The notes beneath the pieces are model-generated. The model did not search any database and was not told where the DNA came from. It saw nothing but the letters and a program-made list of their open reading frames with translations. From NCBI GenBank assembly GCA_015488325.1, contig WFOA01000010.1, forward strand, positions 15,945 through 79,944: a stretch of DNA of 64,000 bases, in the 5' to 3' direction. The DNA is from Acidimicrobiia bacterium. Lineage in GTDB: Bacteria > Actinomycetota > Acidimicrobiia > Spongiisociales > ZC4RG35. The position numbers were made by a program, and so were the translations under genes. Shown piece after piece: positions 1 through 64,000 of the stretch (positions within the stretch are counted from its first letter, which is position 1; each line of letters starts with the position of its first letter).

Positions 1-1413
1 CACCTCGGCGGTCCGGTCGTCGACCCACGCGAACAGCGCCTCGTCTCCCCGTCCCAGACCGTCGACGACGAACACGCAGGCCGACCAGCCTTCGGCGTAG
101 CGGGCCAGGTCGTCGGGGGTCGGGTCGCCGCTCGGGTAGCCGATGGCGGTGACGCCGAGCATCAGTTCGGTGACCGCTGGTTTCCGGGAGATGACCGGTT
201 CCGTCTCCACCCGTCCGGCGGCGTCCCGATGGGCCTGGTAGAAGTCGAGCTCCTTCGTCGAAGGGCCGATGCTCTGGACGAAGCCGGACAGCCCGGCCGC
301 CAAAGCGACGGCTGCCATCGTCGCCAGGATCCCGTAGACGACACGCCGCTTCGTCGCCGCCGAACGGACCCGGTCTGCGGCCAGGCCGCCGAGCCGGTCG
401 AAGGCCACCGCCAGTCCCCCGAGGAGGACCGGGGCGACGGGGACGACGAGGCGGACCGACTCGGTGACCCTGATCGGCCAGGCCAGCAGGAGGAGGAGGT
501 ACACGGCGGTGCCCGAGACGACATCCCATCGGAAGGGTCGGGAACGACCGAGCAGACCCCACGCCATCGCCGCCAGGGTGGCGGCGGCGAGGGCCGGGCC
601 GAGGGGTGTCGCCAACACCCGGTAGGGCCAGACCAGTCGGGGGACGCCGTACCGTCCGAAGGTGACGATCCCCGACCCTATCTGGCGGGCGACGGAGGCG
701 ACGGGGCCGGCGGTCGCCGCGTTGGCGTCGTAGATGCTCTCGGCGATCTCGACGTAGCTCGGGTCGGCGACCGGCCCGGTGGCGAAATGGGCTGCGGCGG
801 CGCCGAGGATCAGGACCAGCGCCACGATGGCGACCCGGAGCCGGCGGCGGAGGCGGAGCAGCCACAGGATCCCGAAGAAGGGTGCGACGGCGATGCGGAC
901 GGCGACGGCCGCACCGGTGATGGCCGCCGCCCACATCCCCCGGCGGTCGTCCGCCAACAACACGAGGGCGACGAAGGCGAGCACGACCGGTTCGGGGTTG
1001 ATACCCCGGAGGAACCCGAGTCCGGCCTGACCGAGAGCGAAGGCTGCCGTCACGCCCAGGGAGGCCCAGGCCGTCGCCCGGAGACGGACCACCCGGTAGG
1101 TGAGGGCCAGGGCCGCCACCGCCACCCCCACCGTGAGGACCTCGATGGCCACCGTCGCCGCCGCCGGGTCGCCTCCGGTCGCCCACAGGACCGGGACGAG
1201 GAGGATCGGCAGACCGGGGCTGTACCGGGACCGGGCGACGTCGCCTTCGGAGAAGGCGATGGCGTCCCGCAGGTAGTAGGTGCCGTTGCCGAGCTCCAGG
1301 TCGGGGCCGACCCGGGCCAGTTGGAGGAGGGCGAAGCCGACGAGGACGACGACCAGCCAGAACCGTTCGTCGAATCGGATGATGCGGCGTGCCGGCTCCG
1401 CCTCAGTCGTCAC
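1..1413 (-). CDS. Polytopic integral membrane protein, 3' end beyond window edge (possible GT-C-like or glycan-modifying membrane protein; function uncertain)
   Basis: Absent from the ORF track because it runs off the window. The reverse frame from GTG at 1413 reads VTTEAEPARRIIRFDERFWLVVVLVGFALLQLARVGPDLELGNGTYYLRDAIAFSEGDVARSRYSPGLPILL... and stays open to nt 1 (...GLGRGDEALFAWVDDRTAEV). Many hydrophobic segments. The start overlaps the upstream gene's stop by 11 nt. Confidence 0.6.
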   Translation of the reverse strand, partial: MTTEAEPARRIIRFDERFWLVVVLVGFALLQLARVGPDLELGNGTYYLRDAIAFSEGDVARSRYSPGLPILLVPVLWATGGDPAAATVAIEVLTVGVAVAALALTYRVVRLRATAWASLGVTAAFALGQAGLGFLRGINPEPVVLAFVALVLLADDRRGMWAAAITGAAVAVRIAVAPFFGILWLLRLRRRLRVAIVALVLILGAAAAHFATGPVADPSYVEIAESIYDANAATAGPVASVARQIGSGIVTFGRYGVPRLVWPYRVLATPLGPALAAATLAAMAWGLLGRSRPFRWDVVSGTAVYLLLLLAWPIRVTESVRLVVPVAPVLLGGLAVAFDRLGGLAADRVRSAATKRRVVYGILATMAAVALAAGLSGFVQSIGPSTKELDFYQAHRDAAGRVETEPVISRKPAVTELMLGVTAIGYPSGDPTPDDLARYAEGWSACVFVVDGLGRGDEALFAWVDDRTAEV

Positions 1414-2890
1414 GCACGGTCACCTTCCGAGGCACCATGCGGCCACCCGTGTCGTCGGCGGAGACCTCCTCCAGGTATTCGGCGTCCTGGTTGACCCGCC
1501 ACTGGTCCCATTCCTGACCCGCCAGGTTCCGGGCGGCCATGAGTCCGGTCATCATGGCATGGTCCTGGTTGTTGTATTTGTGCATGCCGTTGCGGCCGCA
1601 GAGCTGGAGGTTGTCGAACTCGGCGTCGAGGTAGCTGCGGATCACCGCCACGTTGGCGGCGTATTCCTCGTCGTAGACGGGGTACGCCTTGTGCACCCGG
1701 ATCACCGTGCCGTCGATCACCTTGTCCGAGTCGATGAGCCCGATGGAGGCGAGCTCGCGGGATCCCCGCTCCAGCAGCTCCTCGTCGGTGGCGTCCCACA
1801 GGTCGTCGCCTTCGTTGCAGAAGTACTCCAACCCGAGGGCGGTGTGCCGCTGATCGGGCACCATCTCCGGCGACCAGTTCTTGAAGTTCTGGACCCTGCC
1901 CACCCGGACGGACGGGTCGTGGATGTAGATCCAGTTGTCCGGGAACACGTCCGGGTCGTCGAGGACGAGGACGACGGTGAGGAAGTCCCGATAGCGAAGG
2001 GCCCGGGCGGCGTCGAGGACCTCCGACGGCGGTTTCGGGCGGAGACCTTCGACGAGGGCACGGATCGGCATCGACGACACCATGGCGTCGACGGCGACCC
2101 GGCGCGACTCCGTCGCCGTCTCCACTTCGAGGGCCACCACCCGCCCACCGTCGTGGTGGATCTCCGCGACGCGGGTTCCCAACTGGACCGACACGCCTCG
2201 GGCGGCGAGGTCTTCGGCGACCCGTTCCCACATCATCCCGGGGCCGAGGCGGGGGTATTCGAACTCTTCGATGAGGGTCTTGACGATCTCTCCCCGTTGA
2301 CCGAACAGCGCTTGTTTCACCGCTCGGAACAGGGAGAGCCCTTTGATGCGCTGCGCCGCCCAGTCGGCCGAGATCTCCGAACAGGGCATCCCCCACACCT
2401 TCTCGGTGTAGGTCTTGAAGAAGATCTCGTAGAGCCGGCGACCGAAATGGGCGACGACCCAGTCCTCGAAGGAGACGATGTTTCGTTTCGGACGAAGCGT
2501 CGACGCCAGGTAGGAGAATCCACATCGGGCGGCTTCGACGACCCCGAGCTTGCGGAGGGCGTCTTTGGCGTCGAGGGGGTAGCGGAAAAACCGGCCCCGG
2601 TAGTAGATCCGGGACATCCGCTGGCGGACCAGGAAGTCCTCGTCGGGCAGGAACCGATGCCACAGTTCACGGATCTCGTCGCTCTTGGTGAAGAAACGGT
2701 GTCCACCGATGTCGAAGCGGTACCCGCCGTAGCGTTCGGTTCGTGACAGCCCTCCGACGAGGCTCGGATGAGCCTCGAACACCGTCGGTCGCAGCCCCAG
2801 CCGGTCCAGCTCCCAGGCGGCGGTGAGCCCCGCCGGCCCGGCGCCGACCACCCCGATCGTCCCTGAAGATCCGTCGCCCATCGCTCCCAT
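1403..2890 (-). CDS. NAD(P)/FAD-dependent oxidoreductase (amine-oxidase / UDP-galactopyranose-mutase-like fold)
   Basis: 495-aa ORF. N-terminal dinucleotide-binding motif IGVVGAGPAGLTAAWEL, then RFDIGGHRFF and FEYPRLGPGMMWE, typical of this flavoenzyme family. High GC3 coding frame. Confidence 0.8.
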   Translation of the reverse strand: MGAMGDGSSGTIGVVGAGPAGLTAAWELDRLGLRPTVFEAHPSLVGGLSRTERYGGYRFDIGGHRFFTKSDEIRELWHRFLPDEDFLVRQRMSRIYYRGRFFRYPLDAKDALRKLGVVEAARCGFSYLASTLRPKRNIVSFEDWVVAHFGRRLYEIFFKTYTEKVWGMPCSEISADWAAQRIKGLSLFRAVKQALFGQRGEIVKTLIEEFEYPRLGPGMMWERVAEDLAARGVSVQLGTRVAEIHHDGGRVVALEVETATESRRVAVDAMVSSMPIRALVEGLRPKPPSEVLDAARALRYRDFLTVVLVLDDPDVFPDNWIYIHDPSVRVGRVQNFKNWSPEMVPDQRHTALGLEYFCNEGDDLWDATDEELLERGSRELASIGLIDSDKVIDGTVIRVHKAYPVYDEEYAANVAVIRSYLDAEFDNLQLCGRNGMHKYNNQDHAMMTGLMAARNLAGQEWDQWRVNQDAEYLEEVSADDTGGRMVPRKVTVRDD

Positions 2891-2986
2891 CCCCTGTCGG
2901 ACGCCTCACGTTAGCCCAGATCGGAGAGAGCTCTATGGGTCGATCGACCTATGCGCCGGTGATGCTCCCCCGGGCTGCGTTCCGGC

Positions 2987-5200
2987 TCACGGGGCGAGGT
3001 AGGAGTGGAGGGCGTCCCCCACGGTCTCGGAGACGACCCCCGGACCTCCGAGGATGAAGATGCGGCGAGGGGCGAGCCGACCCAGCTCGGTGGCCGTCGC
3101 CCCCGGGATGGCGTCGGGACGGGTGAGGAGCACGGGACGTCCTCCGAGGCCTCCGGGGGGTCCGCCGGCGAGGGCGTCGGGATAGTCGAGACCGGTGGCG
3201 ACCAGGACTTCCTCGGCGGTGGCGAAGCTCCCCTGGGAGACCGCCGCCGCCGTGGCGTACCGGTCGGCGCCGGCCCTCCGCACGACGGTGTAGTCGGCCG
3301 CCAGGCTCGCCTCGACGTCCGAGGAGATCACCCCGGTTCCCCCGAGGAGCACCACCGTGGACACCCCCAGATCCGCCAGGGCCTGGCGGGTCACCGTCGG
3401 GACCTGATCGGTACGGGTGAGAAGCAGCGGCCCCGGGATCGAGCCGGCGGCGGGGGCACCGGCGAGGGCGTCCGGGTAGTTCTCCCCGGTGGCCAGGTAG
3501 GCGGTGGAGGCACCCGAAGGCCACTGGCCGGAGGCCACCGCCGCCGCCGTGGCGTACCGGTCGGGCCCGGCCCACCGCACCACCGCCGGGTTGGAAGGGA
3601 GCCCCGCCAACGCCGCCGCCACCGCGTCGGAGATCACCCCGGTCCCGCCGACGATCACCACGGTCTTCGGGGCGAGGCGAACCAGCTCCGCCAGGGTGGC
3701 CGACGGGACGGCGTCGGTGCGTACCAGCAGCACCGGGGCGGAGGCCGCCGCCGCCGCCGGTCCGGCGGCGAGGGCGTCGGGATAGTTGAGACCGGTGGCG
3801 ACGAACACGGTGGCGGCGCCGTCGGGGAAGAAATACGAGGAGACGGCCGCCGCCGTCCCGTACCGGTCGGCGGCCCACAGGCGGATGACGCTGAACGCCT
3901 CGCCGACGAAGACGTCGCCTTCGGCGTTGGTGTCGTCGCCCACCAGGTTCGACGCGAAGGAGTCGAAGGCGACGAACCGTCCGTCGTCGGAGACGGAAGC
4001 CGCCAGAGAGTCGCTGTTGGAGGGGGTGCCGTCGGAGGCCACCGACACCAGTTCGGCCCGGTTCGTCTGACGGTCGTAGACGAACACGTCCCGCCGGCCG
4101 TTGGTGTCGTCGGCCACCAGGTTCGAGGCGTAGGAGTCGAAGGCGACGAACCGTCCGTCGGCCGAGATCGAGGCGTCCTGGGAGGCACCGTCGGCCTCGG
4201 TGCCGTCGAAACCGACCGAGACCCGTTCGACGGTGTCGGTCTGGCGGTCGTAGACGAACACGTCCTTCGTCCCGTTGGTGTCCCCCGCCACCAGGTTCGT
4301 CGCCGACGACTCGAAGGCCACGTACCGGCCGTCGGCCGAGATCGAGGCGAAGAAGGAGTCGGCGTCCCCCTCGGTACCGTCGGAGGCGACCGAGACCCGT
4401 TCGACGGTGTCGGCCTGACGGTCGTAGACGAACACGTCGCGGGCTCCGTTGGTGTCCCCGGCCACCAGGTTCGAGGCCCACGAGTCGAACGCCACGAACC
4501 GTCCGTCGTCGGAGAGGACGGGAAGCACCGACGAGGCGTTGCCCTGCGTCCCTCCCGACGCCACCGACACCCGTTCGATGGTGTCGGTCTGACGGTCGTA
4601 GACGAACACGTCGGTGTTGGCGTTGGTGTCTCCCGGCACCAGGTTCGTCGCCGACGATTCGAAGGCCACGTACCGGCCGTCCCCGGAGATGGAGGGGAAA
4701 CGGGCCGGCCCGTTGCTCTCCGCACCGTCCCAGGCGATCGACACCCGTTCGACGGTGTCGGTCTGACGGTCGTAGACGAACACGTCCGAGATGCCGTTGG
4801 TGTCCCCCGCCACCAGGTTCGTCGCCGACGACTCGAAGGCCACGTACCGGCCGTCTGTCGACAGCGACGGATGGAGGGAACTGGCATCGCCCTGGGTGCC
4901 GTCCGAAGCCACCGACACCCGCTCCACCGCACCGGTCCAGCGGTCGTAGACGAAGATGTCGGCGGTGGCGTTGGTGTCCCCCGCCACCAGGTTCGTCGCC
5001 CACGACTCGAAGGCCACGTACCGGCCGTCCCCCGAGATGGACGCGAACAGCGAGTATCCGTCACCTTCGGTCCCGTCGCCCGCCACCGACACCCGGTCGG
5101 TCACTACCCGGGCGGCCGAGACAGGCCGCACGCCGACGACGCCGGCGACCAGGGCCACGACGCCGATCCCGGCGATCCACCGTCTCGTCTTCGAGGTCAC
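2987..5200 (-). CDS. Secreted cell-wall-associated protein: 7 PD40/TolB-like beta-propeller repeats plus 3 C-terminal CWB2 (cell wall binding repeat 2) domains
   Basis: Signal/TM segment KTRRWIAGIGVVALVAGVVGV. Seven repeats carry DGR[YF]VAF[ED]S..[ST]NLV.[GD]DTN...D[VI]FVYDR. Three repeats of ..DRY.TAAAV....F.......[VL]ATG..YPDAL...P.A......P[VL]LL.R.D..P. GTG at 5200 is preferred (GGAGGG 5 nt upstream); an alternative ATG lies at 5248. Confidence 0.85.
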   Translation of the reverse strand: MTSKTRRWIAGIGVVALVAGVVGVRPVSAARVVTDRVSVAGDGTEGDGYSLFASISGDGRYVAFESWATNLVAGDTNATADIFVYDRWTGAVERVSVASDGTQGDASSLHPSLSTDGRYVAFESSATNLVAGDTNGISDVFVYDRQTDTVERVSIAWDGAESNGPARFPSISGDGRYVAFESSATNLVPGDTNANTDVFVYDRQTDTIERVSVASGGTQGNASSVLPVLSDDGRFVAFDSWASNLVAGDTNGARDVFVYDRQADTVERVSVASDGTEGDADSFFASISADGRYVAFESSATNLVAGDTNGTKDVFVYDRQTDTVERVSVGFDGTEADGASQDASISADGRFVAFDSYASNLVADDTNGRRDVFVYDRQTNRAELVSVASDGTPSNSDSLAASVSDDGRFVAFDSFASNLVGDDTNAEGDVFVGEAFSVIRLWAADRYGTAAAVSSYFFPDGAATVFVATGLNYPDALAAGPAAAAASAPVLLVRTDAVPSATLAELVRLAPKTVVIVGGTGVISDAVAAALAGLPSNPAVVRWAGPDRYATAAAVASGQWPSGASTAYLATGENYPDALAGAPAAGSIPGPLLLTRTDQVPTVTRQALADLGVSTVVLLGGTGVISSDVEASLAADYTVVRRAGADRYATAAAVSQGSFATAEEVLVATGLDYPDALAGGPPGGLGGRPVLLTRPDAIPGATATELGRLAPRRIFILGGPGVVSETVGDALHSYLAP
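3893..5110 (-). repeat. Seven in-frame tandem coding repeats with an exact 174-nt (58-aa) period (propeller blades)
   Basis: The DGR[YF]VAF motif recurs at residues 74, 132, 190, 248, 306, 364 and 422 of the 753-aa track ORF. The period is a constant 58 aa with no indels. Confidence 0.85.
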
Positions 5201-5287
5201 CGAAACCCTCCACTCGTCCCCGTCGACACCTGTCGGACAGCGATGCACTCTAGCTTCCGCGCCTCCCCGGTCGAGGCCCAGTTCGGG

Positions 5288-6130
5288 TCAGAGTCGGCGG
5301 CCCCAGACCGCCAGGTCGAGGGAGGTGAGTTCCGACAGGTTACGGACCGACGCGTCGAGGCGGGCCGTCACCGACCCGGGAAGCGGCTGGTCCCGGGATT
5401 CCGCCCGCAGCCGTTCGGCCATCGGATCCCGGCGGAGCAGGAGGGGACGTACGAGCTTGCGGATCGCCCGGGGGGTGACCGGTTCGAGGCGCCGCAGCAG
5501 GCGGCTGTCGTACAGGCGCCTCATGAGGGGCGTGTAGTCGGGTTTGTCGGCGGTGACGTTCACGGCGACCCGGGGGTGGGGACTCGGCGGCAGATCCAGG
5601 AACGCCAGCACCTCGCTCCAGGCCGGATGCTCGCCGTCGACCAGATGTTCCATCTGGACGACCAGGAGCGCCTCGGTCCCGAACCGTTCGAGGAAGGGAG
5701 CCAGGGCCAGGTCGTAGAGGCTGCGGCGAACGTAGGGGTTGTCGGGTTCGGAGACGGCCTGGAGGAACGGTCGACGTTCCCTCCCATGATGCACTTCGTG
5801 CCGATAGTGGCTCCGCAGCCGGGTCTCCGGCTCCCGAAGCACACAGATGAGCCGCACCGACGGGCACATCTCGGCGATCCGAGCGGCGACCTCGGAGGCC
5901 ACCTGGGGGTCCGAGTACGCCACCGAAGCCTCCCCGGCGAGACCGTCGGTCGGGAACAGCGACCGGTAGCGCCGGTGGGCCCGGGAACCTGGCCCGTTGC
6001 CGGTGAGGAAGAACTCGGGTTCTTTCTCCCTGCACAGGATCGAACCCGACGCCTGCTGGAGCCACCGGAACAGGGCGGTGGTTCCCGATTTCATGGTGCC
6101 GACGATGATGAACTCGGGGTCGCGGCTCAT
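5288..6130 (-). CDS. Sulfotransferase family protein (PAPS-dependent)
   Basis: The N-terminal FIIVGTMKSGTTAL matches the 5'-PSB loop (P-loop-like K-x-G-T-T) of sulfotransferases. RLICVLREPETRLRSHY fits the 3'-PB region. ATG at 6130 is preferred over the upstream TTG at 6157. Confidence 0.75.
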   Translation of the reverse strand: MSRDPEFIIVGTMKSGTTALFRWLQQASGSILCREKEPEFFLTGNGPGSRAHRRYRSLFPTDGLAGEASVAYSDPQVASEVAARIAEMCPSVRLICVLREPETRLRSHYRHEVHHGRERRPFLQAVSEPDNPYVRRSLYDLALAPFLERFGTEALLVVQMEHLVDGEHPAWSEVLAFLDLPPSPHPRVAVNVTADKPDYTPLMRRLYDSRLLRRLEPVTPRAIRKLVRPLLLRRDPMAERLRAESRDQPLPGSVTARLDASVRNLSELTSLDLAVWGRRL

Positions 6131-6435
6131 CTCAGGCTGACGGCTCCGAGGACCCAAACCGTAGACGGACCGCCTCCCCCGGAACTCCGGGCGTCGGGAA
6201 ATCCGGCCCCGTCGTTCGACGGGGCCGTACGGTCGGCGGCGAACTCGGTCGGCGCGGGGGCGGGGCGGAAGGGATGTCGAGACACCTCCGTCGCGGTCTC
6301 GGTACGAGCCTAGCGGTCGCCCGATGGTGAACGTCGACGGACCCGGGACCGGACGAGTCCGGCCTCTGCGAACACCGTCCCCCTTTCCAGCATGAAGCCC
6401 CCGGGTAGCATGGGCGGTCGGTCAGACCAGCGGGA

Positions 6436-8226
6436 GTGATCATCGCCAGTCCAGGGCTTCGCCGAAGCCTCTCCGTCCTCCTCGAACCGGGACGCCGCGC
6501 CCGGTGGGGGTGGCTGGTGGTGCTCGCCGCCGTCAACGCCGCCGTCGAAGCCCTCGGCGCCCTCCTCATCTTCTTCGCCGTCAACCGGGTCACCCAGAGT
6601 CCGTCGACGACCCCCCTCGACGCCTGGTTCCCGCCCGGTTCAGACCGGGCCACCATGATGGTCGTGGCTGCGGTGATCGGCGGCTTCTTCCTCGCCCGTG
6701 CCGTCTTCACCGTCGGCCGCACGTGGTTCGAGCACCAGGTGATCCAACACACCGCCGCCCGCACCGCCGACCGCCTGTTCCGCCGCTACCTGGCCACTCC
6801 CTACCGTGTCCATCTGCGTCGAAGCTCGCCCGAGCTGATCCGCAACGCCATCACGTCGGTCGACGAAGTGGCGATGCGGTTCCTCACCCCCCTGGTGAGT
6901 GTCAGCGGCGAGGCCGTCATCGTCGTCGTGATGGTGGCGGTCCTCGCCGTCACGGCACCGGTGGTCACCGTCGTCGCCGCAGGAGCGATCGGCGTCGTCG
7001 GTTTCGCCCTCCTCCGGTTCGTGCGGGGACGCCTCCGGCAGGTGGGACGGCTGTCCGAGCGTTCCCAGCAGCGGTCCTTCGCCGCCATCCAACACGGACT
7101 CGGGGACCTGCGGAACATCAAGGTCTACGGCCGGGAACGGTTCTTCGCCGCCATCTTTCAGACCGAACGTCTCGGGTTCGCCCGGGCCCGCTACGAGATG
7201 GCCACCCTGTCGGTGGTGCCCCGGGTGGGGATCGAGACCCTCGTGTTCCTGATGGTGGTGGGGTTCCTCGCCGTCGCCTCCGCCGACGCCGCCGCCGAAT
7301 CCCTGTCGGTCCTGGGGCTCTTCGCCTACGCGGCCCTGCGGATCATGCCGGGCGTCAACCGGATCATCCACGGCCTCAACCGGATCCGGTTCGCCACCGC
7401 GGCCGTCGACAACGTGGTCGCCGACCTGAGCGGACCCGAACCGTCGCTTCCTCCCCTTCGCAACCGGGAGGCACCCCTCGAATGGTCGGCCGTCGTCTTC
7501 GAAGACGTCTCCTTCCGCTACGACGACGACGGACCGGAGGTGCTCTCGGGGATCGACCTGACCCTCCGCAAGGGGTCGTCGACGGGGCTGGTCGGTCCTA
7601 CCGGTGCCGGGAAGTCGACCCTCCTCGACCTGATCCTCGGTCTGTTGGAGCCGACCGGCGGGACGATCACCCTCGATGGACGTCCCCTCACCGACGTCCT
7701 CGACCGGTGGCAGGCGATGATCGGTCTCGTCTCCCAGGACATCTTCCTCCTCGACGACACCATCCGCCGAAACGTCGCCTTCGGGATCCCCGACGACGAG
7801 ATCGACGACGACAAGGTATGGAGGGCCCTCCGCCTCGCCCAGCTCGCCGACTTCGTGGAGCAGACCGACCGGGGTCTCGACACCCCGGTGGGCGAACGCG
7901 GGGTGTCGCTGTCGGGGGGACAGCGTCAGCGGGTGGCGATCGCCCGGGCCCTCTACCACGACCCCGAGATCCTCGTCTTCGACGAGGCCACCTCTTCGCT
8001 CGACCCCGTCACCGAACGGGACCTCCTCGACGCCATCGACCAGCTCGGACGAGACCGGACCGTCGTCATGGTCGCCCACCGGCTCTCCACCGTCGAACGC
8101 TGCGACCGGATCGTCGTCGTCGACGGTGGCCGGATCGTCGCCGAAGGGGACTTCGGGGAGCTGACCCGGGACAGCGCCCTGTTCCGCCGCCTCTCCGCCC
8201 CTACGAGGCTGCCCGAACCGACCTGA
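6436..8226 (+). CDS. ABC exporter, fused permease/ATPase (MsbA/type-1 exporter-like)
   Basis: 596 aa. N-terminal six-TM-type hydrophobic domain, Walker A GPTGAGKST, signature LSGGQRQR, Walker B ILVFDEATSSLD. Confidence 0.9.
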   Translation: MIIASPGLRRSLSVLLEPGRRARWGWLVVLAAVNAAVEALGALLIFFAVNRVTQSPSTTPLDAWFPPGSDRATMMVVAAVIGGFFLARAVFTVGRTWFEHQVIQHTAARTADRLFRRYLATPYRVHLRRSSPELIRNAITSVDEVAMRFLTPLVSVSGEAVIVVVMVAVLAVTAPVVTVVAAGAIGVVGFALLRFVRGRLRQVGRLSERSQQRSFAAIQHGLGDLRNIKVYGRERFFAAIFQTERLGFARARYEMATLSVVPRVGIETLVFLMVVGFLAVASADAAAESLSVLGLFAYAALRIMPGVNRIIHGLNRIRFATAAVDNVVADLSGPEPSLPPLRNREAPLEWSAVVFEDVSFRYDDDGPEVLSGIDLTLRKGSSTGLVGPTGAGKSTLLDLILGLLEPTGGTITLDGRPLTDVLDRWQAMIGLVSQDIFLLDDTIRRNVAFGIPDDEIDDDKVWRALRLAQLADFVEQTDRGLDTPVGERGVSLSGGQRQRVAIARALYHDPEILVFDEATSSLDPVTERDLLDAIDQLGRDRTVVMVAHRLSTVERCDRIVVVDGGRIVAEGDFGELTRDSALFRRLSAPTRLPEPT

Positions 8227-8237
8227 TCCGAACTGCC

Positions 8238-9140
8238 TCAGGCCGACGGCCCCGGCAGCGGCGGCGGGAACCTGAGGTGGCGGAGGTCGCTCCCCGCCAC
8301 CGCCAACCGGAGGTAGGCACCGAGCCGTTCACGTCCGCCATGCCATCCGATCCCCCGGAGGATCTGGATGGCTCGGAGCGAAGCCGGAGAGAACCAGATG
8401 CGGTAGTAGGTGGCCCGGCCCGACATCTGGCGGAGGGAACGGGCACCCGAGTCGTAGACGGCGCTGGTGGCCACCCCCTGGGTGTGTACGCACACGGCAC
8501 CGGGGACGCTGACCCGTCGATAGCCGAGGGCGGCCAGGCGCCGGCTCAGATCGATGTCCTCTCCATACAGGAAGAAGGCGGGATTGAATCCGCCGACTTC
8601 CCGCAGCAGGTCGGTGGGTCCCAGGAGGCACGCACCCACCAGCCAGGCGACGTCGTGGGGCTCCTCCGACGCCGGATAGGTGACGTCCGCCAGGCCGACC
8701 AGCCTCCGAAGCCGCTGCCACTCCTCCGACCATCCGGGGAACCGGTAGCGGGCGCTGGGTGCCGGGGTGCCGTCTTCCCCGACGATGCGGGGACCGACCA
8801 GACCGATCGTCGGATCCGACGAGAGGGTGTCGATGAGCAGACGGATCGAGTCGGTGTCGATGACGGCGTCGTCGTTCATGATCAGCGCCCAGGTGCCCCG
8901 GGCTTCGACGAGGCCTCGGTTCACGGCCCTGCCGAAACCGACGTTGTCGTCGTTGACGAGCACCCTGCCCCGCCGGAGGACCCTGCGGGCTTCGGAGACG
9001 GTGTCGTCGGAGGAGGCGTTGTCGACGACCAGCAGCTCGGCGTCGAAGGGCTCGAGCGCGGCCTCCATCGCCTCCAGGTTGGCGGCGATGTCCCGACCCG
9101 AGTTGTAGGTTACGGTGATGAAGGTCAGCTCTGTGGCCAT
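8238..9140 (-). CDS. Glycosyltransferase family 2
   Basis: Internal ATG at 9140 gives MATELTFITVTYNSGRDI...LLVVDNASSDDT...NDDNVGFG...MNDDAV, a GT2 GT-A signature with DxD. The upstream part of the track ORF is R/S/T-rich and looks non-coding. Confidence 0.85.
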   Translation of the reverse strand: MATELTFITVTYNSGRDIAANLEAMEAALEPFDAELLVVDNASSDDTVSEARRVLRRGRVLVNDDNVGFGRAVNRGLVEARGTWALIMNDDAVIDTDSIRLLIDTLSSDPTIGLVGPRIVGEDGTPAPSARYRFPGWSEEWQRLRRLVGLADVTYPASEEPHDVAWLVGACLLGPTDLLREVGGFNPAFFLYGEDIDLSRRLAALGYRRVSVPGAVCVHTQGVATSAVYDSGARSLRQMSGRATYYRIWFSPASLRAIQILRGIGWHGGRERLGAYLRLAVAGSDLRHLRFPPPLPGPSA

Positions 9141-9222
9141 GCCGAGCCCGTTCCGTTCCGCGACTCCGTCCCAACACGGTAGCCCACCGGAGACCCCCCC
9201 TTCCGTCGGCGAGGAAGCGGCG

Positions 9223-10404
9223 GTGAGTTCGACATCACGGCCGCGGGTGCTGTTCTTGGGGAACGTGTTCCCCGTCCCTGCCGACGACGGCACCAAGATC
9301 CGGATCCGGAATCTGGTCGAGGCGGTGGCGACGGTCGCCGACGTCGACGTGTTCACCCTGTACGGCCCCGACGATCCCCTCGGCACCGCGGCCGACCTCG
9401 GGGTGGCGCGCCTCGGCGGCGTCTCCCGCAACCGGGCGTGGAGACCTCGCTCCCCGCTCCGATGGCCGGTGTCGCCCCTGCCGCGACCGTGGGCCTCCCG
9501 GGACGTGTCGGCCGCCCGGGAGGCCCTGTCGGCCTTCACCCGAGGTTCCTACGACCTCGTCTGGTACTGCCGGGTCGAGACGTTCCTCACCTTTGGTCCG
9601 GTCCCGGCGTCCCGCCGCCTGCTCGACGTCGACGTCCTGGAGGAGGAGCGGATCGCCACCTCCGTCGAAGCGGGGAAGGGTTCACCGCTGCGGACCTTCG
9701 CCGCCTTCGTCGACCGGGCACGGTGGCGAAGGCTCGAGAGGCGGGTCGTCGACGCCGTGGACGTCGCCTTCGTCTGCAGCGACGCCGACCGGCGCCACCT
9801 GGGAGGCGACGGCGTGGTGGTCGTCCCCAACGGCTACGAGGAGACCCGGTCGCTGCCGGCCGTCACGCCGGAGCACCCAACCGTCGGGTTCGTCGGCTCC
9901 TTCGCCTACGGGCCGAACGTCGACGCCGCCCGGGTCCTCGTGGAAGAGGTGATGCCGCGGGTCCGGGCACGGGTGCCCCAGGCACGCCTCCTCCTCGTCG
10001 GCAAACACGGCGACGAGCTGTTCGGCGTCGACCGCCCCGACTGGGTGGAGGCCACCGGCTACGTCGACGAGGTGGAACCCTGGCTGGCCCACATCGACGT
10101 GATGGCGGTGCCGATCAGGTATGGGGGCGGCACCCGGATCAAGATCCTCGAAGCCCTCTGCCACCGGATCCCGTTGGCCGCATACCGGTACGCGGTGGCC
10201 GGGATCGACGTGGCCGACGGGGTCCATGCCCGCCTCGTCGAGGACGCCGAGGGACTCGCCGCGGCCGTGGTGGCGCTGCTGGAAGACGCCGACTCGGCGG
10301 CCCGGCTGGCGGAGGCCGGGCGACGACTCTTCGAGGAGCGCTACCGCTGGGCTGCCATCCGCACACAGGTCGCCGGCCTCGTCGCCGACCTCGTTCAGAG
10401 GTAG
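9223..10404 (+). CDS. Glycosyltransferase family 4 (GT-B)
   Basis: VLFLGNVFPVPADDGTKIRIRNL at the N-terminus. C-terminal GT-B region ...VPIRYGGGTRIKILEALCHRIPLAAY... The start is set at GTG 9223 (GAGGAAG 5 nt upstream); the track ORF starts at 9115. Confidence 0.75.
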   Translation: MSSTSRPRVLFLGNVFPVPADDGTKIRIRNLVEAVATVADVDVFTLYGPDDPLGTAADLGVARLGGVSRNRAWRPRSPLRWPVSPLPRPWASRDVSAAREALSAFTRGSYDLVWYCRVETFLTFGPVPASRRLLDVDVLEEERIATSVEAGKGSPLRTFAAFVDRARWRRLERRVVDAVDVAFVCSDADRRHLGGDGVVVVPNGYEETRSLPAVTPEHPTVGFVGSFAYGPNVDAARVLVEEVMPRVRARVPQARLLLVGKHGDELFGVDRPDWVEATGYVDEVEPWLAHIDVMAVPIRYGGGTRIKILEALCHRIPLAAYRYAVAGIDVADGVHARLVEDAEGLAAAVVALLEDADSAARLAEAGRRLFEERYRWAAIRTQVAGLVADLVQR

Positions 10405-11324
10405 AGCACCCGGTACCGCACCGAACCGACGAGACGTCCCAGGCGCAGCCCCGCCCCTTTGATCCATTCCCGTCGGCGGCGGGAGGAGACGACGAGGGGG
10501 AGACGAGCGACGAGCGACACGTAGGCCCGGAGCGTCGACAGCACCCCCGGATGGGGCATGTACTCGGCGCCGTAGACCCGGCGGGCGAGAGCCTGCTCGA
10601 CGCCCCACCGTACCCGTTGCCGCCACAGGGACCAGGCGTCGTCCCGGATCCGGTACCAGATCTCGGCGTCGGGGACCGACACGTACGCGAGGCCTCCTCG
10701 CTGCAGCCGCCACGACAGGTCGAGTTCGGAGAGGTGGGACGGATAGTCCTCTCGGAACCCTCCCAGGGCCCTCCACAGGTCGGCCCGCATGGCGAAGTTG
10801 GCGCTGGAGGCGTGGGATGCGGCCGCGGGCGACCGTCCCCAGGGCTGTGTGTCACGGTCGGGATGGTCGGAGGGATGCATGGGACCCGCGCCCGCAGGCG
10901 CCGACGCCAGGGCCTCGACGAACGCAGAGATCCACCTGGTCGACACCCGGTCGTCGGCGTCGCAGAAACAGAGGATGTCTGCGTCGGTGGACTTGGCGCC
11001 GATGTTGCGGGCAGCCGGGGATCCGACCGGTTCGGGAACGGAGATCACCTGGAGGGCGGGGAGGCGCTCTCGGAAGCCCTCGGCGACGGCGCGGGTACCG
11101 TCGGTCGACCCGTCGTCGACCACCACCACCTCCCAGGGACCTTCGTAGTCTTGGGCTTCGAGGGCTTCGAGCTGCTCGGCGAGATGACGGGCCGCGTTCC
11201 GGGCCGGGATCACGACGGCGACCCTCGGGTTGGGACCCGGCGGGCGGCTCACCTCCGAGAGATCCGGCACATCCCAGGGGGCGAGGTCGTCGAGGCCCAT
11301 ACGGTGAGGATACCGAGGGTCCAT
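10395..11324 (-). CDS. Glycosyltransferase family 2 (paralog of 12876..13739)
   Basis: VAVVIPARNAARHL...VVVVDDGSTDGT...CFCDADD (DxD). C-terminal tail LGRLVGSVRYRVLYL is shared with the paralog. Start is ATG 11324 or 11300. Confidence 0.8.
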   Translation of the reverse strand: MDPRYPHRMGLDDLAPWDVPDLSEVSRPPGPNPRVAVVIPARNAARHLAEQLEALEAQDYEGPWEVVVVDDGSTDGTRAVAEGFRERLPALQVISVPEPVGSPAARNIGAKSTDADILCFCDADDRVSTRWISAFVEALASAPAGAGPMHPSDHPDRDTQPWGRSPAAASHASSANFAMRADLWRALGGFREDYPSHLSELDLSWRLQRGGLAYVSVPDAEIWYRIRDDAWSLWRQRVRWGVEQALARRVYGAEYMPHPGVLSTLRAYVSLVARLPLVVSSRRRREWIKGAGLRLGRLVGSVRYRVLYL

Positions 11325-11433
11325 GCGGGTCCCCGACCGCGGGCTAGCCTGCCCCGCAGTCGTGACCGAGGGTGGAGTGGCGGACAGGGCGGAGATCCCC
11401 AGAGGAGACGAGGAGGGGCTGAAAGCCGGCGCG

Positions 11434-12897
11434 ATGGCGGGCGGTCGCTGGTCGGCGACCTCCAGCATCGGCCGTCAACTCGTCACCACCCTCGCCACCG
11501 TCGTCCTGGCTCGGCTCCTCGCCCCCGCCGACTACGGGATCGCGGTGGCCGTCACCGTCATCCTCGGCGTCTTCGAGCTGATGTCACAGTTCGGAATCGG
11601 CCAGTCCCTGGTCCGTCACCGTCGACTCGACCCCTCGACCACGTCGACGACGTTCTGGGCCTCGCTGATCATCGCCGGGGTGGTCTCGACCAGCGTCGTG
11701 GTGTTCGCCGACCCGCTGGGGAGCCTCATCGGCCAGGAGGCTCTGGGGCCGTTCCTCCGGCTGGCGGCGGTCGGGTTGGCGGTCTCGATGGCGGCTTCGG
11801 TGCCTGCAGGTCTGCTCACCCGGCAGATGGAATGGTCGAAGCTGACGATGATCCAGCTCGCCGGGTCGATCGTCCAGTTCTCGGTGGCGGTGGGGTTGGC
11901 GGCGACGACGGCGCTCGGGGCGTGGGTCCTCATCATCGGACGGGTGGCCGGGTCGGCCTTCCAGTTCGTCGGCCTCTTCTGGGCGGCACGGTGGACCCCG
12001 ACCTGGGAGTTCTCCCCGGCGGTGCTCCGCCGGGACCTCTCCTTCAACCTGGGGTTCTGGAGCACCTACGTCACCTCGTATGTGGCGAAGAACCTGGACT
12101 ACTGGGTGGTGGGCCGGCTGTTGGGGGCTGCCGTGCTGGGCGTCTATTACATCGCCTACGTGCTGCCGGTGCTCGTCCGCCAGCGCATCACCCGGGTCCT
12201 GGAGGGTGTCTTGTATCCGGTCATGGCACGGGTCGCCGACGACCGCCGCCGTCTCGAAGCCGTGTACGTCGAAGCCCTCGGGTTCTCCACCTTCGTCACC
12301 CTCCCGGCGGTGCTGGGCCTGGTCGCCGTCGCCGACCTCGTCGTCCCCCTGTTCTTCGGTACCCAATGGTCCGGGGCGGTGGCACCGATGCGGATCCTGG
12401 CGCTGGCGACCGCCTTCGACGCCCTCCTCCCCGTCGGCACCGCCCTGTTCCTGGCCCTCGGCCTCCCCGGCCGCAACGCCGTCATCACCACCTCCCGGGT
12501 GGTGACGATGGTCGTCGTCTTGGCCGTGGTGGCCGGGTCCCGGGACCTCACCTCGATCGCGTGGGCGGTCGCCGCCGGGTCGGTGACGGCCGTCGTCGTG
12601 GCGTTCCGCCTCGTCGTCCGCCGGGCCGGCGTGTCGCCCCGCTCCTTCGCATCCGCGGTGCTCGCCCCGAGCGTCACCTCGGCGGCGATGCTCGGTGTCG
12701 TCGTCGCGACCCGCCAGTTCACCTTCGTCGGCGGCCTGGGCGACCTCCCCCAACTCGTCGTCGCCGTCGTCGTAGGGATCGTCGCCTACACGGTGCTCGG
12801 GATGGGACTGTTCCGCCGCCGATACCGGAAGTATTTCGCCGACCTCGCAACCCTGGTCGGCTTCGACCGGATCCGTCAGAGGACCAGCACCCGATAG
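11434..12897 (+). CDS. Wzx-type polysaccharide/oligosaccharide flippase (MOP superfamily)
   Basis: About 12 hydrophobic segments. The N-terminus SSIGRQLVTTLATVVLARLLAPADYGIAVAV...QSLV is typical of polysaccharide biosynthesis (Wzx) proteins. The start is uncertain (ATG 11434; track start 11323). Confidence 0.8.
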   Translation: MAGGRWSATSSIGRQLVTTLATVVLARLLAPADYGIAVAVTVILGVFELMSQFGIGQSLVRHRRLDPSTTSTTFWASLIIAGVVSTSVVVFADPLGSLIGQEALGPFLRLAAVGLAVSMAASVPAGLLTRQMEWSKLTMIQLAGSIVQFSVAVGLAATTALGAWVLIIGRVAGSAFQFVGLFWAARWTPTWEFSPAVLRRDLSFNLGFWSTYVTSYVAKNLDYWVVGRLLGAAVLGVYYIAYVLPVLVRQRITRVLEGVLYPVMARVADDRRRLEAVYVEALGFSTFVTLPAVLGLVAVADLVVPLFFGTQWSGAVAPMRILALATAFDALLPVGTALFLALGLPGRNAVITTSRVVTMVVVLAVVAGSRDLTSIAWAVAAGSVTAVVVAFRLVVRRAGVSPRSFASAVLAPSVTSAAMLGVVVATRQFTFVGGLGDLPQLVVAVVVGIVAYTVLGMGLFRRRYRKYFADLATLVGFDRIRQRTSTR

Positions 12898-13739
12898 CGG
12901 AACGCCCCTTCCAGGCGCCCCAGACGGAAGCCGAGCATCCAGGCGAAGCGGAAACGACCCGACCGGGAAGCGAGGAGGGGCAGGCCGGCGAACAGGCGTG
13001 CCCACCCCTTCAGGCCGGAGGTGAGCCGCAGCGGCGGCATCCCCTGGGGCTCGTAGCGGAGGTGCAGAGCGACGTCCGCCACCGCGTAGGCCCGGGCCTG
13101 GCGGAGGACCCCTCGGGTGTCGTGGCGGAGGCGGTAGTGGACCACGGCGTCGGCGGCGAAATGGAGTTCGTGACCGGCGAGCTGCATCCGCCAGCAGAAG
13201 TCGGTGTCGGGGAGAGAGGGAAGCGACTCGTCGAACCCTCCGACCGCCTGGGCCGCCTTCCGGTTCACCCCGAGGTTGGCTCCGGCCGCGTGGGGGAGGA
13301 AGCCGTATTTGTTCTGGGGACGGTCCGGTTGAGGGTTCGTACGGGTGGCCAGCACCCAGGGAGGGTTGAGTTCGGTGAGGTCGAGGGGTCCGGTGACGAG
13401 GGAGTGGGTGTCGAGGGCCCGGCTCATGGCGCCGACCCACCCGCGGCCGACGACGTCGTCGGCGTCGCAGAAGGCGATCTTGTCCGACGCCGCCTCGGCA
13501 AGACCCACGTTCCGGGCATGGGGTTCCCCTGCCCGCCGGAAGGCGTCGACGATCCGCAAGGGCAGCCGGGAGGCGAAGGCCTGGGCGACGTCCCGGGTCC
13601 GGTCGGTACTGCGGTTGTCCACCACCACCACCTCGAAGGACCCGGGATCGACCTGGCGGGTCAGGGCTTCGAGCTGGTCCGCCAACGTCGCCTCGGCGTT
13701 GAAGGCGGGGATGACGACGCTGAGCTCGGGTACCTCCAT
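12876..13739 (-). CDS. Glycosyltransferase family 2 (paralog of 10395..11324)
   Basis: LSVVIPAFNAEATL...VVVVDNRSTDRT...AFCDADD. C-terminal LGRLEGAFRYRVLVL. Its 3' end overlaps the convergent Wzx gene by 22 nt. Confidence 0.85.
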   Translation of the reverse strand: MEVPELSVVIPAFNAEATLADQLEALTRQVDPGSFEVVVVDNRSTDRTRDVAQAFASRLPLRIVDAFRRAGEPHARNVGLAEAASDKIAFCDADDVVGRGWVGAMSRALDTHSLVTGPLDLTELNPPWVLATRTNPQPDRPQNKYGFLPHAAGANLGVNRKAAQAVGGFDESLPSLPDTDFCWRMQLAGHELHFAADAVVHYRLRHDTRGVLRQARAYAVADVALHLRYEPQGMPPLRLTSGLKGWARLFAGLPLLASRSGRFRFAWMLGFRLGRLEGAFRYRVLVL

Positions 13740-13754
13740 CTTCGTGTCCCGGCC

Positions 13755-14906
13755 TCAGCCGCCCCTCGGGTCGGGGCCGGCAGAGACGACCCTTCGGGCG
13801 ATGTCTCGCCACAGGTCCACGGCGAGGCTCTCGGGAAGGGAGACGTCGGCGGTCTGGAGGACGGCTCCGCGGGGCACCGGCCGTTCGACGACGGCGTCGC
13901 GAATCAGCCCGATGGGGACGTGCTCGGGATGGTCGACGATGCGGACCGCCCGGCCCCGGAGATCGAAGGATCCGATCCCCCGGTCGAGACGGTCGCCGGG
14001 ATGCAGGTCCCGTTTCGCCACGGCCGCCAGGGACAGCTCGGGGCGAGCCGAGTTGTCGAGGAGCACCCCGCCCCCTTCCGTCACCCGTCGGATCGTCTTG
14101 AGGATCTCCAGATGCACGAAGATGTTGGGTCGGACGAGGGTGTAGTAGGGCCCGTCGCCCATCTTGTAGTACCGCAGGGCCGGGGCCTGGTCGGGGTCGT
14201 GGGTGGCGACGATGAACACGCCGTGGCTGAGATGGGGTGAGACGACGAAGTCGGTCACCGGCCGCCCCACCTTCTCCGCCAGCGACGCCAGGCGGGCGGC
14301 GCCGTCGGACAGGTCGTCGACCGCCGCCCCTTCCATGCCGTCGGGCCCGATGGTGGCACCGAAACGGTTCCCGACGAGGACCTGTTCGGCTTCGACCTTG
14401 GTGCCGTCGGTGAAGGCGGTCACCATCGGGAGGCTGATGCCCTGACGCTCGGCCCAATACTCCATCTCGTCGGGGGTGGGATCCCGGTTGAGGAACCCTT
14501 TCATGTTCCCGTAGGCGACGGGCCGAAAGCCCATCGCCACTGCCTCTTCGTGCAGCTCGGCGAGACAGCCCGGCTGGTCGCCGGCGGCTTCGGTCACGAC
14601 CCCTCGGCCGACGAAAGCCGAGCCGGTGGTGATGTGGAACTCGGTGTTCATGGTGACGACCGGGACGCCGCGGTCGACGGCCGCGGCCACCACGTCGGTC
14701 GCCCAGATGGGATCACCCGAGCATTCGACGACGACGTCGGCGTGGTCGACGAGCTCGTCGATCGAACGGGTGACCAGGTCGTCGTCGAAGACGTCCACCG
14801 TCCGACGTCGGGTGAGCACCTTGACGATACGGGCCGTGTCCCTCCGCCGGACTTCGGTGGCGAAGTTCCGGGCGATGAAGCCGGTTCCGACCAGACCCAG
14901 GTTCAT
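13755..14906 (-). CDS. NAD(P)-binding, homoserine-dehydrogenase-like oxidoreductase with C-terminal SAF domain (COG4091-like)
   Basis: Internal ATG at 14906 (ATGA overlap with the rmlA stop) gives [15 protein letters not shown] (Rossmann GxGxxA) ...VVECSG... The C-terminal region (DLHPGDRLD...[18 protein letters not shown]) is SAF-like. Family assignment is from memory. Confidence 0.65.
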
Positions 14907-15808
14907 CGGATCGGCCTCGACCGGGGTGCCCAGCCGCTGAAGGGCTGGTCCAACAGCTCGAGCAGGTACTGGCCGTACTGGGAGGAACGCATGGCACCGG
15001 CGAGCCGGCGGACCTGTTCGGCGTCGATGTAGCCCATCCGCCAGGCGATCTCCTCGGGGGCTGCGATCTGCAGACCCTGGCGGCGTTGGATCGTGGCGAT
15101 GAAGTTGGAGGCTTCGAGCAGGGCGTCGTGGGTTCCCGTGTCCATCCAGGTGGTTCCCCGGCCCAAGAGCTGCACCGACAGTCGGCCCTGTTCCAGATAC
15201 ACCCTGTTGAGGTCGGTGATCTCGAGTTCGCCCCGGGCCGACGGTTTCAGGCCTTTGGCGATGGAGGAGACGTCGCCGTCGTAGAAGTAGAGCCCGGTGA
15301 CGGCGAAGTTCGAACGGGGCCGTTCCGGTTTCTCCTCGATGGACAGCACCGTGCCCTTCTCGTCGAACTCGATCACCCCGTACCGCCGGGGGTCTCGCAC
15401 GTAGTAGGCGAACACGAGGGCCCCTTCGGTGAGGGCGGCGGCCTCCTGCACCCGGTCGGTGATGCCGTAGCCGAAGAAGATGTTGTCGCCGAGGATCAAA
15501 GCGACGGGGTCGCCGTCGACGAACCGTTCCCCGACGATGAAGGCGTCCGCCAGGCCCCGCGGTTCGGGCTGAAAGGCGTACGAGAAGCTGAGTCCCCACT
15601 GACTGCCGTCTCCGAGGACGTTGTGGAAGCTGGGGGCGTCGCCGGGGTTGGTGATGACGAGGATGTCGCGGATCCCGGCCAGCATCAGCACCGAGAGCGG
15701 GTAGTAGATCATCGGCTTGTCGAACACCGGTAGGAGCTGTTTGGAGACCCCCCGGGTGACGGGGGCCAGCCGGGTCCCCGAGCCGGCAGCGAGGATGATC
15801 CCTTTCAT
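14903..15808 (-). CDS. rmlA: Glucose-1-phosphate thymidylyltransferase
   Basis: [52 protein letters not shown]... is canonical RmlA. GGAGGG lies directly upstream of ATG 15808. Confidence 0.95.
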
Positions 15809-16842
15809 CCCTCCGGCTCCAGGTCGATGAGAGCTCCGTCGAGCTCCACTTCGGCGAGACGGCGGCGCCATTCGGTGAGCAGCCGGTACCACTCGAGGGT
15901 GATGGTGTCGGGGGTCCGGTCGGTGAGACCCGCCGAGAGGGCCTCCACCACCTCCTGGACCCCGTCGATGGCGGTGAGTTCCGCCTTGTACCCCCGGGAT
16001 TCGATCTTGTCGAAGCACACCCGGTAGGACCGGTGGTCGGGGTCTCCGTACCATTCGATCTCGACGTCGTCGCCCACCGTTTCGGCGACGAGCCGGCCGA
16101 GGGGCCCGATCTGGTACACGTTCGCCTCCGAGCCCACGTTGAAGATCTCCCCGCTCACGTCCGAATGGGGAGCTTCGATGGCCCAGATGAGGGCGCGGCT
16201 GGTGTCGGCGACGTGGACCATCGGGCGCCACTGGCTTCCGTCCCGCATCAGCGGGAGACGACGATGTTTCCACGCCCCGTACGTCATCCCGTTGATGGCC
16301 AGGTCGAAACGCATCCGCGGGGAGTAGCCGTACACCGTCGCCTGGCGGAGCACCACCACACCGAAGGTGTCGCAGGCCAGGGGCAGCACCCCCGCCTCGG
16401 CCCGCTCGTTGGCCTGGGCGTAGATGGTGAGGGGGTTGGTGGGATGGGTCTCGTCGGCCACCACGTCGGGGTCTTGGAACCCGTACACCGAACAGGAGCT
16501 CGGCAGCACGTATCGTTCCACCCCGGCTTCACGGGCCAGACGGGCGCATCGCACCCTCGCCTCGTAGTTGATCTGCCAGGTGGCTTCGGGGAAGAGGGCG
16601 CCGCTGGGGTCGTTGGAGATGGCGGCCAGGTCGATCACGTACCGGACCCCGGAGAAATGGTCGGGACGCAGGCGTCGGGTGTCTTCGGTGATCTTCTCCA
16701 CCCGGTCGTCGTCGGCGAGGCGGTCCCGCCCGAAGAAGAACCGGTCGATGACCCGTACCCGGTATCCCCGTTCGACCAGCATCGGGACCAGGGTGGTGCC
16801 GATGTATCCGCCGCCGCCGGTCACCATCACCAGATCACTCAT
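15805..16842 (-). CDS. NAD-dependent epimerase/dehydratase family (extended SDR) protein with atypical YxxxN in place of YxxxK
   Basis: [15 protein letters not shown] (GxxGxxG) and SSCSVYG. At the position of the catalytic YxxxK the sequence reads [13 protein letters not shown] overlaps at both ends, with rmlC and rmlA. Confidence 0.8.
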
Positions 16843-17411
16843 GGGGTCTCCTCGTCGTAGGTGAAGTACACGGGCAGGTCGGCGAAGCGGGGCTGTCTCC
16901 GGTCTTTCTCGGAGACGATGGCCTCGTCGGGGGCCACCGGCCAGTCGATCCCGAGGTCGGGGTCGTCCCAGGCCACCCCCCGGTCCACGTCGGGTGACCA
17001 GTGACTCGTGACCTTGTACAGGACTTCGGTGTTGGGTTGGAGGGTGCAGAACCCGTGGGCGAAGCCCACCGGCACGTAGACCTGGTTCCAGGCCTCCGCC
17101 GACAGTTCGACGGCGACGTGCCGCCCGAAGGTGGGTGAACCTCTGCGGAGGTCGACGAGGACGTCGAAGACGGCTCCGGCGGTGACCCGCACCAGCTTGG
17201 ACGTGGCCGCCGGGGGGACCTGGAAGTGGAGACCGCGTACCACTCCGACGTCCACCGAGAGGGAGTGGTTGTCTTGAACGAAGTCATCGTGGATGCCCAG
17301 CTCGGCGAGGGTTCGGCGGTTGTACACCTCGGAGAAGAAGCCCCGTTCGTCTCGGTGACGGTCCGGTACGAACAGCCACGCCCCCGGCAGCTCGAGCTCG
17401 ATCGCTTCCAC
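16839..17411 (-). CDS. rmlC: dTDP-4-dehydrorhamnose 3,5-epimerase
   Basis: VPDRHRDERGFFSEVY...VQDNHSLS..GVVRGLHFQ...KLVRVTAGAVFDVLVDLR..SPTFG...VPVGFAHGF is a cupin RmlC signature. GTG 17411 is preceded by GGAGGGGAGG. Confidence 0.9.
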   Translation of the reverse strand: MEAIELELPGAWLFVPDRHRDERGFFSEVYNRRTLAELGIHDDFVQDNHSLSVDVGVVRGLHFQVPPAATSKLVRVTAGAVFDVLVDLRRGSPTFGRHVAVELSAEAWNQVYVPVGFAHGFCTLQPNTEVLYKVTSHWSPDVDRGVAWDDPDLGIDWPVAPDEAIVSEKDRRQPRFADLPVYFTYDEETP

Positions 17412-17500
17412 CTGGCCTCCCCTCCACACCCACGGTCATGTTACCCGCCGGCACCGGGCCGACAAGGTGCGTCTCGAACCCCGCCGGAGCGTTTCCCAGG

Positions 17501-18679
17501 TCACCGCCCCAGCACCTCGTGGTAGAGACGCTCCAACTCGGCGGCCACTCGGTCCGGGCGAAATCCCTGCTCCACCACCCGTTTGGCGGCGGCACCGAGG
17601 CGGGCCCGCAGCTCGGCGTCTTCCGCCAGCTCGACGATCGCCGCCGCCAGCGCCTCAGGGTCCTGGGGTGGGACCGTGAGACCGCTTTCGCGGTCGGTGA
17701 CGACGTCGCTCATCGGGGGAACACCGGTGACGACGACCGCGCATTCGGCGGCCATCGCCTGCAGCATCGCCACCCCGATCCCTTCGAACAGGGAAGGGAA
17801 GGCGAAGACGTCGGCGGCCGCCAACAGGTCGACGACGTCACGGCGGTGCCCGAGGAACCGCATTCGGTCGCCGAGACCGGACGCGGCGAGCCGTCTCCGG
17901 AGGTCGTCGCTGAGACTGCCCGGCGTGCCGGCGACCAGGGCCCGAGCGGTGGGGATCCGGTCCACCACGAGCCGCATCGCTTCGATCAGGTAGCGCTGAC
18001 CCTTCTGGGGGGCTTCCCGGCCGATGTTCACCACGAGGAAGGTGTCCTCTGCCCAACCCATCTCCCCGAGGATCCGCTTCCGGGCGGCCTCACGGCCGCC
18101 GACGGGGACGAGATCGGCCGGGTCGACCGCCCGGGGGATGACGGCGATCCGTTCGTCGGCGATACGAGCGGTGTCTCTCCACGACCGAGCCACCTCCCCG
18201 GAGATGGCATGGAAACGGGTGACCAGCCGCATGGTGGTGGTGTCCACCACCTGGTAGGCCCGCAGCTTCCACCAGGCCAACGGGTTGTCGAGGGATTTCA
18301 CCTTCTCGTTGGCGATGTTCACCAGGGTCTCCACCACAGGAACGCGGAGGCGACGCCCGGCGAACCGGGCCGCCAAGGCGGCGTCGGCGAGGGAGCAGTG
18401 GACGAGGTCCGGCTCCAGATCGCGAAGTACACGGATGAGGTCACGGGCCCGGGTCCAGGGCCCGGGACGGGCGACACCCTTCGGGTACAGGTGGACGACC
18501 GGCACGGTCGAAGGCACTTCGTCCCTTCGCGACGGATCGACTTCGTAGAGGCAGACGAGGCTGTGGCGCAGCTCGGGGTCGGTGAACGACCGGAGGTTGG
18601 TGACGAGTTGCTGTTCGGCCCCCCCGGTCGCCGCGATCGAGTTGATGACGTGGACGACATGCGCCCGTCTGCGCGTCAT
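17501..18679 (-). CDS. Glycosyltransferase family 4
   Basis: HVVHVINSIAATGGAEQQL at the N-terminus. C-terminal FAFPSLFEGIGVAMLQAMAAECAVVVT (E-x7-E). An in-frame GTG at 18850 (GTGA overlap with the deacetylase stop) would add 57 aa, and that segment has high GC3. The start is therefore ambiguous. Confidence 0.8.
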   Translation of the reverse strand: MTRRRAHVVHVINSIAATGGAEQQLVTNLRSFTDPELRHSLVCLYEVDPSRRDEVPSTVPVVHLYPKGVARPGPWTRARDLIRVLRDLEPDLVHCSLADAALAARFAGRRLRVPVVETLVNIANEKVKSLDNPLAWWKLRAYQVVDTTTMRLVTRFHAISGEVARSWRDTARIADERIAVIPRAVDPADLVPVGGREAARKRILGEMGWAEDTFLVVNIGREAPQKGQRYLIEAMRLVVDRIPTARALVAGTPGSLSDDLRRRLAASGLGDRMRFLGHRRDVVDLLAAADVFAFPSLFEGIGVAMLQAMAAECAVVVTGVPPMSDVVTDRESGLTVPPQDPEALAAAIVELAEDAELRARLGAAAKRVVEQGFRPDRVAAELERLYHEVLGR

Positions 18680-18846
18680 GGTTCGGTGCGCTCCCGGCTC
18701 GGTGTCCTCCTCCGCCTCGACGAACCCGGCGTCTGCGGGCACCGAACCGTTCGCGTCGCTCCCCCGTCCGGCATGGGTTCCCCTCTCGAACGTCCACCGC
18801 GCATTATCGGACGCCGACGGGTTCAGGACCAAGTTCCCCACCTCGG

Positions 18847-19629
18847 TCACGGGCCCCGGTACCCCGACACCAATGACCGCACCCGATCTTCCAGGCTGAG
18901 GCCGCCACGCACCCGGGGCCCGAAGAACACCCGGCCGTCGGCCGCCTGCACGGGGATGCGGGGGATGCGGTGGCGGTCGGTTCCGGGCCCGACCGGGCCG
19001 GGACGTCCCAGCACGGCCGTCTCGTATCGCCGCCGGACCACCCCGTCGGCCCCCTCCGACCAGTAGCCCCACGGGTAGGCGAAATGGCGGGGCCGGATCC
19101 CCAGGCGCCGCTCGATGAGCTCGTCGGAGGCGGCGAGCTCGGATTCGACCTGGTCGGGCGCCAAGGAGCGTAGGTCGACGTGTCGATGGGTGTGAGCGCC
19201 GATCGTGACGAGGCCCGACGCCACCATCTCCTCCACCTGTTCCCAGCGCAACGGGCGGCCGTCGGGGTAGAGGGGCGTTCCCGTCTCGACGGGTTCGGTG
19301 GTGAGGAACAGGGTGAAGGGCATCTGCAAGTCGCGCAGCAGCGGGAACGCGTGCTCGTAGACATCGACGTAGCCGTCGTCGAAGGTGATCGCGACCTCCA
19401 GGGTCTCGCCATGACCGCCATCGACGGCCTGTTCGAAGGGGAGCACCCGGGCGTGCTCCGCCAACCAGGCGACATGGGCGCGAAACACCTCGGGGGTGAC
19501 GTCCATCTGGCGGGCGGATCCGCCCCCCACCTGGTGGTAGATGAGGATGCGGGGCCCGGCGACAGGCGAGAGGAGTGGGTCGGCCACGACCGCGGCCATC
19601 TTGAGGAGTCGCCGGATGAGGTGCGCCAT
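18847..19629 (-). CDS. Polysaccharide deacetylase (CE4/NodB-like)
   Basis: ILIYHQV...ITFDDGYVDVYEHAFPLL...FTLFLTT...IGAHTHRHVDL is consistent with CE4 metal- and catalytic-site motifs. Confidence 0.85.
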   Translation of the reverse strand: MAHLIRRLLKMAAVVADPLLSPVAGPRILIYHQVGGGSARQMDVTPEVFRAHVAWLAEHARVLPFEQAVDGGHGETLEVAITFDDGYVDVYEHAFPLLRDLQMPFTLFLTTEPVETGTPLYPDGRPLRWEQVEEMVASGLVTIGAHTHRHVDLRSLAPDQVESELAASDELIERRLGIRPRHFAYPWGYWSEGADGVVRRRYETAVLGRPGPVGPGTDRHRIPRIPVQAADGRVFFGPRVRGGLSLEDRVRSLVSGYRGP

Positions 19630-19633
19630 GGCC

Positions 19634-22429
19634 TCAGCGATGGGACATCGGGGGGCCGAGGGCGAGGAGCTCCTCGTCGGTGAGGACCGGCTGCGCCAGG
19701 AGCCCGAGACGCTGGACCGGCGCCAGGTTGGGGCGGATCCCCTCGGACCAGTCGGGGTCCCAGCCGAGGGGCTGCTCGTTGGCGGACCGCCACGGGTAGT
19801 AGATGCGGGCTCCGTCGATCGTCCCCTCGTAGAGCCAGCCGAGACTGATCTCGAAGTACCGGACCTCTTCGATCTGCTCTTGGAGGGCGGCGGCCGTCTC
19901 GGCCTGGTTCCGTTTCGCCGCCGCCCGTTGCTTGCGGTCCAGACGCTCGATCACGGCCTTCACGTAGTCGCCCGCCAGGTGGTCGAGGGCGTCACGGTCG
20001 AACCGGGGGGCGTAGACGAACACGTTGACGGCGCCCCGCTGGCTGGCCAGATGCCAGATCACCGGCGCCCGTTCGGTCGTGGCCACGTGGATCCGGAAGA
20101 AGTTGGCGACGAGCCACTCGTCGATGGTGGGGGCCTGCCCCCCTCCGACGGCCCCGATGATCCGGGTGATGTGACGTTCCAACTCGGCGGCGGCTTTGGT
20201 GCCGAGCTCGGCCCGCAACCCGGCGAGCAGGTAGGACCCCACCGTCCGGTATCCCCGAGCCTCGTCGAGGGGAAGGAAGTCCGGGATCTGGGAGAAACCG
20301 TGTTCGGTGGCGGCGACCGGCGAGGACATGAGGAGGTTCTCGACCCGGGAGACGAGGAAGTTGGCGACGGCCGGGTAGGCACGCTCCGGCTCGGCCTCCG
20401 CCAGACGCTCGACCAGCTCCAAGGCGACGGATTCGTCGACCGCGGCCGTTCCCGTCGGCGGCGGGATCGGCCCCCCGGCCGGAGGCTCGACGGTCGGTTC
20501 GACGACCTGGCCGTCACCGGTCTCGGCGTCGGCGTCCGCCGGGACCGCCGTGGCCTCCACGGTGGGCTCCGGCTCGGGTGTCGGCTCCGCCACCTCCCCT
20601 GGCGGGGCCTCGGTGTCGGTCACCGCTTCGACCAGGGTCCCCAGGTCGGCCTGGGCGGGCTCGAACGTGGAGATCCGGCGGGGACGGGGCGCCGGTGCAC
20701 GGGCGGGTTCGGCGGCCGGTTCCCGGGGGGCGACCGCCGGAGCGACCGGCCGACCCCGTCCGAGACCGGCCGCGGGCATGACGCCCCGCCGGTCCACGAA
20801 CACCGCTCCGAGGAACTTGGCTCCCCGATCTTCGAGATCCGCCACCCGGTCGGCGAGCTCGGTGCGAGAGACCCGACCCGGGACGAGGGTGACGACGGCG
20901 TAGTCGACCCGTTGCACCAGCTCCTGAGCGGTCGCCACGGTGAGGTCGTTGGCGGCGAACAGCACCAGGTCGAACCGGGCCGAAGCCACCCGGATGAGGT
21001 CGGCGAGGAGGGGGCGGGCCAGCAGCTCGGAGGGGTCTTCGGTGGGTGAGCCGGCCTGCACGGAGATGAGGTTGGGTCGGACCGGCCGGGCCTGCGCCAG
21101 TATCCGGGCGAGGGCGGCGTCGTCGCCTTCGGGGATCTCGAGCAGCGTGGCGAAGTCGACGTCGCCCCGGTACTCCACCATGTTGGTGTCGTGGGTGAAG
21201 TCGGCGTCCACCAACAGGACCGAACGCCCTGCCCGGGCGAACGCCACCGCCAGGTCGGCGGCGAGGGCGTGGACGTCCTCGGGTTGCGTGCCGAGGCCCG
21301 TGACCGCCACCGCCGCCCCCAAGCCTCCGATCCGACCCTGCAGCCCGGCACGGAGCCCCTGGACGGCACGTTTTCTCCGCCCCCCTTCTTCCGCGTCGTA
21401 CCAGATGCTCCGCCGTGACGGTTTGCGGATCGGTACGGCCGCGAGGAGGGGAAGCGGAGCCAGGTCGGCCCCGGTCCAGACCGGCTTGAACAGGCGGTCG
21501 ACGACCAGCAAGCCCGCCACAGCGAGGACGAGGCCGACCAGCAGGCCGATGGCTCCGGCCGCTCCCCGTGAGACGGGGTCCGGTGTCTGGTCCACGACGT
21601 CGATGACCTCGGACACGACCGGGCCCGACAGCGCCGCCTGACGGAGGAACAGCTCCTGGAACGAAGCCTCCAACTCTTCGTATTCCCGTTCGAGGGCCCG
21701 GCGCAGGGTCTGCTCCGCGCTGAACTCGGAGACCGTCGGCGGCGGGCCGAGCCGGTCGAGCTGGGCGTTGACGGTGGCGATCGCCAGGGTCGTACGGTCG
21801 AGATCCGCCTGAACTTCGTCTTCGGCTCGGTCGCTGCCGACCAGCAGCTCCTTTTGGTATTCGAGGGCGTCGGCCCGCAGCGACTCGAGGAGCGCCTGCA
21901 GTTCGGCCCGCTCCTCCTCGTCGGGGTCGACGGCGACAGGCGAGCCGATGGCCTCGATCCGGGCCCGCACGTCCGCCATCCGGGCGGAGATCTGTTCGAG
22001 TTGGGTCTGGATCTGCTCCAGGACGTTGGGGGGCTGGCCTTCGAGATACCGGGACCGCAGCTCGCCGGCCCGGGCCTGCGCCTCCTCGGTGCTCGACCCT
22101 TCGGCGACGAAGACGAGGGCGCCTCGATCGACGTCGCTGAAGATCTCCCAGGAGGGGTTGGCCTCGAGCAGGTCGGCGTTCACTTCGAGGGCGAAGGCGA
22201 GGGCCTCTTCGAGACGGGCCTGGGCGAAGTCTCGGGACACACCCGACGGGTTGTCTTCGCTCTCGACGCTGGCGACGACGGTGACCGGGGCCTCCGCCCG
22301 GATCACCGGGGTCAGGGAGGCGTTCCTCCAGGCGGCGCCGAACACGCCGGCGGCGAAGCCGAGCACGGCGAACACCACCACCCAGGGCCAGCGGGCCCGG
22401 AGGACACGAAGGGTGCGGGTCAGGTCCAA
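19634..22429 (-). CDS. Atypical polysaccharide co-polymerase: Wzz-like two-TM ectodomain, P-loop-degenerate BY-kinase-like domain, Pro/Ala/Glu linker, and an unassigned ~265-aa C-terminal domain
   Basis: 931 aa. TM segments at residues 14-33 and 291-311 flank a coiled-coil-rich segment. AVAVTGLGTQPEDVHALAADLAVAFARAGRSVLLVDADF aligns to the BY-kinase Walker A/A' region but lacks GK[ST]. The C-terminal domain is described in findings. Confidence 0.75.
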   Translation of the reverse strand: MDLTRTLRVLRARWPWVVVFAVLGFAAGVFGAAWRNASLTPVIRAEAPVTVVASVESEDNPSGVSRDFAQARLEEALAFALEVNADLLEANPSWEIFSDVDRGALVFVAEGSSTEEAQARAGELRSRYLEGQPPNVLEQIQTQLEQISARMADVRARIEAIGSPVAVDPDEEERAELQALLESLRADALEYQKELLVGSDRAEDEVQADLDRTTLAIATVNAQLDRLGPPPTVSEFSAEQTLRRALEREYEELEASFQELFLRQAALSGPVVSEVIDVVDQTPDPVSRGAAGAIGLLVGLVLAVAGLLVVDRLFKPVWTGADLAPLPLLAAVPIRKPSRRSIWYDAEEGGRRKRAVQGLRAGLQGRIGGLGAAVAVTGLGTQPEDVHALAADLAVAFARAGRSVLLVDADFTHDTNMVEYRGDVDFATLLEIPEGDDAALARILAQARPVRPNLISVQAGSPTEDPSELLARPLLADLIRVASARFDLVLFAANDLTVATAQELVQRVDYAVVTLVPGRVSRTELADRVADLEDRGAKFLGAVFVDRRGVMPAAGLGRGRPVAPAVAPREPAAEPARAPAPRPRRISTFEPAQADLGTLVEAVTDTEAPPGEVAEPTPEPEPTVEATAVPADADAETGDGQVVEPTVEPPAGGPIPPPTGTAAVDESVALELVERLAEAEPERAYPAVANFLVSRVENLLMSSPVAATEHGFSQIPDFLPLDEARGYRTVGSYLLAGLRAELGTKAAAELERHITRIIGAVGGGQAPTIDEWLVANFFRIHVATTERAPVIWHLASQRGAVNVFVYAPRFDRDALDHLAGDYVKAVIERLDRKQRAAAKRNQAETAAALQEQIEEVRYFEISLGWLYEGTIDGARIYYPWRSANEQPLGWDPDWSEGIRPNLAPVQRLGLLAQPVLTDEELLALGPPMSHR

Positions 22430-24360
22430 ACCGTCGAAACCTCGGGTTCTGGGGTGAGGACGATCGTCTCGTCGCCGCCCCCAGTATGCCGCGCCAGCGC
22501 CCGCAACATGTCGACGACGTCCTCCAACGCCCCTTTGCGGGCGGCCCGCTCCAGCATCTCGACCCCGTCGGAGAGGGTGGTGACCCCCGGCCGAGGCGGA
22601 TGGGCGATCGAGATCTTCGGGTGCTCCGACGGCTCGAGGGCACCTTCGGCGAGGACCTCCACCATCTTCTCGCCCGGCCGGACCCCGCTGACGACGACTT
22701 CGATGTCGCGGCCGGGGACGAGTCCGGCGAGGCGGATCAGACGCCGAGCCAGGTCGGCGATCCGGATCGGCTCGCCCATGTCCAGCACGAACACCTCGCC
22801 GCCTTCGGCGAGGGCGGCGGCCTGGAGGACGAGCTGGACCGCCTCGTCGACCGTCATGAAGTACCGGGTCATGCTGGGGTCGGTGAGCGTGACCGGCCCG
22901 CCCTTCTTGATCTGCTCGACGAAGGTGGGCACGACACTGCCGCGGCTGCCGAGGACGTTCCCGAACCGCACGGCGGTGTAGGTGCAGCCGTCGGCACGCA
23001 GGTCGGCGGCCTGGACGAGCATCTCGGCGACCCGCTTGGTGGCGCCCATCACCGAGACGGGATCCACCGCCTTGTCGGTGGAGATCAACACGAACCGCTC
23101 CGCCCCGACCTGGGTGGCGATGTCGATCATGTTCCGGGTGCCGATCACGTTGGTCAGCACCGCCTCGTCCGGGAACCCTTCGAGGATCGGTACGTGTTTC
23201 AGCGCCGCCGCATGAAAGATGACCTGAGGCCGGTACGGGGTGACACGTCGCGCCAACATGTCGGCGTCCCGCACGTCGGCGAGGATCGGCGTGATCTCGG
23301 CGTCGGGTCCGCAGCCCAGCACCGTCTCGTGGAGGTGGGTCTCGTCGTTGTCGAGCGCCAGCACCGTCTCCGGACCGAACCGGAGGACCTGACGGACGAT
23401 CTCGGAACCGATCGAGCCTCCGGCCCCGGTGACGAGGACCCTTCTGCCCCGCAAGAGGCCCGCCACCGCGGCCAGGTCCGTCGAGACGGTGGCTCGAGGC
23501 AGCAGGTCGGTGAGTTCGATGTCTCGGACATCGACCGCGCCGGCGGAACCTTCCATCACCCGATGGGCGACGGGGAGGATCCGCAGCCGCACGTCGACGT
23601 CGGTGCAGAGGTCGACGACCCTCCTGCTGAGGTAGTCGTCGTCGGCCACGACGATCACCTGCTCGGCTCCGTACCGCTCGATCACGTCGTGCAGTTCGTC
23701 GAGGTCCCCCAAGATGGGCAGTCCGGCCAGACGGCGGACACTGTCGGCGCCTCCGGTCGAGACGAACCCGATGATGTCGATCTCACCGCCGTTGCTCGTC
23801 ACCTCACGGACGAAATCCGCCGCCGCCCGGCAGGTGCCGACGACGAGGGTGGGGAGCGGCCGCCCACCGGTGATGGTCCGTTTGAACGAGAACAGCCGCG
23901 ACCGGAACCGCACCAGGCCCATCCCGGCGAGGGCGAGCAGCGGGCCCATGATCGCCACCGACAGCGGGATCGGCACCAGGCCGTCGGAGGTGACGTCCAC
24001 CCAGAGCACCCAGCCGGTGACGGCCATGCCGACGACGACGTTGGAGGCGATCACCTGTTTCGCCTCGGAGATCGAGGCGAACTCCCAGACGTGCCCGTAG
24101 GCGCCGAAGACGACGTTGGCCGCGAGGTGCAGCAACAACAGCAGGGGCATCGTCCGGGTGAGGCCCGTCCACCAGGTGAGGGGGTCGGTGATCCCGGTGT
24201 CGAGCATCCGCAGCCCCAGGGCGATCGTATAGGCGCCGACGACGATGGCCAGGTCGACCACGGCGAAGGCGATGTCCGCCCGCACCCTGGAAGCGGCCGC
24301 GGCCAGCGGCCTCCACCATCGTCCAGCCCTTGTCCCCAAAACAGATCCGGTGTCTGCCAC
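22420..24360 (-). CDS. Membrane-anchored nucleotide-sugar 4,6-dehydratase/epimerase (CapD/WbpM/PglF-like polysaccharide biosynthesis protein)
   Basis: N-terminal TM helices, then VLVTGAGGSIGSEI...ISTDKAV.P.SVMGATKR.AE...RFGNVLGSRGSV, a CapD family signature. GTG 24360 is preferred (GGGAGG 5 nt upstream, and low GC3 upstream of it); the track start is 24417. Confidence 0.85.
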   Translation of the reverse strand: MADTGSVLGTRAGRWWRPLAAAASRVRADIAFAVVDLAIVVGAYTIALGLRMLDTGITDPLTWWTGLTRTMPLLLLLHLAANVVFGAYGHVWEFASISEAKQVIASNVVVGMAVTGWVLWVDVTSDGLVPIPLSVAIMGPLLALAGMGLVRFRSRLFSFKRTITGGRPLPTLVVGTCRAAADFVREVTSNGGEIDIIGFVSTGGADSVRRLAGLPILGDLDELHDVIERYGAEQVIVVADDDYLSRRVVDLCTDVDVRLRILPVAHRVMEGSAGAVDVRDIELTDLLPRATVSTDLAAVAGLLRGRRVLVTGAGGSIGSEIVRQVLRFGPETVLALDNDETHLHETVLGCGPDAEITPILADVRDADMLARRVTPYRPQVIFHAAALKHVPILEGFPDEAVLTNVIGTRNMIDIATQVGAERFVLISTDKAVDPVSVMGATKRVAEMLVQAADLRADGCTYTAVRFGNVLGSRGSVVPTFVEQIKKGGPVTLTDPSMTRYFMTVDEAVQLVLQAAALAEGGEVFVLDMGEPIRIADLARRLIRLAGLVPGRDIEVVVSGVRPGEKMVEVLAEGALEPSEHPKISIAHPPRPGVTTLSDGVEMLERAARKGALEDVVDMLRALARHTGGGDETIVLTPEPEVSTVWT

Positions 24361-24613
24361 CAGAACCTCCCAGCTCTCGCATCCCCACTTGACCCCGTCG
24401 GGGTCAGTCGGATACATCCTACCCGCGGACCGACATCATCAAATGGGCCGTCCGGCCCATTCCTGGGTCCCGGGACTCATTGTCGACCGCGACCGGAAAG
24501 TCCCACTTCCCGCCGCCCGATGCACCGTCTAGCCTGGCCCGGGGCGGCGCCGCATCGGCGCCAGTTCGCCACCACATCACGACTCGGTGCGAGCCAGGGA
24601 GGTTCGAAGAGCT

Positions 24614-25498
24614 ATGAAAGTGCTCGTCACGGGGGCAGCCGGTTTCTTGGGGAGAACGGTCGCCACCTATCTGAAGGAGCAAGGACATCACGTCGTCGGG
24701 TTCGACCTGAAAGACCCGGGAATCGACGGTCTCACGATGCAGATCGGTGACCTCACCGACCTCGATCAGGTCTCGGCTGCGGTCGAAGGCCACGACGCGG
24801 TGTGTCACATCGGAGCGATCGGCGACGTCTACCTGGCCGGGGAGGATCCCGGCCTGGCGGCGGCGGTCAACGTGTTGGGGACCGCCAACGTCGCCGAAGC
24901 GGCGGTGCGTCACGGCGCCCGGGTGGTCTACGCCTCCACGTGGGAGGTCTACGGTGAACCCCGATACCAGCCGATCGACGAAGACCATCCCTGCGCCCCC
25001 GACCACCCGTACAACATCACGAAGCTGGCGGGCGAGTCGCTGCTGCTGTCGGCTGCACGTCTCCGTGGGCTCGAGACGGTCGCCCTCCGTCTCGGCACCG
25101 CCTACGGGCCGGGTCTGCGCCCGAACTCGGTGTTTCGGATCTTCATCGACCGGGCACGCCGAGGCGAGCCGATCACCATTCAGGGTGACGGCTCCCAGGG
25201 GCGGCAGTTCACCCACAGCCGCGACATCGCCCGGGCCTTCGACCTGGCGCTCCGGTCCGACGTCTCCGGGGTCGCCCTGAACACGGTGGCGACACGGACC
25301 GTGACGATTCGTGAGCTGGCGGAGAAGGTGGTCGAACGGTTCCCCACCGAGCTCACCTTCGGACCGCCCCGTCCCGGCGACGTCCCTCCGGCGACCGTCT
25401 CGGCGGCCCGGATCGCCGACGTCCTCGGATGGGAGGCGCAGATCCCCTTCGAGGACGGGCTCGCCGACCTGATCGACCATGAGCTCGCCGGAGACTGA
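24614..25498 (+). CDS. NAD-dependent epimerase/dehydratase (UDP-glucose 4-epimerase-like SDR)
   Basis: MKVLVTGAAGFLGRTV, ASTWEVYG, and YNITK (YxxxK). GGGAGG lies upstream of ATG 24614. Confidence 0.85.
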   Translation: MKVLVTGAAGFLGRTVATYLKEQGHHVVGFDLKDPGIDGLTMQIGDLTDLDQVSAAVEGHDAVCHIGAIGDVYLAGEDPGLAAAVNVLGTANVAEAAVRHGARVVYASTWEVYGEPRYQPIDEDHPCAPDHPYNITKLAGESLLLSAARLRGLETVALRLGTAYGPGLRPNSVFRIFIDRARRGEPITIQGDGSQGRQFTHSRDIARAFDLALRSDVSGVALNTVATRTVTIRELAEKVVERFPTELTFGPPRPGDVPPATVSAARIADVLGWEAQIPFEDGLADLIDHELAGD

Positions 25499-26585
25499 CG
25501 GGCGGATCCTCGTTCTCGTCTACGGGCTCGGCCTCGGCGGCGCCGAGAAGCTCCTCGCCACCTCGGCTCCGCTGTGGGCCGAGTCGTCGTTCACCTACCG
25601 GGTCGCCTACGTGCTCCCCTGGAAGGACCAGCTCGTCGACACCATCCGGAGGTCGGGAGTCGAGGTGGACTGTCTCGGAGGGAGAGCCTCCGACCCCCGG
25701 GTCGCCTTCCGACTGCGACGCCTCATCCGGTCCTGGAGACCCGATCTGGTCCATGCCCACCTTCCGATCGCCGGGACCATCGCCCGGGTCGTCTCCCCCG
25801 TCCCCGTCGTGTACACCGAGCACAACCTCGCCGGCTCCTACCGGCCTCTGGTCCGCCTCGGCAACCGGGTGACCTACCGGGCGAACGCGGCGGTGATCGC
25901 CGTGTCGGACGCCGTGGCATGCTCCCTCGAGGGCTACCCGGGCCCGACCCCTCGGGTCGTGCCCAACGGCGTGCTCTGCGAGGTCGGCGCCGACGAGGCG
26001 GAGGCGGCGAGACACGAACTCGACCTCGACCCTGACGCCAGACTCGTCGTACACGTGGGCAACCTCCGCCCCCACAAGGGACACCGGAACCTGGTCGAGG
26101 CAGCGGCGGTGCTGGAACAGGCCGGATCGAAGGCGATCCTGGTCTCCATCGGTGGGGAGAAACACCCCGGCGACCTCGAACGCCTCCGAGCCGAAGTCGC
26201 CGCCCGGGGTCTCGAGCACCGGCTCAGATTCCTCGGCCGTCGCGAAGACGCCCGGGCGTTCATCGCCGCCGCCGACGTGTTCGTCAGCCCCGCCGACGTG
26301 GAGGGGCTCCCCGTGGCGATCCTCGAAGCCCTCGCCCTGGGCCGCCCGGTGGCGGCGACGGCGGTGGGGGGTGTCCCCAGCGTCGTCGTCGACGGTGAAA
26401 CCGGAATCCTGGTACCGCCGGGCGACCCGGAAGCCCTCGCCGAGGCCGTCGAACGCCTCCTCGCCGACGCCGAATGGGCGGCGCGGCTGGGCAAGGCGGG
26501 ACAGGCCCTCGTGGAGACCGAGTACGGCCTCGAGAAGATGGTGGACGCCTACGAACGGGTGTACCGAGAGATCCTCGGGACATGA
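25479..26585 (+). CDS. Glycosyltransferase family 4
   Basis: ILVLVYGLGLGGAEKLL at the N-terminus. C-terminal FVSPADVEGLPVAILEALALGRPVAATAVGG (E-x7-E). Confidence 0.85.
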   Translation: MSSPETDGRILVLVYGLGLGGAEKLLATSAPLWAESSFTYRVAYVLPWKDQLVDTIRRSGVEVDCLGGRASDPRVAFRLRRLIRSWRPDLVHAHLPIAGTIARVVSPVPVVYTEHNLAGSYRPLVRLGNRVTYRANAAVIAVSDAVACSLEGYPGPTPRVVPNGVLCEVGADEAEAARHELDLDPDARLVVHVGNLRPHKGHRNLVEAAAVLEQAGSKAILVSIGGEKHPGDLERLRAEVAARGLEHRLRFLGRREDARAFIAAADVFVSPADVEGLPVAILEALALGRPVAATAVGGVPSVVVDGETGILVPPGDPEALAEAVERLLADAEWAARLGKAGQALVETEYGLEKMVDAYERVYREILGT

Positions 26586-27526
26586 CCGGCCCGAGCATCC
26601 GCCTCGCCCGACCCGACGATCTCCCCCAGATCCTCGACGTCCTGCGGGCCGCCCTGGGCGAGACGCCCCTGTTGCGACGCACCCCGGAGCTGTGGCGTTG
26701 GAAACACGTCGAGAACCCCTTCGGGCCGTCTCTGGTCCTCGTCGCCGAAGCCGACGGCCGGGTCGTCGGGGTACGGGCCTTCATGCGTTGGGAGTTGGAG
26801 ACGCCCGACGGTGACACCCTCCGGTGCGTCAGGGCGGTCGACACCGCCACCCATCCCGACTATCTGCGACGGGGGATCTTCCGGCGTCTGACCGAGTCGG
26901 CGATCGAATACGCCCGGGACGAAGGGGTGGATCTGGTCTTCAACACCCCCAACGCCAAGTCGGGGGCGGGATACCTGAAGATGGGGTGGCGGACCGTCGC
27001 CCGACTCGGGGTGATCGTCCGATGGCGGACGGGTCGGGTCGCACCCCTCGATTCCGATACCGTGCCCCGCCTCGACGACCATGTGGCGGCGGTCGACCCG
27101 CTGGATCCGCTGCCCCCGGCCAGACGGGGACACGGTCTCAGGACTCCCCGCCGCGACGCCTACCTCCACTGGAGGTTCTCACAGCATCCGACGGCACGCT
27201 ACGGAGCCGTCCGGTTCGGATCCGGGACCGCCGTGGTGCGACCCAACGTCCGTGCAGGACGCCGGGAGCTGGTGGTGTCGGACGTCCTCGGTGACGCCAC
27301 CGCGGGGCTGTTCCGGGAGGTGGCGAAGAGGAACCGCTCCCGCTACGTGGCCACCTGGTTCTCCCCGGCGGCACCGGAACGGCGCATAGCCCGACGTGCC
27401 CTGTACGCTCCGGTTCCGGGACTGCGGACCCTCACCCTCGTGGCCCGACCGCTACGGTCCCTCCCCGTGGACGTCTTCGATCTGGGGAACTGGGATCTGG
27501 CGGTGAGCGACCTGGAGTTGCTGTGA
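26582..27526 (+). CDS. GNAT family N-acetyltransferase
   Basis: ATG 26582 (ATGA overlap with the GT4 stop). IRLARPDDLPQILDVL...VRAVDTATHPDYLRRGIFRRLTESAIEYA is GNAT motif A-like. Confidence 0.75.
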   Translation: MTGPSIRLARPDDLPQILDVLRAALGETPLLRRTPELWRWKHVENPFGPSLVLVAEADGRVVGVRAFMRWELETPDGDTLRCVRAVDTATHPDYLRRGIFRRLTESAIEYARDEGVDLVFNTPNAKSGAGYLKMGWRTVARLGVIVRWRTGRVAPLDSDTVPRLDDHVAAVDPLDPLPPARRGHGLRTPRRDAYLHWRFSQHPTARYGAVRFGSGTAVVRPNVRAGRRELVVSDVLGDATAGLFREVAKRNRSRYVATWFSPAAPERRIARRALYAPVPGLRTLTLVARPLRSLPVDVFDLGNWDLAVSDLELL

Positions 27527-28869
27527 GACAGCAGATCGTCCTCGGGATCGGCGCCGGGTTGACGGCACTGGTCGCGTTCGTCCTCGCCGCCGGCGCCGTC
27601 CCCCTCCACCTCGTGGTGCTGGCGGTGGCCGGCCTCTCCGTCACCTACCTGGTGGGTCGGGCGATGGCGACGGACTTCGACCGGTCCTGGCTCCCCGGTC
27701 TCCTGGTGGCCGGACTGGCCGCGAAGCTGGTCGGGGCCTGGGTCCGGTACTTCGTCCTCATCGAGGTGTACGGCGGTGTGGGTGACGCCCTCGGATACCA
27801 CAGCCGAGGCCTCCGCCTCGCCGAGATGTTCCGGGCGTTCACGGTCCCCACCTTCGAGGACGCCGGTTTCGGGTCGACCGGCACCCGGTTCGTCTCCTGG
27901 TTCACGGGTCTCGTCTACACGCCGTACCAGCCCGAGCCCCTCGGCGGTTTCTGGCTGTTCTCGCTGATCGCGTTCGCCGGCACGGTTCTCTTCTACGCGG
28001 CGGTGCGACGCAGCCTGCCACCGTCGACGTGGCGGCGGTTCCTCATCATGCTGATGTTCTGGCCGACGCTGCTGTACTGGCCGTCGTCGGTGGGCAAGGA
28101 AGCCCTGATCCTGGGCTTCGGAGGGGTGGTGACCTACGGGGCGGCGCGGCTGTTCGAGCGGTACCGCCTGAGCTGGCTGCTCGTCATCGGCGCGGCGATG
28201 GCCGTCATAGGCATCATCCGGGTCCACGTCGCCGGCCTGTTCGCCGGAGCGATCGTCGTCGGCATGCTCGTCTCCGCCGCACCTCGCGGTGCAGGCCCGA
28301 AGAGTCGCCGCCTCCTCCTCATGGCGGCCGGGTTCGCGGCGCTCATCCCCCTGGCCGCCCTGGTCTCGAGGGAGTTCGGCATCGACCCCAGCGGCCCCCT
28401 CGACCCCTCCGCCCTCGAGCCGGTCCTGTCCGAGGTGGCCCGCACCACCGGCCAGGGAGGCTCGGCGGTGCAGGGCGGGGTGATCCGCTCCATCGCCGAC
28501 GTCCCGGCCGGTGTCCTCAAGGTGTTGTTCCGTCCCCTCCCCTACGAGGCGTCCAACATCCAGATGCTGGCGGCCAGCGTCGAGGGCGTGGCGTTGCTCC
28601 TGTTGATCCTCTCCCGCACCCCGTGGATGATCGGGAACCTGCGTCGGCTGCGCCGCTTCCCGTATCTGATCTTCGCCGCCACGTTCTCGGCCGGTTTCGT
28701 GGTGGCCTGGAGCGCGATCCTCAACCTGGGGATCATCGCCCGCCAGCGGGCCCTCGTCATCCCCTTCGTCCTGACCCTCGTCGCCGGCCTCGGCTGGCCC
28801 CTGGCCGCCGGCGAGGAGCCGGCTTCCGCTGCCGAACCCGACCGGGACGCCGCCCTCAACCCCACTTGA
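27523..28869 (+). CDS. Polytopic membrane protein, candidate Wzy-type polymerase / O-antigen-ligase-like
   Basis: 448 aa with about 10-12 hydrophobic segments and no soluble domain. GTGA overlap with the GNAT stop. The functional call is by context only. Confidence 0.55.
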   Translation: MRQQIVLGIGAGLTALVAFVLAAGAVPLHLVVLAVAGLSVTYLVGRAMATDFDRSWLPGLLVAGLAAKLVGAWVRYFVLIEVYGGVGDALGYHSRGLRLAEMFRAFTVPTFEDAGFGSTGTRFVSWFTGLVYTPYQPEPLGGFWLFSLIAFAGTVLFYAAVRRSLPPSTWRRFLIMLMFWPTLLYWPSSVGKEALILGFGGVVTYGAARLFERYRLSWLLVIGAAMAVIGIIRVHVAGLFAGAIVVGMLVSAAPRGAGPKSRRLLLMAAGFAALIPLAALVSREFGIDPSGPLDPSALEPVLSEVARTTGQGGSAVQGGVIRSIADVPAGVLKVLFRPLPYEASNIQMLAASVEGVALLLLILSRTPWMIGNLRRLRRFPYLIFAATFSAGFVVAWSAILNLGIIARQRALVIPFVLTLVAGLGWPLAAGEEPASAAEPDRDAALNPT

Positions 28870-29794
28870 GCGCGGCCCCCACGGCGCCGACCACCGCCAG
28901 CACCCCGGTGACCGCCGCCGCGCCCACCCCGGCCCACCACCAGGCGGCGACGACCGCGCCACATAGGAGCGCCTGCGCCCCGGCGGCCACGAACACGACC
29001 GTCGGCACGCTCCACCCCCGGTCGGCCAGCCGGTCGTAGAGATGGGACCGGTCCCCTTGGAACAGGGGCATCCCCGCCCTCCGCCGTCGCAGCACCGTCG
29101 AGACGAGGTCGACGAGGAACACGCCGAGCAACGAGCCGCCGGCGACCATCCCGACCACGTCTTCGCCTCCCAGCCGGACACCGGAGGCCACGAGCATCAG
29201 GCCGACCAGGTAGCTGCCGTTGTCCCCGAGGAACACCCGCGCCGGATGCCAGTTGAAGACACCGAACCCGACCAAGGCGGCACCGAGGGCGACTTCGGCA
29301 CCGAGATCCGCTCCCGACGTCGACCCGACCAGCCCCATCGCCACCAGCGTCACCAGGGCCACCGACGCGACCAACCCGTCGAGGCCGTCGAAGAGGTTCA
29401 CGGCGTTGATCCCCACCACCACGCCGGCGGCGACGAGGGCACCGCCGACGGGTCCGACCCCGAGAGCCCAGGCCACGAGCACCCCGGCGACGGCTTCGAC
29501 GGCGAGCCTGAGCACCGGGGGCAGGCCTCTGCGGTCGTCGACCAGCCCCAACGCGACCACCAGCCCTGCCGCGACCATCAGCCTCGGGGAGGGACGTCCG
29601 GTGAGTATCGACGAGACGACGAGGGCGCCGTACAGCCCCACCCCTCCGAGGGGCACCGCCGGGACCGTGTGGACTTTCAGGGCCTCCCCGGGTCGGTCGA
29701 CGATCCCCAGTCGGGGGCCGAGCGCCGGTGCGATCGCCGACCACCCGGCGGAGACGACTGCGGCGGCGAGCCCTCCGGCGATCAGGCCGACCAC
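28856..29794 (-). CDS. Polyprenyl-phosphate N-acetylhexosamine-1-phosphate transferase (WecA/MraY family)
   Basis: GLVDDRRGL, INAVNLFDGLDGL and VFLGDNGSYL are hallmark MraY/WecA motifs. The start is set at in-frame GTG 29794; upstream track-ORF residues are R/G/P-rich junk. Confidence 0.85.
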   Translation of the reverse strand: MVGLIAGGLAAAVVSAGWSAIAPALGPRLGIVDRPGEALKVHTVPAVPLGGVGLYGALVVSSILTGRPSPRLMVAAGLVVALGLVDDRRGLPPVLRLAVEAVAGVLVAWALGVGPVGGALVAAGVVVGINAVNLFDGLDGLVASVALVTLVAMGLVGSTSGADLGAEVALGAALVGFGVFNWHPARVFLGDNGSYLVGLMLVASGVRLGGEDVVGMVAGGSLLGVFLVDLVSTVLRRRRAGMPLFQGDRSHLYDRLADRGWSVPTVVFVAAGAQALLCGAVVAAWWWAGVGAAAVTGVLAVVGAVGAALKWG

Positions 29795-31554
29795 ACCAGC
29801 ACCTCCGAGGTCTCGCCGCGGTGGACTTCGATCGTCCCCACCGGTTCGAACCCCATCTTCCGGTAGGCGGCGATCGCCGCCGAGTTGTCGGCGCCCACGA
29901 CCACCTTCACCTTCCCCACGCGGCTCATCGCGGTGAGGAGCTCCCGTCCCAGAACGGTGCCGATCCCTCGACCGCGCCGATCCGCCACCACCGCCATCGA
30001 CACCAGTTCGGCGTCGACGCCGACGTCGCCGCCTTCGTAACGGAAGGTCTCCCAGGCCCGCCGCAGCATCGTCGGGCGCAGCAACCGAGGTGCGGCCGCC
30101 ACGACCGCCCGGATCCCGAAGCGACGGACGAAGGAACGGTAGAAGGCGCCGATGTCGGCGACGCCGGCGACGAACCCGACCGGCCCGCACTCGTCCTCGG
30201 CGACGAGCACGACGGCGTCTTCGTGTTCCACGAGCGCACGGTAGAGGAGTGTCATGAACCGGCGTCCCAGACGGGGCAGGAAACCGGTGGAGATCGCTTG
30301 CGCGTGCAGGACGGCCAGGAAACGGGTGTCCCCTTCGTCGGCCCGCCGGACCCGGACCTCGCCGGAAGGTCCGTCGCCGAGGGCGGCCGCCAGCCGGTCC
30401 AGGCCTTTGGTGAGGGCGAGCTCCCGATAGGTGGAGAGGACGATCTCGACGACCCTGTCCTCGTCGAAGAGCCGTCTGGCCCGTTCGCGCCCGGCCCGGC
30501 CCATCCGAGAGGCCAGCTCCGGGTCGTCCCCGATGGTCCGGATCGCCCGGGCCAGGGACCGGGCGTCGGAGACGGGGACGAGGAGGCCGTTCTCGCCGTC
30601 GGCGACGACCTCCCGGCATCCCCGGATGTCGGTGGCGACGATGGGCAGGCCCATGGCGGCAGCCTCCATCGCCGCCCGGGGGAAGCCTTCACGGTGCGAC
30701 GGGAGCACGAACACGTCCATCGTCGGGTAGAGGGCATCGACGTCGGTGCGCATCCCCAGGAACCGGACGCCGTTCGCCTTCGCCCGTTCGATCATCGCGT
30801 CGCCGAGGTCGTCCGCCTTTTCGGGGTCCCGGGGCCCGATGCAGACCACCACGTACCGGTCGTCGAGGAGTCGGGCGGCCTCGAAGAGCTCCGGGTAGCC
30901 CTTCTCCGCCACCATCCGCCCCACCATGCCCACCACCACCGCGTCCGACGGGATGCCGAGCTCGGCACGCATCCGATCCCGATGGGACCGGTCGTACCGG
31001 GCGGGATCGAACCGGGCGAGGTCGACACCGTTGCCGAGATGCCGTGTCCGAGCCCGGGGTGCGAGACGCAGCCTGTGGGCCAGTTCGAGATCCTCCGCGC
31101 TCTGATAGAGCTCGGCGTCGGAGAACCGGGAGGCGACGAACTCCAGGGCGTAGACGACCAGGCGTTTCAGCGGTGGATCGTCGGGGGCCGCGTAGAAGCC
31201 GTGCACCGTGTTGACGACGACGGGCACGCCGGCCACACGGCCGAGGATCCGACCGTAGACGCCGGGTTTGGGGTTGTGGGTGTGCAGCACGTCCGGTCGG
31301 AGCCGCCTCAGCACCCTCCAGAGCTGGGCGGCTGCCCGCAGGTCGGCGCCGAGGCTCATCCCACGTGTCGACGCCGACAGTGCCACATGTTCGATGCCTG
31401 CCGCCTCCAGCTCGGCCACCCAGGGGCCGGGAGAGGAGATCCCCACCGACCGGATGTCCCTCTGGAGGGGTGCGAGGAGCTGGGGGAACACCAGGTAGCG
31501 GAGGGACAGGTCCACCGTCGTCAGGTGGGCGATCACCGGGCGCCGATCAGCCAT
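29782..31554 (-). CDS. Bifunctional fusion: GT4 glycosyltransferase (N) plus GNAT acetyltransferase (C)
   Basis: N-terminal half: VIAHLTTVDLSL...VLPSHREGFPRAAMEAAAMGLPIVATDIRG (E-x7-E). C-terminal ~190 aa: ...LVSMAVVADRRGRGIGTVLGRELL...AAIAAYRKMGFE (GNAT motif A/B). Confidence 0.85.
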   Translation of the reverse strand: MADRRPVIAHLTTVDLSLRYLVFPQLLAPLQRDIRSVGISSPGPWVAELEAAGIEHVALSASTRGMSLGADLRAAAQLWRVLRRLRPDVLHTHNPKPGVYGRILGRVAGVPVVVNTVHGFYAAPDDPPLKRLVVYALEFVASRFSDAELYQSAEDLELAHRLRLAPRARTRHLGNGVDLARFDPARYDRSHRDRMRAELGIPSDAVVVGMVGRMVAEKGYPELFEAARLLDDRYVVVCIGPRDPEKADDLGDAMIERAKANGVRFLGMRTDVDALYPTMDVFVLPSHREGFPRAAMEAAAMGLPIVATDIRGCREVVADGENGLLVPVSDARSLARAIRTIGDDPELASRMGRAGRERARRLFDEDRVVEIVLSTYRELALTKGLDRLAAALGDGPSGEVRVRRADEGDTRFLAVLHAQAISTGFLPRLGRRFMTLLYRALVEHEDAVVLVAEDECGPVGFVAGVADIGAFYRSFVRRFGIRAVVAAAPRLLRPTMLRRAWETFRYEGGDVGVDAELVSMAVVADRRGRGIGTVLGRELLTAMSRVGKVKVVVGADNSAAIAAYRKMGFEPVGTIEVHRGETSEVLVWSA

Positions 31555-33658
31555 CGATCGTGCTCCTCAGGACCTGCTCGTACCGGTCGATGCTCGCACC
31601 CATCGTGTACCTGCGGGCCAGCTCCCGGGCGGCGGCACCCATCCGGCGGCGACGCTCGGGATCCGCGGCGAGGTTCTTCAGGGCGGCGGCGGCACCTTCG
31701 ACGTCCCCGGGCCGGACCAGGATCCCCGTCGTACCGTCGGTCACCACTTCGGGGGTGCCTCCCACCCGGGTCGCCACCACCGGACGTCCCGCCGCCGCGG
31801 CCTCCAGCACGACGCCGGGGAGCCCTTCGGTGCGGGAGGTGGACAACAGCACGTCCGCCCATCCGAACAGCTCTTCCATCTCCGCCGCCGAACCGAGGAC
31901 CTCGATCCGGGGACCCGCCGCCGCCTCGACTTCGGTGCGCAACGGGCCGTCACCGGCGATCTTCGCCCACACGTCGGCGTCGGCCGCGGCGAGGTTGATC
32001 GCCTGCACCGCCGTCAGCGGGTCCTTCTCCGTGGACAGGGCGCCGGCCACCAGCACCCGCAGCTCGGGGTGCGGGAGGGGCGGGTCCAGCTCGAACCAGT
32101 GGTCGGGCACGCCGGTGGGCGCGACCGTGACCCGGTCGGGGGCCACACCCATCGAGTCGATGAGCTGGCTGCGGGTGGCCTCCGACACGGCGGTGATCCG
32201 GTCGCAACGTCCGAGGAGGTACCGCTGGATCCGAGCGTGCCACGGGCCCCGCACCCAGTACCGGGGTTCACCGATCGACGAGTAGACGACGCGGGGACGC
32301 CCGGGCATGAACCTGGTGGCGGCGACGACGGTCCGCAGGGTGGCTCCTCCGTTGGCCAGGACGACGTCGGGCCGGCGCCGCCGGAGGAGCCTGCGCAACA
32401 GCCGTGGCAGCGCCACGTCGGAGACGTCGGCTCCCCCGACGGCGTCGTCCACCTGGACCCGGGGGTCGGATCCGCCGGCTCTGAGGGCCACCAGGCTCGC
32501 CTTCCATCCCCGTGCCCGCAGGCCCTCGACGAGACGTTCACCGAACACTTCGGCGCCGCGTCGCCGATCGGAGCTGACCAGCACCATCACCGACCCGAAC
32601 CGGTCCCCCTTCGAGGCGACGACCCGCCGACGCCAGCGCGGGTAGGCGCGGGGGGCCCGCAGCGCCAGCACCGCCCGGTCGAGCCGTCGGTCGGCGTGGA
32701 GGGTGACCGCCAGGTTGAGGAGATGGGGCCTCTTCCCGTCGAACCGCACCAGGTCGGTGCGGGGGAGCAACTCCCGGGCGACCCGGAGGGGGAGACCGCC
32801 GGTGGAGGTCTCCGCCAACACCTCCCCGGGTACGGCGGCTCCCAGGGCGGAGGCGACGCTCCAGGCCAGATGCCCGAACCCGGCCAGGCCGTGGTCGTGG
32901 GCGAAGCGGACCGCCGTCTCCCAGTCGAGGCCGTGCCGGGCGACTTCGACGAGGTCACGGAACAGCACCAGCCGGAACCGATGATCCAAGAGGGCGTGGG
33001 TACACAGGAACGCCGCCACGACCTCGTCGGGCAGCAGCCACCCGAGGTGGGTCTGGTCCGGCTCGGGGGGACGTGCCCGCTCCCACGCCTGCTCGGTCGC
33101 TCCGGCGGCGCGGCCGCGGAGTTGACGGTACGAGAAGAGGTCCCAGTGCAGGTCGACGTTGAAGACCACCCCGGAGGGGTCGCGGAACGGGATGTCCCGT
33201 TTGTCGGCTCTCGGTCGCTTCGGTGGAATCCCCAGACATTCGGGGTCGGAGGCGACGATCTCAAGGGTGCGACCGAGTTCGGCGGACGGGACGACCAGAT
33301 CGAGGTCGGTGAAGATCCGCTGGCCCGGGGTCGGGTAGAGCCGGTCCGCCAGCGCGGGCCCCTTCACCACCGCCGCTCGGATGCCGGCGGCGGCGAGGCG
33401 TTCCATGAGGCGACGGAGGCTGCGGCGCATCACGATGCCCAGGGCGACCGCCCGGGTCTGCACGGTGGACAGCTCGTGGCGATCGACGACGTCGCCGGGG
33501 GTGAGCAGGCCGACCAGACCGTGGCTACAGGCGAGTTCGAAGACGGCGCCGTCGACCGACCCGGCCGGGCGTTCCCATCCTGCCGCCACCGCCGCCAGCA
33601 CCCGTTCGGCGGGATCGGCCGCGAACAGCCATCCTTCGTTCGGTTCGGTGCCCCTCAC
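31547..33658 (-). CDS. Fusion: uncharacterised nucleotidyltransferase-family domain (NTP_transf_5-like, N) plus GT4 glycosyltransferase (C)
   Basis: N-terminus: ...IRAAVVKGPALADRLYPTPGQRIFTDLDLVV...FNVDLHWDLF. C-terminus: ...LLSTSRTEGLPGVVLEAAAAGRPVVATRVGG (E-x7-E). Confidence 0.75.
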   Translation of the reverse strand: MRGTEPNEGWLFAADPAERVLAAVAAGWERPAGSVDGAVFELACSHGLVGLLTPGDVVDRHELSTVQTRAVALGIVMRRSLRRLMERLAAAGIRAAVVKGPALADRLYPTPGQRIFTDLDLVVPSAELGRTLEIVASDPECLGIPPKRPRADKRDIPFRDPSGVVFNVDLHWDLFSYRQLRGRAAGATEQAWERARPPEPDQTHLGWLLPDEVVAAFLCTHALLDHRFRLVLFRDLVEVARHGLDWETAVRFAHDHGLAGFGHLAWSVASALGAAVPGEVLAETSTGGLPLRVARELLPRTDLVRFDGKRPHLLNLAVTLHADRRLDRAVLALRAPRAYPRWRRRVVASKGDRFGSVMVLVSSDRRRGAEVFGERLVEGLRARGWKASLVALRAGGSDPRVQVDDAVGGADVSDVALPRLLRRLLRRRRPDVVLANGGATLRTVVAATRFMPGRPRVVYSSIGEPRYWVRGPWHARIQRYLLGRCDRITAVSEATRSQLIDSMGVAPDRVTVAPTGVPDHWFELDPPLPHPELRVLVAGALSTEKDPLTAVQAINLAAADADVWAKIAGDGPLRTEVEAAAGPRIEVLGSAAEMEELFGWADVLLSTSRTEGLPGVVLEAAAAGRPVVATRVGGTPEVVTDGTTGILVRPGDVEGAAAALKNLAADPERRRRMGAAARELARRYTMGASIDRYEQVLRSTIDG

Positions 33659-33812
33659 CCCGGCCTTCCCTCGTCTCGATGCCTGCCGGGGCGAACGATG
33701 GCGTCACCCGCCCCGGTGCCTCCTTAGAGTACCGGCGGGCAGCCGGCCCGAAAGGGGGTACCGGGCGGCCGCCGCCCAGACGACCAGCGGACGACCAGGA
33801 GGATCCCAGCCC

Positions 33813-34409
33813 GTGACGACCCTCACCGCCGCCGACGGGACGGTGTTGGAGGCCCGATGGGACGGCCCCGCAGACGCCGGGATGGCGGTTGTGTTCTGCC
33901 ATCCCCATCCCGGTTACGGGGGGACCATGACCGCCCCCCTCATGAACGGTGTCACCGACGGGCTCACGGCGAGGGGTTTCGCCGTCCTCCGCTTCAACTT
34001 CCGTGGTGTCGGCGAGTCGGGCGGGCACCACGACGACGGCGAAGGAGAGGTCGCCGACGTCGCCGCGGCGGTCGCCGCCGCCGAGGCCCGCCACCCCCGG
34101 GTCTCGGTGTGCGGCTGGTCCTTCGGGGCGGCGATGGCCCTGGGTTGGATGGCCCGGTCCCGACGGGCTCTCCCCTTCGTCGGGATCGCCCCGCCCCCTC
34201 AGCTCTGCCCTCCGCCCGACGAGGTACCGCCCGGTCCGAAGCTCATCGTCGTCGGCGACCGTGAACAGGTGATCGACCTCGACGCCCTCCGCGCCTACGC
34301 CGCCGCCATCGGGGCGACGGTCGAGACGCTCGTCGGCTCGGACCATTTCTTCGTGTTCCGCCACACCCAGGTGGCGGAGATGGTGGCCGGTTTCCTCAGC
34401 GCGGAGTGA
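33813..34409 (+). CDS. Alpha/beta hydrolase (COG2945-like)
   Basis: GTG 33813 with AGGAGG 11 nt upstream. AVVFCHPHPGYGGTM...RFNFRGVGESGG...VCGWSFGA (nucleophile elbow GxSxG). Confidence 0.75.
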   Translation: MTTLTAADGTVLEARWDGPADAGMAVVFCHPHPGYGGTMTAPLMNGVTDGLTARGFAVLRFNFRGVGESGGHHDDGEGEVADVAAAVAAAEARHPRVSVCGWSFGAAMALGWMARSRRALPFVGIAPPPQLCPPPDEVPPGPKLIVVGDREQVIDLDALRAYAAAIGATVETLVGSDHFFVFRHTQVAEMVAGFLSAE

Positions 34410-34599
34410 ATCCGCGGTTTCGAGCCTCGGCGAGCTCGTCCGGTCCGAAGGACGCCAACAGGTTCCGCCCGAGCAGGTCGTCGGCTTCCACCCTGGCCTC
34501 GAGCAGCTCGTACTGTCGGGGATCGTCGGTGTCATAGACCACCATGTCGTCGCGGGTTCCCACGTAGCGGTGGTGCTCGAACCTCCGCAGCCGGGGCAT
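34396..34599 (-). CDS. Small hypothetical protein (67 aa)
   Basis: MPRLRRFEHHRYVGTRDDMVVYDTDDPRQYELLEARVEADDLLGRNLLASFGPDELAEARNRGFTPR. The ATG shares 1 nt with the upstream TGA (TGATG). Protein-like composition, unlike the upstream part of the 170-aa track ORF. Confidence 0.55.
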   Translation of the reverse strand: MPRLRRFEHHRYVGTRDDMVVYDTDDPRQYELLEARVEADDLLGRNLLASFGPDELAEARNRGFTPR

Positions 34600-34901
34600 C
34601 ACTCCTCCCCTCCCCGACCGGTCGGCACCTCGGCTCCGCAGTTCGGGCAGGTGGCGACGGCGATGTCGCCGACGATGAAACGGAACTCGCATTCGGGACA
34701 CTGCACCCGGGGCGATGGCGGTTCGGGCCGCGGAGGAGGCGGAGGCGACGTGTATCCCGGGGGTGCCCCGGCCGCCTGGCCCGGTCCGGGCCGAGCTCCG
34801 GCGGCCCTCACCGCGTTCACCGACCCGCAGGCCGGACAGGAGAACTTCCCGGGACCGGGCACCTCGAACTGCGTGTGGCATGCTCCGCACCGTACGATCA
34901 T
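34599..34901 (-). CDS. Double zinc-ribbon protein (MJ0042-type N-terminal finger, Pro-rich linker, second CxxC...CxxC ribbon)
   Basis: MIVRCGACHTQFEV...FSCPACG, then a PPPPPRPEPP linker, then VQCPECEFRF...ATCPNCG. Confidence 0.7.
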   Translation of the reverse strand: MIVRCGACHTQFEVPGPGKFSCPACGSVNAVRAAGARPGPGQAAGAPPGYTSPPPPPRPEPPSPRVQCPECEFRFIVGDIAVATCPNCGAEVPTGRGGEE

Positions 34902-35338
34902 CCTTCACCTCCCACCGGCTCGCCGACCGCCCCGATCGCCGCCAGATACTCGGCCTCCAGGGCCAGCACGGCGACGACGTCGTCCCGAGGGTAGGAGACG
35001 CCGTGACGGAGGGCGATCTGGTCCATGATGTACTCGACGGCCGCCGGGGCGCCGCCGGCCGTGACCTCCACCGGGGTGCGTCGACGCCTCTGGGCGAGCC
35101 CCTGGAGGTAGTAGACCTCCCATTCGATGATCCGGCGGATGTCGGAACGTCTGAGACGTGCCGCCAGCTCGGAGTCGAGCCGCTCGTGGATGAAGGCGAC
35201 GGCGTCTTCCACGACGTACACGGGTTCGATCGGACCCGAACTGCGACGTTTGGCCTCCTGGTAGACGAGGGCGGCGACGATGAAGAAGAAGATCGCCGCC
35301 AACAGACCGGCGAGGGCGACGGTGGTGACCCCGGACAT
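34898..35338 (-). CDS. N-terminally membrane-anchored hypothetical protein (146 aa)
   Basis: One TM segment (VALAGLLAAIFFFIVAALVY) followed by a soluble ~115-aa domain. ATGA overlap with the zinc-ribbon gene. Confidence 0.6.
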   Translation of the reverse strand: MSGVTTVALAGLLAAIFFFIVAALVYQEAKRRSSGPIEPVYVVEDAVAFIHERLDSELAARLRRSDIRRIIEWEVYYLQGLAQRRRRTPVEVTAGGAPAAVEYIMDQIALRHGVSYPRDDVVAVLALEAEYLAAIGAVGEPVGGEG

Positions 35339-35370
35339 GGTCTGAACTGTAGATGTCTTCCGGCCGGATC

Positions 35371-36480
35371 TCAGAGCCCGATCCGGTCGGCCAGGAGCCG
35401 CCGATGGTGGGCGGGGTCCCCGAACATGAGCTGGGTGCTCTTGGCCCGGCGAAAGTACAGGTGGGCGTCGTGTTCCCAGGTGAAGCCGATGCCGCCGTGG
35501 ACCTGGATGTTCTCACCGGCGCAGAACAGGGCCGCTTCGGAACAGTACGACTTGGCGAGGGGGGCGAGCTCGTCGAGTTCGTCGTCGCCTGCCGCCAGGG
35601 CGACGGCGGCCGCGGAGGCGGCGGCGCGGGCCGACTCGGCCTGGACCAGCATGTCGGCGCAGGTGTGCTTCACCGCCTGGAAGGACCCGATCGGCCGCCC
35701 GAACTGGTGTCGTTCTTTGGCGTAGGACACCGCCATGTCGAGGCAGCGTTCGGCGAGGCCGACCTGTTCGGCGGCGAGGGCCACCGACCCGACCTTCACC
35801 GCCCGTTCCAACAGGTCCTCACCGGCCGCCGGGAGCCGGGCGTCGTCGGGGACCTCCACCCCGTCGAAGCGGACATCGGCGAGGGCCCGGGTGAGGTCGA
35901 GGGCGTCGAGACGGCGGCGTTCGGCCGCCGCAGCCGGGACGACGAACCACGAGACCCCGTCGCCGGTCCGGGCCGCCACCAGGTAGTCGTCCGCCACGTG
36001 CCCGTGGGCGACGTAGCGCTTCGTCCCGGTGATGACCCATCCGTCGTCGGCGGCGACGGCTTCGGTGGCGACACCTGCGGGTTCCCACTCCCCCGTCGTC
36101 TCGGTGACGGCGGGAACGACGATCCGTGTCCCGTCGGCGATGCCGGGGAGCAGGGATTCCTTGTGGGCGTCGGAACCGCCGGTGAGCAGAAGGTCGGCGG
36201 CGAGTACCGCCGAGAACAGGTAGGGGGTCGGGTCGAGGGCACGACCCATCTCTTCGATCAGCACCGCCGCTTCGAGGTGTCCGAACCCCGCCCCTCCGTA
36301 CTCCTCGGGGATCAGCATCGCCTGCCATCCCATGGCAGCCATCTCGTCCCAGTGGGCGCGGTCGAACCCTTCGGGGAGGTCGATGACCCGCCGCAGCTCC
36401 GCGGAGGGGAGGCGTTCGGAGAACCAGCGCCGGGCGACGCGCGCCAGTTCCTGTTGTTCCTCGCCGAAGGCGACTCCCAT
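35371..36480 (-). CDS. Acyl-CoA dehydrogenase
   Basis: ATG 36480 (GGAAGGAG upstream). ...ERHQFGRPIGSFQAVKH.CADM... and ...IQVHGGIGFTWEHD.HLYFRRA are ACAD C-terminal signatures. Confidence 0.9.
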   Translation of the reverse strand: MGVAFGEEQQELARVARRWFSERLPSAELRRVIDLPEGFDRAHWDEMAAMGWQAMLIPEEYGGAGFGHLEAAVLIEEMGRALDPTPYLFSAVLAADLLLTGGSDAHKESLLPGIADGTRIVVPAVTETTGEWEPAGVATEAVAADDGWVITGTKRYVAHGHVADDYLVAARTGDGVSWFVVPAAAAERRRLDALDLTRALADVRFDGVEVPDDARLPAAGEDLLERAVKVGSVALAAEQVGLAERCLDMAVSYAKERHQFGRPIGSFQAVKHTCADMLVQAESARAAASAAAVALAAGDDELDELAPLAKSYCSEAALFCAGENIQVHGGIGFTWEHDAHLYFRRAKSTQLMFGDPAHHRRLLADRIGL

Positions 36481-36530
36481 GTCGGCTCCTTCCCCGGGGC
36501 CAGCACAGGTTAGCGGTCGTTCACCGCCCT

Positions 36531-38315
36531 TCAGAACGCCTCGACGGCCAGCTCCATGATCCGTCCGTCCTCGGATTCGGCTGCACGCCGGCGGGCGGCG
36601 ACCTGGGGTGCCACCGACCGCACGAAGAACCGGGCCGACTCCACCTTGCCGGCGTAGAAGGGGTCGTCGGCGACCTTGGGGGCGGCGACTTCGGCGTGGC
36701 GCAGGAGCAGCCACGCCACCACGACCTCGGCGAGGCTGAACAGAAGCGGAGTCGCGTGGAGGCCCGTCAGGTAGATCTCGGCCGGTTCGGTCTGGGATGC
36801 GACGAGGTGGCCGACCATCGCGCCCACATGGGCCTGGGCGTCGTCGAGCATCCGCCCCAACAGCTCCCGCTCGGCCGACACCGGGTCGTCGGCGCCTCCG
36901 GCCTTGACGAACTCGGCGATCTCGGCGGCGAGGGCGGCCACGGCCTGGCCCTGATCCCGTGCGATCTTGCGGAAGAACAGGTCGAGACCCTGGATGCCGG
37001 TCGTGCCTTCGTAGATGCTGTCGATCTTCGCGTCCCGGATGTACTGTTCCAGCGGGTAGTCCTTCAGGTATCCGGAACCTCCGAGGGTCTGAAGGGACAG
37101 GGAGAGCAGCTCGTACCCCTTCTCCGACGAGTACCCCTTGACCAGGGGCAGCAGCAGATCGTTGCGCCGCCGCCAGGTGTCGTCGTCGGGATGGAGGTGG
37201 ACCTGATCCTGCACCCAGGCCGTGTAGGCGACGAGGGCGCGCAGCCCTTCGGCCCAGGCCTTTTGGATCATCAGCATCCGCCGGACGTCGGGGTGGGCGA
37301 TGATCGGGACCCGCGGGGACGTCTTGTCGGCGGCCCTGGTGAGATCCGGACCTTGGATCCGCTCCTTGGCGTATTCGAGGGCGTTGAGGTAGCCGGTCGA
37401 CAGGGTCGCCATCGACTTGGCGCCGATCATCATCCGGGCGTGCTCGATGACCCGGAACATCTGGCGGATCCCGTCGTGAACACCCCCGACGAGGTATCCG
37501 ACTGCGGGACGGTCCATCCCGAGGGTCAGCTCGCAGGTCGCCGACCCGTTGATGCCCATCTTCTTCTCCAGGTTGGTGGCGACGATCCCGTTGCGTTCGC
37601 CGAGGGTTCCGTCGGGGTTCACCAGGAACTTGGGGACGATGAACAGGGAGAGCCCCTTCGTTCCGGGTCTCGCACCTTCGGGTCGGGCGAGGACCAGGTG
37701 GATGATGTTCTCGGCGCCGTCGTGTTCGCCTCCGGTGATGAACCGCTTCACCCCTTCGAGGTGGTACACGTCGCCGTCGACGTGGGTCGCCTTGGTCGTT
37801 CCGGCGCCGACGTCGGAGCCGGCGTCGGGTTCGGTGAGGACCATCGTCGCGGCCCAGCCCCGCTCGACCATCGTCCGGGCGAGGTCACGCTGGGCCGGCG
37901 TGCCCTCCTCCCACAGCACCCGGGCGAACAGTGGACCCGACGCGTAGAAGGTGATGGCCGGGTTCGCTCCGAGCAGGAACTCCTGGGTCGCCCAGAAGAT
38001 GGTGGGGGGCACCACCATGCCGCCGAGCTCTTCGGGGATCCCGAGCCGGTCCCAACCGGTTTCCCGCAGCAGCGCCAGGGCTCCCTTCACCTCGTCGGGG
38101 AGGTGGATCTCGCCGTCGGTCAGCTCGAGGGGGGTACGGTCGGCGAGGGCGAACGACCGGGCCCATTCCTCGCGGGCGAAACGTTCGACCTCCCGGAGGA
38201 TGTCGCGGGCCGTGTCGAGGTCGAGGTCGGAGAACGCGTCGAGGTGCTCTTGGATGCCCAGCACCTCGAACAGGTTGAATTCCAGGTCCCGCAGGTTCGA
38301 CCGGTAGTGGGTCAT
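36531..38315 (-). CDS. Large acyl-CoA dehydrogenase (FadE5-like, ~594 aa with C-terminal extension)
   Basis: MTHYRSNLRDLEFNLFEVLG...TMVLTEPDAGSDVGAGTTKA...GVKRFITGGEHD...HLVLARPEGA.PGTKGLSLF.VPKF closely follows the FadE5-type pattern I recall. Confidence 0.9.
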   Translation of the reverse strand: MTHYRSNLRDLEFNLFEVLGIQEHLDAFSDLDLDTARDILREVERFAREEWARSFALADRTPLELTDGEIHLPDEVKGALALLRETGWDRLGIPEELGGMVVPPTIFWATQEFLLGANPAITFYASGPLFARVLWEEGTPAQRDLARTMVERGWAATMVLTEPDAGSDVGAGTTKATHVDGDVYHLEGVKRFITGGEHDGAENIIHLVLARPEGARPGTKGLSLFIVPKFLVNPDGTLGERNGIVATNLEKKMGINGSATCELTLGMDRPAVGYLVGGVHDGIRQMFRVIEHARMMIGAKSMATLSTGYLNALEYAKERIQGPDLTRAADKTSPRVPIIAHPDVRRMLMIQKAWAEGLRALVAYTAWVQDQVHLHPDDDTWRRRNDLLLPLVKGYSSEKGYELLSLSLQTLGGSGYLKDYPLEQYIRDAKIDSIYEGTTGIQGLDLFFRKIARDQGQAVAALAAEIAEFVKAGGADDPVSAERELLGRMLDDAQAHVGAMVGHLVASQTEPAEIYLTGLHATPLLFSLAEVVVAWLLLRHAEVAAPKVADDPFYAGKVESARFFVRSVAPQVAARRRAAESEDGRIMELAVEAF

Positions 38316-38349
38316 GGCCATCCCTTCTCTTTTCAGCACCCAGTCTAAT

Positions 38350-38365
38350 TTGAGTAATAGCTCAA
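38350..38365. promoter_or_regulatory. Candidate TetR operator: inverted repeat TTGAG-N6-CTCAA in an AT-rich divergent intergenic region
   Basis: TTGAGtaatagCTCAA lies in the 88-nt gap between the divergent fadE5-like (start 38315) and tetR (start 38404) genes. This is the most AT-rich stretch locally. Confidence 0.45.
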
Positions 38366-38403
38366 GAACATTCGACCTCCGGGAACCTGGTACGGTCGCC
38401 ACC

Positions 38404-38949
38404 ATGAGGAACCGCGCCGGTATCGAGACCCGGGAGCGAATCCTGGAAGCGACCCGCACGCTCCTCTCCGAGCGAGGTCTGGAGGGCACCACCGTCAAGG
38501 CGATCTGCGAGGTCGCCGGGATCCTGGCCGGGAGCTTCTACAACCTGTTCGACTCGAAGGAGCAGGTGGTGCTGTCCGTCGTCGCCGAGGCGATCGCGGC
38601 CGTCGACCCCGACGGCCCGGGCCCCGAGAGCGTGGCCGAACTCGTCGAGGCGTACGTCCGGTTCGTCACCGAGGAACAGACCCTGGCGAGGGTGTACCTG
38701 GCCGTGGCGGTGAGCAAAGGCCTCCAAGACCCCGAGATGGCCCGACGGGTGCTCCGACACCACGAGCAGCGGGTCGAACGGTTCCGACGTGCCCTGGCCG
38801 CCGAAGGACTCGGCGAACCGGAGGCCTCCCTGCGGGCGGAGGCCGTCGCCGCCACGTTGGAGGGGTATGCCCTCCATGCCCTGTTGGACCCCGGCTTCGA
38901 TCTGGCCGCCCACGCCCTCAGGTTGGTGAACGAGACGGTGGGAGCATGA
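38404..38949 (+). CDS. TetR/AcrR family transcriptional regulator
   Basis: ETRERILEATRTLLSERGLEGTTVKAICEVAGILAGSFYNLFDSKEQV is a TetR N-terminal HTH. Confidence 0.9.
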   Translation: MRNRAGIETRERILEATRTLLSERGLEGTTVKAICEVAGILAGSFYNLFDSKEQVVLSVVAEAIAAVDPDGPGPESVAELVEAYVRFVTEEQTLARVYLAVAVSKGLQDPEMARRVLRHHEQRVERFRRALAAEGLGEPEASLRAEAVAATLEGYALHALLDPGFDLAAHALRLVNETVGA

Positions 38950-39557
38950 AGGTGGAGACGCTGCGGGACGACGACACCCTCGTCGTTCGACGGGTACCGT
39001 CGATCGGCCCCTTCGACAACAACGCCTACGTCGTCGGTACCCCCGGCGGGGCAGCAGCGGTGATCGACGCCGCTGCCGAACCGGAGCTGATCATCGAGGC
39101 CTGCGCCGGCCTGACACCGCAGATGATCGTCACCACCCACGGCCACCTCGACCACATCGGCGCCCTCGACGCCGTCCAAGAGGCCTTCGACATCCCGTTC
39201 CTCCTCCACCCGGCCGACACCGAGATCGCCCAACGCTCCCCCGACGCCCCCCTCGGCGACGGCCAGGAGATCGTCCTCGGCGACGTCGCCCTCCACGTCG
39301 TCCACACCCCGGGACACACCCCGGGTTCGGTCTGCTTCGTCGTCGAGCCCTTCCTGTTCTCCGGCGACACCCTCTTCCCGGGCGGTCCCGGCGCGACCCG
39401 GTGGGAGTACTCGAGCTTCGGCCAGATCATGGATTCGCTGGAACGGCGTCTGTTCACCCTCCCCGATCCCACCTTGGTCTACCCGGGCCACGGCGATCCG
39501 ACGACCATCGGCGCCGAACGTCCCCATCTGGACGAGTGGCGGGCGCGAGGTTGGTGA
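38946..39557 (+). CDS. MBL-fold metallo-hydrolase (glyoxalase II-like)
   Basis: THGHLDHIGA (HxHxDH), HTPGHTPGS, and FSGDTLFPGGPG. ATGA overlap with tetR. Confidence 0.85.
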   Translation: MKVETLRDDDTLVVRRVPSIGPFDNNAYVVGTPGGAAAVIDAAAEPELIIEACAGLTPQMIVTTHGHLDHIGALDAVQEAFDIPFLLHPADTEIAQRSPDAPLGDGQEIVLGDVALHVVHTPGHTPGSVCFVVEPFLFSGDTLFPGGPGATRWEYSSFGQIMDSLERRLFTLPDPTLVYPGHGDPTTIGAERPHLDEWRARGW

Positions 39558-39582
39558 CCCCGAGGCGATAGGCTCGGGCGTC

Positions 39583-40506
39583 ATGGACTACGCCCTCATG
39601 ACCGAGCCGCAGATCGGCGGCACCTACGAACAGCTCCTCGAACTCGCCCGCTGGGCCGAGGCGGCCGGGATGGTCGCCTTCGCCCGTTCCGACCATCTCT
39701 ACTCGTCCCGGGAGCCTCGCCCCGACGCCACCGAGGCCTTCACCACCCTCGCCGGCCTCGCCCGGGAGACCGACCGGATCCGGCTCTGCGTGTTGGTGAC
39801 ACCGATCACGTTCCGTCACCCGGCGATCATCGCCAAGGCGGCCGCCACCATCGACCAGATGTCGGAGGGCCGCCTCGACCTGGGGATCGGAACCGGGTGG
39901 ATGGAGCTGGAACACGAGGCGTTCGGACTGACGTTCCCCCCGGAACGAGAGCGGTTCGAACGGCTGGAGGAGGCGATCCGCTACGTCCGCTCTGCCTTCG
40001 GAGACGACCACGCCCGCTTCGACGGACGCCACTATCACCTCGACGCCGAGGTGCGCCCCCGACCGTCGGGGACCCGCATCGTCGTGGGAGGCTCCGGTCC
40101 CCGCCGCACCCCCACCCTGGCCGGACGTTTCGCCGACGAGTACAACCATTTCCTCGCCCCACCGGAGACCATCGCCCCCAAGGTGGCGACGATGCGCCGG
40201 GCGGCAGAAGAGGCAGGTCGCGACCCCGAGGGGATCTGCGTGTCTGTGATGGGTCCCGTCGTGGCCGGCACCGACGAGGCGGACTACGCCGAGAGGCTGG
40301 CCCGGAGGGCGGCGAGCCGTGACCTGTCCCCGGCCGAATACGAGGAACGGCTGGTCGCGGCGGGCGTCCCGGTGGGCCCACCCGACCGACTGGCCGAGGC
40401 CGTCGGGGGTCTCGAAGCCGTCGGTGTCTCCAAGCTCTACCTGCAATGGGTCGACCTCGACGACCGCGAAGGCCTCGAAGCCACCTACCGGGCCCTCACC
40501 GGGTGA
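39583..40506 (+). CDS. LLM-class flavin/F420-dependent oxidoreductase
   Basis: The luciferase-like pattern ...FARSDH...RIRLCVLVTPITFRHPAIIAKAAATIDQMSEGRLDLGIGTGW... is typical of LLM family proteins. Confidence 0.8.
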   Translation: MDYALMTEPQIGGTYEQLLELARWAEAAGMVAFARSDHLYSSREPRPDATEAFTTLAGLARETDRIRLCVLVTPITFRHPAIIAKAAATIDQMSEGRLDLGIGTGWMELEHEAFGLTFPPERERFERLEEAIRYVRSAFGDDHARFDGRHYHLDAEVRPRPSGTRIVVGGSGPRRTPTLAGRFADEYNHFLAPPETIAPKVATMRRAAEEAGRDPEGICVSVMGPVVAGTDEADYAERLARRAASRDLSPAEYEERLVAAGVPVGPPDRLAEAVGGLEAVGVSKLYLQWVDLDDREGLEATYRALTG

Positions 40507-40548
40507 CGGCGAACCGAGACCGACGACGCCGTCGACACCCCCAAACCC

Positions 40549-41040
40549 TCAGCCGGTGCCGGGACGTTCCGCCACCTCGGCCACCACCGCCCCCGAGACC
40601 CGCAGGAGGTCGGCGACGGAGAGGGGGAACACCGTGTCCGGCGTCCCCGCCGCCACCCACACCGGATCGTGGCGGGCCAGCAGCGGGTCGGCGAACACCC
40701 GGAGCGGCTCCGGGAAGCCGAAGGGGGCCGTCCCGCCCGCGGCGAACCCCGTCGCCTCCCGCACCTCCTCCAAGGTGGCTCTCCGCACCTCGGTCCCCCC
40801 GGCGGCGACCGCCAGACGCTCGGGATCGAGCCTCCTGTCGCCGGGGACCAGCGCCACGACCGGCTCATCGTCGACCATGAACACGAGGGACTTCACGATC
40901 GCCGCCACCTCGCATCCGACCGCCCGAGCCGCCTGCTCCGCGGTCTTCGTCCCCTCCGGGAAGCGGTGGACCTCCATGGCCAGCCCGAGCTCCGAGGCGA
41001 CGTGTTGGAGACGACGGGTGGCGGCGGGGAACTCGGTCAC
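40549..41040 (-). CDS. YbaK/EbsC-type aminoacyl-tRNA editing (deacylase) domain protein
   Basis: From in-frame GTG 41040: ...HRFPEGTKTAEQAARAVGCEVAAIVKSLVFMVDDEPVVALVPGDRRLD...GFAAGGTAPFG is YbaK-like. Confidence 0.75.
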   Translation of the reverse strand: MTEFPAATRRLQHVASELGLAMEVHRFPEGTKTAEQAARAVGCEVAAIVKSLVFMVDDEPVVALVPGDRRLDPERLAVAAGGTEVRRATLEEVREATGFAAGGTAPFGFPEPLRVFADPLLARHDPVWVAAGTPDTVFPLSVADLLRVSGAVVAEVAERPGTG

Positions 41041-41109
41041 GGCCCCCGAGACTAATGATTGCTCCGGAAACGGCCGATACTGGAGGGGATCCACGAGAGG
41101 GGAACGACC

Positions 41110-42201
41110 GTGAAGACCCGCCTGCGCATCCTGGCAGCCGTGTTCGCCCTGACCGCGGCAGCGTGCGGCGGTGGCACACCCGCCGCCACCGACCCGGCCG
41201 CCCCGGCCGACGACACCACCTCCCCACCTGCGTCGGGGCCCCAGATCGCGCCGGCGTCGTTCCAGTACCACTACGACGACGTCGTCGAATACGCGTTGAC
41301 CCTCGACCAGACCCTGACGATGCGCGCCGACGGCGACGCCTCGGGTTTCGGCGACGGCCGGTACGAGCTGCCCGTCGAGATGGAAGCCGATGTGCGGGCG
41401 GACCTGACGCTGCGCTACGAGACGAGTCCCGGTCCCGACCCGGGCACCACCACCGTCCGCCTCACCTCCGAGGTGACGAACCTGGTCGTCGAAGGGACGA
41501 TCAACGGCGAGCCGGCGGCCGACACCGACATGGCCCAGCTCGGGCCGACCACCCTGCCACCGGTGGACGTCACCGTCATCGTGGACGAACGGGGCAACGT
41601 GGTGGAGATCGAGAGCTCCGGCGAAGATCTCGGAGCCCTCTTCGGCGGGCTCGGGAGCCTCGAGAACCTCGGCACCTCCCGGCTCGGCCGCCCCGTCGGC
41701 CCGGCCTTCCCCGAAGAGCCGGTGGGGGTGGGCGACACCTGGACGGAGACCACCGAGACGGAAGGCCCCGAAGGGCCCATCGTCACCCGGGCCACCCACA
41801 CCGTCGTCGGCACCGACGTCGTCGCCGGGCGGGACGTGCTCGTCGTCGAGAGCGTCTACGAGACCGACGGGTTCTCGTTCGACTTCACCGACTTCCTCCG
41901 AGGGTTCCTCGAAGGCTTCAGCGACGCCGCCGGCGAGGCCGGGGCACCCGACGAGGGGGAGCTCCAAGACATGCTCGAACAGCTCGTGTTCCGCATCGAC
42001 GTGGCGCCGACGACCAGCACCGTGACCTCCTGGTTCGATCCCGAACGGGGCCTCGTCGTCGAGGCCGACGGCAACGACGACACCGGAATGGCGATGCAGT
42101 TCCAGGGCCCCAACGAGGAGACGGGGGCGATGGAACGCCTCGACGTGGACATGTCGATCACCCAGTCGGTCTCCTACCGCCTCCTCGGCCCGGGCGCCTG
42201 A
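41110..42201 (+). CDS. Lipoprotein of unknown function
   Basis: From GTG 41110: VKTRLRILAAVFALTAAACGGG is a signal peptide with a lipobox Cys. The mature part is acidic and shows no recognised domain. Confidence 0.7.
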   Translation: MKTRLRILAAVFALTAAACGGGTPAATDPAAPADDTTSPPASGPQIAPASFQYHYDDVVEYALTLDQTLTMRADGDASGFGDGRYELPVEMEADVRADLTLRYETSPGPDPGTTTVRLTSEVTNLVVEGTINGEPAADTDMAQLGPTTLPPVDVTVIVDERGNVVEIESSGEDLGALFGGLGSLENLGTSRLGRPVGPAFPEEPVGVGDTWTETTETEGPEGPIVTRATHTVVGTDVVAGRDVLVVESVYETDGFSFDFTDFLRGFLEGFSDAAGEAGAPDEGELQDMLEQLVFRIDVAPTTSTVTSWFDPERGLVVEADGNDDTGMAMQFQGPNEETGAMERLDVDMSITQSVSYRLLGPGA

Positions 42202-42203
42202 GC

Positions 42204-42228
42204 GCGTCGACCTCGCAAGGGTCGACGC
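42204..42228 (+). terminator. Candidate stem-loop terminator after the lipoprotein gene
   Basis: GCGTCGACC-tcgcaag-GGTCGACGC, a 9-bp perfect stem, lies 3 nt after the stop. There is no U-tract. Confidence 0.4.
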
Positions 42229-42237
42229 GGCGCCTGC

Positions 42238-42263
42238 ATTTCCACTATCACGACCGTGGAATT
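42238..42263 (+). promoter_or_regulatory. suf-box copy 1: ATTTCCAC-N10-GTGGAATT inverted repeat, 12 nt upstream of sufC1
   Basis: Read directly from the sequence. One of three similarly built AT-rich 26-bp elements upstream of suf units (see findings). Confidence 0.6.
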
Positions 42264-42275
42264 TAGGCTGGGGCC

Positions 42276-43037
42276 GTGCGCACCGAGACCCCCCTCCTCC
42301 AGATCGAGAACCTCCACGCCGGGGTCGATGACGTCGAGATCCTCAAGGGCGTCGATCTCACGGTCGAACGCGGCCGCATCCACGTGCTGATGGGTCCCAA
42401 CGGCTCCGGCAAGTCCACCCTCGCCAACGTCCTCATGGGTCACCCCTCCTACGAGGTGACCGAAGGTCGCATCCTCTTCGACGGCGACGACGTCACCGAG
42501 ATGGCCCCGGACGAACGGGCACGGCGCGGCATGTTCCTCGCCTTCCAATACCCCGAAGCCATCCCCGGGGTCTCGGTGATCCAGTTCCTGCGCCAAGCCC
42601 TCTCCAACCGCCACGGCATCGACTACACGGTGCTGGAGCTGCGGCTCAAGGTGATGGACGCGATGAGAGAGCTGGGGATGGACTCCAGCTTCGCCGACCG
42701 CTACCTCAACGAGGGATTCAGCGGCGGTGAGCGGAAACGCAACGAGGTCCTGCAGATGGCGATCCTCGAGCCGACCCTCGCCATCTTGGACGAGACCGAC
42801 TCCGGTCTCGACATCGACGCCCTCAAGACCGTCGCCGAGGGGATCGACAAGCTCCGCCACCCGGACCGTGGTTTCCTCATCATCACCCACTACCAGCGGC
42901 TGTTGGACTACGTCACCCCCGACGACGTCCACGTCTTCATGGACGGCCGGGTCGTCGAGACCGGCGGCCCCGAGCTGGCGAAGCGACTCGAAGAGGAAGG
43001 GTACGAGGCCTTCCGCCGAACCGAGGTCCCCTCATGA
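42276..43037 (+). CDS. sufC: Fe-S cluster assembly ATPase SufC (copy 1)
   Basis: LQIENLHAGV...[44 protein letters not shown]...NEGFSGGERKRNEVLQM...[14 protein letters not shown] is canonical SufC. Confidence 0.95.
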   Translation: MRTETPLLQIENLHAGVDDVEILKGVDLTVERGRIHVLMGPNGSGKSTLANVLMGHPSYEVTEGRILFDGDDVTEMAPDERARRGMFLAFQYPEAIPGVSVIQFLRQALSNRHGIDYTVLELRLKVMDAMRELGMDSSFADRYLNEGFSGGERKRNEVLQMAILEPTLAILDETDSGLDIDALKTVAEGIDKLRHPDRGFLIITHYQRLLDYVTPDDVHVFMDGRVVETGGPELAKRLEEEGYEAFRRTEVPS

Positions 43038-44263
43038 GCGGTCTCGAGCACCTCCGGGCAGATTTCCCGGTGCTCCAACGGGAGATCGGGGGCAAGCCGG
43101 TGCATTTCCTCGACTCCGCCGCCAGCTCCCAGAAGCCGACGAGCGTCCTGGAAGCGATGGACGACTTCTACCGGTGCTGTTACGCCAACGTCCACCGGGG
43201 GGCGTACGCCCTGTCGGTGGAGTCGACCGAACGGTACGAGGCGGCCCGGAGCAGGGTCGCCTCGTTCATCAACGCCTCCGATCCGACCCAGGTGGCCTTC
43301 GCCCGAGGTGCCACCAGTGCGCTGAACCTCATCGCCCACGGCTGGGGTGGCGAACACCTCCGCCCCGGTGATCGGGTGCTGCTCACCGAGATGGAACACC
43401 ACGCCAACCTGGTGCCTTGGCAGATGGTCGCCGCCCGTACGGGAGCCCGCCTCGATTTCGTCCCCCTCACCGACGACTACCGGCTCGACCTGGAGGCGTT
43501 GGAGCAGAAGCTGGACGACGACGTGGCCGTCGTCGGCGTGACCGGGATGTCGAACGTCCTCGGCACCATCCCCCCGATCCCCCGGATCGCCGAGGCGGCC
43601 CGGACCGTCGGTGCTCTCCTGGTCGTGGACGGAGCCCAGCTCGTACCCCACCAACCCGTCGACGTCCAGACCCTCGGAGCCGACTTCCTCGTCTTCTCGG
43701 CCCACAAGATGCTGGGTCCGACCGGCATCGGGGCCCTGTGGGGTCGCCCCGAACGTCTCGAGGAGATGGAACCCTACGAAGGGGGCGGGGAGATGATCGC
43801 CGACGTCCAGCTCCACACCTCGACCTGGGCGGCGATCCCCCACCGTTTCGAGGCGGGGACACCGCCGATCGCCGAAGCCGTTGGTTTCGCCGCCGCGGTC
43901 GACTACCTCGACAAGGTGGGGATGGACCAGGTCGCCGCCCACGACGCCGACCTCACCGCCTACGCCCTCCAGCTCCTCGCCGAGATCCCCCACGTCACCG
44001 TGTACGGACCCGCCGACGTCGACGCCCGGGGAGGGGTGATCTCCTTCACGATGGCGGACGTCCACCCCCACGACCTGGCCACGATCCTCGACCAGCAGGG
44101 CGTGTCGGTGCGGGCGGGACATCACTGTGCCAAGCCCCTGATGCGCCGTCTCTGCGTGCCCGCCACCGCCCGGGCCTCCTTCTACGTGTACAACACCCGG
44201 ACCGACGTGGACGCCCTGGTCGAGGCCCTGGGGGTCGCATCTCGGATCTTCGGGGTCGGGTGA
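43034..44263 (+). CDS. sufS: Cysteine desulfurase SufS (group II)
   Basis: FLDSAASSQKP...ANVHRG.Y.LS...FSAHKMLGPTGIG...RAGHHCAKPL. Confidence 0.95.
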   Translation: MSGLEHLRADFPVLQREIGGKPVHFLDSAASSQKPTSVLEAMDDFYRCCYANVHRGAYALSVESTERYEAARSRVASFINASDPTQVAFARGATSALNLIAHGWGGEHLRPGDRVLLTEMEHHANLVPWQMVAARTGARLDFVPLTDDYRLDLEALEQKLDDDVAVVGVTGMSNVLGTIPPIPRIAEAARTVGALLVVDGAQLVPHQPVDVQTLGADFLVFSAHKMLGPTGIGALWGRPERLEEMEPYEGGGEMIADVQLHTSTWAAIPHRFEAGTPPIAEAVGFAAAVDYLDKVGMDQVAAHDADLTAYALQLLAEIPHVTVYGPADVDARGGVISFTMADVHPHDLATILDQQGVSVRAGHHCAKPLMRRLCVPATARASFYVYNTRTDVDALVEALGVASRIFGVG

Positions 44264-44274
44264 GGGAGGCGGAG

Positions 44275-44730
44275 ATGTCACTCGAAGAGCTGTATCGAGA
44301 GGTCATCCTCGACCACTACCGCAACCCGCGTCATCGCAAACCCCTCGACCGGGCCGACGCCCACGCCGAAGGCGTCAACCCGCTGTGCGGCGACGAGGTG
44401 ACGGTCGAACTCGCCGTCACCGACGGGAGGATCAGCGACGTCGCCGCCATCGGCCAGGGATGTTCGATCAGCCAGTCCTCGGCTTCGATGATGACCGACG
44501 CGATCCTCGGCAAGACCGTCGAAGAGGTGCGGGACCTCATCCAACGGTTCAAGGCCATGATGGACATCGACCACGAAGCCGACCTGGGTCTCGACCCGGA
44601 TCGTCCGGGGGCGGTGTTGGGGGACCTGGAAGCCCTCCAGGGCGTGCGCCGCTACCCGGTCCGGATCAAGTGCGCCAACCTCCCCTGGACCACCCTCGCC
44701 CAGGCTCTCGACCAGCTCTCCGCCTCTTAG
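44275..44730 (+). CDS. sufU: SufU/IscU-like Fe-S scaffold / sulfur acceptor
   Basis: LYREVILDHYRNPRH...NPLCGDEV...GQGCSISQSSASMMT...VRIKCANLPW is a SufU signature with three Cys ligands. Confidence 0.9.
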   Translation: MSLEELYREVILDHYRNPRHRKPLDRADAHAEGVNPLCGDEVTVELAVTDGRISDVAAIGQGCSISQSSASMMTDAILGKTVEEVRDLIQRFKAMMDIDHEADLGLDPDRPGAVLGDLEALQGVRRYPVRIKCANLPWTTLAQALDQLSAS

Positions 44731-44816
44731 GCTCTTCTTGACCTCCTGCTGATGCGCCCCTGAGTCGCATCCCGGCACGATGTCCACAGAACCGAGGGAT
44801 CAGTAGGAGGTCTCAC

Positions 44817-45692
44817 ATGGAACGAAAGATCTGGACCACGGCGGCGGCGCTCACCGTCGTTCTCGCCGTGACCGGCGTCGCCTGGGCAGGGCTGCCCCGC
44901 GCCGCCGAGACGAGCACCACCGTGACCGTGGAGAACGAGCTGGTGGCCCCGGCAGCCGACGCCGGCACCGTCACCCTCCGGAAAGTCGCCGCCGGCCTCG
45001 AGGTCGTGTCGGTGAGCCCGGCCGACGGCTGGGAGTACACCGTGAAACGTGCCGCCGGCCGGGAGGTCGAAGTCGACTTCCGAGCGATGGACGGGACGGT
45101 CGAGTTCGAGGCCGAGATCGACAACGGCCAGGTTCGCATCAAGGTGAAGGTCCGCGTGGACGCCGGTGCCTCCTCCACGACGACCGTCGATTCCACGTCC
45201 TCGACGGTGGACAGCACCTCCACCTCGGTGGCCGCCGGCCCCTCCACCACCGAGGCGGTGACGTCGACCACCATCGACGACAGCCCGTCCACCACGGTCG
45301 ACGATACGTCGCCGACCACCATCGACGACGACCGCACCACCTCGACCACGGTGTACGACGACGACGATGACGACGACCACACCACCTCGACCACGGTGTA
45401 CGACGACGATGACGACGACCGCACCACCTCGACCACGGTGGCGCAGGGCGATCCGGCCGACTTCGGCACCAAGGTCTACGACGTCGACGGCATCGGCACC
45501 GTCACCGTGGAACGGGACGCCGACGGCCTGACCCTCATCGCCGTCGTCTCCAACCCCGACTGGACGATCAACGTCGAGAAGGCCGGTCCGAAAGAGATCG
45601 AGATCGAGTTCAGGAACGGAGAGCTCGAGGTCAAGTTCGAAGCCGAGCTCGAGTACGGGGAGCTCCGGATCAAGATCGAGCGGGGTTCCTGA
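44817..45692 (+). CDS. Secreted protein with two copies of an uncharacterised ~65-aa beta-rich domain separated by a Ser/Thr/Asp-rich linker
   Basis: AGGAGG RBS. Signal peptide MERKIWTTAAALTVVLAVTGVAWA. Domain copies GTVTLRKVAAGLEVVSVSPADGWEYTVKRAAGREVEVDFRA..GTVEFEAEI and GTVTVERDADGLTLIAVVSNPDWTINVEKAGPKEIEIEFRNGELEVKFEAEL. Confidence 0.8.
   Translation: MERKIWTTAAALTVVLAVTGVAWAGLPRAAETSTTVTVENELVAPAADAGTVTLRKVAAGLEVVSVSPADGWEYTVKRAAGREVEVDFRAMDGTVEFEAEIDNGQVRIKVKVRVDAGASSTTTVDSTSSTVDSTSTSVAAGPSTTEAVTSTTIDDSPSTTVDDTSPTTIDDDRTTSTTVYDDDDDDDHTTSTTVYDDDDDDRTTSTTVAQGDPADFGTKVYDVDGIGTVTVERDADGLTLIAVVSNPDWTINVEKAGPKEIEIEFRNGELEVKFEAELEYGELRIKIERGS
45336..45440 (+). repeat. Imperfect tandem coding repeat (45/42-nt units) encoding TTSTTVYDDDDDD
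   Basis: accacctcgaccacggtgtacgacgacgac... occurs at 45336, 45381 and 45423 (the last copy partial). Confidence 0.7.
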
Positions 45693-45696
45693 CCGG

Positions 45697-46974
45697 TCAA
45701 TCCTTCCCGAACACCACCCGGAGAACCGCCCCGCCCTCGGGGCGGTTCTCCGCGTCGAGGTGGCCGCCCGTCCGCGCGGCGGTACGGGCCACGATGTCGA
45801 GTCCGAGACCCGTCGACCCGGCCCCGCTCTCCCCCCGGCGCAGGGGATCGACCCCGTCGGGGAACCCGGGTCCCTCATCGGCGACTTCCAGGACGGCACC
45901 ACCGGCGCCTCTATCGACCTTCACCGTGAACCCGGTCCCCGGAGGGGTGTGGGCGAAGACGTTGCCGACGAGGGCGTCGACGGCGGCTGCGACGTCGCCC
46001 GGAGGGAGCGGCACCGGCGTGGGATCGTCGGTGATCTTCACCTCCAGGGCGCGGTCCTGGTCTTCGGCGGCGACCGCCCAGAAGGCGATCCGGTCTCGGA
46101 CCACCGTCCCCAGATCGCAGGAGGCGGGCCGGTCGTCGGGCCTGGACCGGGCCTCTTCGATGAGCAGGTCGACTTGGCGCTGGAGGCGATCGAGCTGGGC
46201 GAGGAGGGACTCCCGCTCGGGGGATGCTTCGAGCCGCTCGACGCGCAAGCGGAGGGCGGTGAGGGGGGTGCGAAGTCGATGGGAGAGGTCGGCGACCGAT
46301 TCCCGCTCGGCGGCGAGGAGGTCGTCCAACCGCCGTGCGAGCCAGTTGAACGACCGGGCGACCTCCTCGATCTCGACCGGACCTTCCAGGGGAACCCGAA
46401 CCTGCAGATCGCCGGCTCCGAGACGGCGGGCGGCCGTCGCCAGGCGAGTGACGGGACGAACGAGGGACGTTCCCAGTCGGTCGGCCACCAGGACGGCAGC
46501 GACGATCATCCCCAACCCGAGCAGCGCCAAGAACACCCAGGCGGTGGCCACACCCGACCGCAACTGGTCGTCGGTGACGAAGGCCGTGACCACGATCGGG
46601 CCTTCCCGGGTCACCACCGGGAGCGCCACCTGCCAGCCCCCGTCGACCTCGTCGGCCACCGCACGTTGCTCATCGGCGGCGAGGCGGGTCACCGCGCTGG
46701 GCAGGGCGGACCCGATCAACCCTCCGTCGGGGAGGATGACGCTCACTCCGGGAGGTAGGGGCCCGAGGAGGTCGGCGAGGACGTCGACGTCGAGGCGGTC
46801 CACCTGGGCGAGGGCGAGGGCGACGAGGCTCCCCACCTCCTGAATGTCCCGTTCAGCGGCGACCCGGGCTCGGGTCTCCGCCTGGTGGCGGACCAACAGG
46901 GCCAGGGGCACGGTGAAGGCGATGACGACCAGGGACGTCACGGCGGCGGAGACGAGGACGAATCGGCGTCTCAC
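45697..46974 (-). CDS. Sensor histidine kinase (two TM segments, HAMP, HisKA, HATPase_c)
   Basis: GTG 46974 (GTGA overlap with the RR stop). H-box ADLSHRLRTPLTAL. G-boxes DEGPGF and GSTGLGL. Confidence 0.9.
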   Translation of the reverse strand: MRRRFVLVSAAVTSLVVIAFTVPLALLVRHQAETRARVAAERDIQEVGSLVALALAQVDRLDVDVLADLLGPLPPGVSVILPDGGLIGSALPSAVTRLAADEQRAVADEVDGGWQVALPVVTREGPIVVTAFVTDDQLRSGVATAWVFLALLGLGMIVAAVLVADRLGTSLVRPVTRLATAARRLGAGDLQVRVPLEGPVEIEEVARSFNWLARRLDDLLAAERESVADLSHRLRTPLTALRLRVERLEASPERESLLAQLDRLQRQVDLLIEEARSRPDDRPASCDLGTVVRDRIAFWAVAAEDQDRALEVKITDDPTPVPLPPGDVAAAVDALVGNVFAHTPPGTGFTVKVDRGAGGAVLEVADEGPGFPDGVDPLRRGESGAGSTGLGLDIVARTAARTGGHLDAENRPEGGAVLRVVFGKD

Positions 46975-47654
46975 GATTCGGGTTCGACCAGCTTCACCCC
47001 CACACCGTGAACGGTCCGCAGGTAGCGGGGCTGCTGCGCAGACTCGCCCAGTTTCTTGCGAAGCCACGACAGGTGCACGTCGACGGACCGCTCACTGCCG
47101 CCGTACGGCTCCCGCCAGACTTCGGCCATCAGCTCCCGCTTCGACACCACTTCGCCTGCACGTTCCGCCAGCACCCGCAACAGGTCGAACTCCTTGGGAC
47201 TGAGGTCCAGGGGTTCACCGTCGAGGGAGGCTTCCCGGGAGGACGGGTCCACCACCAGGCCGCCGATGACGATGGGTCCGTCCCGCCGACCCGACTCGGC
47301 CCGGCGAAGCACCGCCCGCACCCTCGCCTCGAGCTGGGCCACCGAGAAGGGCTTCACGAGGTAGTCGTCGGCGCCGGCGTCGAGGGTACGGACCACCGAC
47401 TCGTCCCCTTCCCGGGCGGTGATGACCACGACGGGCACCTGCGACACCGCTCGGATCATCCGGAGCAGCTCCGAGCCGTCGAGGTCGGGCAGGCCCAGGT
47501 CGAGGATCACCAGATCGGGCGACGATCCGACGACCTGGCGGAGACCCTCCATGGCGGTGGCCGCCGATTCGACGTCGTGACCCTGGCGGGCCAGCGTCTC
47601 GGCGACCAGGTGCCTGATCTCGAAGTCGTCCTCGACGACGATCACACGGGACAT
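46971..47654 (-). CDS. OmpR/PhoB-family response regulator
   Basis: MSRVIVVEDD...DLVILDLGLPDLDG (receiver domain). C-terminal winged helix ...VDVHLSWLRKKL...YLRTVHGVGVKL. Confidence 0.95.
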   Translation of the reverse strand: MSRVIVVEDDFEIRHLVAETLARQGHDVESAATAMEGLRQVVGSSPDLVILDLGLPDLDGSELLRMIRAVSQVPVVVITAREGDESVVRTLDAGADDYLVKPFSVAQLEARVRAVLRRAESGRRDGPIVIGGLVVDPSSREASLDGEPLDLSPKEFDLLRVLAERAGEVVSKRELMAEVWREPYGGSERSVDVHLSWLRKKLGESAQQPRYLRTVHGVGVKLVEPES

Positions 47655-47693
47655 CGGCCCCGAGCATATCGGCCGTGCCACCCCGGAGATCGG

Positions 47694-47723
47694 ACCTTGA
47701 CGAAACCTTGACTACCCCTTGAC
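47694..47723. promoter_or_regulatory. Three direct repeats (ACCTTGAC, ACCTTGAC, CCCTTGAC) with exact 11-bp phasing; candidate OmpR-family RR binding array
   Basis: Repeats start at 47694, 47705 and 47716. They sit in the 103-nt divergent region between the RR gene (start 47654) and the secreted-protein gene (start 47758). Confidence 0.6.
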
Positions 47724-47757
47724 TTCCGAGTGCGCGGATCTCGGGGAGAATGACGGT

Positions 47758-48405
47758 ATGCGCCGGCTCGTACTCGTCGTCGCCTGGATGGGCGCCACCG
47801 TGATCGTCACCGCCACCGCCTGGGCGGTGGTCTCCGCGGTGGAGGACCGGGTCAGCGACCGGCCCCTCACCCCCCTCATCGCCACCACCTTGGCGGTCGA
47901 CGAGACCACGACCACCACCTTGCCTCCGGTGACGGACCCGTCGGCCGAGACCCCGCCGCCGGCGACCGGCGACGAACCGACCACGACCACGGTCGGAGCC
48001 GAGACCGACGACACGGTGGCCTCGACGGGAAACACCGGAGGGGGCACCGTCCCCACCACCGCCGCCCCGACCACCACCACGACCTTGGTGACCACCACGA
48101 CGACCGTCCCGACCACCACCACGACCGTCGCGACCACCACGACCACCTCGACGGAGCCCTCCGGCGAGTGGCAGACGAAGACGATCGTGACGCCGGGAGG
48201 CAGCCTCACCATCAAGCACCGCCCCGACGAAGTCGTCTTGACGTCGACGACTCCGGCCGCCGGCTTCGTGGTCGAGATCAAAAACGCCGGTCCACCCGAA
48301 GTGGATGTCGAGTTCGAGACGAACGACGACACCGTCAAGATCGACGTGCGGGTCCGCTACGAGAACGGCGTCCTCATCGAAGACATCGAAGAGGAGCGAA
48401 GCTGA
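47758..48405 (+). CDS. Secreted/membrane-anchored Thr-rich protein with one copy of the same ~65-aa domain as 44817..45692
   Basis: MRRLVLVVAWMGATVIVTATAWAVV is a signal or anchor. Poly-Thr linker (TTTTTLVTTTTTVPTTTTTVATTTTTS). C-terminal GGSLTIKHRPDEVVLTSTTPAAGFVVEIKNAGPPEVDVEFETNDDTVKIDVRV. Confidence 0.75.
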   Translation: MRRLVLVVAWMGATVIVTATAWAVVSAVEDRVSDRPLTPLIATTLAVDETTTTTLPPVTDPSAETPPPATGDEPTTTTVGAETDDTVASTGNTGGGTVPTTAAPTTTTTLVTTTTTVPTTTTTVATTTTTSTEPSGEWQTKTIVTPGGSLTIKHRPDEVVLTSTTPAAGFVVEIKNAGPPEVDVEFETNDDTVKIDVRVRYENGVLIEDIEEERS

Positions 48406-48408
48406 ACC

Positions 48409-49800
48409 TCAGAGGATGCCACCCTCGGTCATCTTCTTGATGTCGAGGGCGGCGTCGACCTCTTCGGCGCTCATCAGCCCCTTCTCGAGGACCACCTCCC
48501 GCACGGTCCGCCCGCTGGCGAATGCCTCTTTCGCCACGGCGGCTCCGGCGTCGTAGCCGATGTGGGGGTTGAGGGCCGTTACCACGATGACGTTTTTCTC
48601 GACGAGTTCACGGGCCCGTTCTTCGTTCGCCTCGATCCCGGTGACACACTTCTCGGCCAGCACCCGCGACGCGTTGCCGAGGATCGTGATCGCCTGCAAC
48701 AGGTTGTGGGCGATCAACGGCATCATCACGTTGAGCTCGAAGTTGCCGTTGGCTCCCCCCCAGGTGATGGCGGCGTCGTTGCCCATCACCTGCGCCGCCA
48801 CCATCATCACCGCCTCGGGGATGACCGGGTTCACCTTGGCGGGCATGATCGACGAGCCGGGTTGGAGTGCCGGAAGCCGGATCTCGCCGATCCCGGTGAC
48901 CGGACCGCTCGACAGCCAGCGGAGGTCGTTGGCGATCTTGAACAGTGACGTGGCGACGGTCTTGAGGGTGCCGGCCGCCTGCACCGTGGCGTCCTTCGCC
49001 GCCTGCGCCTCGAAGTGGTTCGTGGCTTCCCGGAACGGGATCCCGGTCCGCTCGGAGATGACGTCGATCACCTTCGCGGCGAAGCCTTCCGGACAGTTGA
49101 TCCCGGTCCCTACGGCGGTTCCCCCGAGGGGGAGCTCCTCGAGTTCGGGGAGGACCTTCTCGACCCGTTCGATCCCCTTGCGGACCTGGGTGGCGTAGCC
49201 GGAGAACTCCTGGCCGAGGGTGACCGGCGTGGCGTCCATGAGGTGGGTCCGTCCCGACTTCACGACCCGTTCGAACTCCCGGGACTTCTCCTCCAAGGCG
49301 AGGGCCAGCGCCGACAGTCCCGGGATCAGCACTTCCCGCACCTCGGCGGCGGCGGCGACGTGGATCGCCGTGGGGATCACGTCGTTCGACGACTGACCGA
49401 AGTTGACGTGGTCGTTGGGATGTACGAGTTTGGACCCCAGGGCTCCACCCAGGACCTGCGAAGCGCGGTTGGCGATCACCTCGTTGGCGTTGGTGTTCGT
49501 CGACGTCCCCGATCCGGTCTGGAAGATGTCGACCGGGAAGTGCTCGTCGAAGTCGCCCCTCGCCACTTCGGCGGCGGCCTGCTCGATCGCCTTCGCCTTC
49601 TCGGCGTCGACGTACCCTTCGGGTCCTGCGACGGCGGCCACCGCCCCTTTGATGACGCCGAGGGCCCAGATGAACCGACGGGGGAAACGGATCCCCGAGA
49701 TCGGGAAGTTCTCGATCGCCCGTTGCGTCGAAGCTCCGTAGAGGGCGTCGGCCGGGACCCGGACCTCGCCCATCGAGTCTCTCTCGGTGCGGTACTCCAC
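48409..49800 (-). CDS. fumC: Class II fumarate hydratase
   Basis: [11 protein letters not shown] signature. [19 protein letters not shown]. 463 aa. GTG start with GAAGGAG RBS. Confidence 0.95.
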
Positions 49801-49873
49801 GATGGTGCTCCTTCGTCGACAGCTCCAGCGTACGCCCCGGCCGCCCCGGCCGCGACCGCTGAAAGTCCATCCG

Positions 49874-50674
49874 TCAGAAGTCGAAGGGAGTGTCGGTGAA
49901 GAAGTCCGACGGCCGGCGTTCCGACGGGGTGGGTTCGGGCTGGAGACCGAGACGCTCCCGCAGGCCTTCGTATCCTTCTGCCTCCAGCTCGTCGGCCAGC
50001 TCGGGTCCTCCCGAACACACGATCCTGCCGTCCATCATCACGTGGATCCGGTCGGCCCGCAGGTAGCGGAGGATGCGGGAGTAGTGGGTGATGAGCAGCA
50101 CCCCGAGGTCGGGGCCTCGCATCTCCTCCACGGCGGCCGCCACCTCCCGGACGGCGTCGATGTCGAGTCCGGAGTCGATCTCGTCGAGCAGCGCCGCCTT
50201 CGGACGGAGTACGGCCATCTGGAGGATCTCGGAACGCTTCTTCTCCCCGCCGGAGAGGTCGTCGTTGACCGACCGGTCCAAGAATTCGGTGGCGCCGAGG
50301 CGTTCGGCGAGCTCCCGGGCCCGGGTCAGTGTCGCCTCCGGGTCGGCTCCCCACTCTTCCGCCGCCTCTCGGAGCAGCTCGGACAGTTTCACCCCGGGGA
50401 TCTCCACGGGATACTGGAAGGCCTGCAGGAGCCCCAACCGGGCCCGCTCGTCCACCTCGAGGCCCAACACCTCCGTCCCGTCGAGGAGGGCGGATCCCGA
50501 GACCTCGTAGCCGTCTTTTCCGGTGAGCACATGACAGAGGGTCGACTTGCCCGAACCGTTCGGGCCCATCACGGCGTGGACCTCGCCGAAACCGATGTCG
50601 AGGTCCACGCCACGCAGGATCTCGACGGAACCAACCGAGGCGTGGAGGTCGCGGATCTGGAGGGCGAGGCTCAT
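49874..50674 (-). CDS. sufC: Fe-S cluster assembly ATPase SufC (copy 2, with ~20-aa C-terminal extension)
   Basis: From ATG 50674 (ATGA overlap with the Rieske stop): [10 protein letters not shown]...ILRGVDL....[17 protein letters not shown]...[16 protein letters not shown]...[13 protein letters not shown]. Confidence 0.9.
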
Positions 50675-50985
50675 GACGGCTCCACGGACAGGTAGACGTC
50701 GCCGTCTTCCACCTTCACCCGGTAGGTGGGCACCGGCCGGGTCGCCGGAAGGGTGAGGGGTTTGCCCGTCTTGAGGTCGAAGACGGCGCCATGGCGGGGA
50801 CATTCGATCTCGTGGTCCACGACCTCTCCTTCGGCGAGGGACGCCTCGGCGTGACTGCATCGATCACCGAGGGCGTAGACGTCGTCTCCGACCCGGACGA
50901 GGGCGATCCGGTGCCCGGGAAGGTCGACCCGCACCGGGGCGCCCGGGACCAGATCGTCCATCGACGTCACCTTCACCCAGCTCAT
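50671..50985 (-). CDS. Rieske [2Fe-2S] ferredoxin-like protein embedded in the suf operon
   Basis: CSHAEASL...CPRHGAVF (CxH...CxxH). 104 aa. ATGA overlaps on both sides. Confidence 0.9.
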   Translation of the reverse strand: MSWVKVTSMDDLVPGAPVRVDLPGHRIALVRVGDDVYALGDRCSHAEASLAEGEVVDHEIECPRHGAVFDLKTGKPLTLPATRPVPTYRVKVEDGDVYLSVEPS

Positions 50986-52247
50986 CCCAACCTCCCTGCG
51001 GCCTGAGCGGCACCGAACCGTTCGTCCACTTCCCGCCGGAGCGGATCGGCCATGGCGTCCGACGGGAGGCGTTCGATGACCTCTTCGAAGAACCCGTGCA
51101 CCAGGAGGCGTTCGGCCCGGTCACGGGAGAGACCCCGGCTCATCAGGTAGTACAGATGTTCGGCGTCGAGGGGCCCGACGCTGGAGCCGTGCCCGCAGAC
51201 CACGTCGTCACAGAGGATCTCGAGGTTGGGGACCGAATGGGCCTTCGCCCCGTCGGAGAGGACCAGGTTGCGGTTGGTCTCGAACGCCGATGTGCGGGCG
51301 GCGGTGGGAGCGATCCGCAACAGACCGGTGAACACCGACTGGGCGTGATCTTCCACCGCGCCTTTGAGGAGGACGTCGGAGCTGGTGGAGCGGCCCACGT
51401 GGTCGATCACCATCCGGTAGTCGAGGACCTGGGTGCCTTCACCGAAGTACAACCCGACGACCTCGGCGGAGCTACCGTCGCCTTCGAGGCGCACCCCGAG
51501 GTCGAGCCGGGCCGTCGACCCCCCGAGGCCCGCCTCCCCGACCCGCAGGGTGGCGTCCCGGGCGAGTCGAGCCCGCTCGTGGGCGACGAGGACGGTGGCG
51601 TCGCCGAGGAGCTGGACGGTGGTGAACCGCAGCCGGGCCCCCTGGGCGACGTCGAGTCCGAGCAGCGGAGCGACGACGGCGTCGACGCCGTCGGGGCTGC
51701 GGTAGACGACCACCACGTTCGCCTCGGCGTTCTCACCGACCTCCACCGTCACTTCCGGGAACGAGATCGTGCCGCCGGCGGTGGCTTGGAGTTCGACCAC
51801 CACCGGACGGACCTCGACCGCACCGGCCGGGACGCCGACGAACACCCCGTCGCCGCCGAAGGCGAACCCGGCGGCGGCGAACTTGTCCACCGAGGGGTCG
51901 ACGAGGGATGGGACCGCTCCCCGCTCCCACCGTTCCGCCCCCCGGCCGATTCGCACGGTGTCCCCACCGTCCACCGACACCGTGTACCCGTCCACGACCA
52001 CGACCCGGCCGGCAGCGTCGCCGATCGCCGACACGAAGGGGCCGGGCTTCAGCGGTTGTCCGGGTTCTTCGGGGAGGGCGAGGGTGTCGAAGTCGACGTC
52101 GAGGTCGACGTATCTCCAGGCCTCGTCGGTGTCGGACGGAGGGGGGATCTCGCGGTAGAGGTCGAAGGCTTCGAGTCGCCGCCGAGCGAGGGGCTCGGGG
52201 GCGTCGCGATTCAGGACCTCGACGGTCGTGGCGTTCAGGGCGAGCAC
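50982..52247 (-). CDS. sufD: Fe-S cluster assembly protein SufD
   Basis: 421 aa with beta-helix-type repeats. The C-terminal ...NLEILCDDVVCGHGSSVGPLDAEHLYYLMSRGLSRDRAERLLVHGF is a SufD/SufB family signature. Confidence 0.9.
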   Translation of the reverse strand: MLALNATTVEVLNRDAPEPLARRRLEAFDLYREIPPPSDTDEAWRYVDLDVDFDTLALPEEPGQPLKPGPFVSAIGDAAGRVVVVDGYTVSVDGGDTVRIGRGAERWERGAVPSLVDPSVDKFAAAGFAFGGDGVFVGVPAGAVEVRPVVVELQATAGGTISFPEVTVEVGENAEANVVVVYRSPDGVDAVVAPLLGLDVAQGARLRFTTVQLLGDATVLVAHERARLARDATLRVGEAGLGGSTARLDLGVRLEGDGSSAEVVGLYFGEGTQVLDYRMVIDHVGRSTSSDVLLKGAVEDHAQSVFTGLLRIAPTAARTSAFETNRNLVLSDGAKAHSVPNLEILCDDVVCGHGSSVGPLDAEHLYYLMSRGLSRDRAERLLVHGFFEEVIERLPSDAMADPLRREVDERFGAAQAAGRLG

Positions 52248-52280
52248 GGTCTCTCCGCAGGCAGGGACGGCCCGAATCGT

Positions 52281-52306
52281 ATTCTCACTACCGCCGTATT
52301 GGAAAT
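52281..52306 (-). promoter_or_regulatory. suf-box copy 2: (gene orientation) ATTTCCAA-N10-GTGAGAAT, 33 nt upstream of sufD
   Basis: Read directly from the sequence. It overlaps the last codons and stop of the UDG gene. Confidence 0.55.
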
Positions 52307-52977
52307 TCGTCGAGCAGCGACCGCGCCCGCTCGAACACGGCGTCGAGCATGGCCTCGGTGAGACGCCCTGTGAAGGTGTTCTGCTGGGACGGATGGTAGG
52401 AGGCGAGGAGGGTGGCGGCCCCCACCCGGACCTCGACCCCGTGGCCGAAGCGGGGACGGGGACGGGGGACCTCCCGCCCCAGGTCGCTCAACACCCGCAG
52501 CACCCCCCGGAAGGCGACACCGCCCAGGGCGACGACCACGGAAGGGTCGAGGAGTTCGAGTTCTTCGGCGAGGAACGGGCGACATGCCGCCTCCTCGGCC
52601 CCGACCAGGCGGTTCTGGGGCGGCGCGCAGCGGGCCACGGCGGTGATCCAGCAGTCGGTGAGCACGAGACCGTCGTCACGGCCGACCGACTCCGGCCGGT
52701 CGGCGAACCCGGCCCGGTGCAGCGCCCGGTACAGCCAGTCGCCGGACCGGTCTCCGGTGAACATGCGCCCCGTACGGTTGGCGCCGTGGGCGGCGGGGGC
52801 GAGGCCCACCACCACCATCCGGGCATCCGGGTCTCCGAATCCGGGTACGGGGCGCCCCCAATAGGTCTCGTCCCGGTAAGCCGCCCGTTTGGTCCGAGCG
52901 ACCTCCTCCCGCCACTGCACCAGACGGGGACATCGCCGGCACTCGACGATCTCGGCTTGGAGGTCGGCGAGCCTCAC
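52288..52977 (-). CDS. Uracil-DNA glycosylase, family 4/5 (UdgB-like)
   Basis: ECRRCPRL...VVVGLAPAAHGANRTGRMFTGD.SG..L...HPSQQN. GTG 52977 forms a GTGA overlap with the upstream stop. Confidence 0.85.
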   Translation of the reverse strand: MRLADLQAEIVECRRCPRLVQWREEVARTKRAAYRDETYWGRPVPGFGDPDARMVVVGLAPAAHGANRTGRMFTGDRSGDWLYRALHRAGFADRPESVGRDDGLVLTDCWITAVARCAPPQNRLVGAEEAACRPFLAEELELLDPSVVVALGGVAFRGVLRVLSDLGREVPRPRPRFGHGVEVRVGAATLLASYHPSQQNTFTGRLTEAMLDAVFERARSLLDEFPIRR

Positions 52978-54515
52978 TCCCGACCCGCCGGATCCAGGGC
53001 CTCCACCGTCACGTTCGACAGTGCGTTCCACAGCATCCATCCGAACCCGAACCCTTCGGCGGCGTCGATCTGTGCTCGGACCTGTTGGGGGTCGTAGCCG
53101 AAATCCTGGAGCCAGGGACGGATGACCGTCCCCGAGTCGAGCCGCTCCACGCCGTCGGCGAGGGCCCGGGAGACCACCTCGGCCGGGTAGTCGTTGGGGT
53201 TGTCGAACCCGAACCACCCGCGGCCGTAGTGGCTCGGGTACAGCATCGGGGAGATCACGTCGACGACTTCGGCGACGGCCGGCCAGAGCTGGCCGATCCC
53301 GCCGTCGTCCAGGGCGGTAGTGGTGAACCCGAACACGTCGGCGGCCACCGCGCATCCGAGGGGATGGAGCTGGTCCCGGGCGCGGCCGAGGAACCCGACG
53401 ATGGTCCGTACACGGGTCTGGGGGTCGGATCCCTCGTCGAACACGGTCGACGGCCCGAAGCCGTCCGGATAACGCACGTAGTCGAACTGGATCTCGTCGA
53501 CGCCCCGGGTACAGGCCTCCCGGGCGATCTGGAGTGCGTAGTCCTGGGCGGCGGGATCGGTGGGGTCGAGGAACCACTGCCCGCCCTTGCGGTACGGGGC
53601 CCCCCGGGCCGTGTCCCACACCGCCATCTCCGGGGCACGGCGGGCGGCGATGGGATCCTGGAAGGTGACGATCCTGGCCACCACGTAGAGGCCGGCGGCG
53701 TCGGCCTGGCGAACCACCTCGTCCAGCGAGTACGGCTCCGCGACGATGGTCCCGAGCCGCAGCGCCGTGGCGACGTTCGAGTCGTACCAGATGAGGCCGT
53801 CGTCGTCTTTCAGGTCGATCATCAGAGCGTTGAGCTCGGTCGTCTCCGCCATGCGGAGGTATTCCTGGCGGCGGGATTCGTCGGCGAGGACCTCACCGCC
53901 GATGTGCACGGCCTTCACCACCCGGGGGACCACTTCGATCTGGCGGAACCCGGGGCCTCCGTCCCAGTCGAAGGCGGTGTTCTCCCATGCCGGGCGCCAG
54001 ACGTCCACCGGCCCCGCCTCCGCTCGCCGCAGCAGGAACCGTCCTGTCTCGTCGGTGACCGTCGAAGCACCACCAGCCGTGATCCGTACCGCCCCCACCG
54101 GCCGGCCTTCGGGGTCACGTACCTCGCCCCGGAGCATCCGGGCCTGGACCCGGAAACGCACCGGCCCGTCGGGACGTCGAGGGATCGACATGGTCCGGGG
54201 CAGGTACCCGGGGGCGTCGAAGGTGAGCTGGGTCCCCGGCGGTCGCCACGCGAGCAGCACGGTTCCCTCCGGGTCGGTCACCCCCAGGGAGTCGCCGTCG
54301 GCCAGGACCTCGACACCGACCACCGGGACTCCCTCCTCGTCTACGACCAGCACGGCGACGTCGGCGCTGCCGGCCGCCACCCGCCATCCGGCGAGTGCCG
54401 CCCACAGGAGGGTGACGAAGAGGAGCAGCCGGAGCTGTCTGGGTCGGGACACCGACGTGGAGGATACCGACCGCCCGGGGGTGCGCACCCCGGCGACCAT
54501 CCCAGGATTTTCCAT
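52974..54515 (-). CDS. Secreted putative glycoside hydrolase (DUF4015/COG1306-like TIM-barrel) with N-terminal carboxypeptidase-regulatory-like repeats
   Basis: Signal/anchor LRLLLFVTLLWAALAGW. ...ALMIDLKDDDGLIWYDS...YVVARIVTFQD...WFLDPTDP...GVDEIQFDYVRYP. The start is ambiguous (ATG 54515 or 54500). Confidence 0.7.
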   Translation of the reverse strand: MENPGMVAGVRTPGRSVSSTSVSRPRQLRLLLFVTLLWAALAGWRVAAGSADVAVLVVDEEGVPVVGVEVLADGDSLGVTDPEGTVLLAWRPPGTQLTFDAPGYLPRTMSIPRRPDGPVRFRVQARMLRGEVRDPEGRPVGAVRITAGGASTVTDETGRFLLRRAEAGPVDVWRPAWENTAFDWDGGPGFRQIEVVPRVVKAVHIGGEVLADESRRQEYLRMAETTELNALMIDLKDDDGLIWYDSNVATALRLGTIVAEPYSLDEVVRQADAAGLYVVARIVTFQDPIAARRAPEMAVWDTARGAPYRKGGQWFLDPTDPAAQDYALQIAREACTRGVDEIQFDYVRYPDGFGPSTVFDEGSDPQTRVRTIVGFLGRARDQLHPLGCAVAADVFGFTTTALDDGGIGQLWPAVAEVVDVISPMLYPSHYGRGWFGFDNPNDYPAEVVSRALADGVERLDSGTVIRPWLQDFGYDPQQVRAQIDAAEGFGFGWMLWNALSNVTVEALDPAGRE

Positions 54516-54571
54516 TGTGGTTGTCCGTGGGTGGTGATAGCGTTGCCTTCCAAGGGGACAGAGGTGATGAG

Positions 54572-55504
54572 GTGGCAGAGCACCGCGGGTCCGGTGCATC
54601 GGTGGCGGATGCCGTAGGCCTCTACCTCGACGAGGTGGCGGATCACTATCTGCTCACCGCCGAGGACGAGGTTCGGCTGGCCAGGGCGATCGAACAGGGA
54701 CGACGCGCCCAGAGCCGTCTCGACGGTGACACCGAACTCGATCCCGCCGAACGGGCTCGTCTGGAACAGCTCGTAGAAGAAGGCCACGACGCCAAACTCA
54801 CCTTCATCCGGTGCAACCTGCGGCTCGTCATCTCGATCGCCAAGCGGTACACGGGCCGCGGCCTCGACCTCCTCGACCTCATCCAGGAGGGCAACCTCGG
54901 GTTGATCCGGGCGGTGGAGAAGTTCGACTGGCGGAAAGGCTTCAAGTTCTCCACGTACGCCACCTGGTGGATCCGTCAGGCCATCACCCGGGGACTGGGG
55001 AACAACGCCCGGACGATCCGCCTCCCGGTGCACATGGTCGACGTCGTCCGCACCGTCCACGACACCCACCAGCAGCTCGCCGAAGAGTTCCACCGGGCAC
55101 CGACGGTGGACGAGATCGCCGCCGTCTCCGGGCTCGACCCCGACCGTGTCGAAGCAGCCCTGTCGGCCCCCACCGACACCGTCTCCCTCGACCGGCCCGT
55201 CGGTGACGACGGCGACGCCGAACTCCACGAATTCATCTGCGACGACGACACCCCCGACCCCTTCACCACCGCCGTCGAACGGATGCGGGACGCCGAGATC
55301 CAACGGGCGCTCTCGATGCTCAGCCGGGAAGAGCGGGTCGTCCTCACCCTCCGGTTCGGGCTCGACGGCCGCGACTCGTGGACGCTGTCGGCGGTGGGCA
55401 AGCTGTTGGGCATGACCCGGGAACGGGTCCGCCAGATCGAGAGTCGGGCCCTCGCCAAGCTCCGCCATCCCTCGGCCGCCGTCCAACTGGAGTCGCTCCT
55501 GTAA
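54572..55504 (+). CDS. Sigma-70 family sigma factor, group 1/2-like (regions 1.2-4.2 present)
   Basis: DAVGLYLDEV..HYLLTAEDEV; NLRLVISIAKRY.GRGL.LLDLIQEGNLGLIRAVEKFD..KGFKFSTYATWWIRQAITR; LGMTRERVRQIESRALAKLRH. The start is uncertain (GTG 54572 or 54602; the track uses TTG 54515). Confidence 0.85.
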   Translation: MAEHRGSGASVADAVGLYLDEVADHYLLTAEDEVRLARAIEQGRRAQSRLDGDTELDPAERARLEQLVEEGHDAKLTFIRCNLRLVISIAKRYTGRGLDLLDLIQEGNLGLIRAVEKFDWRKGFKFSTYATWWIRQAITRGLGNNARTIRLPVHMVDVVRTVHDTHQQLAEEFHRAPTVDEIAAVSGLDPDRVEAALSAPTDTVSLDRPVGDDGDAELHEFICDDDTPDPFTTAVERMRDAEIQRALSMLSREERVVLTLRFGLDGRDSWTLSAVGKLLGMTRERVRQIESRALAKLRHPSAAVQLESLL

Positions 55505-55563
55505 CGGCCCTTCGGGGTCGAGACCCTGGCCATCGGCGAACCCTGCTGTAGCCTGACCCTCCG

Positions 55564-55836
55564 ATGGAAGCCATCAGCAGCGAAATCGTCGACGCGTTCA
55601 TCCGGATCGCCGTCGCCGGCGGCATCGGAGGCCTCTTCGGAGGGTTCATCGGAGGTCGGGGGAAGAACCTGATCGGCTCGATCCTGTTGGGAATCATCGG
55701 CGGGATCTCGGCTTCGGCGATCCTCCGGATCGCCGGGGTGCCCGCCATCATGAACGCCGGCGAAGGATTCGGACTGGTCTACGGCTTCGTCGGTGGTTTC
55801 ATCCTGGCGTTCGTCGTGGGAGCCTCCAATCGCTGA
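55564..55836 (+). CDS. GlsB/YeaQ/YmgE-family (transglycosylase-associated) small membrane protein
   Basis: 90 aa with Gly-rich TM helices: AVAGGIGGLFGGFIGG...LGIIGGISASAIL. Confidence 0.7.
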   Translation: MEAISSEIVDAFIRIAVAGGIGGLFGGFIGGRGKNLIGSILLGIIGGISASAILRIAGVPAIMNAGEGFGLVYGFVGGFILAFVVGASNR

Positions 55837-56623
55837 CCTGCCCCGCTCCGGAGTCACCAAGCTCGACATCGCCCGGGACTGGCTGCCCCGGTACACGGGT
55901 ATGCCGGTCGAGGATTTCGGCGACTACATCCTGCTGACGAACTTCGGCTACTACGTGGAGCGGTTCGCCGAGCGTTTCGACTGCCCGATCACCGGCACCG
56001 ACCGCCCCATGCAGGCGGCCACCAACGACGACGGCCTCACCATCGTCAACTTCGGGATCGGCACCGCCAACGCCGCCACGATCATGGACCTGCTCACCGC
56101 CCGCCGGCCCGCCGGGGTCCTGTTCCTCGGCAAATGCGGCGGGCTCAAGCATTCGACCGAGATCGGGCATTTCATCCTCCCGATCGCCGCCATCCGGGGA
56201 GAGGGCACCTCCAACGACTACTTCCCGCCCGAAGTCCCCGCCCTCCCCTCCTTCAAGCTCCACAAGTTCGTCTCCGACCGCATCGTCGCCCGGGGCCTCG
56301 AATACCGCACCGGCGTGGTCTACACGACCAACCGCCGGGTGTGGGAACACGATCAGGAGTTCCTGGCCCGGCTCCGCCGGCTCACCGCGATCGGCATCGA
56401 CATGGAGACCGCCACCCTGTTCATCGTCGGGCACGCCAACCGGATCAGCCGCGGGGCGCTGCTGTTGGTCTCCGACGTGCCCTTTCATCCCCAGGGGATC
56501 AAGACCGAGGAGAGTGACGCGCGGGTCACCGCCCAATGGTCGGACACCCACCTCGACATCGGTATCGAGGCGATGAGCCAGATCGCCCGGGAAGGCGAGC
56601 CGATCAAACACTTCACCTTCTGA
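55793..56623 (+). CDS. AMP nucleosidase-like nucleoside phosphorylase (PNP_UDP_1 family, catalytic domain only)
   Basis: WLPRYTGMPVEDFGDYILLTNFGYYVERF parallels the Amn RLRHYTGT..E.F....LFTNY..YV..F region. FLGKCGGL and IDMETATLF also fit. The conserved region precedes the first ATG, so GTG 55793 is used (44-nt overlap with the upstream gene). Confidence 0.75.
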   Translation: MVSSWRSSWEPPIADLPRSGVTKLDIARDWLPRYTGMPVEDFGDYILLTNFGYYVERFAERFDCPITGTDRPMQAATNDDGLTIVNFGIGTANAATIMDLLTARRPAGVLFLGKCGGLKHSTEIGHFILPIAAIRGEGTSNDYFPPEVPALPSFKLHKFVSDRIVARGLEYRTGVVYTTNRRVWEHDQEFLARLRRLTAIGIDMETATLFIVGHANRISRGALLLVSDVPFHPQGIKTEESDARVTAQWSDTHLDIGIEAMSQIAREGEPIKHFTF

Positions 56624-56645
56624 GCGGCCCGGTAGAGTCCCCGGG

Positions 56646-56903
56646 GTGTTCGGGTTCCTGTTCTCGCTGGTCGTCGCCGCCTTCGCCGGGTGGCTGGGAG
56701 CCCGTCTGGCGGGCCGTGACGAACCCCTCGGGTGCCTGTCGTCCATCGTGTTGGGGTTCATCGGATCCCTCTTCGGGTCGTGGCTGGCCCGCACCCTCGA
56801 CCTGCCCCTCCTCTGGACGGTCCGGGGCTTCCCGGTGATCTGGGCGGTGGTGGGCGCGGCCCTGTTCGTCGCCCTGCTCAACCTCGTCGGCGGGCGACGC
56901 TGA
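56646..56903 (+). CDS. GlsB/YeaQ/YmgE-family small membrane protein (second copy)
   Basis: 85 aa: FLFSLVVAAFAGWLGARLAG...IVLGFIGSLFGSWLAR. Confidence 0.7.
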   Translation: MFGFLFSLVVAAFAGWLGARLAGRDEPLGCLSSIVLGFIGSLFGSWLARTLDLPLLWTVRGFPVIWAVVGAALFVALLNLVGGRR

Positions 56904-56927
56904 ACCCGAAGGCGGTCGGTTCCGACC

Positions 56928-58340
56928 TCAGCCGACGGCGCCGGCCTCCGCCATGTTCAGCTCGATGAGCCGGTTCATCTCGACCGCGTACTCCATCGGG
57001 AGCTCCTTCACGATCGGTTCGATGAACCCGGCCACGATCATCGAGGTCGCCTGGTCTTCGGTGAGGCCGCGACTCATCAGGTAGAAGAGCTGCTCCTCCC
57101 CGACCTTCGAGACGGTCGCCTCGTGGCCGATCTCGGCGTCGTTCTCTTCGATCTCCATGTAGGGGTAGGTGTCCGACCGGCTCTTCTCGTCGAGGATCAG
57201 GGCGTCGCAGCGGACGAAGCTGCGCGAATCCTCGGCGTCCGGCTCGACCCGGACCAGACCCCGGTACCCGGCCCGACCTCCGTCCTTCGAGATCGACTTG
57301 GAGACGATCGTCGACGTGGTGTGGGGGGCGGCATGCACCATCTTCGCCCCGGTGTCCTGGTGTTGGCCTTTCCCGGCGAAGGCGATCGACAGCACTTCGC
57401 CGTGGGCCCCGGGCTCCATGAGCCACACGGCCGGGTATTTCATCGTCAGGCGGGAACCGAGGTTGCCGTCGACCCACTCCATGGTGGCGTCGGCGTAGGC
57501 CATCGCCCGTTTCGTCACGAGGTTGAACACGTTCGACGACCAGTTCTGGATGGTCGAGTAGCGGCAGCGTCCGCCCCGCTTGACGACGATCTCGACGACG
57601 GCGGCGTGGAGAGAGTCGGTCGAGTAGATCGGAGCCGAACACCCTTCGACGTAGTGCACGTAGGCGCCCTCGTCCACGATGATGAGGGTCCGTTCGAACT
57701 GACCCATGTTCTCCGAGTTGATCCGGAAGTAGGCCTGGAGGGGCTGTTCGACGTGGACCCCGGGGGGCACGTAGATGAAGGACCCTCCCGACCAGACCGC
57801 CGAGTTGAGGGCGGCGAACTTGTTGTCGTTGGGCGGGATCACCGTCCCGAAGTACTGGCGAACCAGCTCTTCGTACTCCCGCAGGGCGGTGTCCATGTCG
57901 GTGAACAGCACCCCTTGGGCTTCGAGCTCCTCCCGGTTGCGGTGGTACACCACCTCGGATTCGTATTGGGCGGTCACCCCGGCCAGATATTTCCGTTCCG
58001 CCTCCGGGATCCCGAGCTTCTCGTAGGTCTCTTTGATCTCCTCGGGCACCATGTCCCAGGACTTGGCCTGACCCTCGGTGGGTTTGATGTAGTAGTAGAT
58101 GTCGTCGAAGTCGATGGTGTCGAGGAGCCCACCGCCGCCCCAGGTGGGCATCGGCTTGCGAAGGAAACGCTGATAGGCGCGCAGACGGAAGTCGAGCATC
58201 CAGGCGGGCTCGCCCTTCATGTCCGACATCTGGCGGATGATGTCCTCGGACAGCCCCTTCTGGGGCTTGAAGACGTACTCCTCCTCGGAGTCCTTCCAGC
58301 CCAGCTTGTAGGCACCCAGGTCGATGTCAACGGTTGCCAT
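56928..58340 (-). CDS. sufB: Fe-S cluster assembly protein SufB
   Basis: 470 aa. ...[17 protein letters not shown]...[25 protein letters not shown]...STIQNW...[23 protein letters not shown] is canonical SufB. Confidence 0.95.
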
Positions 58341-58372
58341 GCGGCGTCTCCTCGAGGGTCTCGACGAAGCGA

Positions 58373-58398
58373 ATTTCTACTACGCAGATAGTGTATAG
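58373..58398 (-). promoter_or_regulatory. suf-box copy 3: (plus strand) ATTTCTAC-N10-GTGTATAG, 32 nt upstream of sufB
   Basis: Read directly from the sequence in the 71-nt gltB-sufB gap. Same 8-N10-8 architecture as copies 1 and 2, with a weaker second arm. Confidence 0.5.
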
Positions 58399-58411
58399 GA
58401 CTCGGGCGGGT

Positions 58412-62830
<4,419 letters not shown>

Positions 62831-62913
62831 GGGTGGGCACTCCCCGGTCGGCGGAACGGCGATCTTACCTGGTGACGACGGTGCCCAAACCCGCCGGGTA
62901 CCCTGAACAGCCC

Positions 62914-63357
62914 ATGCCCGTCATCGTCGTCGGAGCCGACACCCCCGCCGGGGAGGCCGTCATCGGCGCCCTCCTCGCCCCCGGACGTGAGGTCCGGGCG
63001 TTCGTATCCGACCCCGGCGCGGCCCTCCGACTGAAGAAGGCCGGGGTGAAGGTGGCCCTCGGCGACGTCTCCGACGCCTCCCACCTCGCCGGTGCCGCCC
63101 TCAACTGTTTCAGCGTCGTGTTCATCGAGGCCGCCGCCACCGACGGCCGGGACCGGGCCTTCGCCGCGGACCGGGCCGCCGTGTTCGAAGCCTGGGCGGA
63201 GGCCGCATCCGACGCTTCGGTGCGGAGGGTGATCTGGGTTTCCAGCGTCGAACCCCCCGCAGGTGCCGCCCCCGAGTCGGCTCGGGTGGATCCGGGTCTC
63301 GCCCTCGACGAGCTGGCACGGCGGGTCGCCGAGCTCGACGACGCCGTCGAGCTCTGA
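62914..63357 (+). CDS. Short NAD(P)-binding (NmrA/atypical-SDR-like) protein, possibly truncated
   Basis: MPVIVVGADTPAGEAVIGALL (GxxxxxG Rossmann start) ...VRAFV.D...LGDV.D. Only 147 aa, shorter than the typical family size. Confidence 0.5.
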   Translation: MPVIVVGADTPAGEAVIGALLAPGREVRAFVSDPGAALRLKKAGVKVALGDVSDASHLAGAALNCFSVVFIEAAATDGRDRAFAADRAAVFEAWAEAASDASVRRVIWVSSVEPPAGAAPESARVDPGLALDELARRVAELDDAVEL

Positions 63358-63389
63358 ACCGGGCGACCGGACCCCGCCGAGGGTTGACC

Positions 63390-63995
63390 TCAGTCGAGGG
63401 GGATCGTCGCCAGCCAGGCGAGCCGGGCGGCGAGGGCGGCCCGCTCGTAGGCCGGGGCGAGATAGGGGTAGGGGTCCACCGCCTCGCCCCGGTAGCGAAG
63501 CTCGAAGTGGGTGTGCGGAGACGAATCCTCGGTGTTCCCCGAATCCCCGACGTAGGCGATCACGTCGCCTGCCCGGACGAAGGCGCCCACTTCGATCCCC
63601 GGGGCGTATGTGTATCGGTAGTCGGCGGCCCCGTCGTCGGTGCCGGGGGTGTCGTTGTTGAGGTGCAGATACCAGGTCTCCCACCCGCCGGCGTGGGTGA
63701 CGACCAGATACCTCCCGGCGTTCCCCGACGTCCGGATCCTCGTCACCACGCCGTCGGCGGCCGCGTAGACCGGTGTCATCTTCGGGGCGAACAGGTCGTT
63801 GCCTTGGTGACGATGGTTGTGCCGGGGGTCACCGAAGGTGGACCGGAAACGGGTCACCGCCTGATCTTGGGGGAAGACGAGGACCAGCTCCGGGATCTCC
63901 ACCCCGGTGTCGGGCACCGCCGTGCCGGCGACGGCCGGTGTCGCCGGCAGGATCCCGGCCAGGGCGAGGACGATGACGATGATGCGGCGCGGCAC
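63390..63995 (-). CDS. Secreted M23 family metallopeptidase
   Basis: Signal peptide RRIIVIVLALAGILPATPAVA. HQGNDLFA (HxxxD) and SSPHTHFEL (HxH). GTG start near the window end. Confidence 0.85.
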   Translation of the reverse strand: MPRRIIVIVLALAGILPATPAVAGTAVPDTGVEIPELVLVFPQDQAVTRFRSTFGDPRHNHRHQGNDLFAPKMTPVYAAADGVVTRIRTSGNAGRYLVVTHAGGWETWYLHLNNDTPGTDDGAADYRYTYAPGIEVGAFVRAGDVIAYVGDSGNTEDSSPHTHFELRYRGEAVDPYPYLAPAYERAALAARLAWLATIPLD

Positions 63996-64000
63996 GACCA

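Follow-up and report, generated by a model that had tools for sequence, protein, structure and literature searches.

In the genome of an uncultured high-GC Acidimicrobiia bacterium, the gene of a protein composed of a propeller and three CWB2 wall-binding repeats is located in the middle of a surface-glycan locus, with glycan genes on both sides. Since this gene lies inside a swappable sugar-polymer block, the polymer bound by the protein may be the product of the genes next to it. A pairing of the propeller-CWB2 protein as the anchor with the polymer of the locus as its ligand is plausible, and we give this reading a probability of about 0.4. By analogy, it may repeat the pattern of Clostridioides difficile, in which wall-binding protein genes adjoin a glycan locus. 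The original prediction that the locus makes the glycan anchoring this protein was thus upheld as regards a genuine CWB2 triplet, its position within the locus and its co-variation with glycosyltransferase (GT) and sulfotransferase genes, but not as regards linkage of the glycan to the wall. The latter is not indicated because no LCP (LytR_cpsA_psr) ligase was found among the scanned genes of the analyzed stretch of DNA (64 kb, hereafter the window) or in the gene lists of the sister contigs (~80 kb in all).

The gene inventory of the window was established using GC3 frame analysis and a Pfam profile search, and NCBIfam, PDB sequence comparison and AF2/Foldseek were used for single proteins (Table 1). 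The inventory predicted earlier proved to be almost wholly correct: all eight GTs, the WecA-like initiator, Wzx, the CapD-like dehydratase, two SDRs, RmlA/RmlC, the deacetylase and two GNAT domains were recovered, as were the sulfotransferase and the MsbA-like ABC protein. Position 1 is the edge of the window and not the start of the locus, and glycan genes run on for at least 10 kb to the left of it in the sister contigs. On the right, the locus does end near 33.66 kb, with an alpha/beta hydrolase and acyl-CoA dehydrogenases coming next. The region belongs to a super-locus for surface-glycan biosynthesis that extends over at least 45 kb. As judged by comparison of related lineages, the locus is not a single operon but a mosaic of three or more blocks, each varying independently of the others, and the view of the 33 kb as one dedicated locus was abandoned.

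Table 1. Features of the glycan locus (window positions).
Feature	Position	Strand	Basis and remarks
Polytopic membrane protein, probably GT-C-type	1-1413	-	Hydrophobic segments, weak Pfam, AF2/Foldseek
FAD enzyme, PRK07208 family, UGM-like	1403-2881	-	Pfam Amino_oxidase and NAD_binding_8
18-nt near-perfect palindrome ATGGGTCGATCGACCTAT	2935-2952	.	Between CWB2 stop codon and UGM-like gene start
Propeller-3xCWB2 protein, 737 aa	2987-5200	-	Pfam CW_binding_2, PD40, Kelch; translation; PDB matches
Cytoplasmic PAPS-type sulfotransferase	5288-6130	-	Pfam Sulfotransfer_3, 32.3 bits (cutoff 27)
Fused ABC exporter, MsbA/PglK/HepA type	6436-8226	+	Pfam ABC_membrane and ABC_tran
GT2	8238-9140	-	Pfam; variable cassette, absent from L166/L167
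GT4-type GT	9223-10404	+	Pfam; variable cassette, absent from L166/L167
GT2	10395-11300	-	Pfam; conserved core
Wzx flippase	11323-12897	+	PF13440 (Polysacc_synt_3), E 1.5e-66; conserved core
GT2	12876-13739	-	Pfam; conserved core
DRL/SAF oxidoreductase	13755-14906	-	Pfam
RmlA	14903-15808	-	Pfam
SDR	15805-16842	-	Pfam
RmlC	16839-17429	-	Pfam
GT4	17501-18850	-	Pfam
Polysaccharide deacetylase	18847-19629	-	Pfam
PCP-like protein, 931 aa	19634-22429	-	TIGR01007, 6.8e-15, below cutoff
CapD/PglF-type membrane UDP-GlcNAc 4,6-dehydratase	22420-24285	-	Pfam Polysacc_synt_2, 1.5e-105
SDR epimerase/reductase, divergent	24614-25498	+	Pfam Epimerase, 3.4e-52
GT4	25479-26585	+	Pfam
GNAT	26582-27526	+	Pfam
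Polytopic membrane protein, 448 aa, GT-C(A) fold (predicted earlier as Wzy-like)	27523-28869	+	Fold match
WecA-like initiator (Glycos_transf_4)	28856-29794	-	Pfam; WecA TIGR02380, 2.3e-20, below cutoff
GT4 with C-terminal GNAT	29782-31554	-	Pfam
NTP_transf_5 with GT4	31547-33658	-	Pfam

The propeller-CWB2 protein contains a putative RR-containing signal sequence, seven PD40-type propeller blades of 58 aa and a C-terminal CWB2 triplet (2990-3931). The translation starts with KTRRWIAGIGVVALVAGVVGVRPVSA-A, which looks like a signal peptide and may be of the Tat type. Pfam CW_binding_2 (PF04122) matched three stretches (E 3.8e-53), and a P-[VL]-L-L motif was found in each of the repeats 1-3 (PVLL, PLLL and PVLL, respectively). 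The motif P-[ILV]-[ILV]-[ILV] ('PILL') is conserved in every CWB2 repeat and its ILL part is needed for anchoring (Willing 2015, PMC4973711). Comparison with solved structures revealed matches of the triplet to Cwp6 (5j72, 6.6e-27), Cwp8 (5j6q, 1.7e-21) and SlpA (7acy, 2e-12); outside the CWB2 part, no similarity to SlpA was found in the PDB comparison. By these sequence features, the triplet is bona fide and shows the characteristic marks of the module used for wall anchoring in C. difficile. The exact sequence of the protein was found in both NCBI and ENA MAG contigs. The window contains one CWB2 ORF only, and no second CWB2 gene was found there or in the sister-contig extensions. As there is a single CWB2 gene and neither SecA2 nor lattice-protein features were found, the proposed 'S-layer-like' character of the system is unsupported. 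Its supposed novelty in a high-GC lineage does not hold either: such proteins are already known (review PMC5817068), and CWB2 triplets were common in high-GC lineages in our comparison (80 loci).

As predicted, the propeller-CWB2 gene is co-directional with its neighbours and located between the sulfotransferase gene and the pair of FAD-enzyme and membrane-protein genes. It belongs to a variable cassette of 7.5 kb (2857-10384), which also contains two GTs, the ABC exporter and the PAPS-type sulfotransferase. The position of the CWB2 gene and the synteny are kept in a second species with 76-79% (~77%) nucleotide identity. In the L166/L167 lineage, both flanks are present with 73-74% identity, GT4a, GT2a, the ABC protein, the sulfotransferase and the CWB2 gene are missing all together, and a different GT2 of 280 aa replaces the GTs of the cassette. 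As exactly this block is missing, the anchor protein co-varies with the genes that set glycan structure, the co-variation amounting to one single gain or loss event. It is this comparison that gives the prediction its strongest support. The sulfotransferase contains the 5'-PSB motif VGTMKSGTT (KSGTT loop), a 3'-PB-like segment LREPETRLRSHY (REPxxRxxS) and no TM segments. The ABC protein was matched by the NCBIfam models MsbA (1e-92), HepA and PglK, each under its cutoff. It was found in this species only, being absent in L001 and L165; in the sister species, a second sulfotransferase is encoded close to that position instead. A separate ABC-2 permease with an ATPase (Wzm/Wzt pathway) was not found, the fused MsbA/PglK-type half-transporter being the sole exporter.

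The CWB2 gene is 87 and 105 nt away from its neighbours, and the palindrome before the next gene is conserved both in the sister species L001 and in L166, which has no CWB2 gene. For these reasons, co-transcription of the CWB2 gene with its neighbours is doubtful, and its predicted membership of a biosynthetic operon was not borne out. The palindrome occurs once in the window, a match being obtained in 8 of 100 shuffles, and could act as an operator or promoter of the two downstream genes, which have a probable separate promoter. In L001, the gene upstream of the CWB2 gene is oriented divergently, and a promoter of its own is probable for the CWB2 gene, too.

The downstream FAD enzyme, predicted earlier as an FAD oxidoreductase, is better described as UGM-like. 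It belongs to NCBIfam NF005548 ('hypothetical protein'; E 4e-217), and its best PDB matches are UDP-galactopyranose mutases (UGMs), with 4dsg aligned over the full length (residues 9-459; E 1.5e-22). The GGH loop and the KVW, R, KxYP and Y..NQDH motifs, which we take to be the flavin and substrate motifs of UGMs, align with those of 4dsg. The bacterial Glf equivalog TIGR00031 gave only 28.2 bits vs a cutoff of 303.75. By sequence, the enzyme resembles the eukaryote-type UGM. The start of the next gene overlaps the FAD-enzyme gene by 11 nt. This gene encodes a polytopic protein of 489 aa, of which the last 18 aa lie to the left of the window, with at least 10 hydrophobic segments and a weak Pfam GT87 match (E 2.5e-4, below cutoff); its distant homolog P0163 carries PF09594. 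The AF2 model (pLDDT 61.7) gave a Foldseek top 10 consisting entirely of GT-C proteins (STT3, ArnT, AftA, DPY19, ALG3), and the protein probably has a GT-C fold. Since the pair is retained in the lineage without the CWB2 gene, it has another substrate there.

To the right of the cassette, the core (10395-13739) has orthologs in L001, L165 and L166. It is followed by a long minus-strand run of sugar-nucleotide and modification genes (13755-19629), whose stops and starts overlap or abut and which is absent from that position in L166. The DRL/SAF oxidoreductase of this run and the NTP_transf_5 domain at the right end of the locus had been overlooked earlier. The predicted PCP has the topology of this class (TM segments 12-30 and 285-318, a coiled-coil loop, a BY-kinase-like domain and a further C-terminal domain), but its kinase P-loop is degenerate and lacks the Walker A lysine. 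The CapD-like and SDR genes (22420-25498) were PseB/FnlA-like by NCBIfam. The 448-aa protein, proposed to be Wzy-like, had no Wzy_C or EpsG match, and its fold corresponds to GT-C(A) lipid-P-sugar transferases and not to WaaL or SEDS; some Wzy clans are without a solved structure (PMC10920833). Because both this protein and the membrane partner of the FAD enzyme have a GT-C fold, no Wzy is demonstrable. Fold matches of the two GT-C(A) enzymes of the locus include AftA, AftB and PimE.

These data allow us to propose that the CWB2 module would hold the propeller on the cell surface non-covalently via a wall-associated glycopolymer, the likeliest ligand being the form of polymer that is determined by the genes around the CWB2 gene. 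Synthesis of this polymer would begin on undecaprenyl phosphate with the WecA-like enzyme, after which GT2 and GT4 enzymes would add 6-deoxyhexose and amino sugars, either N-acetylated or de-N-acetylated. Sulfate would be introduced in the cytoplasm, Wzx-type or ABC flippases would carry the polymer across the membrane, and GT-C enzymes would decorate it on the outer side. The pairing of a GT-C enzyme with a UGM-like mutase suggests furanose side groups. Extracytoplasmic GT-C decoration is typical of wall polysaccharides such as arabinogalactan and streptococcal rhamnose polysaccharides and of teichoic-acid glycosylation. In a stricter form of this proposal, which we consider unlikely, the cassette would be a self-contained 'ligand-plus-reader' module: the two GTs and the sulfotransferase would make a sulfated epitope on a wall glycopolymer, the co-inherited CWB2 triplet would bind it, and lineages would exchange the anchor and the determinant of its ligand as a unit.

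The adjacency could also exist without any ligand relation, with CWB2 binding another wall component (a polymer made elsewhere or a peptidoglycan-associated glycan) and the gene being cargo in a hypervariable surface-structure island. Comparison with other genomes favours this reading, as most CWB2 genes in 80 other genomes were found among CWB2 paralogs, without detectable glycan genes nearby. Only ~4 of 80 CWB2 loci had at least two glycan-gene matches within 10 kb, and CWB2-glycan adjacency is therefore not a general rule. In favour of a ligand relation, CWB2 genes are interleaved with rml, GT2 and ABC genes in some other actinobacteria, Rhodoglobus L029 and Curtobacterium L060. The probable own promoter of the CWB2 gene and the lack of an LCP ligase in the locus point in the same direction. 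However, the joint gain or loss of the CWB2 gene with two GTs and a sulfotransferase and its conserved position in two species argue against mere cargo, and we regard this reading as rather doubtful.

The propeller protein could instead be a glycan acceptor, O-glycosylated by the locus or by the downstream UGM-like/GT-C pair as in S-layer glycosylation clusters. Such a case is C. difficile SLCT-11, in which SlpA is O-glycosylated by a 24-kb cluster that is located beside slpA and includes rml genes, GTs, an ABC transporter and a ligase (Richards 2018, PMC6254364). Here, likewise, a variable cassette brings the gene of a CWB2 protein next to GTs, rml genes and an ABC transporter, and in both cases strains or lineages differ in the presence of the cassette. 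The CWB2, UGM-like and GT-C genes are adjacent and co-directional, and the fold matches include protein glycosyltransferases, the GT-C class containing STT3/PglB, PMT and DPY19. In contrast to SLCT-11, where a dedicated ligase joins the glycan to the protein, none is recognisable here, and no Wzy_C or O-antigen-ligase-type transferase was detected in the locus. Moreover, the UGM-like/GT-C pair is conserved where the CWB2 gene is absent, and none of 80 UGM-family loci elsewhere had a CWB2 or PD40 neighbour, which makes glycosylation of the propeller protein improbable. It seems very unlikely that the protein is not a displayed passenger but assists in the assembly or turnover of the glycan, e.g. 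by binding or processing the nascent polymer while tethered to the wall. Such an accessory role would agree with the location of the gene within a biosynthetic cassette, with the frequent occurrence of PD40/TolB-type propellers in ligand-binding envelope proteins and with the fusion of the same propeller type to another anchor, SLH, in other phyla (P0013, P0055, P0057). However, no catalytic domain was detected in the protein by the Pfam search, propellers of this family are very widespread and occur with many C-terminal modules unrelated to each other, and the core glycan locus exists without this protein.

With the anchor-plus-ligand pairing preferred, the closest known system is Cwp/PSII of C. 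difficile, in which the PSII (AP) locus directly adjoins the slpA/cwp genes (Willing 2015, PMC4973711). Both systems include a protein, here presumably secreted, with three tandem CWB2 repeats carrying a PILL-type motif, and its gene is linked to a large wall-polymer locus with a MurJ/MviN-like flippase. Unlike in C. difficile, with ~29 CWB2 paralogs, a single gene is present here, the passenger is a PD40 propeller, the host belongs to Acidimicrobiia, no SlpA-like lattice protein, SecA2 or LCP ligase is found in the locus, and the candidate ligand would carry sulfate, whereas PSII carries phosphodiester. The arabinogalactan pathway of Corynebacteriales includes WecA, dTDP-Rha, Glf (UGM), GT2 galactofuranosyltransferases, an ABC flippase, GT-C arabinosyltransferases and Lcp1. 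The locus is similar to it in the WecA-like initiator, RmlA/C, UGM-like mutase, GT2s, ABC exporter and two GT-C(A) enzymes. However, its UGM is of the eukaryote-like PRK07208 type and not Glf, its ABC protein is of the MsbA/PglK type and not Wzm/Wzt, LCP is missing, and a sulfotransferase and Wzx-type flippases are present. SLH-domain proteins of Bacillus and Paenibacillus bind pyruvylated SCWP. The logic would be alike, with a secondary wall polymer bearing an anionic modification that is read by a triplet wall-binding module, although the domain family is different and there is no CsaB pyruvyltransferase here.

To our knowledge, the ligand of the CWB2 module is known only in C. difficile, and we know of no data on the wall polymers of Acidimicrobiia or on how surface proteins are anchored in this actinobacterial class, which is widespread and mostly uncultured. 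The presence of CWB2 and glycan-modifying genes in one cassette provides a concrete candidate ligand, and the sister lineages offer a natural comparison with and without the cassette. If the ligand-plus-reader reading were true, sulfate would take the role of the phosphodiester of PSII or the pyruvate of SLH systems; with sulfation as the recognised determinant, the rule of an anionic mark read by a triplet would extend to a new chemistry. In addition, the GT-C family of the 448-aa protein (~2,500 representative clusters, no Pfam model) and the pairing of PRK07208 UGM-like and GT-C proteins represent unannotated glycan enzymes that are worth curation.

Pfam scans of the window genes recovered nearly every item of the parts list in the original prediction, namely eight glycosyltransferases (GT2 or GT4), a WecA-like initiator (Glycos_transf_4; WecA was the best NCBIfam match, below the cutoff), a Wzx flippase with Polysacc_synt_3, a membrane 4,6-dehydratase of the CapD/PglF type, two SDRs, RmlA, RmlC, a polysaccharide deacetylase, two GNAT domains, an MsbA-like exporter and a sulfotransferase whose Pfam score was above the cutoff. 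The genes were called using third-position GC bias and frame plots, raw ORF lists being useless because the window has 70% GC, and the calls match the gene lengths given by the ENA and JGI pipelines on the sister contigs. The right border near 33.66 kb was confirmed, and the region of 34–64 kb contains housekeeping genes without a further CWB2 gene.

Features of the window and their positions
Feature	Position	Strand	Characteristics
GT-C-like membrane protein	1–1413	-	489 aa in full, the end of its gene lying left of the window; at least 10 TM segments
UGM-like FAD enzyme	1403–2881	-	PRK07208 family
Variable cassette	2857–10384		7.5 kb
Palindrome	2935–2952		near-perfect, 18 nt, ATGGGTCGATCGACCTAT; in the 105-nt gap upstream of the UGM-like gene
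Propeller-CWB2 protein	2987–5200	-	737 aa; RR-containing signal sequence, seven 58-aa PD40-type blades, three CWB2 repeats
CWB2 triplet	2990–3931	-	PF04122 (CW_binding_2)
RR segment	5100–5200	-	T-R-R-W-I-A at the N-terminus of the CWB2 protein
Sulfotransferase	5288–6130	-	5'-PSB loop KSGTT, 3'-PB-like motif REPxxRxxS
ABC exporter	6436–8226	+	fused; MsbA/PglK/HepA-like
GT2a	8238–9140	-
GT4a	9223–10404	+
Strand-switching genes	6436–13739		six successive single genes: ABC +, GT2 -, GT4 +, GT2 -, Wzx +, GT2 -
Oxidoreductase	13755–14906		DRL_cat, NAD_binding_3 and SAF domains; within the rmlA/rmlC run
PCP-like protein	19634–22429		931 aa
Membrane protein	27523–28869		448 aa
Putative glycosyl hydrolase protein	52974–54515		CarboxypepD_reg and DUF4015

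As had been stated, the CWB2 gene lies between the sulfotransferase gene and the pair encoding the FAD enzyme and its membrane partner, in the same direction. The exact protein sequence was found in NCBI and ENA metagenome assemblies, and an ORF search showed that the 64-kb window has no further ORF for a CWB2 or propeller protein. The CWB2 module has every sequence-level characteristic of the C. difficile-type wall-anchoring triplet, which makes it likely that this is a surface protein anchored non-covalently to the wall. The RR segment, which reads A-R-R-A-I-L in the second species, resembles a twin-arginine motif, so Tat export of the folded propeller is a possibility. In that species, the propeller-CWB2 proteins of the two contigs (L165:6384–8420 and L001:10001–12211) are identical except for one 58-aa blade (678 versus 736 aa), which reflects either true variation in blade number or a repeat collapsed in assembly.

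A comparison with related contigs changed the picture of a single 33-kb locus. The SufB protein of the window shares 86–91% identity with proteins of which, where named, almost all are assigned to 'Acidimicrobiia bacterium'. The sister contigs L083 (with an identical CWB2 protein) and L002 (99.65% nucleotide identity) revealed that the glycan locus runs on to the left of window position 1. This part comprises the remainder of the GT-C gene, another flippase (Polysacc_synt, weak MurJ match), a methyltransferase, a further deacetylase, two GT4s, one GT2 and more; therefore, the CWB2 gene sits mid-locus. The window species carries the cassette with the ABC exporter. The second species (L001 and L165; 73–79% nucleotide identity) keeps the order sulfotransferase, CWB2, UGM-like and GT-C, is devoid of the ABC exporter and carries an additional divergent sulfotransferase directly upstream of the CWB2 gene. 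Contigs of a third lineage (L166 and L167) align to window positions 10385–13730 and 23–2856 with 73–74% nucleotide identity. They contain a single unrelated 280-aa GT2 in place of GT4a, GT2a, the ABC protein, the sulfotransferase and CWB2, and dnaG-rpoD where the window has a 20-kb block (13.7–33.7 kb). Thus, three or more blocks form a mosaic locus, and the CWB2 gene is part of a variable cassette with glycan-structure genes. A functional link is best supported by this co-variation, which represents one gain/loss event only. A check for a mobile-element origin of the cassette revealed no transposase or integrase domain in any of the called genes, and GC is flat across the cassette (0.69–0.71). 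In the strand-switching run, convergent 3' ends abut or overlap, and one divergent gap spans just 22 nt; this gene order is kept in the sister lineages.

A GGAGG site precedes the GTG start of the CWB2 gene by 8 nt, and gaps of 87 and 105 nt separate this gene from its neighbours. The palindrome is also found in L001 and in L166, the latter without a CWB2 gene, which suggests a separate control region for the UGM-like/GT-C pair, with the palindrome as a candidate operator. Therefore, the predicted embedding of the CWB2 gene in a biosynthetic operon is not established. A promoter/terminator consensus scan of positions 1–9500 gave no match in intergenic gaps, and all four terminator-like matches were intragenic.

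The FAD enzyme and its membrane partner are present as described, but the label 'FAD oxidoreductase' needs correcting for the former. It was attributed to NCBIfam NF005548 (PRK07208, 'hypothetical protein'; E 4e-217). In a comparison with solved structures, the top 18 matches were all UDP-galactopyranose mutases (UGMs), as were 24 of the 26 listed, and the T. cruzi UGM aligned over the full length (E 1.5e-22) with flavin and substrate motifs lining up. A generic amine oxidase or phytoene desaturase was rejected in view of these matches and motifs, carotenoid models being far below cutoffs. Judged by its sequence, the protein is better read as a pyranose/furanose-mutase-like enzyme. Its membrane partner has a weak GT87 match, and a distant homolog carries PF09594. 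AlphaFold 2 led to a model with low confidence (pLDDT 61.7, six sequences only) whose top fold matches were all GT-C enzymes; the putative GT-C assignment comes from consistent but weak matches. The gene contexts of its distant homologs P0161 and P0162, being too short or different, gave no information.

The PRK07208 UGM-like family occurs very widely, with at least 597 metagenome hits (GC 34–71%), and nothing relevant on it was found in the literature. In 80 metagenome loci (L085–L164), its genes often have genes for polytopic membrane proteins downstream, some of these, recurrently, with GT87, PMT_2 or HAD-UbiA, which hints at a role in donor supply for GT-C transferases. A general linkage of the family to CWB2 or PD40 proteins was rejected, since neither was found nearby in any of these loci.

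Scanning of 185,579 species genomes with the CWB2 triplet returned 80 loci. The best matches (46–54% identity) belong to Acidimicrobiia, Dermatophilaceae and Chloroflexia MAGs, and many loci are from Kineococcus, Rathayibacter, Ornithinimicrobium, Curtobacterium, Coriobacteriia and Firmicutes; CWB2 in Actinobacteria was already noted in a review (PMC5817068). The literature search gave nothing relevant on Acidimicrobiia S-layers or on CW_binding_2. The majority of the loci are CWB2 paralog clusters, and only about 4 of the 80 have at least two glycan genes within 10 kb, a count from single-sequence phmmer with the glycan proteins of the window, which undercounts divergent GTs. The clearest glycan-linked cases are Rhodoglobus (L029) and Curtobacterium (L060), with CWB2 genes interleaved with rml, GT2 and ABC genes. 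Among 172 CWB2 ORFs (L001–L082), the PD40 propeller fusion was confined to L001 and L002, both closely related to the window gene; the same propeller is widespread with other anchors, including SLH.

All this bears on what the CWB2 module binds. It is plausible, though unproven, that the ligand is the product of the surrounding glycan locus, with a probability of roughly 0.4. In its favour, the cassette co-varies, the gene keeps its position and GT-C enzymes for extracytoplasmic decoration are present; C. difficile, in which anchor genes adjoin the PSII locus, offers a precedent (PMC4973711). Against it are the presence of a single CWB2 gene, its probable independent transcription, the rarity of such adjacency elsewhere and the absence of an LCP ligase from all Pfam scans of window genes and from the sister-contig gene lists. 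Simple co-location of the gene in a variable surface island is a somewhat less probable reading. By analogy with the C. difficile SLCT-11 cluster (PMC6254364), the propeller-CWB2 protein could be a glycosylation target; this is improbable and is weakened by the persistence of the UGM-like/GT-C pair without the CWB2 protein. A role of the protein in assembly or processing is less probable still.

The observation behind the original prediction was largely right, and its interpretation, binding to the locus product, is partly supported; 'S-layer-like' anchoring was supported by none of the tests made. As in known systems, a CWB2 anchor gene is linked to a wall-glycan locus, and the particular feature here is a cassette bearing a sulfotransferase together with a natural cassette-less comparator lineage.

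The protein predicted as a PCP has the expected topology, but in the kinase-like domain the P-loop is degenerate (VTGLGTQPED), the Walker A lysine is missing and there is no tyrosine cluster. Its C-terminal region of about 380 aa is weakly similar to the C-terminus of the BREX PglX methyltransferase (residues 742–855, E 3e-10, far below the cutoff). The 448-aa membrane protein, previously called Wzy-like, is one of a family that comprises about 2,500 representative clusters and has no Pfam or NCBIfam model. AlphaFold 2 gave a model of very high confidence (pLDDT 91.8) with a GT-C(A) fold. The invariant residues are D88, K192, R233, R337, R407 and R409, and the protein may represent a new GT-C family. 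No RmlB or RmlD equivalog was recognisable near the rmlA/rmlC run, so the 6-deoxyhexose made here may differ from plain L-rhamnose. The putative glycosyl hydrolase protein is probably secreted, is encoded amid housekeeping genes and is unrelated to the locus.

Follow-up and report, generated by a model that had tools for sequence, protein, structure and literature searches.

A compact cassette of four minus-strand genes lies in the window, the term used here for the whole 64-kb stretch of DNA that was analysed, and encodes RmlC, an atypical extended SDR, RmlA and a DRL-like oxidoreductase (Table 1). The same four genes were obtained with a GC3-based gene caller and from public calls on identical contigs. 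As stated in the original prediction, they are joined through 4-base ATGA overlaps of stop and start codons, and inspection of the sequence places these at 16839-16842, 15805-15808 and 14903-14906; rmlC itself starts with GTG and has GGAGG ahead of it. This translational coupling argues for a single pathway. The cassette is embedded in a longer run of polysaccharide genes on one strand, so the "operon" is best regarded as one part of a larger transcription unit. The adjoining GT2 gene is likely co-transcribed with the cassette and is a candidate user of its sugar.

Table 1. Position of the cassette genes and of other features of the window
Feature	Position	Strand	Details
rmlC, dTDP-4-keto-hexose 3,5-epimerase	16839-17411	-	190 aa; TIGR01221 and PF00908
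Atypical extended SDR ("wSDR")	15805-16842	-	345 aa; PF01370 only
rmlA, glucose-1-phosphate thymidylyltransferase	14903-15808	-	301 aa; TIGR01207
DRL-like (DXR-II-like, DLO-type) NAD(P)-dependent oxidoreductase	13755-14906	-	383 aa
GT2 glycosyltransferase	12876-13739	-	PF00535, 83.8 bits; begins 15 bp downstream of the cassette
GT4 glycosyltransferase	17501-18850	-	PF13692 and PF00534; ends 89 bp upstream of rmlC
PRK07208-family flavoprotein (Amino_oxidase/NAD_binding_8)	1403-2851	-	NF005548, 721.6 bits
PglF/CapD-like extended SDR	22420-24285		
Generic 294-aa SDR	24614-25498		111.8 bits on the RmlB model, 78.2 bits on the RmlD model

RmlA, RmlC and the search for RmlB and RmlD

The canonical RmlA and RmlC that had been predicted are present, both scoring above their NCBIfam equivalog cut-offs (RmlA, 483.6 bits on TIGR01207 with a cut-off of 360.65; RmlC, 214.5 bits on TIGR01221 with a cut-off of 155.75, together with a Pfam match to PF00908 at 229.6 bits). 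They share 56% and 47% identity with CBU1834 and CBU1838 of Coxiella, respectively. The 3,5-epimerase activity of CBU1838 has been demonstrated biochemically, and its non-aromatic Met123 was argued to leave space for a 6-hydroxyl group (PMC9095892). At this position the RmlC of the window has the Phe of a GFAHGF motif, which is also retained by most RmlCs linked to related SDRs; an aliphatic residue is found there in 22 of 71 SDR-linked RmlCs versus 0 of 27 others.

Pfam and NCBIfam models were run on the genes of positions 1-38949, and six-frame phmmer with three SDR queries and tblastn with Escherichia coli RfbB and RfbD covered the whole window. Neither RmlB nor RmlD was found in the 64 kb by profiles, phmmer or tblastn; the original prediction had noted their absence from the operon itself. 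The only extended SDRs of the window outside the cassette are the PglF/CapD-like protein and the 294-aa SDR. The latter was considered as the missing RmlD and rejected, since its 78 bits fall short of the RmlD cut-off of 224; it adjoins the PglF-like dehydratase and a WecA-like transferase, a neighbourhood that fits a separate UDP-HexNAc branch.

The two atypical oxidoreductases

RmlB is recognised by a Thr-Tyr-Lys triad and by an Asp-Glu pair immediately after the catalytic Thr (S-T-D-E-V-Y-G). The SDR of the cassette was said to lack these hallmarks, and it does: S-S-C-S-V-Y-G stands in this place, with Cys-Ser replacing Asp-Glu, and the protein falls short of the thresholds of both TIGR01181 (RmlB; 41.7 bits, cut-off 365.1) and TIGR01214 (RmlD; 39.1 bits, cut-off 224). 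PF01370 is its sole domain, and it reaches no NCBIfam equivalog cut-off. In Foldseek searches Cj1427 took the first six places (TM-scores, about 0.77 and 0.87), while RmlB ranked only about 25th to 39th, at 19 to 20% identity, behind Cj1427 and C4 epimerases.

The predicted change of the catalytic Lys to Asn held up on alignment. The motif Y141-A-Q-A-N145 aligns column for column with the YGIDK of Cj1427 (phmmer E value of 3e-34 across residues 1-303; 30 to 32% identity), and the protein thus carries a Ser-Tyr-Asn triad in place of Ser/Thr-Tyr-Lys. Asn145 is present in all 121 homologues compared, among which C117 and S118 are likewise invariant, and Asn occurs in 95 of 97 further homologues where the motif was located, with Lys in none; altogether, Lys is found at the catalytic position in 0 of about 219 homologues. 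A Lys or Arg two residues after the Tyr, at position 143, is present in most homologues, but it is unlikely to stand in for the catalytic Lys because Gln occupies this position in the SDR of the window and the family contains no invariant Lys at all. A correspondence between the Cys of SSCS and the Cys that serves as acid/base in GDP-fucose synthase or in GDP-mannose 3,5-epimerase was considered and dropped, the register being off by one residue.

Loss of the YxxxK Lys normally cripples SDR catalysis, and atypical SDRs of the NmrA type act as regulators, so the protein could be imagined as a dead pseudoenzyme that serves as a scaffold or regulator only. We find this scarcely credible. The family retains 65 to 70% identity across phyla, and its position in the pathway is conserved. 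Among its invariant positions, about 110 in number, are the Ser and Tyr of the catalytic site, the Asn and the Gly-rich NAD motif, as would be expected if the enzyme is active and only its triad has changed. Judged by this conservation, Asn145 is a feature of the family and not a degenerate lesion.

The fourth protein had been described as a homoserine-dehydrogenase-like protein with a SAF domain and not an RmlD. The NAD-binding domain (PF03447, 35.9 bits) and the distinction from RmlD stand, as the protein has a homoserine-dehydrogenase/DXR-like fold and no SDR domain, in contrast to the SDR fold and the 224 bits on TIGR01214 that mark RmlD. The SAF match is below threshold (20.6 bits; cut-off, 21), and the protein is better placed in the DRL_cat family (PF21135, 117.7 bits); it has both the DRL_cat domain and the three-domain DRL fold, and its nearest structures are the DXR-I and DXR-II folds. 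In the DRL (DXR-II) of Brucella abortus (PDB 3UPL/3UPY), Lys191, Lys193 and Thr229 anchor DXP or fosmidomycin, Lys191 and Thr229 binding the phosphonate of the latter, and His250 is conserved, while Val at position 229 is a signature of the DLO1 group (PMC3847144). The corresponding residues in the window are Asn134, Lys136, Val171 and Glu, so K191, T229 and H250 are replaced, and Val171 fits the DLO1 description. Because the DXP-anchoring residues are replaced, the protein was rejected as a true DXR-II and is not classified as a DXR; its context is dTDP-sugar synthesis, whereas that of the Brucella enzyme is isoprenoid synthesis.

Related loci and known systems

We compared 160 related loci, which are not phylogenetically independent: 80 from genomes, retrieved with the DRL-like protein, and 80 from metagenomes, retrieved with the SDR. 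They combine RmlB or the SDR with RmlD or a DRL-like protein, RmlA and RmlC being always present. Within 6 kb of the DRL-like gene, the 80 genome loci contained RmlB in 19 cases, the SDR in 20 and RmlD in 6. The SDR of the 80 metagenome loci was accompanied by an RmlD-like protein in 41 cases and by a DRL-like protein in 7, and never by RmlB; in 100 SDR-containing loci, no RmlB was found in flanks of up to 10 kb on each side, the flanks being shorter near contig ends. Different phyla share the SDR cassette in the same compact form, RmlA, RmlC and the SDR together with a single terminal enzyme, and its genes often overlap. Where there is enough flanking sequence, RmlC nearly always adjoins the SDR and an RmlD-like or DRL-like gene follows. 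The gene order of one locus, L032 (DRL-RmlC-SDR-RmlA), parallels that of another, L018 (DRL-RmlC-RmlB-RmlA). A third locus, L075, has a DRL-like gene in addition to an rmlB-A-C-D set, and the product of the DRL-like enzyme should therefore differ from that of RmlD. The original prediction had left two options, RmlB and RmlD encoded elsewhere or replacement by the two oxidoreductases, and the second is favoured by the fact that the SDR never occurs with RmlB and that the DRL-like protein alternates with RmlD. Genes of this kind are automatically annotated as UDP-glucose 4-epimerases or as hypothetical proteins.

The genetic linkage of the SDR to L-2-hydroxyglutarate oxidase (LhgO) bears on its chemistry. 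LhgO genes (NF008726, at least 299 bits) lie in nine related clusters; genes above the NF008726 cut-off are located inside or beside the SDR-containing clusters of Coxiella, L004, L039, L048, L058, L072, L078 and L136. LhgO was present in 6 of 20 SDR loci but in none of the 19 RmlB loci (Fisher p = 0.02, relatedness not corrected for); there is no LhgO gene in the 64-kb window. A 4,6-dehydratase is redox-neutral and restores its own NAD+, which would make LhgO superfluous for such an enzyme.

The GDP-heptose pathway of Campylobacter jejuni follows a similar logic. Among solved structures, Cj1427 is the nearest to the SDR. It oxidises C4 with no loss of water and depends on α-ketoglutarate, which matches the LhgO linkage, and its action is followed by that of an RmlC-like C3/C5 epimerase (Cj1430) and a C4 reductase (Cj1428) (PMC10680097). 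The C. jejuni pathway differs in using GDP and a heptose, in the Lys that Cj1427 keeps in YxxxK and in having an SDR as its terminal reductase, whereas dTDP-glucose is proposed for the cassette, which has Asn and a DRL-like protein in these places. The classical RmlA-RmlB-RmlC-RmlD pathway shares with the cassette the orthologous RmlA and RmlC and a compact, translationally coupled operon, but the Ser-Tyr-Asn SDR and a protein with another fold fill the RmlB and RmlD slots here.

Coxiella cbu1834-1838 match the cassette in gene composition. RmlA and RmlC are encoded there in one cluster with a DRL_cat protein and an SDR that has the Ser-Tyr-Asn triad, in the order LhgO, RmlC (CBU1838), SDR (CBU1837), DRL_cat (CBU1836), flavoprotein (CBU1835) and RmlA (CBU1834). 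CBU1837 is 55% identical to the SDR of the window and has the motifs YAKAN and SSCS, and its gene overlaps the RmlC stop codon, as in the window. Unlike the window, Coxiella has an adjacent LhgO gene, and the pocket of its RmlC contains Met; CBU1836 belongs to another subfamily than the fourth protein. GNxKGFL(N/D)R, DGTKV and HLE are motifs common to these two proteins and missing from Brucella DRL, but at 26% identity they are no closer to each other than the fourth protein is to Brucella DRL, and they need not be equivalent in function. The flavoprotein at the start of the window is 27% identical to CBU1835 over its full length (E value of 2e-46), and CBU1835 directly adjoins the Coxiella DRL_cat gene; it is tentatively considered an accessory gene of the cassette, although its distance of 11 kb makes this link weak. 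The Coxiella cluster has been proposed to make dihydrohydroxystreptose, a rare sugar of the O-antigen, and biochemical work on its proteins covers RmlC only. Coxiella reportedly makes no rhamnose, and its dihydrohydroxystreptose retains the 6-hydroxyl group; a 2022 study lists both the enzyme that oxidises C4 of TDP-glucose and the last synthase of this sugar as unidentified (PMC9095892). A 2026 review adds nothing new on these enzymes (PMC13552124), and our literature search found no functional study for COG4091, SAF with dTDP, CBU1835-1837, dTDP-L-mannose or DHHS synthase.

Proposed pathway and its alternatives

Taken together, the comparisons make it somewhat more probable than an even chance that the four genes constitute a self-contained dTDP-hexose pathway on the logic of rhamnose synthesis, in which both oxidoreductases are non-orthologous, C4 is oxidised with retention of the 6-hydroxyl group and the product is a non-rhamnose sugar of the L series. 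RmlA would form dTDP-D-glucose, as expected of its family, and the SDR would then oxidise C4 in the manner of Cj1427, a ping-pong dehydrogenase in which tightly bound NADH is re-oxidised by α-ketoglutarate to give L-2-hydroxyglutarate. RmlC, again going by its family, would epimerise C3 and C5, and the DRL-like protein would perform an NAD(P)H-dependent terminal step on the dTDP-4-keto-L-hexose to give a product unlike that of RmlD. If this step is a simple reduction, the L-hexose that retains its 6-hydroxyl group would have the L-mannose or L-talose configuration; if the DXR-like fold also performs a DXR-like rearrangement, the product would be the ring-contracted, branched dihydrohydroxystreptose. 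Features of the window that speak against this pathway are the Phe of its RmlC, the lack of LhgO and the Gln143 of its SDR.

Alternatively, the SDR could be an unorthodox dTDP-glucose 4,6-dehydratase, with the DRL-like protein as a non-orthologous C4 reductase, so that dTDP-L-rhamnose or its C4 epimer dTDP-6-deoxy-L-talose would result. The SDR does fill the RmlB slot and never occurs alongside RmlB, its commonest partner clears the RmlD equivalog cut-off (258 to 284 bits) and would be compatible with plain rhamnose synthesis if the SDR dehydrates, and the Phe kept by most SDR-linked RmlCs, including that of the window, is typical for 6-deoxy substrates; rhamnose is also a common sugar, in contrast to L-mannose, L-talose and dihydrohydroxystreptose, each of them rare or unknown. 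We nevertheless consider a dehydratase unlikely, given the Cys-Ser in place of the acid/base pair, the missing catalytic Lys, the low rank of RmlB among the fold matches, an LhgO linkage that has no role for a redox-neutral enzyme and the retained 6-hydroxyl group in the reportedly rhamnose-free host of the Coxiella orthologue (PMC9095892). The absence of the Asp-Glu pair, the closeness to Cj1427 and the linkage to LhgO all make dehydration by the SDR improbable, and the product of the cassette is then probably not a 6-deoxyhexose; the original prediction of a non-rhamnose dTDP-6-deoxyhexose is probably wrong in its 6-deoxy part.

Less likely still is that canonical rmlB and rmlD elsewhere in the genome give dTDP-L-rhamnose, and that the SDR and the DRL-like protein are tailoring enzymes, for example re-oxidising and converting dTDP-L-rhamnose, or act on another substrate. 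The rml genes are scattered in some actinobacteria, such as Mycobacterium tuberculosis, and in L075 a DRL-like gene is added to a full rmlBACD set, but the recurrence of the compact SDR cassette across phyla, the lack of any RmlB within up to 10 kb of the SDR in 100 loci and the translational coupling of all four genes in the window speak against such an arrangement.

A more far-reaching reading of the terminal step, less probable than not, concerns ring contraction. The DRL_cat proteins of dTDP-sugar clusters may be DXR-like reductoisomerases that contract the ring of a dTDP-4-keto-L-hexose by α-ketol or retro-aldol chemistry and then reduce the aldehyde, giving dTDP-dihydrohydroxystreptose where the SDR acts upstream and dTDP-dihydrostreptose where RmlB does; CBU1837 and CBU1836 would be the missing Coxiella enzymes. 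Hints in this direction are the DXR-I and DXR-II folds nearest to the fourth protein, the DRL-like gene beside a complete rmlBACD set and the GH140 apiosidase-like hydrolases that adjoin the cassette in two species of Cohnella and in Guptibacillus, GH140 being a family that acts on apiose, a branched furanose. The synthesis of dTDP-dihydrostreptose in Streptomyces griseus (StrD, StrE, StrM and StrL) also starts from dTDP-glucose and includes an RmlC-type epimerase (outlined in PMC9095892). However, StrL is an RmlD-type SDR, the sugar is 6-deoxy, and no DRL_cat protein is known to contract a ring. In chemical terms, a final step of the StrL type is a rearrangement followed by aldehyde reduction, which is formally DXR chemistry.

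If the preferred pathway is correct, it would define a large SDR family by its Ser-Tyr-Asn triad, and the DLO1 and DLO2 relatives of DXR-II, uncharacterised since 2013, would gain their first function. A variant of rhamnose synthesis that keeps the 6-hydroxyl group would then be widespread among bacteria from soil, marine and vent habitats. A requirement for α-ketoglutarate, if true, may account for the failure of simple assays. The families of CBU1837 and CBU1836 are candidates for the two dihydrohydroxystreptose enzymes of Coxiella burnetii, whose O-antigen contains this sugar and is both the main virulence determinant and the Q fever vaccine antigen. Should the ring contraction also prove true, streptose-type sugars, thought to be unique to Coxiella and streptomycin producers, would also occur in this Acidimicrobiia organism and in hundreds of other bacteria.

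The cassette and its polysaccharide locus

The four-gene cassette of the original prediction is real, as confirmed by gene calls, gene overlaps, model scores and the lack of RmlB and RmlD in the 64 kb. Gene boundaries were set with a GC3-based gene caller and by direct reading of the minus strand (GC of the window, ~70%), and public gene calls on contigs with identical proteins give the same gene lengths. Three ATGA stop/start overlaps connect the genes, as had been claimed, and both RmlA and RmlC are canonical, scoring above their equivalog cut-offs. No RmlB or RmlD is encoded within the 64-kb window; in positions 38946-63998, tblastn was the sole check and found no RmlB, RmlD or L-2-hydroxyglutarate oxidase (LhgO).

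The cassette belongs to a long run of polysaccharide genes on one strand, in which a PglF-like dehydratase, a Wzz/tyrosine-kinase-like protein and a deacetylase come first and the cassette itself stands between a GT4 and a GT2; a flippase and more glycosyltransferase genes are found near it. Taken together, the PglF/CapD-like protein, the 294-aa SDR and the WecA/MraY protein suggest that this locus has a separate initiating branch with UDP-6-deoxy-HexNAc. The 737-aa protein with CWB2 repeats, encoded next to the glycan genes, could be a surface protein of the S-layer type.

Features of the window and of related loci (L-numbers; genome set found with the DRL-like protein, metagenome set with the SDR)
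Locus	Feature	Position	Strand	Details
Window	PRK07208-family flavoprotein	1403-2851	-	NF005548 721.6 bits; Amino_oxidase/NAD_binding_8
Window	CWB2 protein	2987-5200	-	737 aa; three CWB2 cell-wall-binding repeats, PD40/Kelch beta-propeller motifs
Window	DRL-like protein	13755-14906	-	383 aa; homoserine-dehydrogenase-type NAD domain, DRL_cat PF21135 117.7 bits
Window	RmlA	14903-15808	-	301 aa; TIGR01207 483.6 bits (cut-off 360.65)
Window	SDR	15805-16842	-	345 aa; extended SDR
Window	RmlC	16839-17411	-	190 aa; TIGR01221 214.5 bits (cut-off 155.75)
Window	Wzz/tyrosine-autokinase-like protein	19634-22429	-	931 aa; C-terminal ~110 residues weakly match BREX PglX methyltransferase C-terminus (38.6 bits, far below cut-off)
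Window	PglF/CapD-like UDP-GlcNAc 4,6-dehydratase	22420-24285	-	
Window	Generic SDR	24614-25498	+	294 aa
Window	WecA/MraY-family phosphotransferase	28856-29794	-	
Window	GT4 fused to C-terminal GNAT acetyltransferase	29782-31536	-	
Window	NTP_transf_5 fused to GT4	31547-33601	-	
L039	GH140-like genes	4990-6324, 7925-9493		Cohnella; beside DRL-like/LhgO/RmlC/SDR cassette
L058	GH140-like genes	5242-6582, 7841-9244		second Cohnella species; beside DRL-like/LhgO/RmlC/SDR cassette
L043	GH140-like gene	11742-13889		Guptibacillus; beside DRL-like gene
L011	Sugar C-methyltransferase (Methyltransf_14/13)	8383-12719		beside DRL-like or SDR gene; two DRL-like paralogues flank it, between RmlC and RmlB
L060	Sugar C-methyltransferase (Methyltransf_14/13)	11197-12435		beside DRL-like or SDR gene
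L110	Sugar C-methyltransferase (Methyltransf_14/13)	4452-5660		beside DRL-like or SDR gene

The SDR and its link to L-2-hydroxyglutarate oxidase

The SDR reaches no equivalog model (RmlB, 41.7 bits against a cut-off of 365; RmlD, 39.1 bits against 224). Its first phmmer match in the PDB is Cj1427 of Campylobacter jejuni (E 3e-34, residues 1-303), and this alignment pairs YAQAN with the YGIDK of Cj1427, so that the position of the catalytic Lys is occupied by Asn145, in agreement with the claim that YAQAN stands in place of YxxxK. Asn145 does not vary in the 120 best homologues, which belong to many phyla and are 65-99% identical, and 98 further SDR sequences from the fetched loci have Asn in 95 cases, Thr in 1, Ser in 1 and Lys in none. 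Judging from these alignments, Asn145 is a feature of the family and not an accident. Two residues after the Tyr, position 143 is Lys or Arg in 118 of 121 homologues and Gln in the window's own clade. The conserved Tyr-Gly is preceded by S-S-C-S, with Cys117 and Ser118 invariant. At this segment RmlB carries T-D-E, and the acid/base pair required for 4,6-dehydration is therefore missing from the SDR, which indeed lacks the RmlB hallmarks. With the AlphaFold model (pLDDT 90), the top six Foldseek matches are all Cj1427 (30-32% identity), C4 epimerases come next and RmlB appears from about rank 25 on (19-20% identity). Cj1427 is a ping-pong dehydrogenase that oxidises GDP-heptose at C4 with no dehydration; it holds NADH tightly, is recycled by alpha-ketoglutarate, yielding L-2-hydroxyglutarate, and hands its product on to an RmlC-like C3/C5 epimerase, after which comes a C4 reductase (PMC10680097).

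By analogy with Cj1427, the conversion of L-2-hydroxyglutarate to alpha-ketoglutarate by LhgO fits the need of such a dehydrogenase, while a dehydratase would not need it. LhgO genes that score above the NF008726 equivalog cut-off of 299 bits are found within or next to the SDR cluster in Coxiella (317 bits), L004 (484), L039 (342), L048 (334), L058 (343), L072 (342), L078 (343) and L136 (306). Among the genome loci, LhgO was present in 6 of 20 with the SDR versus 0 of 19 with RmlB (Fisher p = 0.02, uncorrected for relatedness). L052 has LhgO (349 bits) and no visible SDR, and the 64-kb window has no LhgO gene.

The DRL-like protein and gene combinations

The fourth protein had been described as homoserine-dehydrogenase-like with a SAF domain; the NAD domain stands, whereas the SAF match is sub-threshold and the protein carries a DRL_cat domain. 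Its sole solved sequence relatives are structures of Brucella DRL (3UPL/3UPY, E 6e-34), a DXR-like enzyme of the MEP pathway. Lys191, Thr229 and His250 of Brucella DRL are Asn, Val and Glu here. Lys191 and Thr229 anchor fosmidomycin/DXP, and Val at position 229, as found in the window protein, is the signature given for the uncharacterised DLO1 relatives (PMC3847144). The replacement of the anchoring residues and of His250 rules out that the protein is a DXR. At Asp110, Lys136, Asp167, Lys170, Glu174 and Glu267, the window protein matches positions that are conserved in both Brucella DRL and the Coxiella homologue, so it seems to have kept the catalytic core but to have a different substrate pocket.

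The cassette type is widespread. Complete genomes with it include those of Cohnella cholangitidis (CP041969), Skermanella and Virgibacillus byunsanensis, and Cohnella, Virgibacillus and Skermanella aerolata are carriers that can be cultivated. A scan of genomes with a DRL-like protein alignment gave at least 529 loci, in Acidimicrobiia, Alphaproteobacteria, Campylobacterota, Bacillota, Rhodothermales and others, and the best 80 were mapped with the window proteins and E. coli RfbB/D/A/C, counting genes within 6 kb. The DRL-like gene occurs with the same SDR, usually also with RmlA and RmlC and never with RmlB, in 20 of the 80; with canonical RmlB and RmlC (RmlA in 18), and with no RmlD within 6 kb, in 19; with RmlD, usually also RmlC, in 6; and without any Rml gene within 6 kb in 27. 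One of those with RmlD, from a Campylobacterota MAG (L075, 1-3732), has a complete rmlB-A-C-D with the DRL-like gene directly after it; other loci of this phylum read RmlA-DRL-RmlC-RmlB and lack RmlD. A scan of metagenomes with an SDR alignment gave at least 580 loci, and in the best 80 an RmlD-like gene lies directly downstream of the SDR in 41, a DRL-like gene is present in 7 and RmlB in none. These counts, uncorrected for relatedness, indicate that the parts combine as RmlB or SDR with RmlD or DRL-like protein, on a constant background of RmlA and RmlC, and two loci have identical gene orders except that one has the SDR where the other has RmlB (DRL-RmlC-SDR-RmlA in L032, DRL-RmlC-RmlB-RmlA in L018 of Geminicoccaceae). 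By this pattern, the SDR belongs at the step in which the 4-keto sugar is formed, and the DRL-like protein at the last one. Because the DRL-like gene is also found together with a full rmlBACD, the DRL-like protein is expected to make something other than the RmlD product.

The Coxiella cluster and the proposed pathway

The CBU1838 sequence, taken from a PDB alignment (7PVI), led through the Coxiella protein (P0241) to its locus, where the order is LhgO, CBU1838 RmlC, a 346-aa SDR (CBU1837) that overlaps the stop codon of RmlC, a DRL_cat protein of 418 aa (CBU1836), a PRK07208-type flavoprotein, an RmlA encoded on the opposite strand and two GT-C transferases. CBU1837 is 55% identical to the window SDR and has YAKAN and SSCS; RmlA and RmlC are 56% and 47% identical, but CBU1836, placed in DLO1 (PMC3847144), shares only 26% with the window DRL-like protein. 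The window flavoprotein is 27% identical to CBU1835, which directly follows the Coxiella DRL_cat gene, and in L065 the gene after the DRL-like one is of a similar kind (Amino_oxidase/GLF-like). The window flavoprotein might have an accessory role, as a mutase-like enzyme or an oxidase.

Homology and gene context make it somewhat likely that the cassette encodes a pathway in which RmlA would form dTDP-glucose, the SDR would oxidise C4 with the 6-OH kept, RmlC would invert C3 and C5, and the DRL-like protein would complete the pathway. Against this count the 26% identity, which gives no demonstrable orthology to CBU1836; the SDR-partnered RmlD-like proteins, which resemble ordinary RmlD (258 and 284 bits on TIGR01214, cut-off 224, for the two tested); and the canonical Phe of the window RmlC, and of most SDR-linked RmlCs, where CBU1838 has Met123. 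An aliphatic residue at that position was found in 22 of 71 SDR-linked RmlCs versus 0 of 27 others (uncorrected for relatedness).

The last step may be a simple reduction by the DRL-like protein: most members of its broader fold family are plain dehydrogenases, and sugar C-methyltransferase genes adjoin DRL-like genes (L060, L011), as expected for a 4-ketoreductase. Alternatively, it may be a DXR-like ring contraction, to which we give a fairly low probability. By our own reasoning, the formal chemistry of DXR, an alpha-ketol rearrangement and then aldehyde reduction, equals that of dihydrostreptose synthesis. No other gene of the Coxiella cluster is an obvious candidate for the synthase, and the DRL-like gene is kept beside RmlD. 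In addition, GH140 apiosidase-like genes (PF13204 308-371 bits, plus Collagen_bind_2) are neighbours of the cassette in Cohnella (two species) and of the DRL-like gene in one Guptibacillus. Apiose is likewise a 3-C-hydroxymethyl furanose, and these neighbours hint at a branched furanose as the cassette sugar.

In conclusion, the cassette varies things already known, namely the logic of the rhamnose pathway, Cj1427-type chemistry and the DRL_cat fold. CBU1838 was shown to be a 3,5-epimerase in Coxiella, which was argued to make no rhamnose, and a dihydrohydroxystreptose route through TDP-glucose, a C4 oxidase, the epimerase and a ring-contracting synthase was proposed, with the first and last activities, the C4 oxidase and the synthase, stated to be unidentified (Cross et al. 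2022, PMC9095892). That paper does not mention CBU1836 or CBU1837, and we found no later paper that does. The cassette is directly relevant to this acknowledged gap in the synthesis of a pathogen's O-antigen sugar.

Follow-up and report, generated by a model that had tools for sequence, protein, structure and literature searches.

A Wzc-type PCP-2 pseudokinase carrying a PglX/BrxX-type C-terminal domain in a glycan cluster of an Acidimicrobiia-like bacterium

Described systems and the architecture of the locus

Wzc, a PCP-2a tyrosine autokinase (7nhr, 9r62 and others), has a TM-ectodomain-TM unit and, after it, a P-loop-type kinase fold in the cytoplasm. In the CapA/CapB system of Staphylococcus aureus (3bfv, 4jmp), the kinase is CapB, a catalytically active separate polypeptide with a Tyr cluster and without an extra C-terminal domain; in these respects it is unlike the protein described here. 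CapAB is a Gram-positive-type system whose kinase complex coordinates cytoplasmic capsule enzymes (PMC6441080). In Myxococcus xanthus, the BY pseudokinase EcpK acts as a scaffold in association with the PCP-2 EpsV (PMC12004946). For the C-terminal domain (CTD) of BrxX, the BREX anti-phage methyltransferase, of Escherichia coli, the structure paper reported that no structural homolog was found beyond type I BREX, to which its authors considered the domain unique (PMC11842806).

The window analyzed in this study, a 64,000-nt stretch of contig WFOA01000010.1, encoded a Wzc-type PCP-2 within a probable Wzx/Wzy-type glycan cluster of an Acidimicrobiia-like bacterium (Table 1). The gene started with a TTG at 22429, preceded by a GAGG 9 nt upstream, and ended with a TGA at 19634-19636. 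A preliminary description of this DNA had divided the 931-aa product into four parts, and every part was verified. The TM helices that it placed at residues 14-33 and 291-311 coincided with hydrophobic segments and modelled helices; the ectodomain of ~255 aa between them was present and mainly helical in the model (net charge -29 for residues 34-290); the BY-kinase/MinD-like domain matched NCBIfam eps_fam over residues 388-544 (6.8e-15); and the ~115-aa Pro/Ala/Glu linker had a fitting composition (20% Pro, 19% Ala, 12% Glu; net charge -13) and low modelling confidence throughout. The fourth part, the C-terminal domain, is treated below.

Table 1. Positions of the fusion gene, its parts and its neighbors in the window
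Feature	Position	Strand	Basis or description
MOP-family (Wzx-type) flippase	11323..12897	+	Pfam Polysacc_synt_3 1.5e-66; NCBIfam MOP flippase 1e-57
NodB-type polysaccharide deacetylase	18847..19629	-	Pfam Polysacc_deac_1 1.6e-26
Fusion gene, whole	19634..22429	-	931-aa PCP-2 (Wzc-like) pseudokinase with PglX/BrxX-CTD-like C-terminal domain
C-terminal domain, residues ~665-931 (~265 aa)	19637..20437	-	homolog of BREX-1 PglX/BrxX C-terminal region
Disordered linker, residues ~550-664	20438..20782	-	pLDDT <50 for 550-664; composition
Cytoplasmic juxtamembrane segment and BY-kinase-fold pseudokinase, residues ~315-549	20783..21487	-	profiles, Foldseek, motif alignments
TM helix 2, residues ~288-314	21488..21568	-	hydrophobic 292-310, Kyte-Doolittle 2.74; modelled helix 288-314
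Extracytoplasmic PCP ectodomain, residues ~38-287	21569..22318	-	alpha/beta base and long helices (model)
TM helix 1, residues ~12-37	22319..22396	-	hydrophobic 12-30; modelled helix 14-37
Membrane-anchored UDP-GlcNAc 4,6-dehydratase, CapD/PglF type	22420..24417	-	Pfam Polysacc_synt_2 1.5e-105; NCBIfam PseB/FnlA-like
448-aa polytopic membrane protein, Wzy-polymerase candidate	27523..28869	+	~9 hydrophobic segments
WecA/MraY-family initiating phosphoglycosyl transferase	28856..29794	-	NCBIfam ECA_wecA 2.3e-20

Residues 1-550 were modelled like full-length Wzc (Foldseek of the full-length model against 7nhr, E 3.5e-19 over ~680 columns), and the kinase-like domain matched the kinase domains of Wzc, CapAB, Etk and BceF at ~1e-8, superposing on the CapAB chimeras with target-normalised TM-scores of 0.7-0.78. 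The matches to eps_fam and to EpsG (2.2e-11) were under their curated cut-offs, and that of the Pfam Wzz N-terminal model at TM helix 1 was weak and sub-threshold (E 0.19; 12.5 bits vs a cut-off of 25.5). Neither Pfam Wzz PF02706 nor NCBIfam Wzc or eps_transp_fam was reached at its curated cut-off, and the NCBIfam kinase and PCP models fell far under their cut-offs; judged by these missed thresholds, the window PCP is a divergent subfamily. It shared with Wzc the order of its membrane and kinase-like parts and the context of a cluster with a Wzx flippase and a WecA-type transferase. In contrast to Wzc, it had a shorter ectodomain, no Walker A, Walker B or Tyr-rich tail, an altered ExxRxxR, and an extra linker and PglX-type domain. 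A Wza partner would not be expected, as the lineage is presumed to be monoderm.

The fusion gene was always found in the same CapD-PCP-deacetylase polysaccharide locus. The CapD/PglF-type gene was translationally coupled to it, the fusion-gene start overlapping the upstream gene's stop by 10 nt, and was located directly upstream in every locus with enough flank. The deacetylase gene began 4 nt past the fusion-gene stop, and its place directly downstream was conserved (synteny across L001-L010). The divergent arm had the order epimerase-GT4-GNAT-Wzy candidate, the last without a Pfam or NCBIfam match and present at 32-82% identity in the related loci L001, L003, L005, L006, L008, L009 and L010; the L001 ortholog of the WecA/MraY-family transferase carried PF00953. 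The glycan cluster comprised a MOP flippase, a WecA-type transferase, the candidate Wzy, many glycosyltransferases and sugar-nucleotide enzymes. It was housekeeping-like and adjoined core metabolism genes.

Homology and surface of the C-terminal domain

In both sequence and structure, the C-terminal domain is truly homologous to the BREX-1 PglX/BrxX C-terminal region. The preliminary description had likened it to the C-termini of PglX and of type IIG methyltransferases, and the likeness to PglX was far beyond chance. The domain matched NCBIfam BREX-1 PglX at 3.1e-10 (38.6 bits, a local match to profile positions 1049-1169 that falls short of the curated BREX_1_MTaseX cut-off of 500 bits) and PADLOC PglX at 1.5e-14, and its profile matched the solved PglX/BrxX sequences at 6e-17 and 5.7e-16. 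By phmmer, E-values went down to ~1e-40 against some BREX-1 PglX proteins, and in Foldseek searches of the PDB, PglX/BrxX structures (8c45, 8q56, 9ewz, 9ex7, 8zek) were the only significant matches. The motifs R-x-P-I-x-W-H-L-x-S and D-G-V-x-x-N-I-x-P-x-Q-x-x-G-L-L were common to both, and the fold of the PglX CTD (helical part, three-stranded sheet, two-helix bundle and conserved tail) was present. The likeness to type IIG enzymes was weaker, appearing in one PADLOC model, REase_MTase_IIG, as a match limited to residues 765-854 of the protein and the C-terminal end of the model (3.8e-7); the fused nuclease, methyltransferase and TRD of the type IIG/IIL (MmeI-like) architecture were all missing from the 931-aa protein by Pfam.

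From its N-terminal helices, the domain continued through a wHTH-like core and a two-helix hairpin (residues 812-868) to a conserved tail, W-D-P-D-W-S-E-G-I-R-P-N-L-A-P-V-Q-R-L-G-L-L. The core consisted of three helices and a small beta-sheet and carried R-x-P-x-x-W-H-L-x-S, and the first hairpin helix terminated in RLDRKQRAAAKR. The N-terminal helical bundle, the N6-adenine methyltransferase domain and the TRD of PglX/BrxX were all absent from the window protein, whose C-terminal domain hung on a membrane protein via the disordered linker; neither the methyltransferase domain (Eco57I/MmeI_Mtase, GxG, NPPY) nor a TRD gave a Pfam or NCBIfam match in the 931 aa. True PglX relatives showed Eco57I and MmeI_Mtase, and the closest non-PCP relatives exceeded the NCBIfam BREX-1 PglX cut-off, with P0049 and other long relatives scoring 520-677 bits and P0049 lying within a brxA-brxB-brxC-pglX-pglZ-brxL operon (locus L011). 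None of the BREX genes brxA, brxB, brxC, pglZ and brxL was found in the 64-kb window or, in the related loci, within 8 kb of the fusion gene.

In BrxX, D997 and D999 are metal ligands and K1048, R1145 and K1152 contact DNA or Ocr (PMC11842806). By sequence alignment, as opposed to structural superposition, their equivalents in the window protein were Q, P, G/Q, E and E, respectively. The metal site of the E. coli BrxX CTD also includes D1012 and Y1113; D1012 had no confident equivalent in the alignment, and Y1113 corresponded to Y822, which was kept in the window clade and replaced by V, L or I in the majority of PCP members. The mean net charge was -7.4 for PCP C-domains vs +1.6 for PglX C-domains, and three positions conserved as basic in PglX were acidic in PCP C-domains. 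As the metal ligands and the DNA/Ocr-contacting basic residues of BrxX were lost and the domain was acidic, the PglX-type module probably does not work on DNA here. Thus, where the preliminary description envisaged a DNA-modification-associated domain on the cytoplasmic side of a PCP, the PglX homology stood, while a role on DNA is probably to be given up. Basic residues were still conserved in the PCP C-domain at positions 809, 832, 835, 857, 881, 899 and 907. Because of these and of RLDRKQRAAAKR at the end of the first hairpin helix, the domain may bind some polyanion, such as DNA, lipid head groups or a sugar-phosphate polymer.

Replacement of the named contacts and ligands, family-wide negative charge and the basic-to-acidic changes also argue against a domain that retains the non-specific DNA-backbone binding of BrxX and tethers or senses DNA at the membrane, thereby linking polysaccharide assembly with the nucleoid or with incoming DNA. 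The homologous BrxX CTD does line a positively charged groove holding the 3' DNA tail (PMC11842806), its core has been classed as wHTH (PMC12839542), and some basic residues persist in the window domain, for example in the RLDRKQRAAAKR stretch and at positions 809, 832 and 899. In BrxX, however, DNA binding by the CTD requires the TRD and MTase domains as well, both missing here, and the loci contained no conserved DNA-related genes; we consider DNA binding of this kind unlikely.

Less probable still would be a phage-defence-linked sensor or decoy, binding a phage protein (such as a DNA mimic of the Ocr kind) or a BREX component that is encoded elsewhere, and switching surface-polysaccharide synthesis upon infection. 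Phages commonly use surface glycans as receptors or meet them as barriers. The homologous PglX/BrxX surface docks the phage DNA mimic Ocr (PMC11341690, PMC11842806), but the Ocr-contact residues were lost in the window domain, whose acidity would repel a DNA mimic that is itself acidic. In PglX, mutations at the C-terminus separate restriction from methylation (cited in PMC13326643). Against the phage-defence reading, the surroundings of the fusion gene, over the distances given above, were free of BREX genes and consisted of a housekeeping-like cluster beside core metabolism.

The kinase-like domain

The degenerate Walker A and the retained Walker A' of the preliminary description were both seen, and Walker B was lost besides. 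In the alignment with the canonical kinases P0005 and P0006, whose Walker A motifs are EGKAT and EGKTAT, the window protein read TGLGTQPEDV, with GK[ST] gone. This P-loop segment was hypervariable in ~45 family members, whereas canonical relatives kept EGK[AT]T. Walker A' was kept as VLLVDADF, with D408 near-invariant across the family. The Walker B pattern hhhhDxxP was replaced in the family by LFAAND or VVxGD, the window protein having FDLVLFAAND vs YDHILIDSPP and FDYVVIDTPP in canonical relatives. No Tyr was counted within residues 549-667, consistent with the absence of a C-terminal Tyr cluster noted earlier. ExxRxxR supports ring contacts in true BY-kinases. In the window protein, this site read R-K-x-A-V-Q-x-L-R behind an invariant W-Y (family consensus R/K-K-x-[AS]-[IV]-Q-x-[LF]-R), and only the last Arg (R360) was retained; as the motif was only partly kept, an octameric ring is an assumption.

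The pocket residues G401, D408, D487 and R507 were near-invariant in the family, and because the Walker A' Asp and these other pocket residues are conserved, the kinase-like domain may bind some ligand. The same residues, VLLVDAD and the 9 Tyr inside the C-terminal domain could be read as signs of a domain that is still active or nucleotide-binding via a non-canonical P-loop and has the C-terminal domain as its substrate or regulator. We regard this as highly improbable, since the P-loop lacks GK[ST] and its hypervariability across the family indicates no constraint on it, the Walker B Asp is absent, the Tyr cluster is missing, and no phosphatase was found among the annotated cluster genes by Pfam or NCBIfam.

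As in EcpK with EpsV, a BY-kinase fold that has neither catalytic motifs nor a phosphorylatable Tyr tail was associated with a PCP-2, the association being covalent in the window protein. By analogy, the pseudokinase could act as a scaffold for a PCP-2 of a Wzx/Wzy pathway, independently of phosphorylation. The likeness is one of features, and there are differences: EcpK is a small stand-alone protein that ends in a basic helix and lacks all three motifs, whereas the window pseudokinase keeps Walker A', is fused to the PCP and is extended by a folded domain of 265 aa that originates from BREX.

Conservation of the fusion and its proposed role

The fusion is genuine and ancient, and it is strongly conserved. 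Whether orthologs keep it had been left as a question by the preliminary description; the whole architecture was common to ~50 clusters (50% identity) that aligned with the window protein over the full length, in Acidimicrobiia and in MAGs labelled Acidobacteriota. A frameshift or a separate C-terminal gene, which would have spoken against the fusion, was not seen, as 11 cluster members from separate assemblies were all 931 aa. Orthologs at 78%, 72% and 34% identity kept a single ORF, while the linker differed in length and sequence among orthologs and was shorter in P0004 and most family members. In distant orthologs, the C-terminal domain was the most conserved part (36-42% identity vs 28-34% for the N-terminal part). 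Its dN/dS (0.076 and 0.096) was also the lowest of the protein, compared with 0.12-0.25 for the kinase-like domain, 0.27-0.48 for the ectodomain and 0.35-0.55, the highest, for the linker. GC3 was 0.82-0.93 in the fusion-gene frame from end to end, including the linker. Although a GC-rich, low-complexity and poorly conserved linker is prone to assembly and sequencing indels, an artefactual origin, by frameshift, by chimeric assembly or by the joining of two genes across the linker, can be dismissed for practical purposes, because the separate sources agree on 931 aa, single ORFs run the full length through linkers of varied length, coding-type GC3 is unbroken and purifying selection is strongest in the C-terminal domain. 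The preliminary description knew of no PCP with such a module, and no description of a PCP-PglX-domain fusion was found in the literature searched.

On balance, we favor a phosphorylation-independent PCP scaffold, like the BY-pseudokinase scaffolds EcpK/EpsV, whose tethered PglX-type domain would dock proteins rather than DNA. The role of the ectodomain and TM cage would be to control Wzy-dependent polymerisation, and that of the dead kinase domain to form an assembly platform beneath the membrane. Protein-protein contacts of the tethered domain would set the oligomeric or activity state, replacing the Tyr phosphorylation cycle; candidate contacts are adjacent protomers and cytoplasmic enzymes of the cluster (the co-conserved CapD-type dehydratase, the deacetylase and glycosyltransferases). 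The domain was probably repurposed, from a surface for the DNA backbone and BREX partners to a pure docking module.

As DNA-contact and metal residues were lost, yet the C-terminal domain was the most constrained part, its conserved core function would not be DNA binding as such. The PglX CTD is a self-contained domain able to exist outside a methyltransferase, and the PCP family offers a second, simpler system for finding PglX-CTD partners. A bolder idea, to which we give a small chance, is that the PglX/BrxX CTD is an autonomous, portable interaction module that serves in the PCP family as a switch replacing Tyr phosphorylation, perhaps responsive to a polyanion or a phage ligand. If true, envelope polysaccharide assembly would be wired to the kind of recognition surface through which BREX licenses restriction, and the simpler PCP version would reveal the binding target of the BREX CTD.

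In Acidimicrobiia and related MAGs, the proteins define a PCP-2 subfamily that is deep and uncharacterised. In the proposed view, a folded domain replaces the phosphorylation switch in this subfamily, which would extend the newly recognised phosphorylation-independent PCP-2 class (EcpK/EpsV). Neither Pfam nor NCBIfam held a stand-alone model for the PglX-type C-terminal domain. Of source names for family members, only 'Mrp family chromosome partitioning ATPase' was found.

Protein architecture and the C-terminal domain

The full-length AlphaFold2 model of the window protein, computed from a 40-sequence family alignment (mean pLDDT 82), placed helices 14-37 and 288-314 on either side of the ectodomain. 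Its best PDB match in Foldseek was full-length Wzc (7nhr_A, E 3.5e-19, ~680 aligned columns), followed at ~1e-8 by Wzc, Etk, CapAB and BceF kinase domains in isolation. Curated profiles agreed weakly with the structure: NCBIfam eps_fam (6.8e-15) and EpsG (2.2e-11) were both well below their cut-offs, and Pfam Wzz reached an E value of 0.19 only. The two transmembrane segments around an ectodomain, together with the Wzc match, bore out the Wzz/PCP topology proposed in the preliminary description. By topology, fold and context, the window protein is a Wzc-type polysaccharide co-polymerase (PCP-2) that does not reach curated sequence thresholds.

Features of the fusion gene, its protein and related loci (nucleotide positions refer to the window unless stated)
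Feature	Location	Strand	Remark
Fusion gene	19634-22429	-	931 aa
Transmembrane segments	residues 12-30 and 292-310		segment analysis
Ectodomain	between the two transmembrane segments		acidic, mainly helical; composition and AlphaFold2 model
Alpha/beta domain	residues 328-550		AlphaFold2 model
W-Y signature	residues ~343-360; 21350-21410	-	
Linker	residues 550-664		pLDDT <50
Linker, with DLGTLVEAV at the motif place	20438-20782	-	window clade
C-terminal domain, folded	residues 665-928		AlphaFold2 model
448-aa polytopic protein	27523-28869	+	Wzy candidate; ~9 hydrophobic segments
GT4 with C-terminal GNAT acetyltransferase	29782-31554	-	fused enzyme
NTP_transf_5 nucleotidyltransferase with GT4	31547-33658	-	fused enzyme
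Overlapping mechanical ORFs	13755-15599 and 14903-16273	-	
DRL-type oxidoreductase	~13755-14909		by comparison with L001
RmlA	~14903-15808		by comparison with L001
766-aa protein	2987-5287	-	three CWB2 repeats, PD40/Kelch beta-propeller repeats
GmrSD_N (type IV restriction)	L011, 13041-14822	+	between pglX and pglZ

The C-terminal domain is the C-terminal region of PglX/BrxX, the BREX-1 methyltransferase. NCBIfam BREX-1 PglX matched at 3.1e-10 (residues 742-855 onto profile positions 1049-1169 of 1210) and PADLOC PglX at 1.5e-14 (residues 755-905), and a profile of the domain recovered Salmonella PglX (8c45, 6e-17, residues 1016-1187) and E. coli BrxX (9ewz, 5.7e-16, residues 996-1165) among PDB sequences. 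A profile was required, as single-sequence phmmer against PDB sequences gave no match; Pfam, which lacks a model for the domain, gave none either, whether the full protein or residues 594-931 were scanned. A word-indexed homolog search with the domain alone returned one fragment, P0007, owing to a limitation of the index. The exhaustive profile search of 1.84 billion representatives returned 659 proteins at E ≤ 1e-3, 69 of them at E ≤ 1e-30. Scanned relatives of 1200-1730 aa were Eco57I/MmeI-type N6-adenine methyltransferases carrying the domain at the extreme C-terminus, and all seven long relatives scanned passed the NCBIfam BREX-1 PglX cut-off (520-677 bits). The closest PglX relative, P0049, is encoded in a brxA-brxB-brxC-pglX-(gmrSD)-pglZ-brxL operon and aligned to the window protein by plain phmmer at 1.4e-40 over residues 715-927; motifs in common were visible by eye (RPIAWHLTSPKGAFQAIVYYHKFD versus APVIWHLASQRGAVNVFVYAPRFD, and QPVGWDPDINDGVRVNIAPVQRLGLLA versus QPLGWDPDWSEGIRPNLAPVQRLGLLA). 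The domain model (pLDDT 92.8, pTM 0.89) matched six BrxX/PglX chains, and only these, at E ≤ 0.001 in Foldseek against the PDB (E 5e-7 to 1e-5, probability 1.0), and the next match had an E value >1. Profile and structure agreed on the resemblance to a PglX C-terminus proposed in the preliminary description. The likeness stops at this module: with nothing else in common, the window protein itself belongs neither to PglX nor to the BREX components or type IIG enzymes. Two side features were seen among the PglX relatives, the GmrSD_N gene of the P0049 operon (locus L011) and, in P0061 (1728 aa), ~380 extra N-terminal residues that match AAA_16 weakly.

The region of homology lies inside the CTD as named by Drobiazko et al., who found no structural homolog of it and regarded it as confined to type I BREX (PMC11842806). 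The fusion contradicts that published view, and its family opens the BrxX CTD to study in a second system. Full-text literature searches yielded nothing joining "BREX" with "chain length determinant", and the matches listed for PglX/BrxX with Wzc/PCP made no mention of PglX or BrxX, in keeping with the earlier statement that no described PCP was known to carry such a module. Source annotations were blank, apart from one instance of "Mrp family chromosome partitioning ATPase".

Residues were mapped by sequence, without superposition, from the alignment with E. coli BrxX and the family alignment. The window protein has Q and P in place of the BrxX metal ligands D997 and D999 of the motif D-x-D-G-I-x-P-L, where the PCP family consensus is x-x-G-F-x-P-L. 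At the position of ligand Y1113, nine of nine sampled PglX proteins carry Tyr, whereas most PCP members carry Val, Leu or Ile; the window clade retains Tyr. K1048, R1145 and K1152 of E. coli BrxX contact DNA/Ocr (PMC11842806), and their counterparts are G/Q, E and E. The mean net charge of the common core is -7.4 in 49 PCP members versus +1.6 in PglX, and window positions 788, 831 and 844, conserved as basic residues in PglX, are conserved as acidic ones in the PCP family. Basic residues persist in the PCP domain at 809, 832, 835, 857, 881, 899 and 907. Given these exchanges, it is unlikely that the domain has retained binding to DNA or another polyanion.

The glycan cluster

By Pfam and NCBIfam annotation, the fusion gene lies inside a large glycan cluster that includes a MOP/Wzx flippase, a WecA-type initiating transferase, several GT2 and GT4 glycosyltransferases, GNATs, RmlA, RmlC, epimerases, a membrane-anchored UDP-GlcNAc 4,6-dehydratase and a NodB-type deacetylase. 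The 448-aa polytopic protein had no Pfam or NCBIfam match and was found, 32-82% identical, in those related loci that reach far enough on that side; it is likely a Wzy-type polymerase candidate of an undescribed family. As for the Wzx/Wzy context raised in the preliminary description, the window cluster has a flippase and an initiating transferase, and a Wzy only as this candidate.

Related loci were located with a PCP-only alignment and came from Acidimicrobiia metagenome-assembled genomes (MAGs) and two MAGs labelled Acidobacteriota; the organism itself is represented by MAGs only. The core locus has one arm running from the dehydratase through the fusion gene to the deacetylase, and a divergent arm of epimerase, GT4, GNAT and the 448-aa protein. 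Both arms were present in L001, L003, L005, L008, L009 and L010, and in L006 bar a detectable GNAT. BREX genes were found neither within the 64-kb window nor in the related fusion-gene loci, and a BREX or defence-island context was ruled out, as the cluster sits between housekeeping genes (glutamate synthase, SufBD, fumarase). A phage- or BREX-linked sensor role for the C-terminal domain is improbable in this setting.

Several neighbouring genes deserve record. The GT4-GNAT and NTP_transf_5-GT4 fused enzymes are both kept in L001 and L003. The two mechanical ORFs overlap because of long upstream extensions, and the actual genes encode the oxidoreductase and RmlA. The 766-aa CWB2 protein lies just beyond the cluster. 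CWB2 domains serve in Clostridioides to attach proteins to secondary cell-wall polysaccharides and, by analogy, the cluster product may be such a polymer.

The kinase-like domain and a proposed scaffold

About 45 family members were aligned with two canonical BY-kinase relatives. Across the family, the Walker A loop was hypervariable and lacked GK[ST], versus EGKAT or EGKTAT in the canonical proteins, and the Walker B position read LFAAND or VVxGD versus IDSPP or IDTPP. The ExxRxxR position held a family-specific R/K-K-x-[AS]-[IV]-Q-x-[LF]-R, downstream of an invariant W-Y, and Walker A' (VLLVDAD) was retained. Linker residues 549-667 were 20% Pro, 19% Ala and 12% Glu, with no Tyr, and no phosphatase was found among the annotated cluster genes. 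The degenerate Walker A, retained Walker A' and missing Tyr cluster noted at first reading were all seen again. These losses show a kinase domain that is, as judged from its motifs, catalytically dead family-wide, and by definition the protein is a BY pseudokinase, for which EcpK is a recently established case (PMC12004946). That the domain is instead a non-canonical active kinase, as its intact Walker A' might allow, is very improbable.

Two further motifs were noted. The W-Y-(D) ... R/K-K signature could serve as a diagnostic for the subfamily. Many family members have [PS]-[IVL]-[ST]-R-L-x-x-Y-P between pseudokinase and C-terminal domain (alignment A4), replaced in the window clade by DLGTLVEAV, and this motif might act as a docking peptide or be a remnant of the Tyr tail.

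Our analysis shows a strongly constrained domain of PglX-CTD type, flexibly tethered on the cytoplasmic side of a PCP. We lean, with modest confidence, towards a PCP-2 scaffold of the EcpK/EpsV kind that would act independently of phosphorylation, in which the C-terminal domain would make a regulatory or recruiting protein contact in place of the Wzc Tyr tail. Its partners would be neighbouring protomers or cytoplasmic cluster enzymes rather than DNA. In the BREX literature, other BREX proteins are suspected to dock on the PglX C-terminal region (PMC11341690, PMC13326643), in line with protein binding as the core function of the domain; as cited in PMC13326643, Wozniak et al. 2023 found that C-terminal mutations of PglX uncouple restriction from methylation.

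Integrity, age and constraint of the fusion

The gene begins at a TTG, the first start available past the upstream in-frame stop, with GAGG 9 nt before it. Its start overlaps the upstream gene's stop codon by 10 nt, its TGA lies 4 nt from the next gene start, and GC3 is 0.82-0.93 in each 100-codon window, low-complexity linker included. The coordinates and single-gene reading given originally are therefore correct. The 90% cluster held 11 members from different sources, all of 931 aa, and one ORF was retained in orthologs at 78%, 72% and 34% identity, the last without most of the linker. Among the best 150 of the 659 representatives, ~50 clusters (814-975 aa) matched the window protein across the PCP/pseudokinase part as well as the C-terminal domain, so the fusion is kept in orthologs, as the survey suggested at the outset was meant to establish. 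The others were PglX, PglX C-terminal halves or fragments, leaving two host architectures only among these 150.

By the Nei-Gojobori method, dN/dS between the window gene and each of two orthologs was 0.076 and 0.096 in the C-terminal domain, 0.12 and 0.25 in the kinase-like domain, 0.27 and 0.48 in the ectodomain, and 0.55 and 0.35 in the linker. In distant loci the C-terminal domain was also the best conserved, at 36-42% identity versus 28-34% for the N-terminal part. Continuous GC3, single-ORF orthologs, the ~50 clusters, the uniform 931 aa and the low dN/dS of the C-terminal domain ruled out a frameshift or chimera, and an artefactual fusion is hardly credible.

A midpoint-rooted NJ tree built on the core domain placed the PCP proteins in a monophyletic clade apart from PglX, and their C-terminal domains had a mean pairwise identity of 37%; together these indicated a fusion that arose once and long ago. 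A third architecture had been suspected for matches of 520-750 aa, which proved to be PglX C-terminal halves (TRD + CTD) or fragments. P0051, P0074, P0110 and others (597-666 aa), which aligned end to end with the BREX-1 PglX C-terminal half, come from pglX genes that are split or truncated; in the P0074 cluster, three of four members share a length of 658 aa.

Follow-up and report, generated by a model that had tools for sequence, protein, structure and literature searches.

Soil, marine and freshwater communities harbour abundant Acidimicrobiia. Most members of the class are uncultured, and they appear to rely on SUF for building their Fe-S clusters. In the stretch of DNA analysed here (the window, 64 kb at ~70% GC, from a MAG of an Acidimicrobiia bacterium), the suf genes are dispersed across 16 kb in three separate units, assigned by the Pfam domains of their products. 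The first unit, on the + strand (42276..44730), comprises sufC1 (42276-43037; ABC_tran), sufS (43034-44263; Aminotran_5) and sufU (44275-44730; NifU_N). The second, on the - strand (49874..52247), comprises sufD (50982-52247; SUFBD_core), a Rieske ferredoxin gene (50671-50985; Rieske) and sufC2 (49874-50674; ABC_tran). The third consists of sufB, also on the - strand (56928..58340; SUFBD_core and SufBD_N). A sigma-70-family gene (54515-55504) is located between the sufB and sufD units.

Each unit is preceded by a 26-bp element, the suf box. Box 1, ATTTCCACTATCACGACCGTGGAATT (42238..42263, gene orientation +), lies 12 nt before the GTG start codon of sufC1; box 2, ATTTCCAATACGGCGGTAGTGAGAAT (52306-52281, gene orientation -), lies 33 nt before sufD; and box 3, CTATACACTATCTGCGTAGTAGAAAT (58398-58373, gene orientation -), lies 32 nt before sufB. 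Re-read from the window, all three sequences and coordinates are exactly those of the original prediction, which had proposed that the elements form a shared operator coordinating the dispersed suf genes. The boxes rank among the AT-richest spots of the window and each is the AT-richest part of its short intergenic region. Box 2 shares bases with the TAG that ends the upstream uracil-DNA glycosylase gene. Box 1 has a perfect distal half-site and, next to sufC1, a degenerate half with CCG replacing TAG; the box is directly followed by TAGGCT (42264..42269, + strand), a candidate -10 hexamer, and the sufC1 GTG begins 7 nt past its last base.

To assess specificity within the window, each box was withheld in turn from a position weight matrix (PWM) and ~128,000 positions were ranked. 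Every withheld box came out at rank 1, with ~20 bits compared with 10-14 bits for the runner-up. A second PWM, computed from 24 sites all taken from other genomes, recovers exactly the three suf boxes in the 64 kb (27-31 bits), the next best position scoring 6.9 bits and the maximum over 20 shuffles being 13.8. With this relatives-only PWM, box 2 (31.4/27.2 bits) and box 3 (30.7/30.2 bits) score highly and match the invariant skeleton, while box 1 reaches 27.8 bits on the - strand versus 19.0 on the + strand, i.e. its better orientation points away from sufC1. The skeleton itself, TTN4CTAN6TAGN4AA with at most one mismatch, is found twice in the window where 0.04 matches are expected, and other patches of equal AT content do not score.

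Conservation was then assessed in relatives. Considerably more than a hundred related genomes carry the box before orthologous suf genes; it precedes sufB in ~20 other Acidimicrobiia genomes and also precedes sufD where this gene is a separate unit (L026, L027, L033 and L052). A gene-blind pattern scan of metagenomes returned 120 matches: 70 at sufB, 19 at sufC(-S-U), 3 at sufD, 3 at divergent erpA/apbC pairs, 2 at solute-binding protein genes, 1 at a ferredoxin gene, 1 at an EfeO-like lipoprotein gene, 12 low-GC chance matches and 9 at contig ends. All assessable high-GC matches (99/99) flank sufB, sufC-S-U, sufD, erpA/apbC, ferredoxin or iron-uptake genes. Related genomes thus add to the regulon the A-type carrier erpA (the box being found at the erpA/apbC junction in L096 and L107), the Mrp/ApbC carrier, a small ferredoxin and iron-uptake components. 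The box is absent from L007 and L008, the closest relatives by SufB identity (87-88%), indicating that the system can be lost. Together, the leave-one-out test, the relatives-only PWM, the skeleton count and the metagenome scan exclude chance as the source of the resemblance between the three boxes, and both conservation in relatives and the gene-blind scan strongly support the proposal of one operator shared by the dispersed suf units. The box marks a real, apparently undescribed regulon; our literature searches found nothing linking SufR with Acidimicrobiia, and none of the papers listed by broader searches on SufR and Rrf2 deals with the class.

The box consensus, rTTkyyACTATsnnsrTAGkrnAAAT, spans 26 bp, holds ~34 bits and is two-fold symmetric. 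Conservation peaks at T2T3, (A)C8T9A10, T17A18G19 and A24A25, with T2T3 and A24A25 kept in 93-97% of 130 boxes. The core is ACTA-N6-TAGT, set between outer A/T tracts that sit 3 nt off the core. The original prediction had described an 8-N10-8 layout with a TA-initiated spacer; this misplaced the core, since the edges of that "spacer" belong to ACTA-N6-TAGT. Conserved mirrored positions keep specific bases, whereas the variable ones are complementary no more often than chance predicts, or less often; the arms do not covary, as would be anticipated for a site read by a protein.

The register of the box against promoters and start codons is class-specific. Box-to-start distances have a median of 11-13 nt for sufC and are ~31 nt for sufD and ~35 nt for sufB, values that the window distances (12, 33 and 32 nt, respectively) fit. 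In the sufB class, a -10-like TG-T-TACTAT (extended -10) lies inside the left arm in 81/91 cases; in the sufD class, a -10-like hexamer lies at position 17 in 7/11; and in the sufC class, TANNNT begins at box position 26/27 in 13/19, with the start codon 11-13 nt past the box. The earlier suggestion of a leaderless sufC1 fits this conserved sufC pattern, and we infer that sufC1 is leaderless with TAGGCT as candidate -10. The register between box and -10-like hexamer thus differs among the three classes, which fits an operator superimposed on promoters but not a promoter element. Moreover, the box is used in both orientations with respect to the gene, as box 1 and the divergent erpA/apbC pairs illustrate.

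Could the arms nevertheless be -35/-10-like elements of an alternative-sigma-factor promoter? The AT-richness of the box within each intergenic region, the perfect extended -10 (TGnTACTAT) in the left arm of the sufB class and the sigma-70-family gene encoded between the sufB and sufD units would fit such a promoter. It is nonetheless very improbable, given the two-fold symmetry, the use of both orientations, the three registers of hexamers and start codons, arms only ~13 nt apart, which is too close for a -35/-10 pair, and the failure of promoter prediction to call any sigma-70-type promoter. Still further from probable, to the point that we give it hardly any weight, is that the box is a 5' leader RNA hairpin (an attenuator or stability element) or a by-product of AT-rich intergenic DNA. 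The sequence can fold as a hairpin, and few spots of this 70% GC window are richer in AT than the boxes, but the arms show no compensatory change, the likely TSS of the sufC class lies downstream of the box, no Rfam family was matched, and chance is excluded as described above. What the box does display, namely two-fold symmetry, conserved specific bases, orientation independence and a variable -10/start register, is generic to transcription-factor operators. Because of the three promoter registers and the lack of arm covariation, the box is a predicted operator of a dimeric transcription factor rather than a promoter element or an RNA hairpin.

The three boxes very probably are copies of one operator, placing the separated suf units under a single dimeric factor that most likely represses and would respond to Fe-S supply. 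In this model, one dimeric transcription factor would bind the 26-bp operator, each monomer reading the CTA/TAG inner element plus the A/T tract ~6 bp further out, a geometry that would be typical of a winged helix-turn-helix protein with a wing or AT-hook in the minor groove. The factor is most likely a repressor: at sufB and sufD the box covers part of the predicted -10/TSS region, and at the leaderless gene sufC it sits immediately upstream of the -10, so that a bound factor would block RNA polymerase. We infer both repression and an Fe-S/iron signal: the repressor would leave the DNA when Fe-S cluster supply falls, so that the three units would answer to one signal. Against this explanation stand the absence of the box from L007 and L008, the single good half-site of box 1, and the lack of a transcription-factor gene next to the box at any of ~100 boxed loci, so that autoregulation, which usually gives a regulator away, is not seen.

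The gene for the regulator lies outside the window. As originally noted, the window has no SufR, Rrf2 or ArsR gene (Pfam on ORFs; tblastn); neither the window nor the surroundings of any boxed locus yield a COG2345 (SufR) homologue by tblastn, and no Rrf2 protein was found in the window ORFs (Pfam) or in the Acidimicrobiia and boxed loci examined by tblastn with E. coli IscR, an insensitive search. One candidate is a SufR-like (COG2345) [4Fe-4S] repressor with an altered core, its AT-hook reading the A/T tracts and its HTH reading ACTA/TAGT. Known SufR operators are CAAC-N6-GTTG in Synechocystis and Streptomyces avermitilis and ACACT-N5-TGTGA in M. tuberculosis, and a cryo-EM preprint on M. 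tuberculosis SufR describes the SufR-type site as a weakly specific palindrome with A/T flanks needed by the AT-hook. These known cores are present in the Nocardia/Mycobacterium and Dormiibacterota loci examined. The box, already described as unlike the former core, is also unlike the mycobacterial one, yet it has conserved tracts at T2T3/A24A25 and shares the 4-N6-4 geometry of CAAC-N6-GTTG, and Dormiibacterota sufR promoters (TATTT-CAAC-N6-GTTG-AAAAA, then TAGGAT and a leaderless start) have the layout of box 1. Acidimicrobiia do encode COG2345 proteins, in two paralogue families, and on contig L221 a BAN02115-type SufR coexists with a 33-bit box that precedes sufS-sufU; two sufR promoters (L207, L215) contain half-boxes. 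However, each family has another conserved palindrome on its own promoters: TTTyRCA-N9-10-TGCGmAA for the BAN02115 type, which adjoins a paralogous SUF operon whose SufB is 40-42% identical to that of the window, and ATTTTACCGG-N5-CCGTGTAAT for the BAN04159 type, at regulator-erpA / apbC. The full box is absent from the promoters of both. The BAN04159-family recognition helix is invariant in 30 diverse representatives, which argues against a specificity switch within that family, no COG2345 gene lies close to a boxed locus, and the box tracts lie 3 nt from the core, not directly against it. A SufR-like repressor of this kind is therefore doubtful.

Equally doubtful is an Rrf2-family (IscR/RirA-like) Fe-S regulator. 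The regulon content found here (suf, erpA, Mrp/ApbC, ferredoxin and iron uptake) is nearer to that of IscR and RirA regulons than to the narrow SufR regulons; the box targets combine Fe-S assembly genes and carriers, as in a regulon of IscR type. In its 26-bp length, its AT-rich ends and its ACT/AGT elements the box is similar to the IscR type-1 consensus ATASYYGACTRWWWYAGTCRRSTAT, and in both the outer A/T contact falls ~11 bp from the dyad. But the type-1 site is 25 bp long, the consensus sequences cannot be aligned, and ACT to AGT spans 11 bp in the box versus 8 bp in type-1. A further reading, tentative and less probable than not, is that the regulator differs from both canonical SufR and IscR and represents a third, uncharacterised COG2345 specificity class or a different family. 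If true, Acidimicrobiia would have up to three parallel systems of A/T-tract palindromes, and two SUF systems, Fe-S carriers and iron uptake would be shared out among the box, the BAN02115-type and the BAN04159-type sites.

Whichever protein reads ACTA-N6-TAGT, a testable question for which the box itself is a possible bait, a ~34-bit motif is directly searchable and defines an Acidimicrobiia Fe-S/iron regulon from sequence alone. It would explain the co-regulation of suf genes dispersed over 16 kb, and could serve MAG annotation and the reading of metatranscriptomes, in which boxed genes should rise jointly under iron or oxidative stress.

Compared with known systems, the box is like SufR operators in lying on suf promoters, in its 4-N6-4 core palindrome with A/T tracts on both sides, in the arrangement of operator, TAnnnT and leaderless start seen at Dormiibacterota sufR promoters, and in its presumed Fe-S-responsive repression. 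It differs in its ACTA/TAGT core, which is none of the known SufR cores, in the 3-nt outward shift of its tracts, in having no adjacent or autoregulated sufR, and in a broader regulon (erpA, apbC, ferredoxin, iron uptake). The BAN02115- and BAN04159-type palindromes share with it the class of organism, Fe-S biogenesis targets and A/T-tract flanks, and the BAN04159-type site has similar outer arms (ATTnnAC...GTnnAAT) and occupies the same erpA/apbC junction as the box of L096 and L107; their inner cores differ, and each goes with a neighbouring COG2345 gene that is autoregulated, which the box never does. IscR type-1 sites, like the box, are ~25-26 bp palindromes with conserved AT-rich ends and ACT/AGT elements that overlap promoters and govern Fe-S assembly genes and carriers such as erpA, whereas the box has an inner spacing 3 bp longer and arms 1 bp shorter, no linked Rrf2 gene, and hosts that are SUF-only Actinomycetota.

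The three copies of the suf box, a 26-bp palindromic element, were confirmed on re-reading the sequence at exactly the positions originally predicted: 42238-42263 (site 1), 52306-52281 (site 2) and 58398-58373 (site 3). Pfam assigned the genes downstream as sufC1 (42276-43037), sufS (43034-44263) and sufU (44275-44730) on the + strand for site 1, and, on the - strand, as sufD (50982-52247), a Rieske protein (50671-50985) and sufC2 (49874-50674) for site 2 and sufB (56928-58340) for site 3. The intergenic gaps holding the sites are short, each about 40-74 nt, and site 2 contains the TAG stop codon (52288-52290) of the upstream uracil-DNA glycosylase gene, so that the candidate operator reaches into that gene's 3' end. 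sufC is present in two paralogous copies, of 253 and 266 aa, each in a boxed unit of its own. Positions 1-34000 of the window are occupied by a large polysaccharide/cell-envelope biosynthesis cluster with many glycosyltransferases, dTDP-sugar enzymes, a flippase-like protein and a CWB2-repeat protein. The SufB of the window is also found on contigs of uncultured Acidimicrobiia bacterium (GCA_027076505.1, GCA_015492815.1 and others).

The sites are, as had been noted, among the AT-richest 26-mers of the window. Chance or base composition as their origin was ruled out by leave-one-out scoring, an independent position weight matrix (PWM), shuffled sequence and equally AT-rich controls. A matrix built from two sites ranked the third first among about 128,000 positions, with about 20 bits for the held-out site versus 10-14 for the runner-up. 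Using a PWM of 24 sites, all from genomes other than that of the window, the three sites scored 27-31 bits and the next best window position 6.9; 20 local shuffles reached at most 13.8 bits. Control patches of equal AT content did not score. The ten-base skeleton TTN4CTAN6TAGN4AA, with at most one mismatch, matched twice in the window versus 0.04 expected; site 1 does not pass at this stringency because the half nearer sufC1 has CCG instead of the expected TAG. A near-match at 45189-45214 (CTGTCCACCGTCGAGGACGTGGAATC, TCCAC-N10-GTGGA), within a gene for a secreted Ser/Thr/Asp-repeat protein, scored 12-14 bits with window-derived matrices and below 6.9 with the independent matrix, and was judged a chance match. 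The 26-mer with the highest AT content in the whole window, TAATTTGAGTAATAGCTCAAGAACAT (38346-38371), lies between divergent genes for an acyl-CoA dehydrogenase and a TetR-family protein (38314-38949); it holds the palindrome TTGAG-N6-CTCAA, which is probably the operator of the neighbouring TetR.

Across 116 loci, 130 distinct boxes gave the consensus rTTkyyACTATsnnsrTAGkrnAAAT (33.6 bits), in which T2 T3, C8 T9 A10, T17 A18 G19 and A24 A25 are near-invariant. The original prediction had described an 8-N10-8 layout with a TA-initiated spacer. Given the near-invariant inner triplets, this reading mis-assigns the core: the TA dinucleotides are part of ACTA-N6-TAGT, the inner elements with the highest conservation, and the arms outside them add mainly A/T tracts. 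Complementarity between the arms at variable mirrored positions is at or below chance (positions 4/23: 12% observed versus 22% expected), a pattern expected of a protein-binding site rather than an RNA hairpin. An Rfam search gave no relevant match for the box.

Conservation was examined in 80 sufB loci of GTDB species representatives, about 21 kb per locus. In about 20 Acidimicrobiia genomes, the top PWM match of the locus lies 10-110 nt upstream of sufB, and a second match is found upstream of sufD wherever sufD forms a separate unit (loci L026, L027, L033 and L052). Several of these boxes are near-perfect palindromes, for example CCACTATC-GG-GATAGTGG in locus L010. The box of Actinospongicola halichondriae Hal317 is weak, at 16 bits. 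The two loci closest by SufB (L007 and L008, 87-88% identity) have no box upstream of sufB (about 9940-10000), where AT-rich DNA with a remnant half-site (e.g. CTTAGTGCAAT) suggests that the operator was recently lost or replaced. Relatives without the box include OZ253443.1 and OZ244034.1. The box is also absent from the sufB loci of several further Acidimicrobiia families; thus, it is widespread in the class, not universal. Two boxed, Acidimicrobiia-like sufB loci (L014 and L015) come from MAGs labelled Boseongicola sp. and Acidobacteriota, which may be mis-binned contigs or mislabelled bins.

JGI metagenome contigs were then scanned for TTNNNACTATSNNSRTAGKRNAAAT, blind to genes, and the flanking genes on both sides were classified. 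This pattern, to which just 7 of the 27 sites then known conform, matched at least 120 contigs. Among the matches listed, the box neighbours sufB in 70 contigs, sufC (usually as sufC-sufS-sufU) in 19, sufD in 3, a divergent pair of A-type carrier (PF01521) and Mrp/ApbC carrier (PF10609 + PF01883) genes in 3, a periplasmic solute-binding protein (PF13343) in 2, and a Fer4_15-type ferredoxin and an EfeO-like lipoprotein in 1 each, the last two assigned by reading the sequences, with no Pfam run. The solute-binding proteins are read as iron-specific from a generic family match. A further 12 listed matches were on low-GC contigs without such a neighbour and were taken as chance, and 9 were at contig ends, where the neighbour is not assessable. 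Hence, among the matches listed, every assessable high-GC match flanks an Fe-S/iron gene.

To place the box relative to promoters, all loci were aligned on it and the -10-like hexamer TANNNT was located for each gene class. Its placement differs among the three. In the sufB class (81 of 91), an extended -10, TG-T-TACTAT, lies inside the left arm and the start codon follows the box by a median of 35 nt. The sufD class carries the hexamer inside the right arm, at position 17 (7 of 11), with a median of about 31 nt to the start codon. In the sufC class (13 of 19), it starts at box position 26 or 27 and the start codon comes 11-13 nt after the box, so that the predicted transcription start site coincides with the start codon. 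This supports the earlier proposal of a leaderless sufC1 with TAGGCT (42264-42269) as its -10. The box-to-start distances in the window (12 nt for sufC1, 33 for sufD and 32 for sufB) agree with the class values. A scan for E. coli-type promoters made no calls. The box also occurs in either orientation relative to the gene, as at site 1 and between divergent erpA and apbC. Being symmetric, used in three promoter registers and found in either orientation, the suf box behaves like a putative operator rather than a promoter element; since it overlaps the predicted -10 and start site, suf units would be repressed through it.

Which protein might read the box was pursued in the window, around boxed genes and among known regulators. 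Pfam on every plausible ORF of the window found no SufR, Rrf2 or ArsR gene, as originally stated; the sole regulators are the TetR protein, a sigma-70 factor (54515-55504) and, at 45697-47681, a response regulator of the OmpR type together with its kinase. The unannotated ORFs adjoining the suf units encode a lipoprotein and a secreted repeat protein. Clustering of 592 ORFs neighbouring boxed genes in other loci returned recurrent families (flavin reductase, MBL-fold protein, UGSC, hexapeptide transferase, DUF2752) and no regulator candidate. A further recurrent neighbour, a conserved Cys-rich protein of roughly 150 aa that matches no Pfam family, is encoded in the sufB-sufD interval of many Acidimicrobiia (L026, 12013-12471, plus about 35 more loci, among them L033, L034, L044 and L094). 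Its N-terminal part holds four cysteines (CX16CX11CX3C) and its tail is very basic. Neither the window nor the genomes closest to it encode this protein, box-less genomes carry it too, and its occurrence is uncorrelated with the box. Following up weak box-like sites, of 11-18 bits, led to no autoregulated gene, and no SufR homologue was found near any Acidimicrobiia suf locus.

A 2025 preprint on the structure of M. tuberculosis SufR with DNA lists, in its dataset, two proteins of the SufR-like family COG2345 in Ilumatobacter coccineus, and we considered both Acidimicrobiia paralogues as binders. The BAN02115-type ("SufR") is divergent from a paralogous operon, ferredoxin-sufB-sufC-sufD-sufT (L207-L215, L221, L222), whose SufB is only 40-42% identical to that of the window (Nocardia SufB, 69%). 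The promoter region that they share holds the palindrome TTTyRCA-N9-10-TGCGmAA, and BAN02115-type promoters contain no full suf box. On the 778 kb contig L221 (ERZ25039514:contig_37356), this SufR occurs 5 kb from a 33-bit box upstream of sufS-sufU; thus the two elements coexist and are distinct. With its box-less promoters and paralogous SUF partner, the BAN02115-type was rejected. The BAN04159-type is attractive by synteny: its gene sits at the apbC/erpA junction, where L096 and L107 carry the suf box, and is in an operon with erpA and divergent from apbC in L218 and L219. However, it has its own distinct operator upstream, ATTTTACCGG-N5-CCGTGTAAT (L218-L220, 9968-9992; L223, about 100-127), kept in a relative of only 57% identity, and its recognition helix and AT-hook are invariant in 30 diverse representatives; it too was rejected. 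The arms of this palindrome resemble those of the suf box, and no further copies were found among the sequences examined. As both paralogues have other palindromes, neither makes a convincing candidate for the protein that binds the box. Judging by the content of the regulon, an Rrf2/IscR-like regulator is an equally good guess.

Together, conservation before sufB and sufD and the gene-blind matches at Fe-S/iron genes support the predicted shared operator for scattered suf units, with its anatomy corrected. Judging from sequence, we rate the suf box as a lineage-specific putative operator that would define an Fe-S/iron regulon. Specialists would expect such an operator to exist; the result is solid, conserved and useful. 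The literature searched held no mention of SufR together with Acidimicrobiia, and broader searches returned none on the class. In Nocardia, Mycobacterium, Planctomycetota and Dormiibacterota loci, SufR homologues adjoin sufB, and the known SufR operators GAATTCCGyC-ACACT-N5-TGTGA-AAA and TATTT-CAAC-N6-GTTG-AAAAA could be read there. The 2025 preprint reports that sites of the SufR type consist of a palindrome of weak specificity with A/T tracts on either side, which the AT-hook requires. The suf box shares with them an A/T-tract-flanked palindrome and a 4-N6-4 core geometry, but fails the SufR sequence definition and lacks the adjacent autoregulated regulator that marks SufR systems. With the IscR type-1 consensus it has AT-rich ends and ACT/AGT elements in common, whereas the spacing is incompatible and that sequence definition fails as well. 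Like the operators of both SufR and IscR, the suf box is a palindrome placed on Fe-S assembly promoters.
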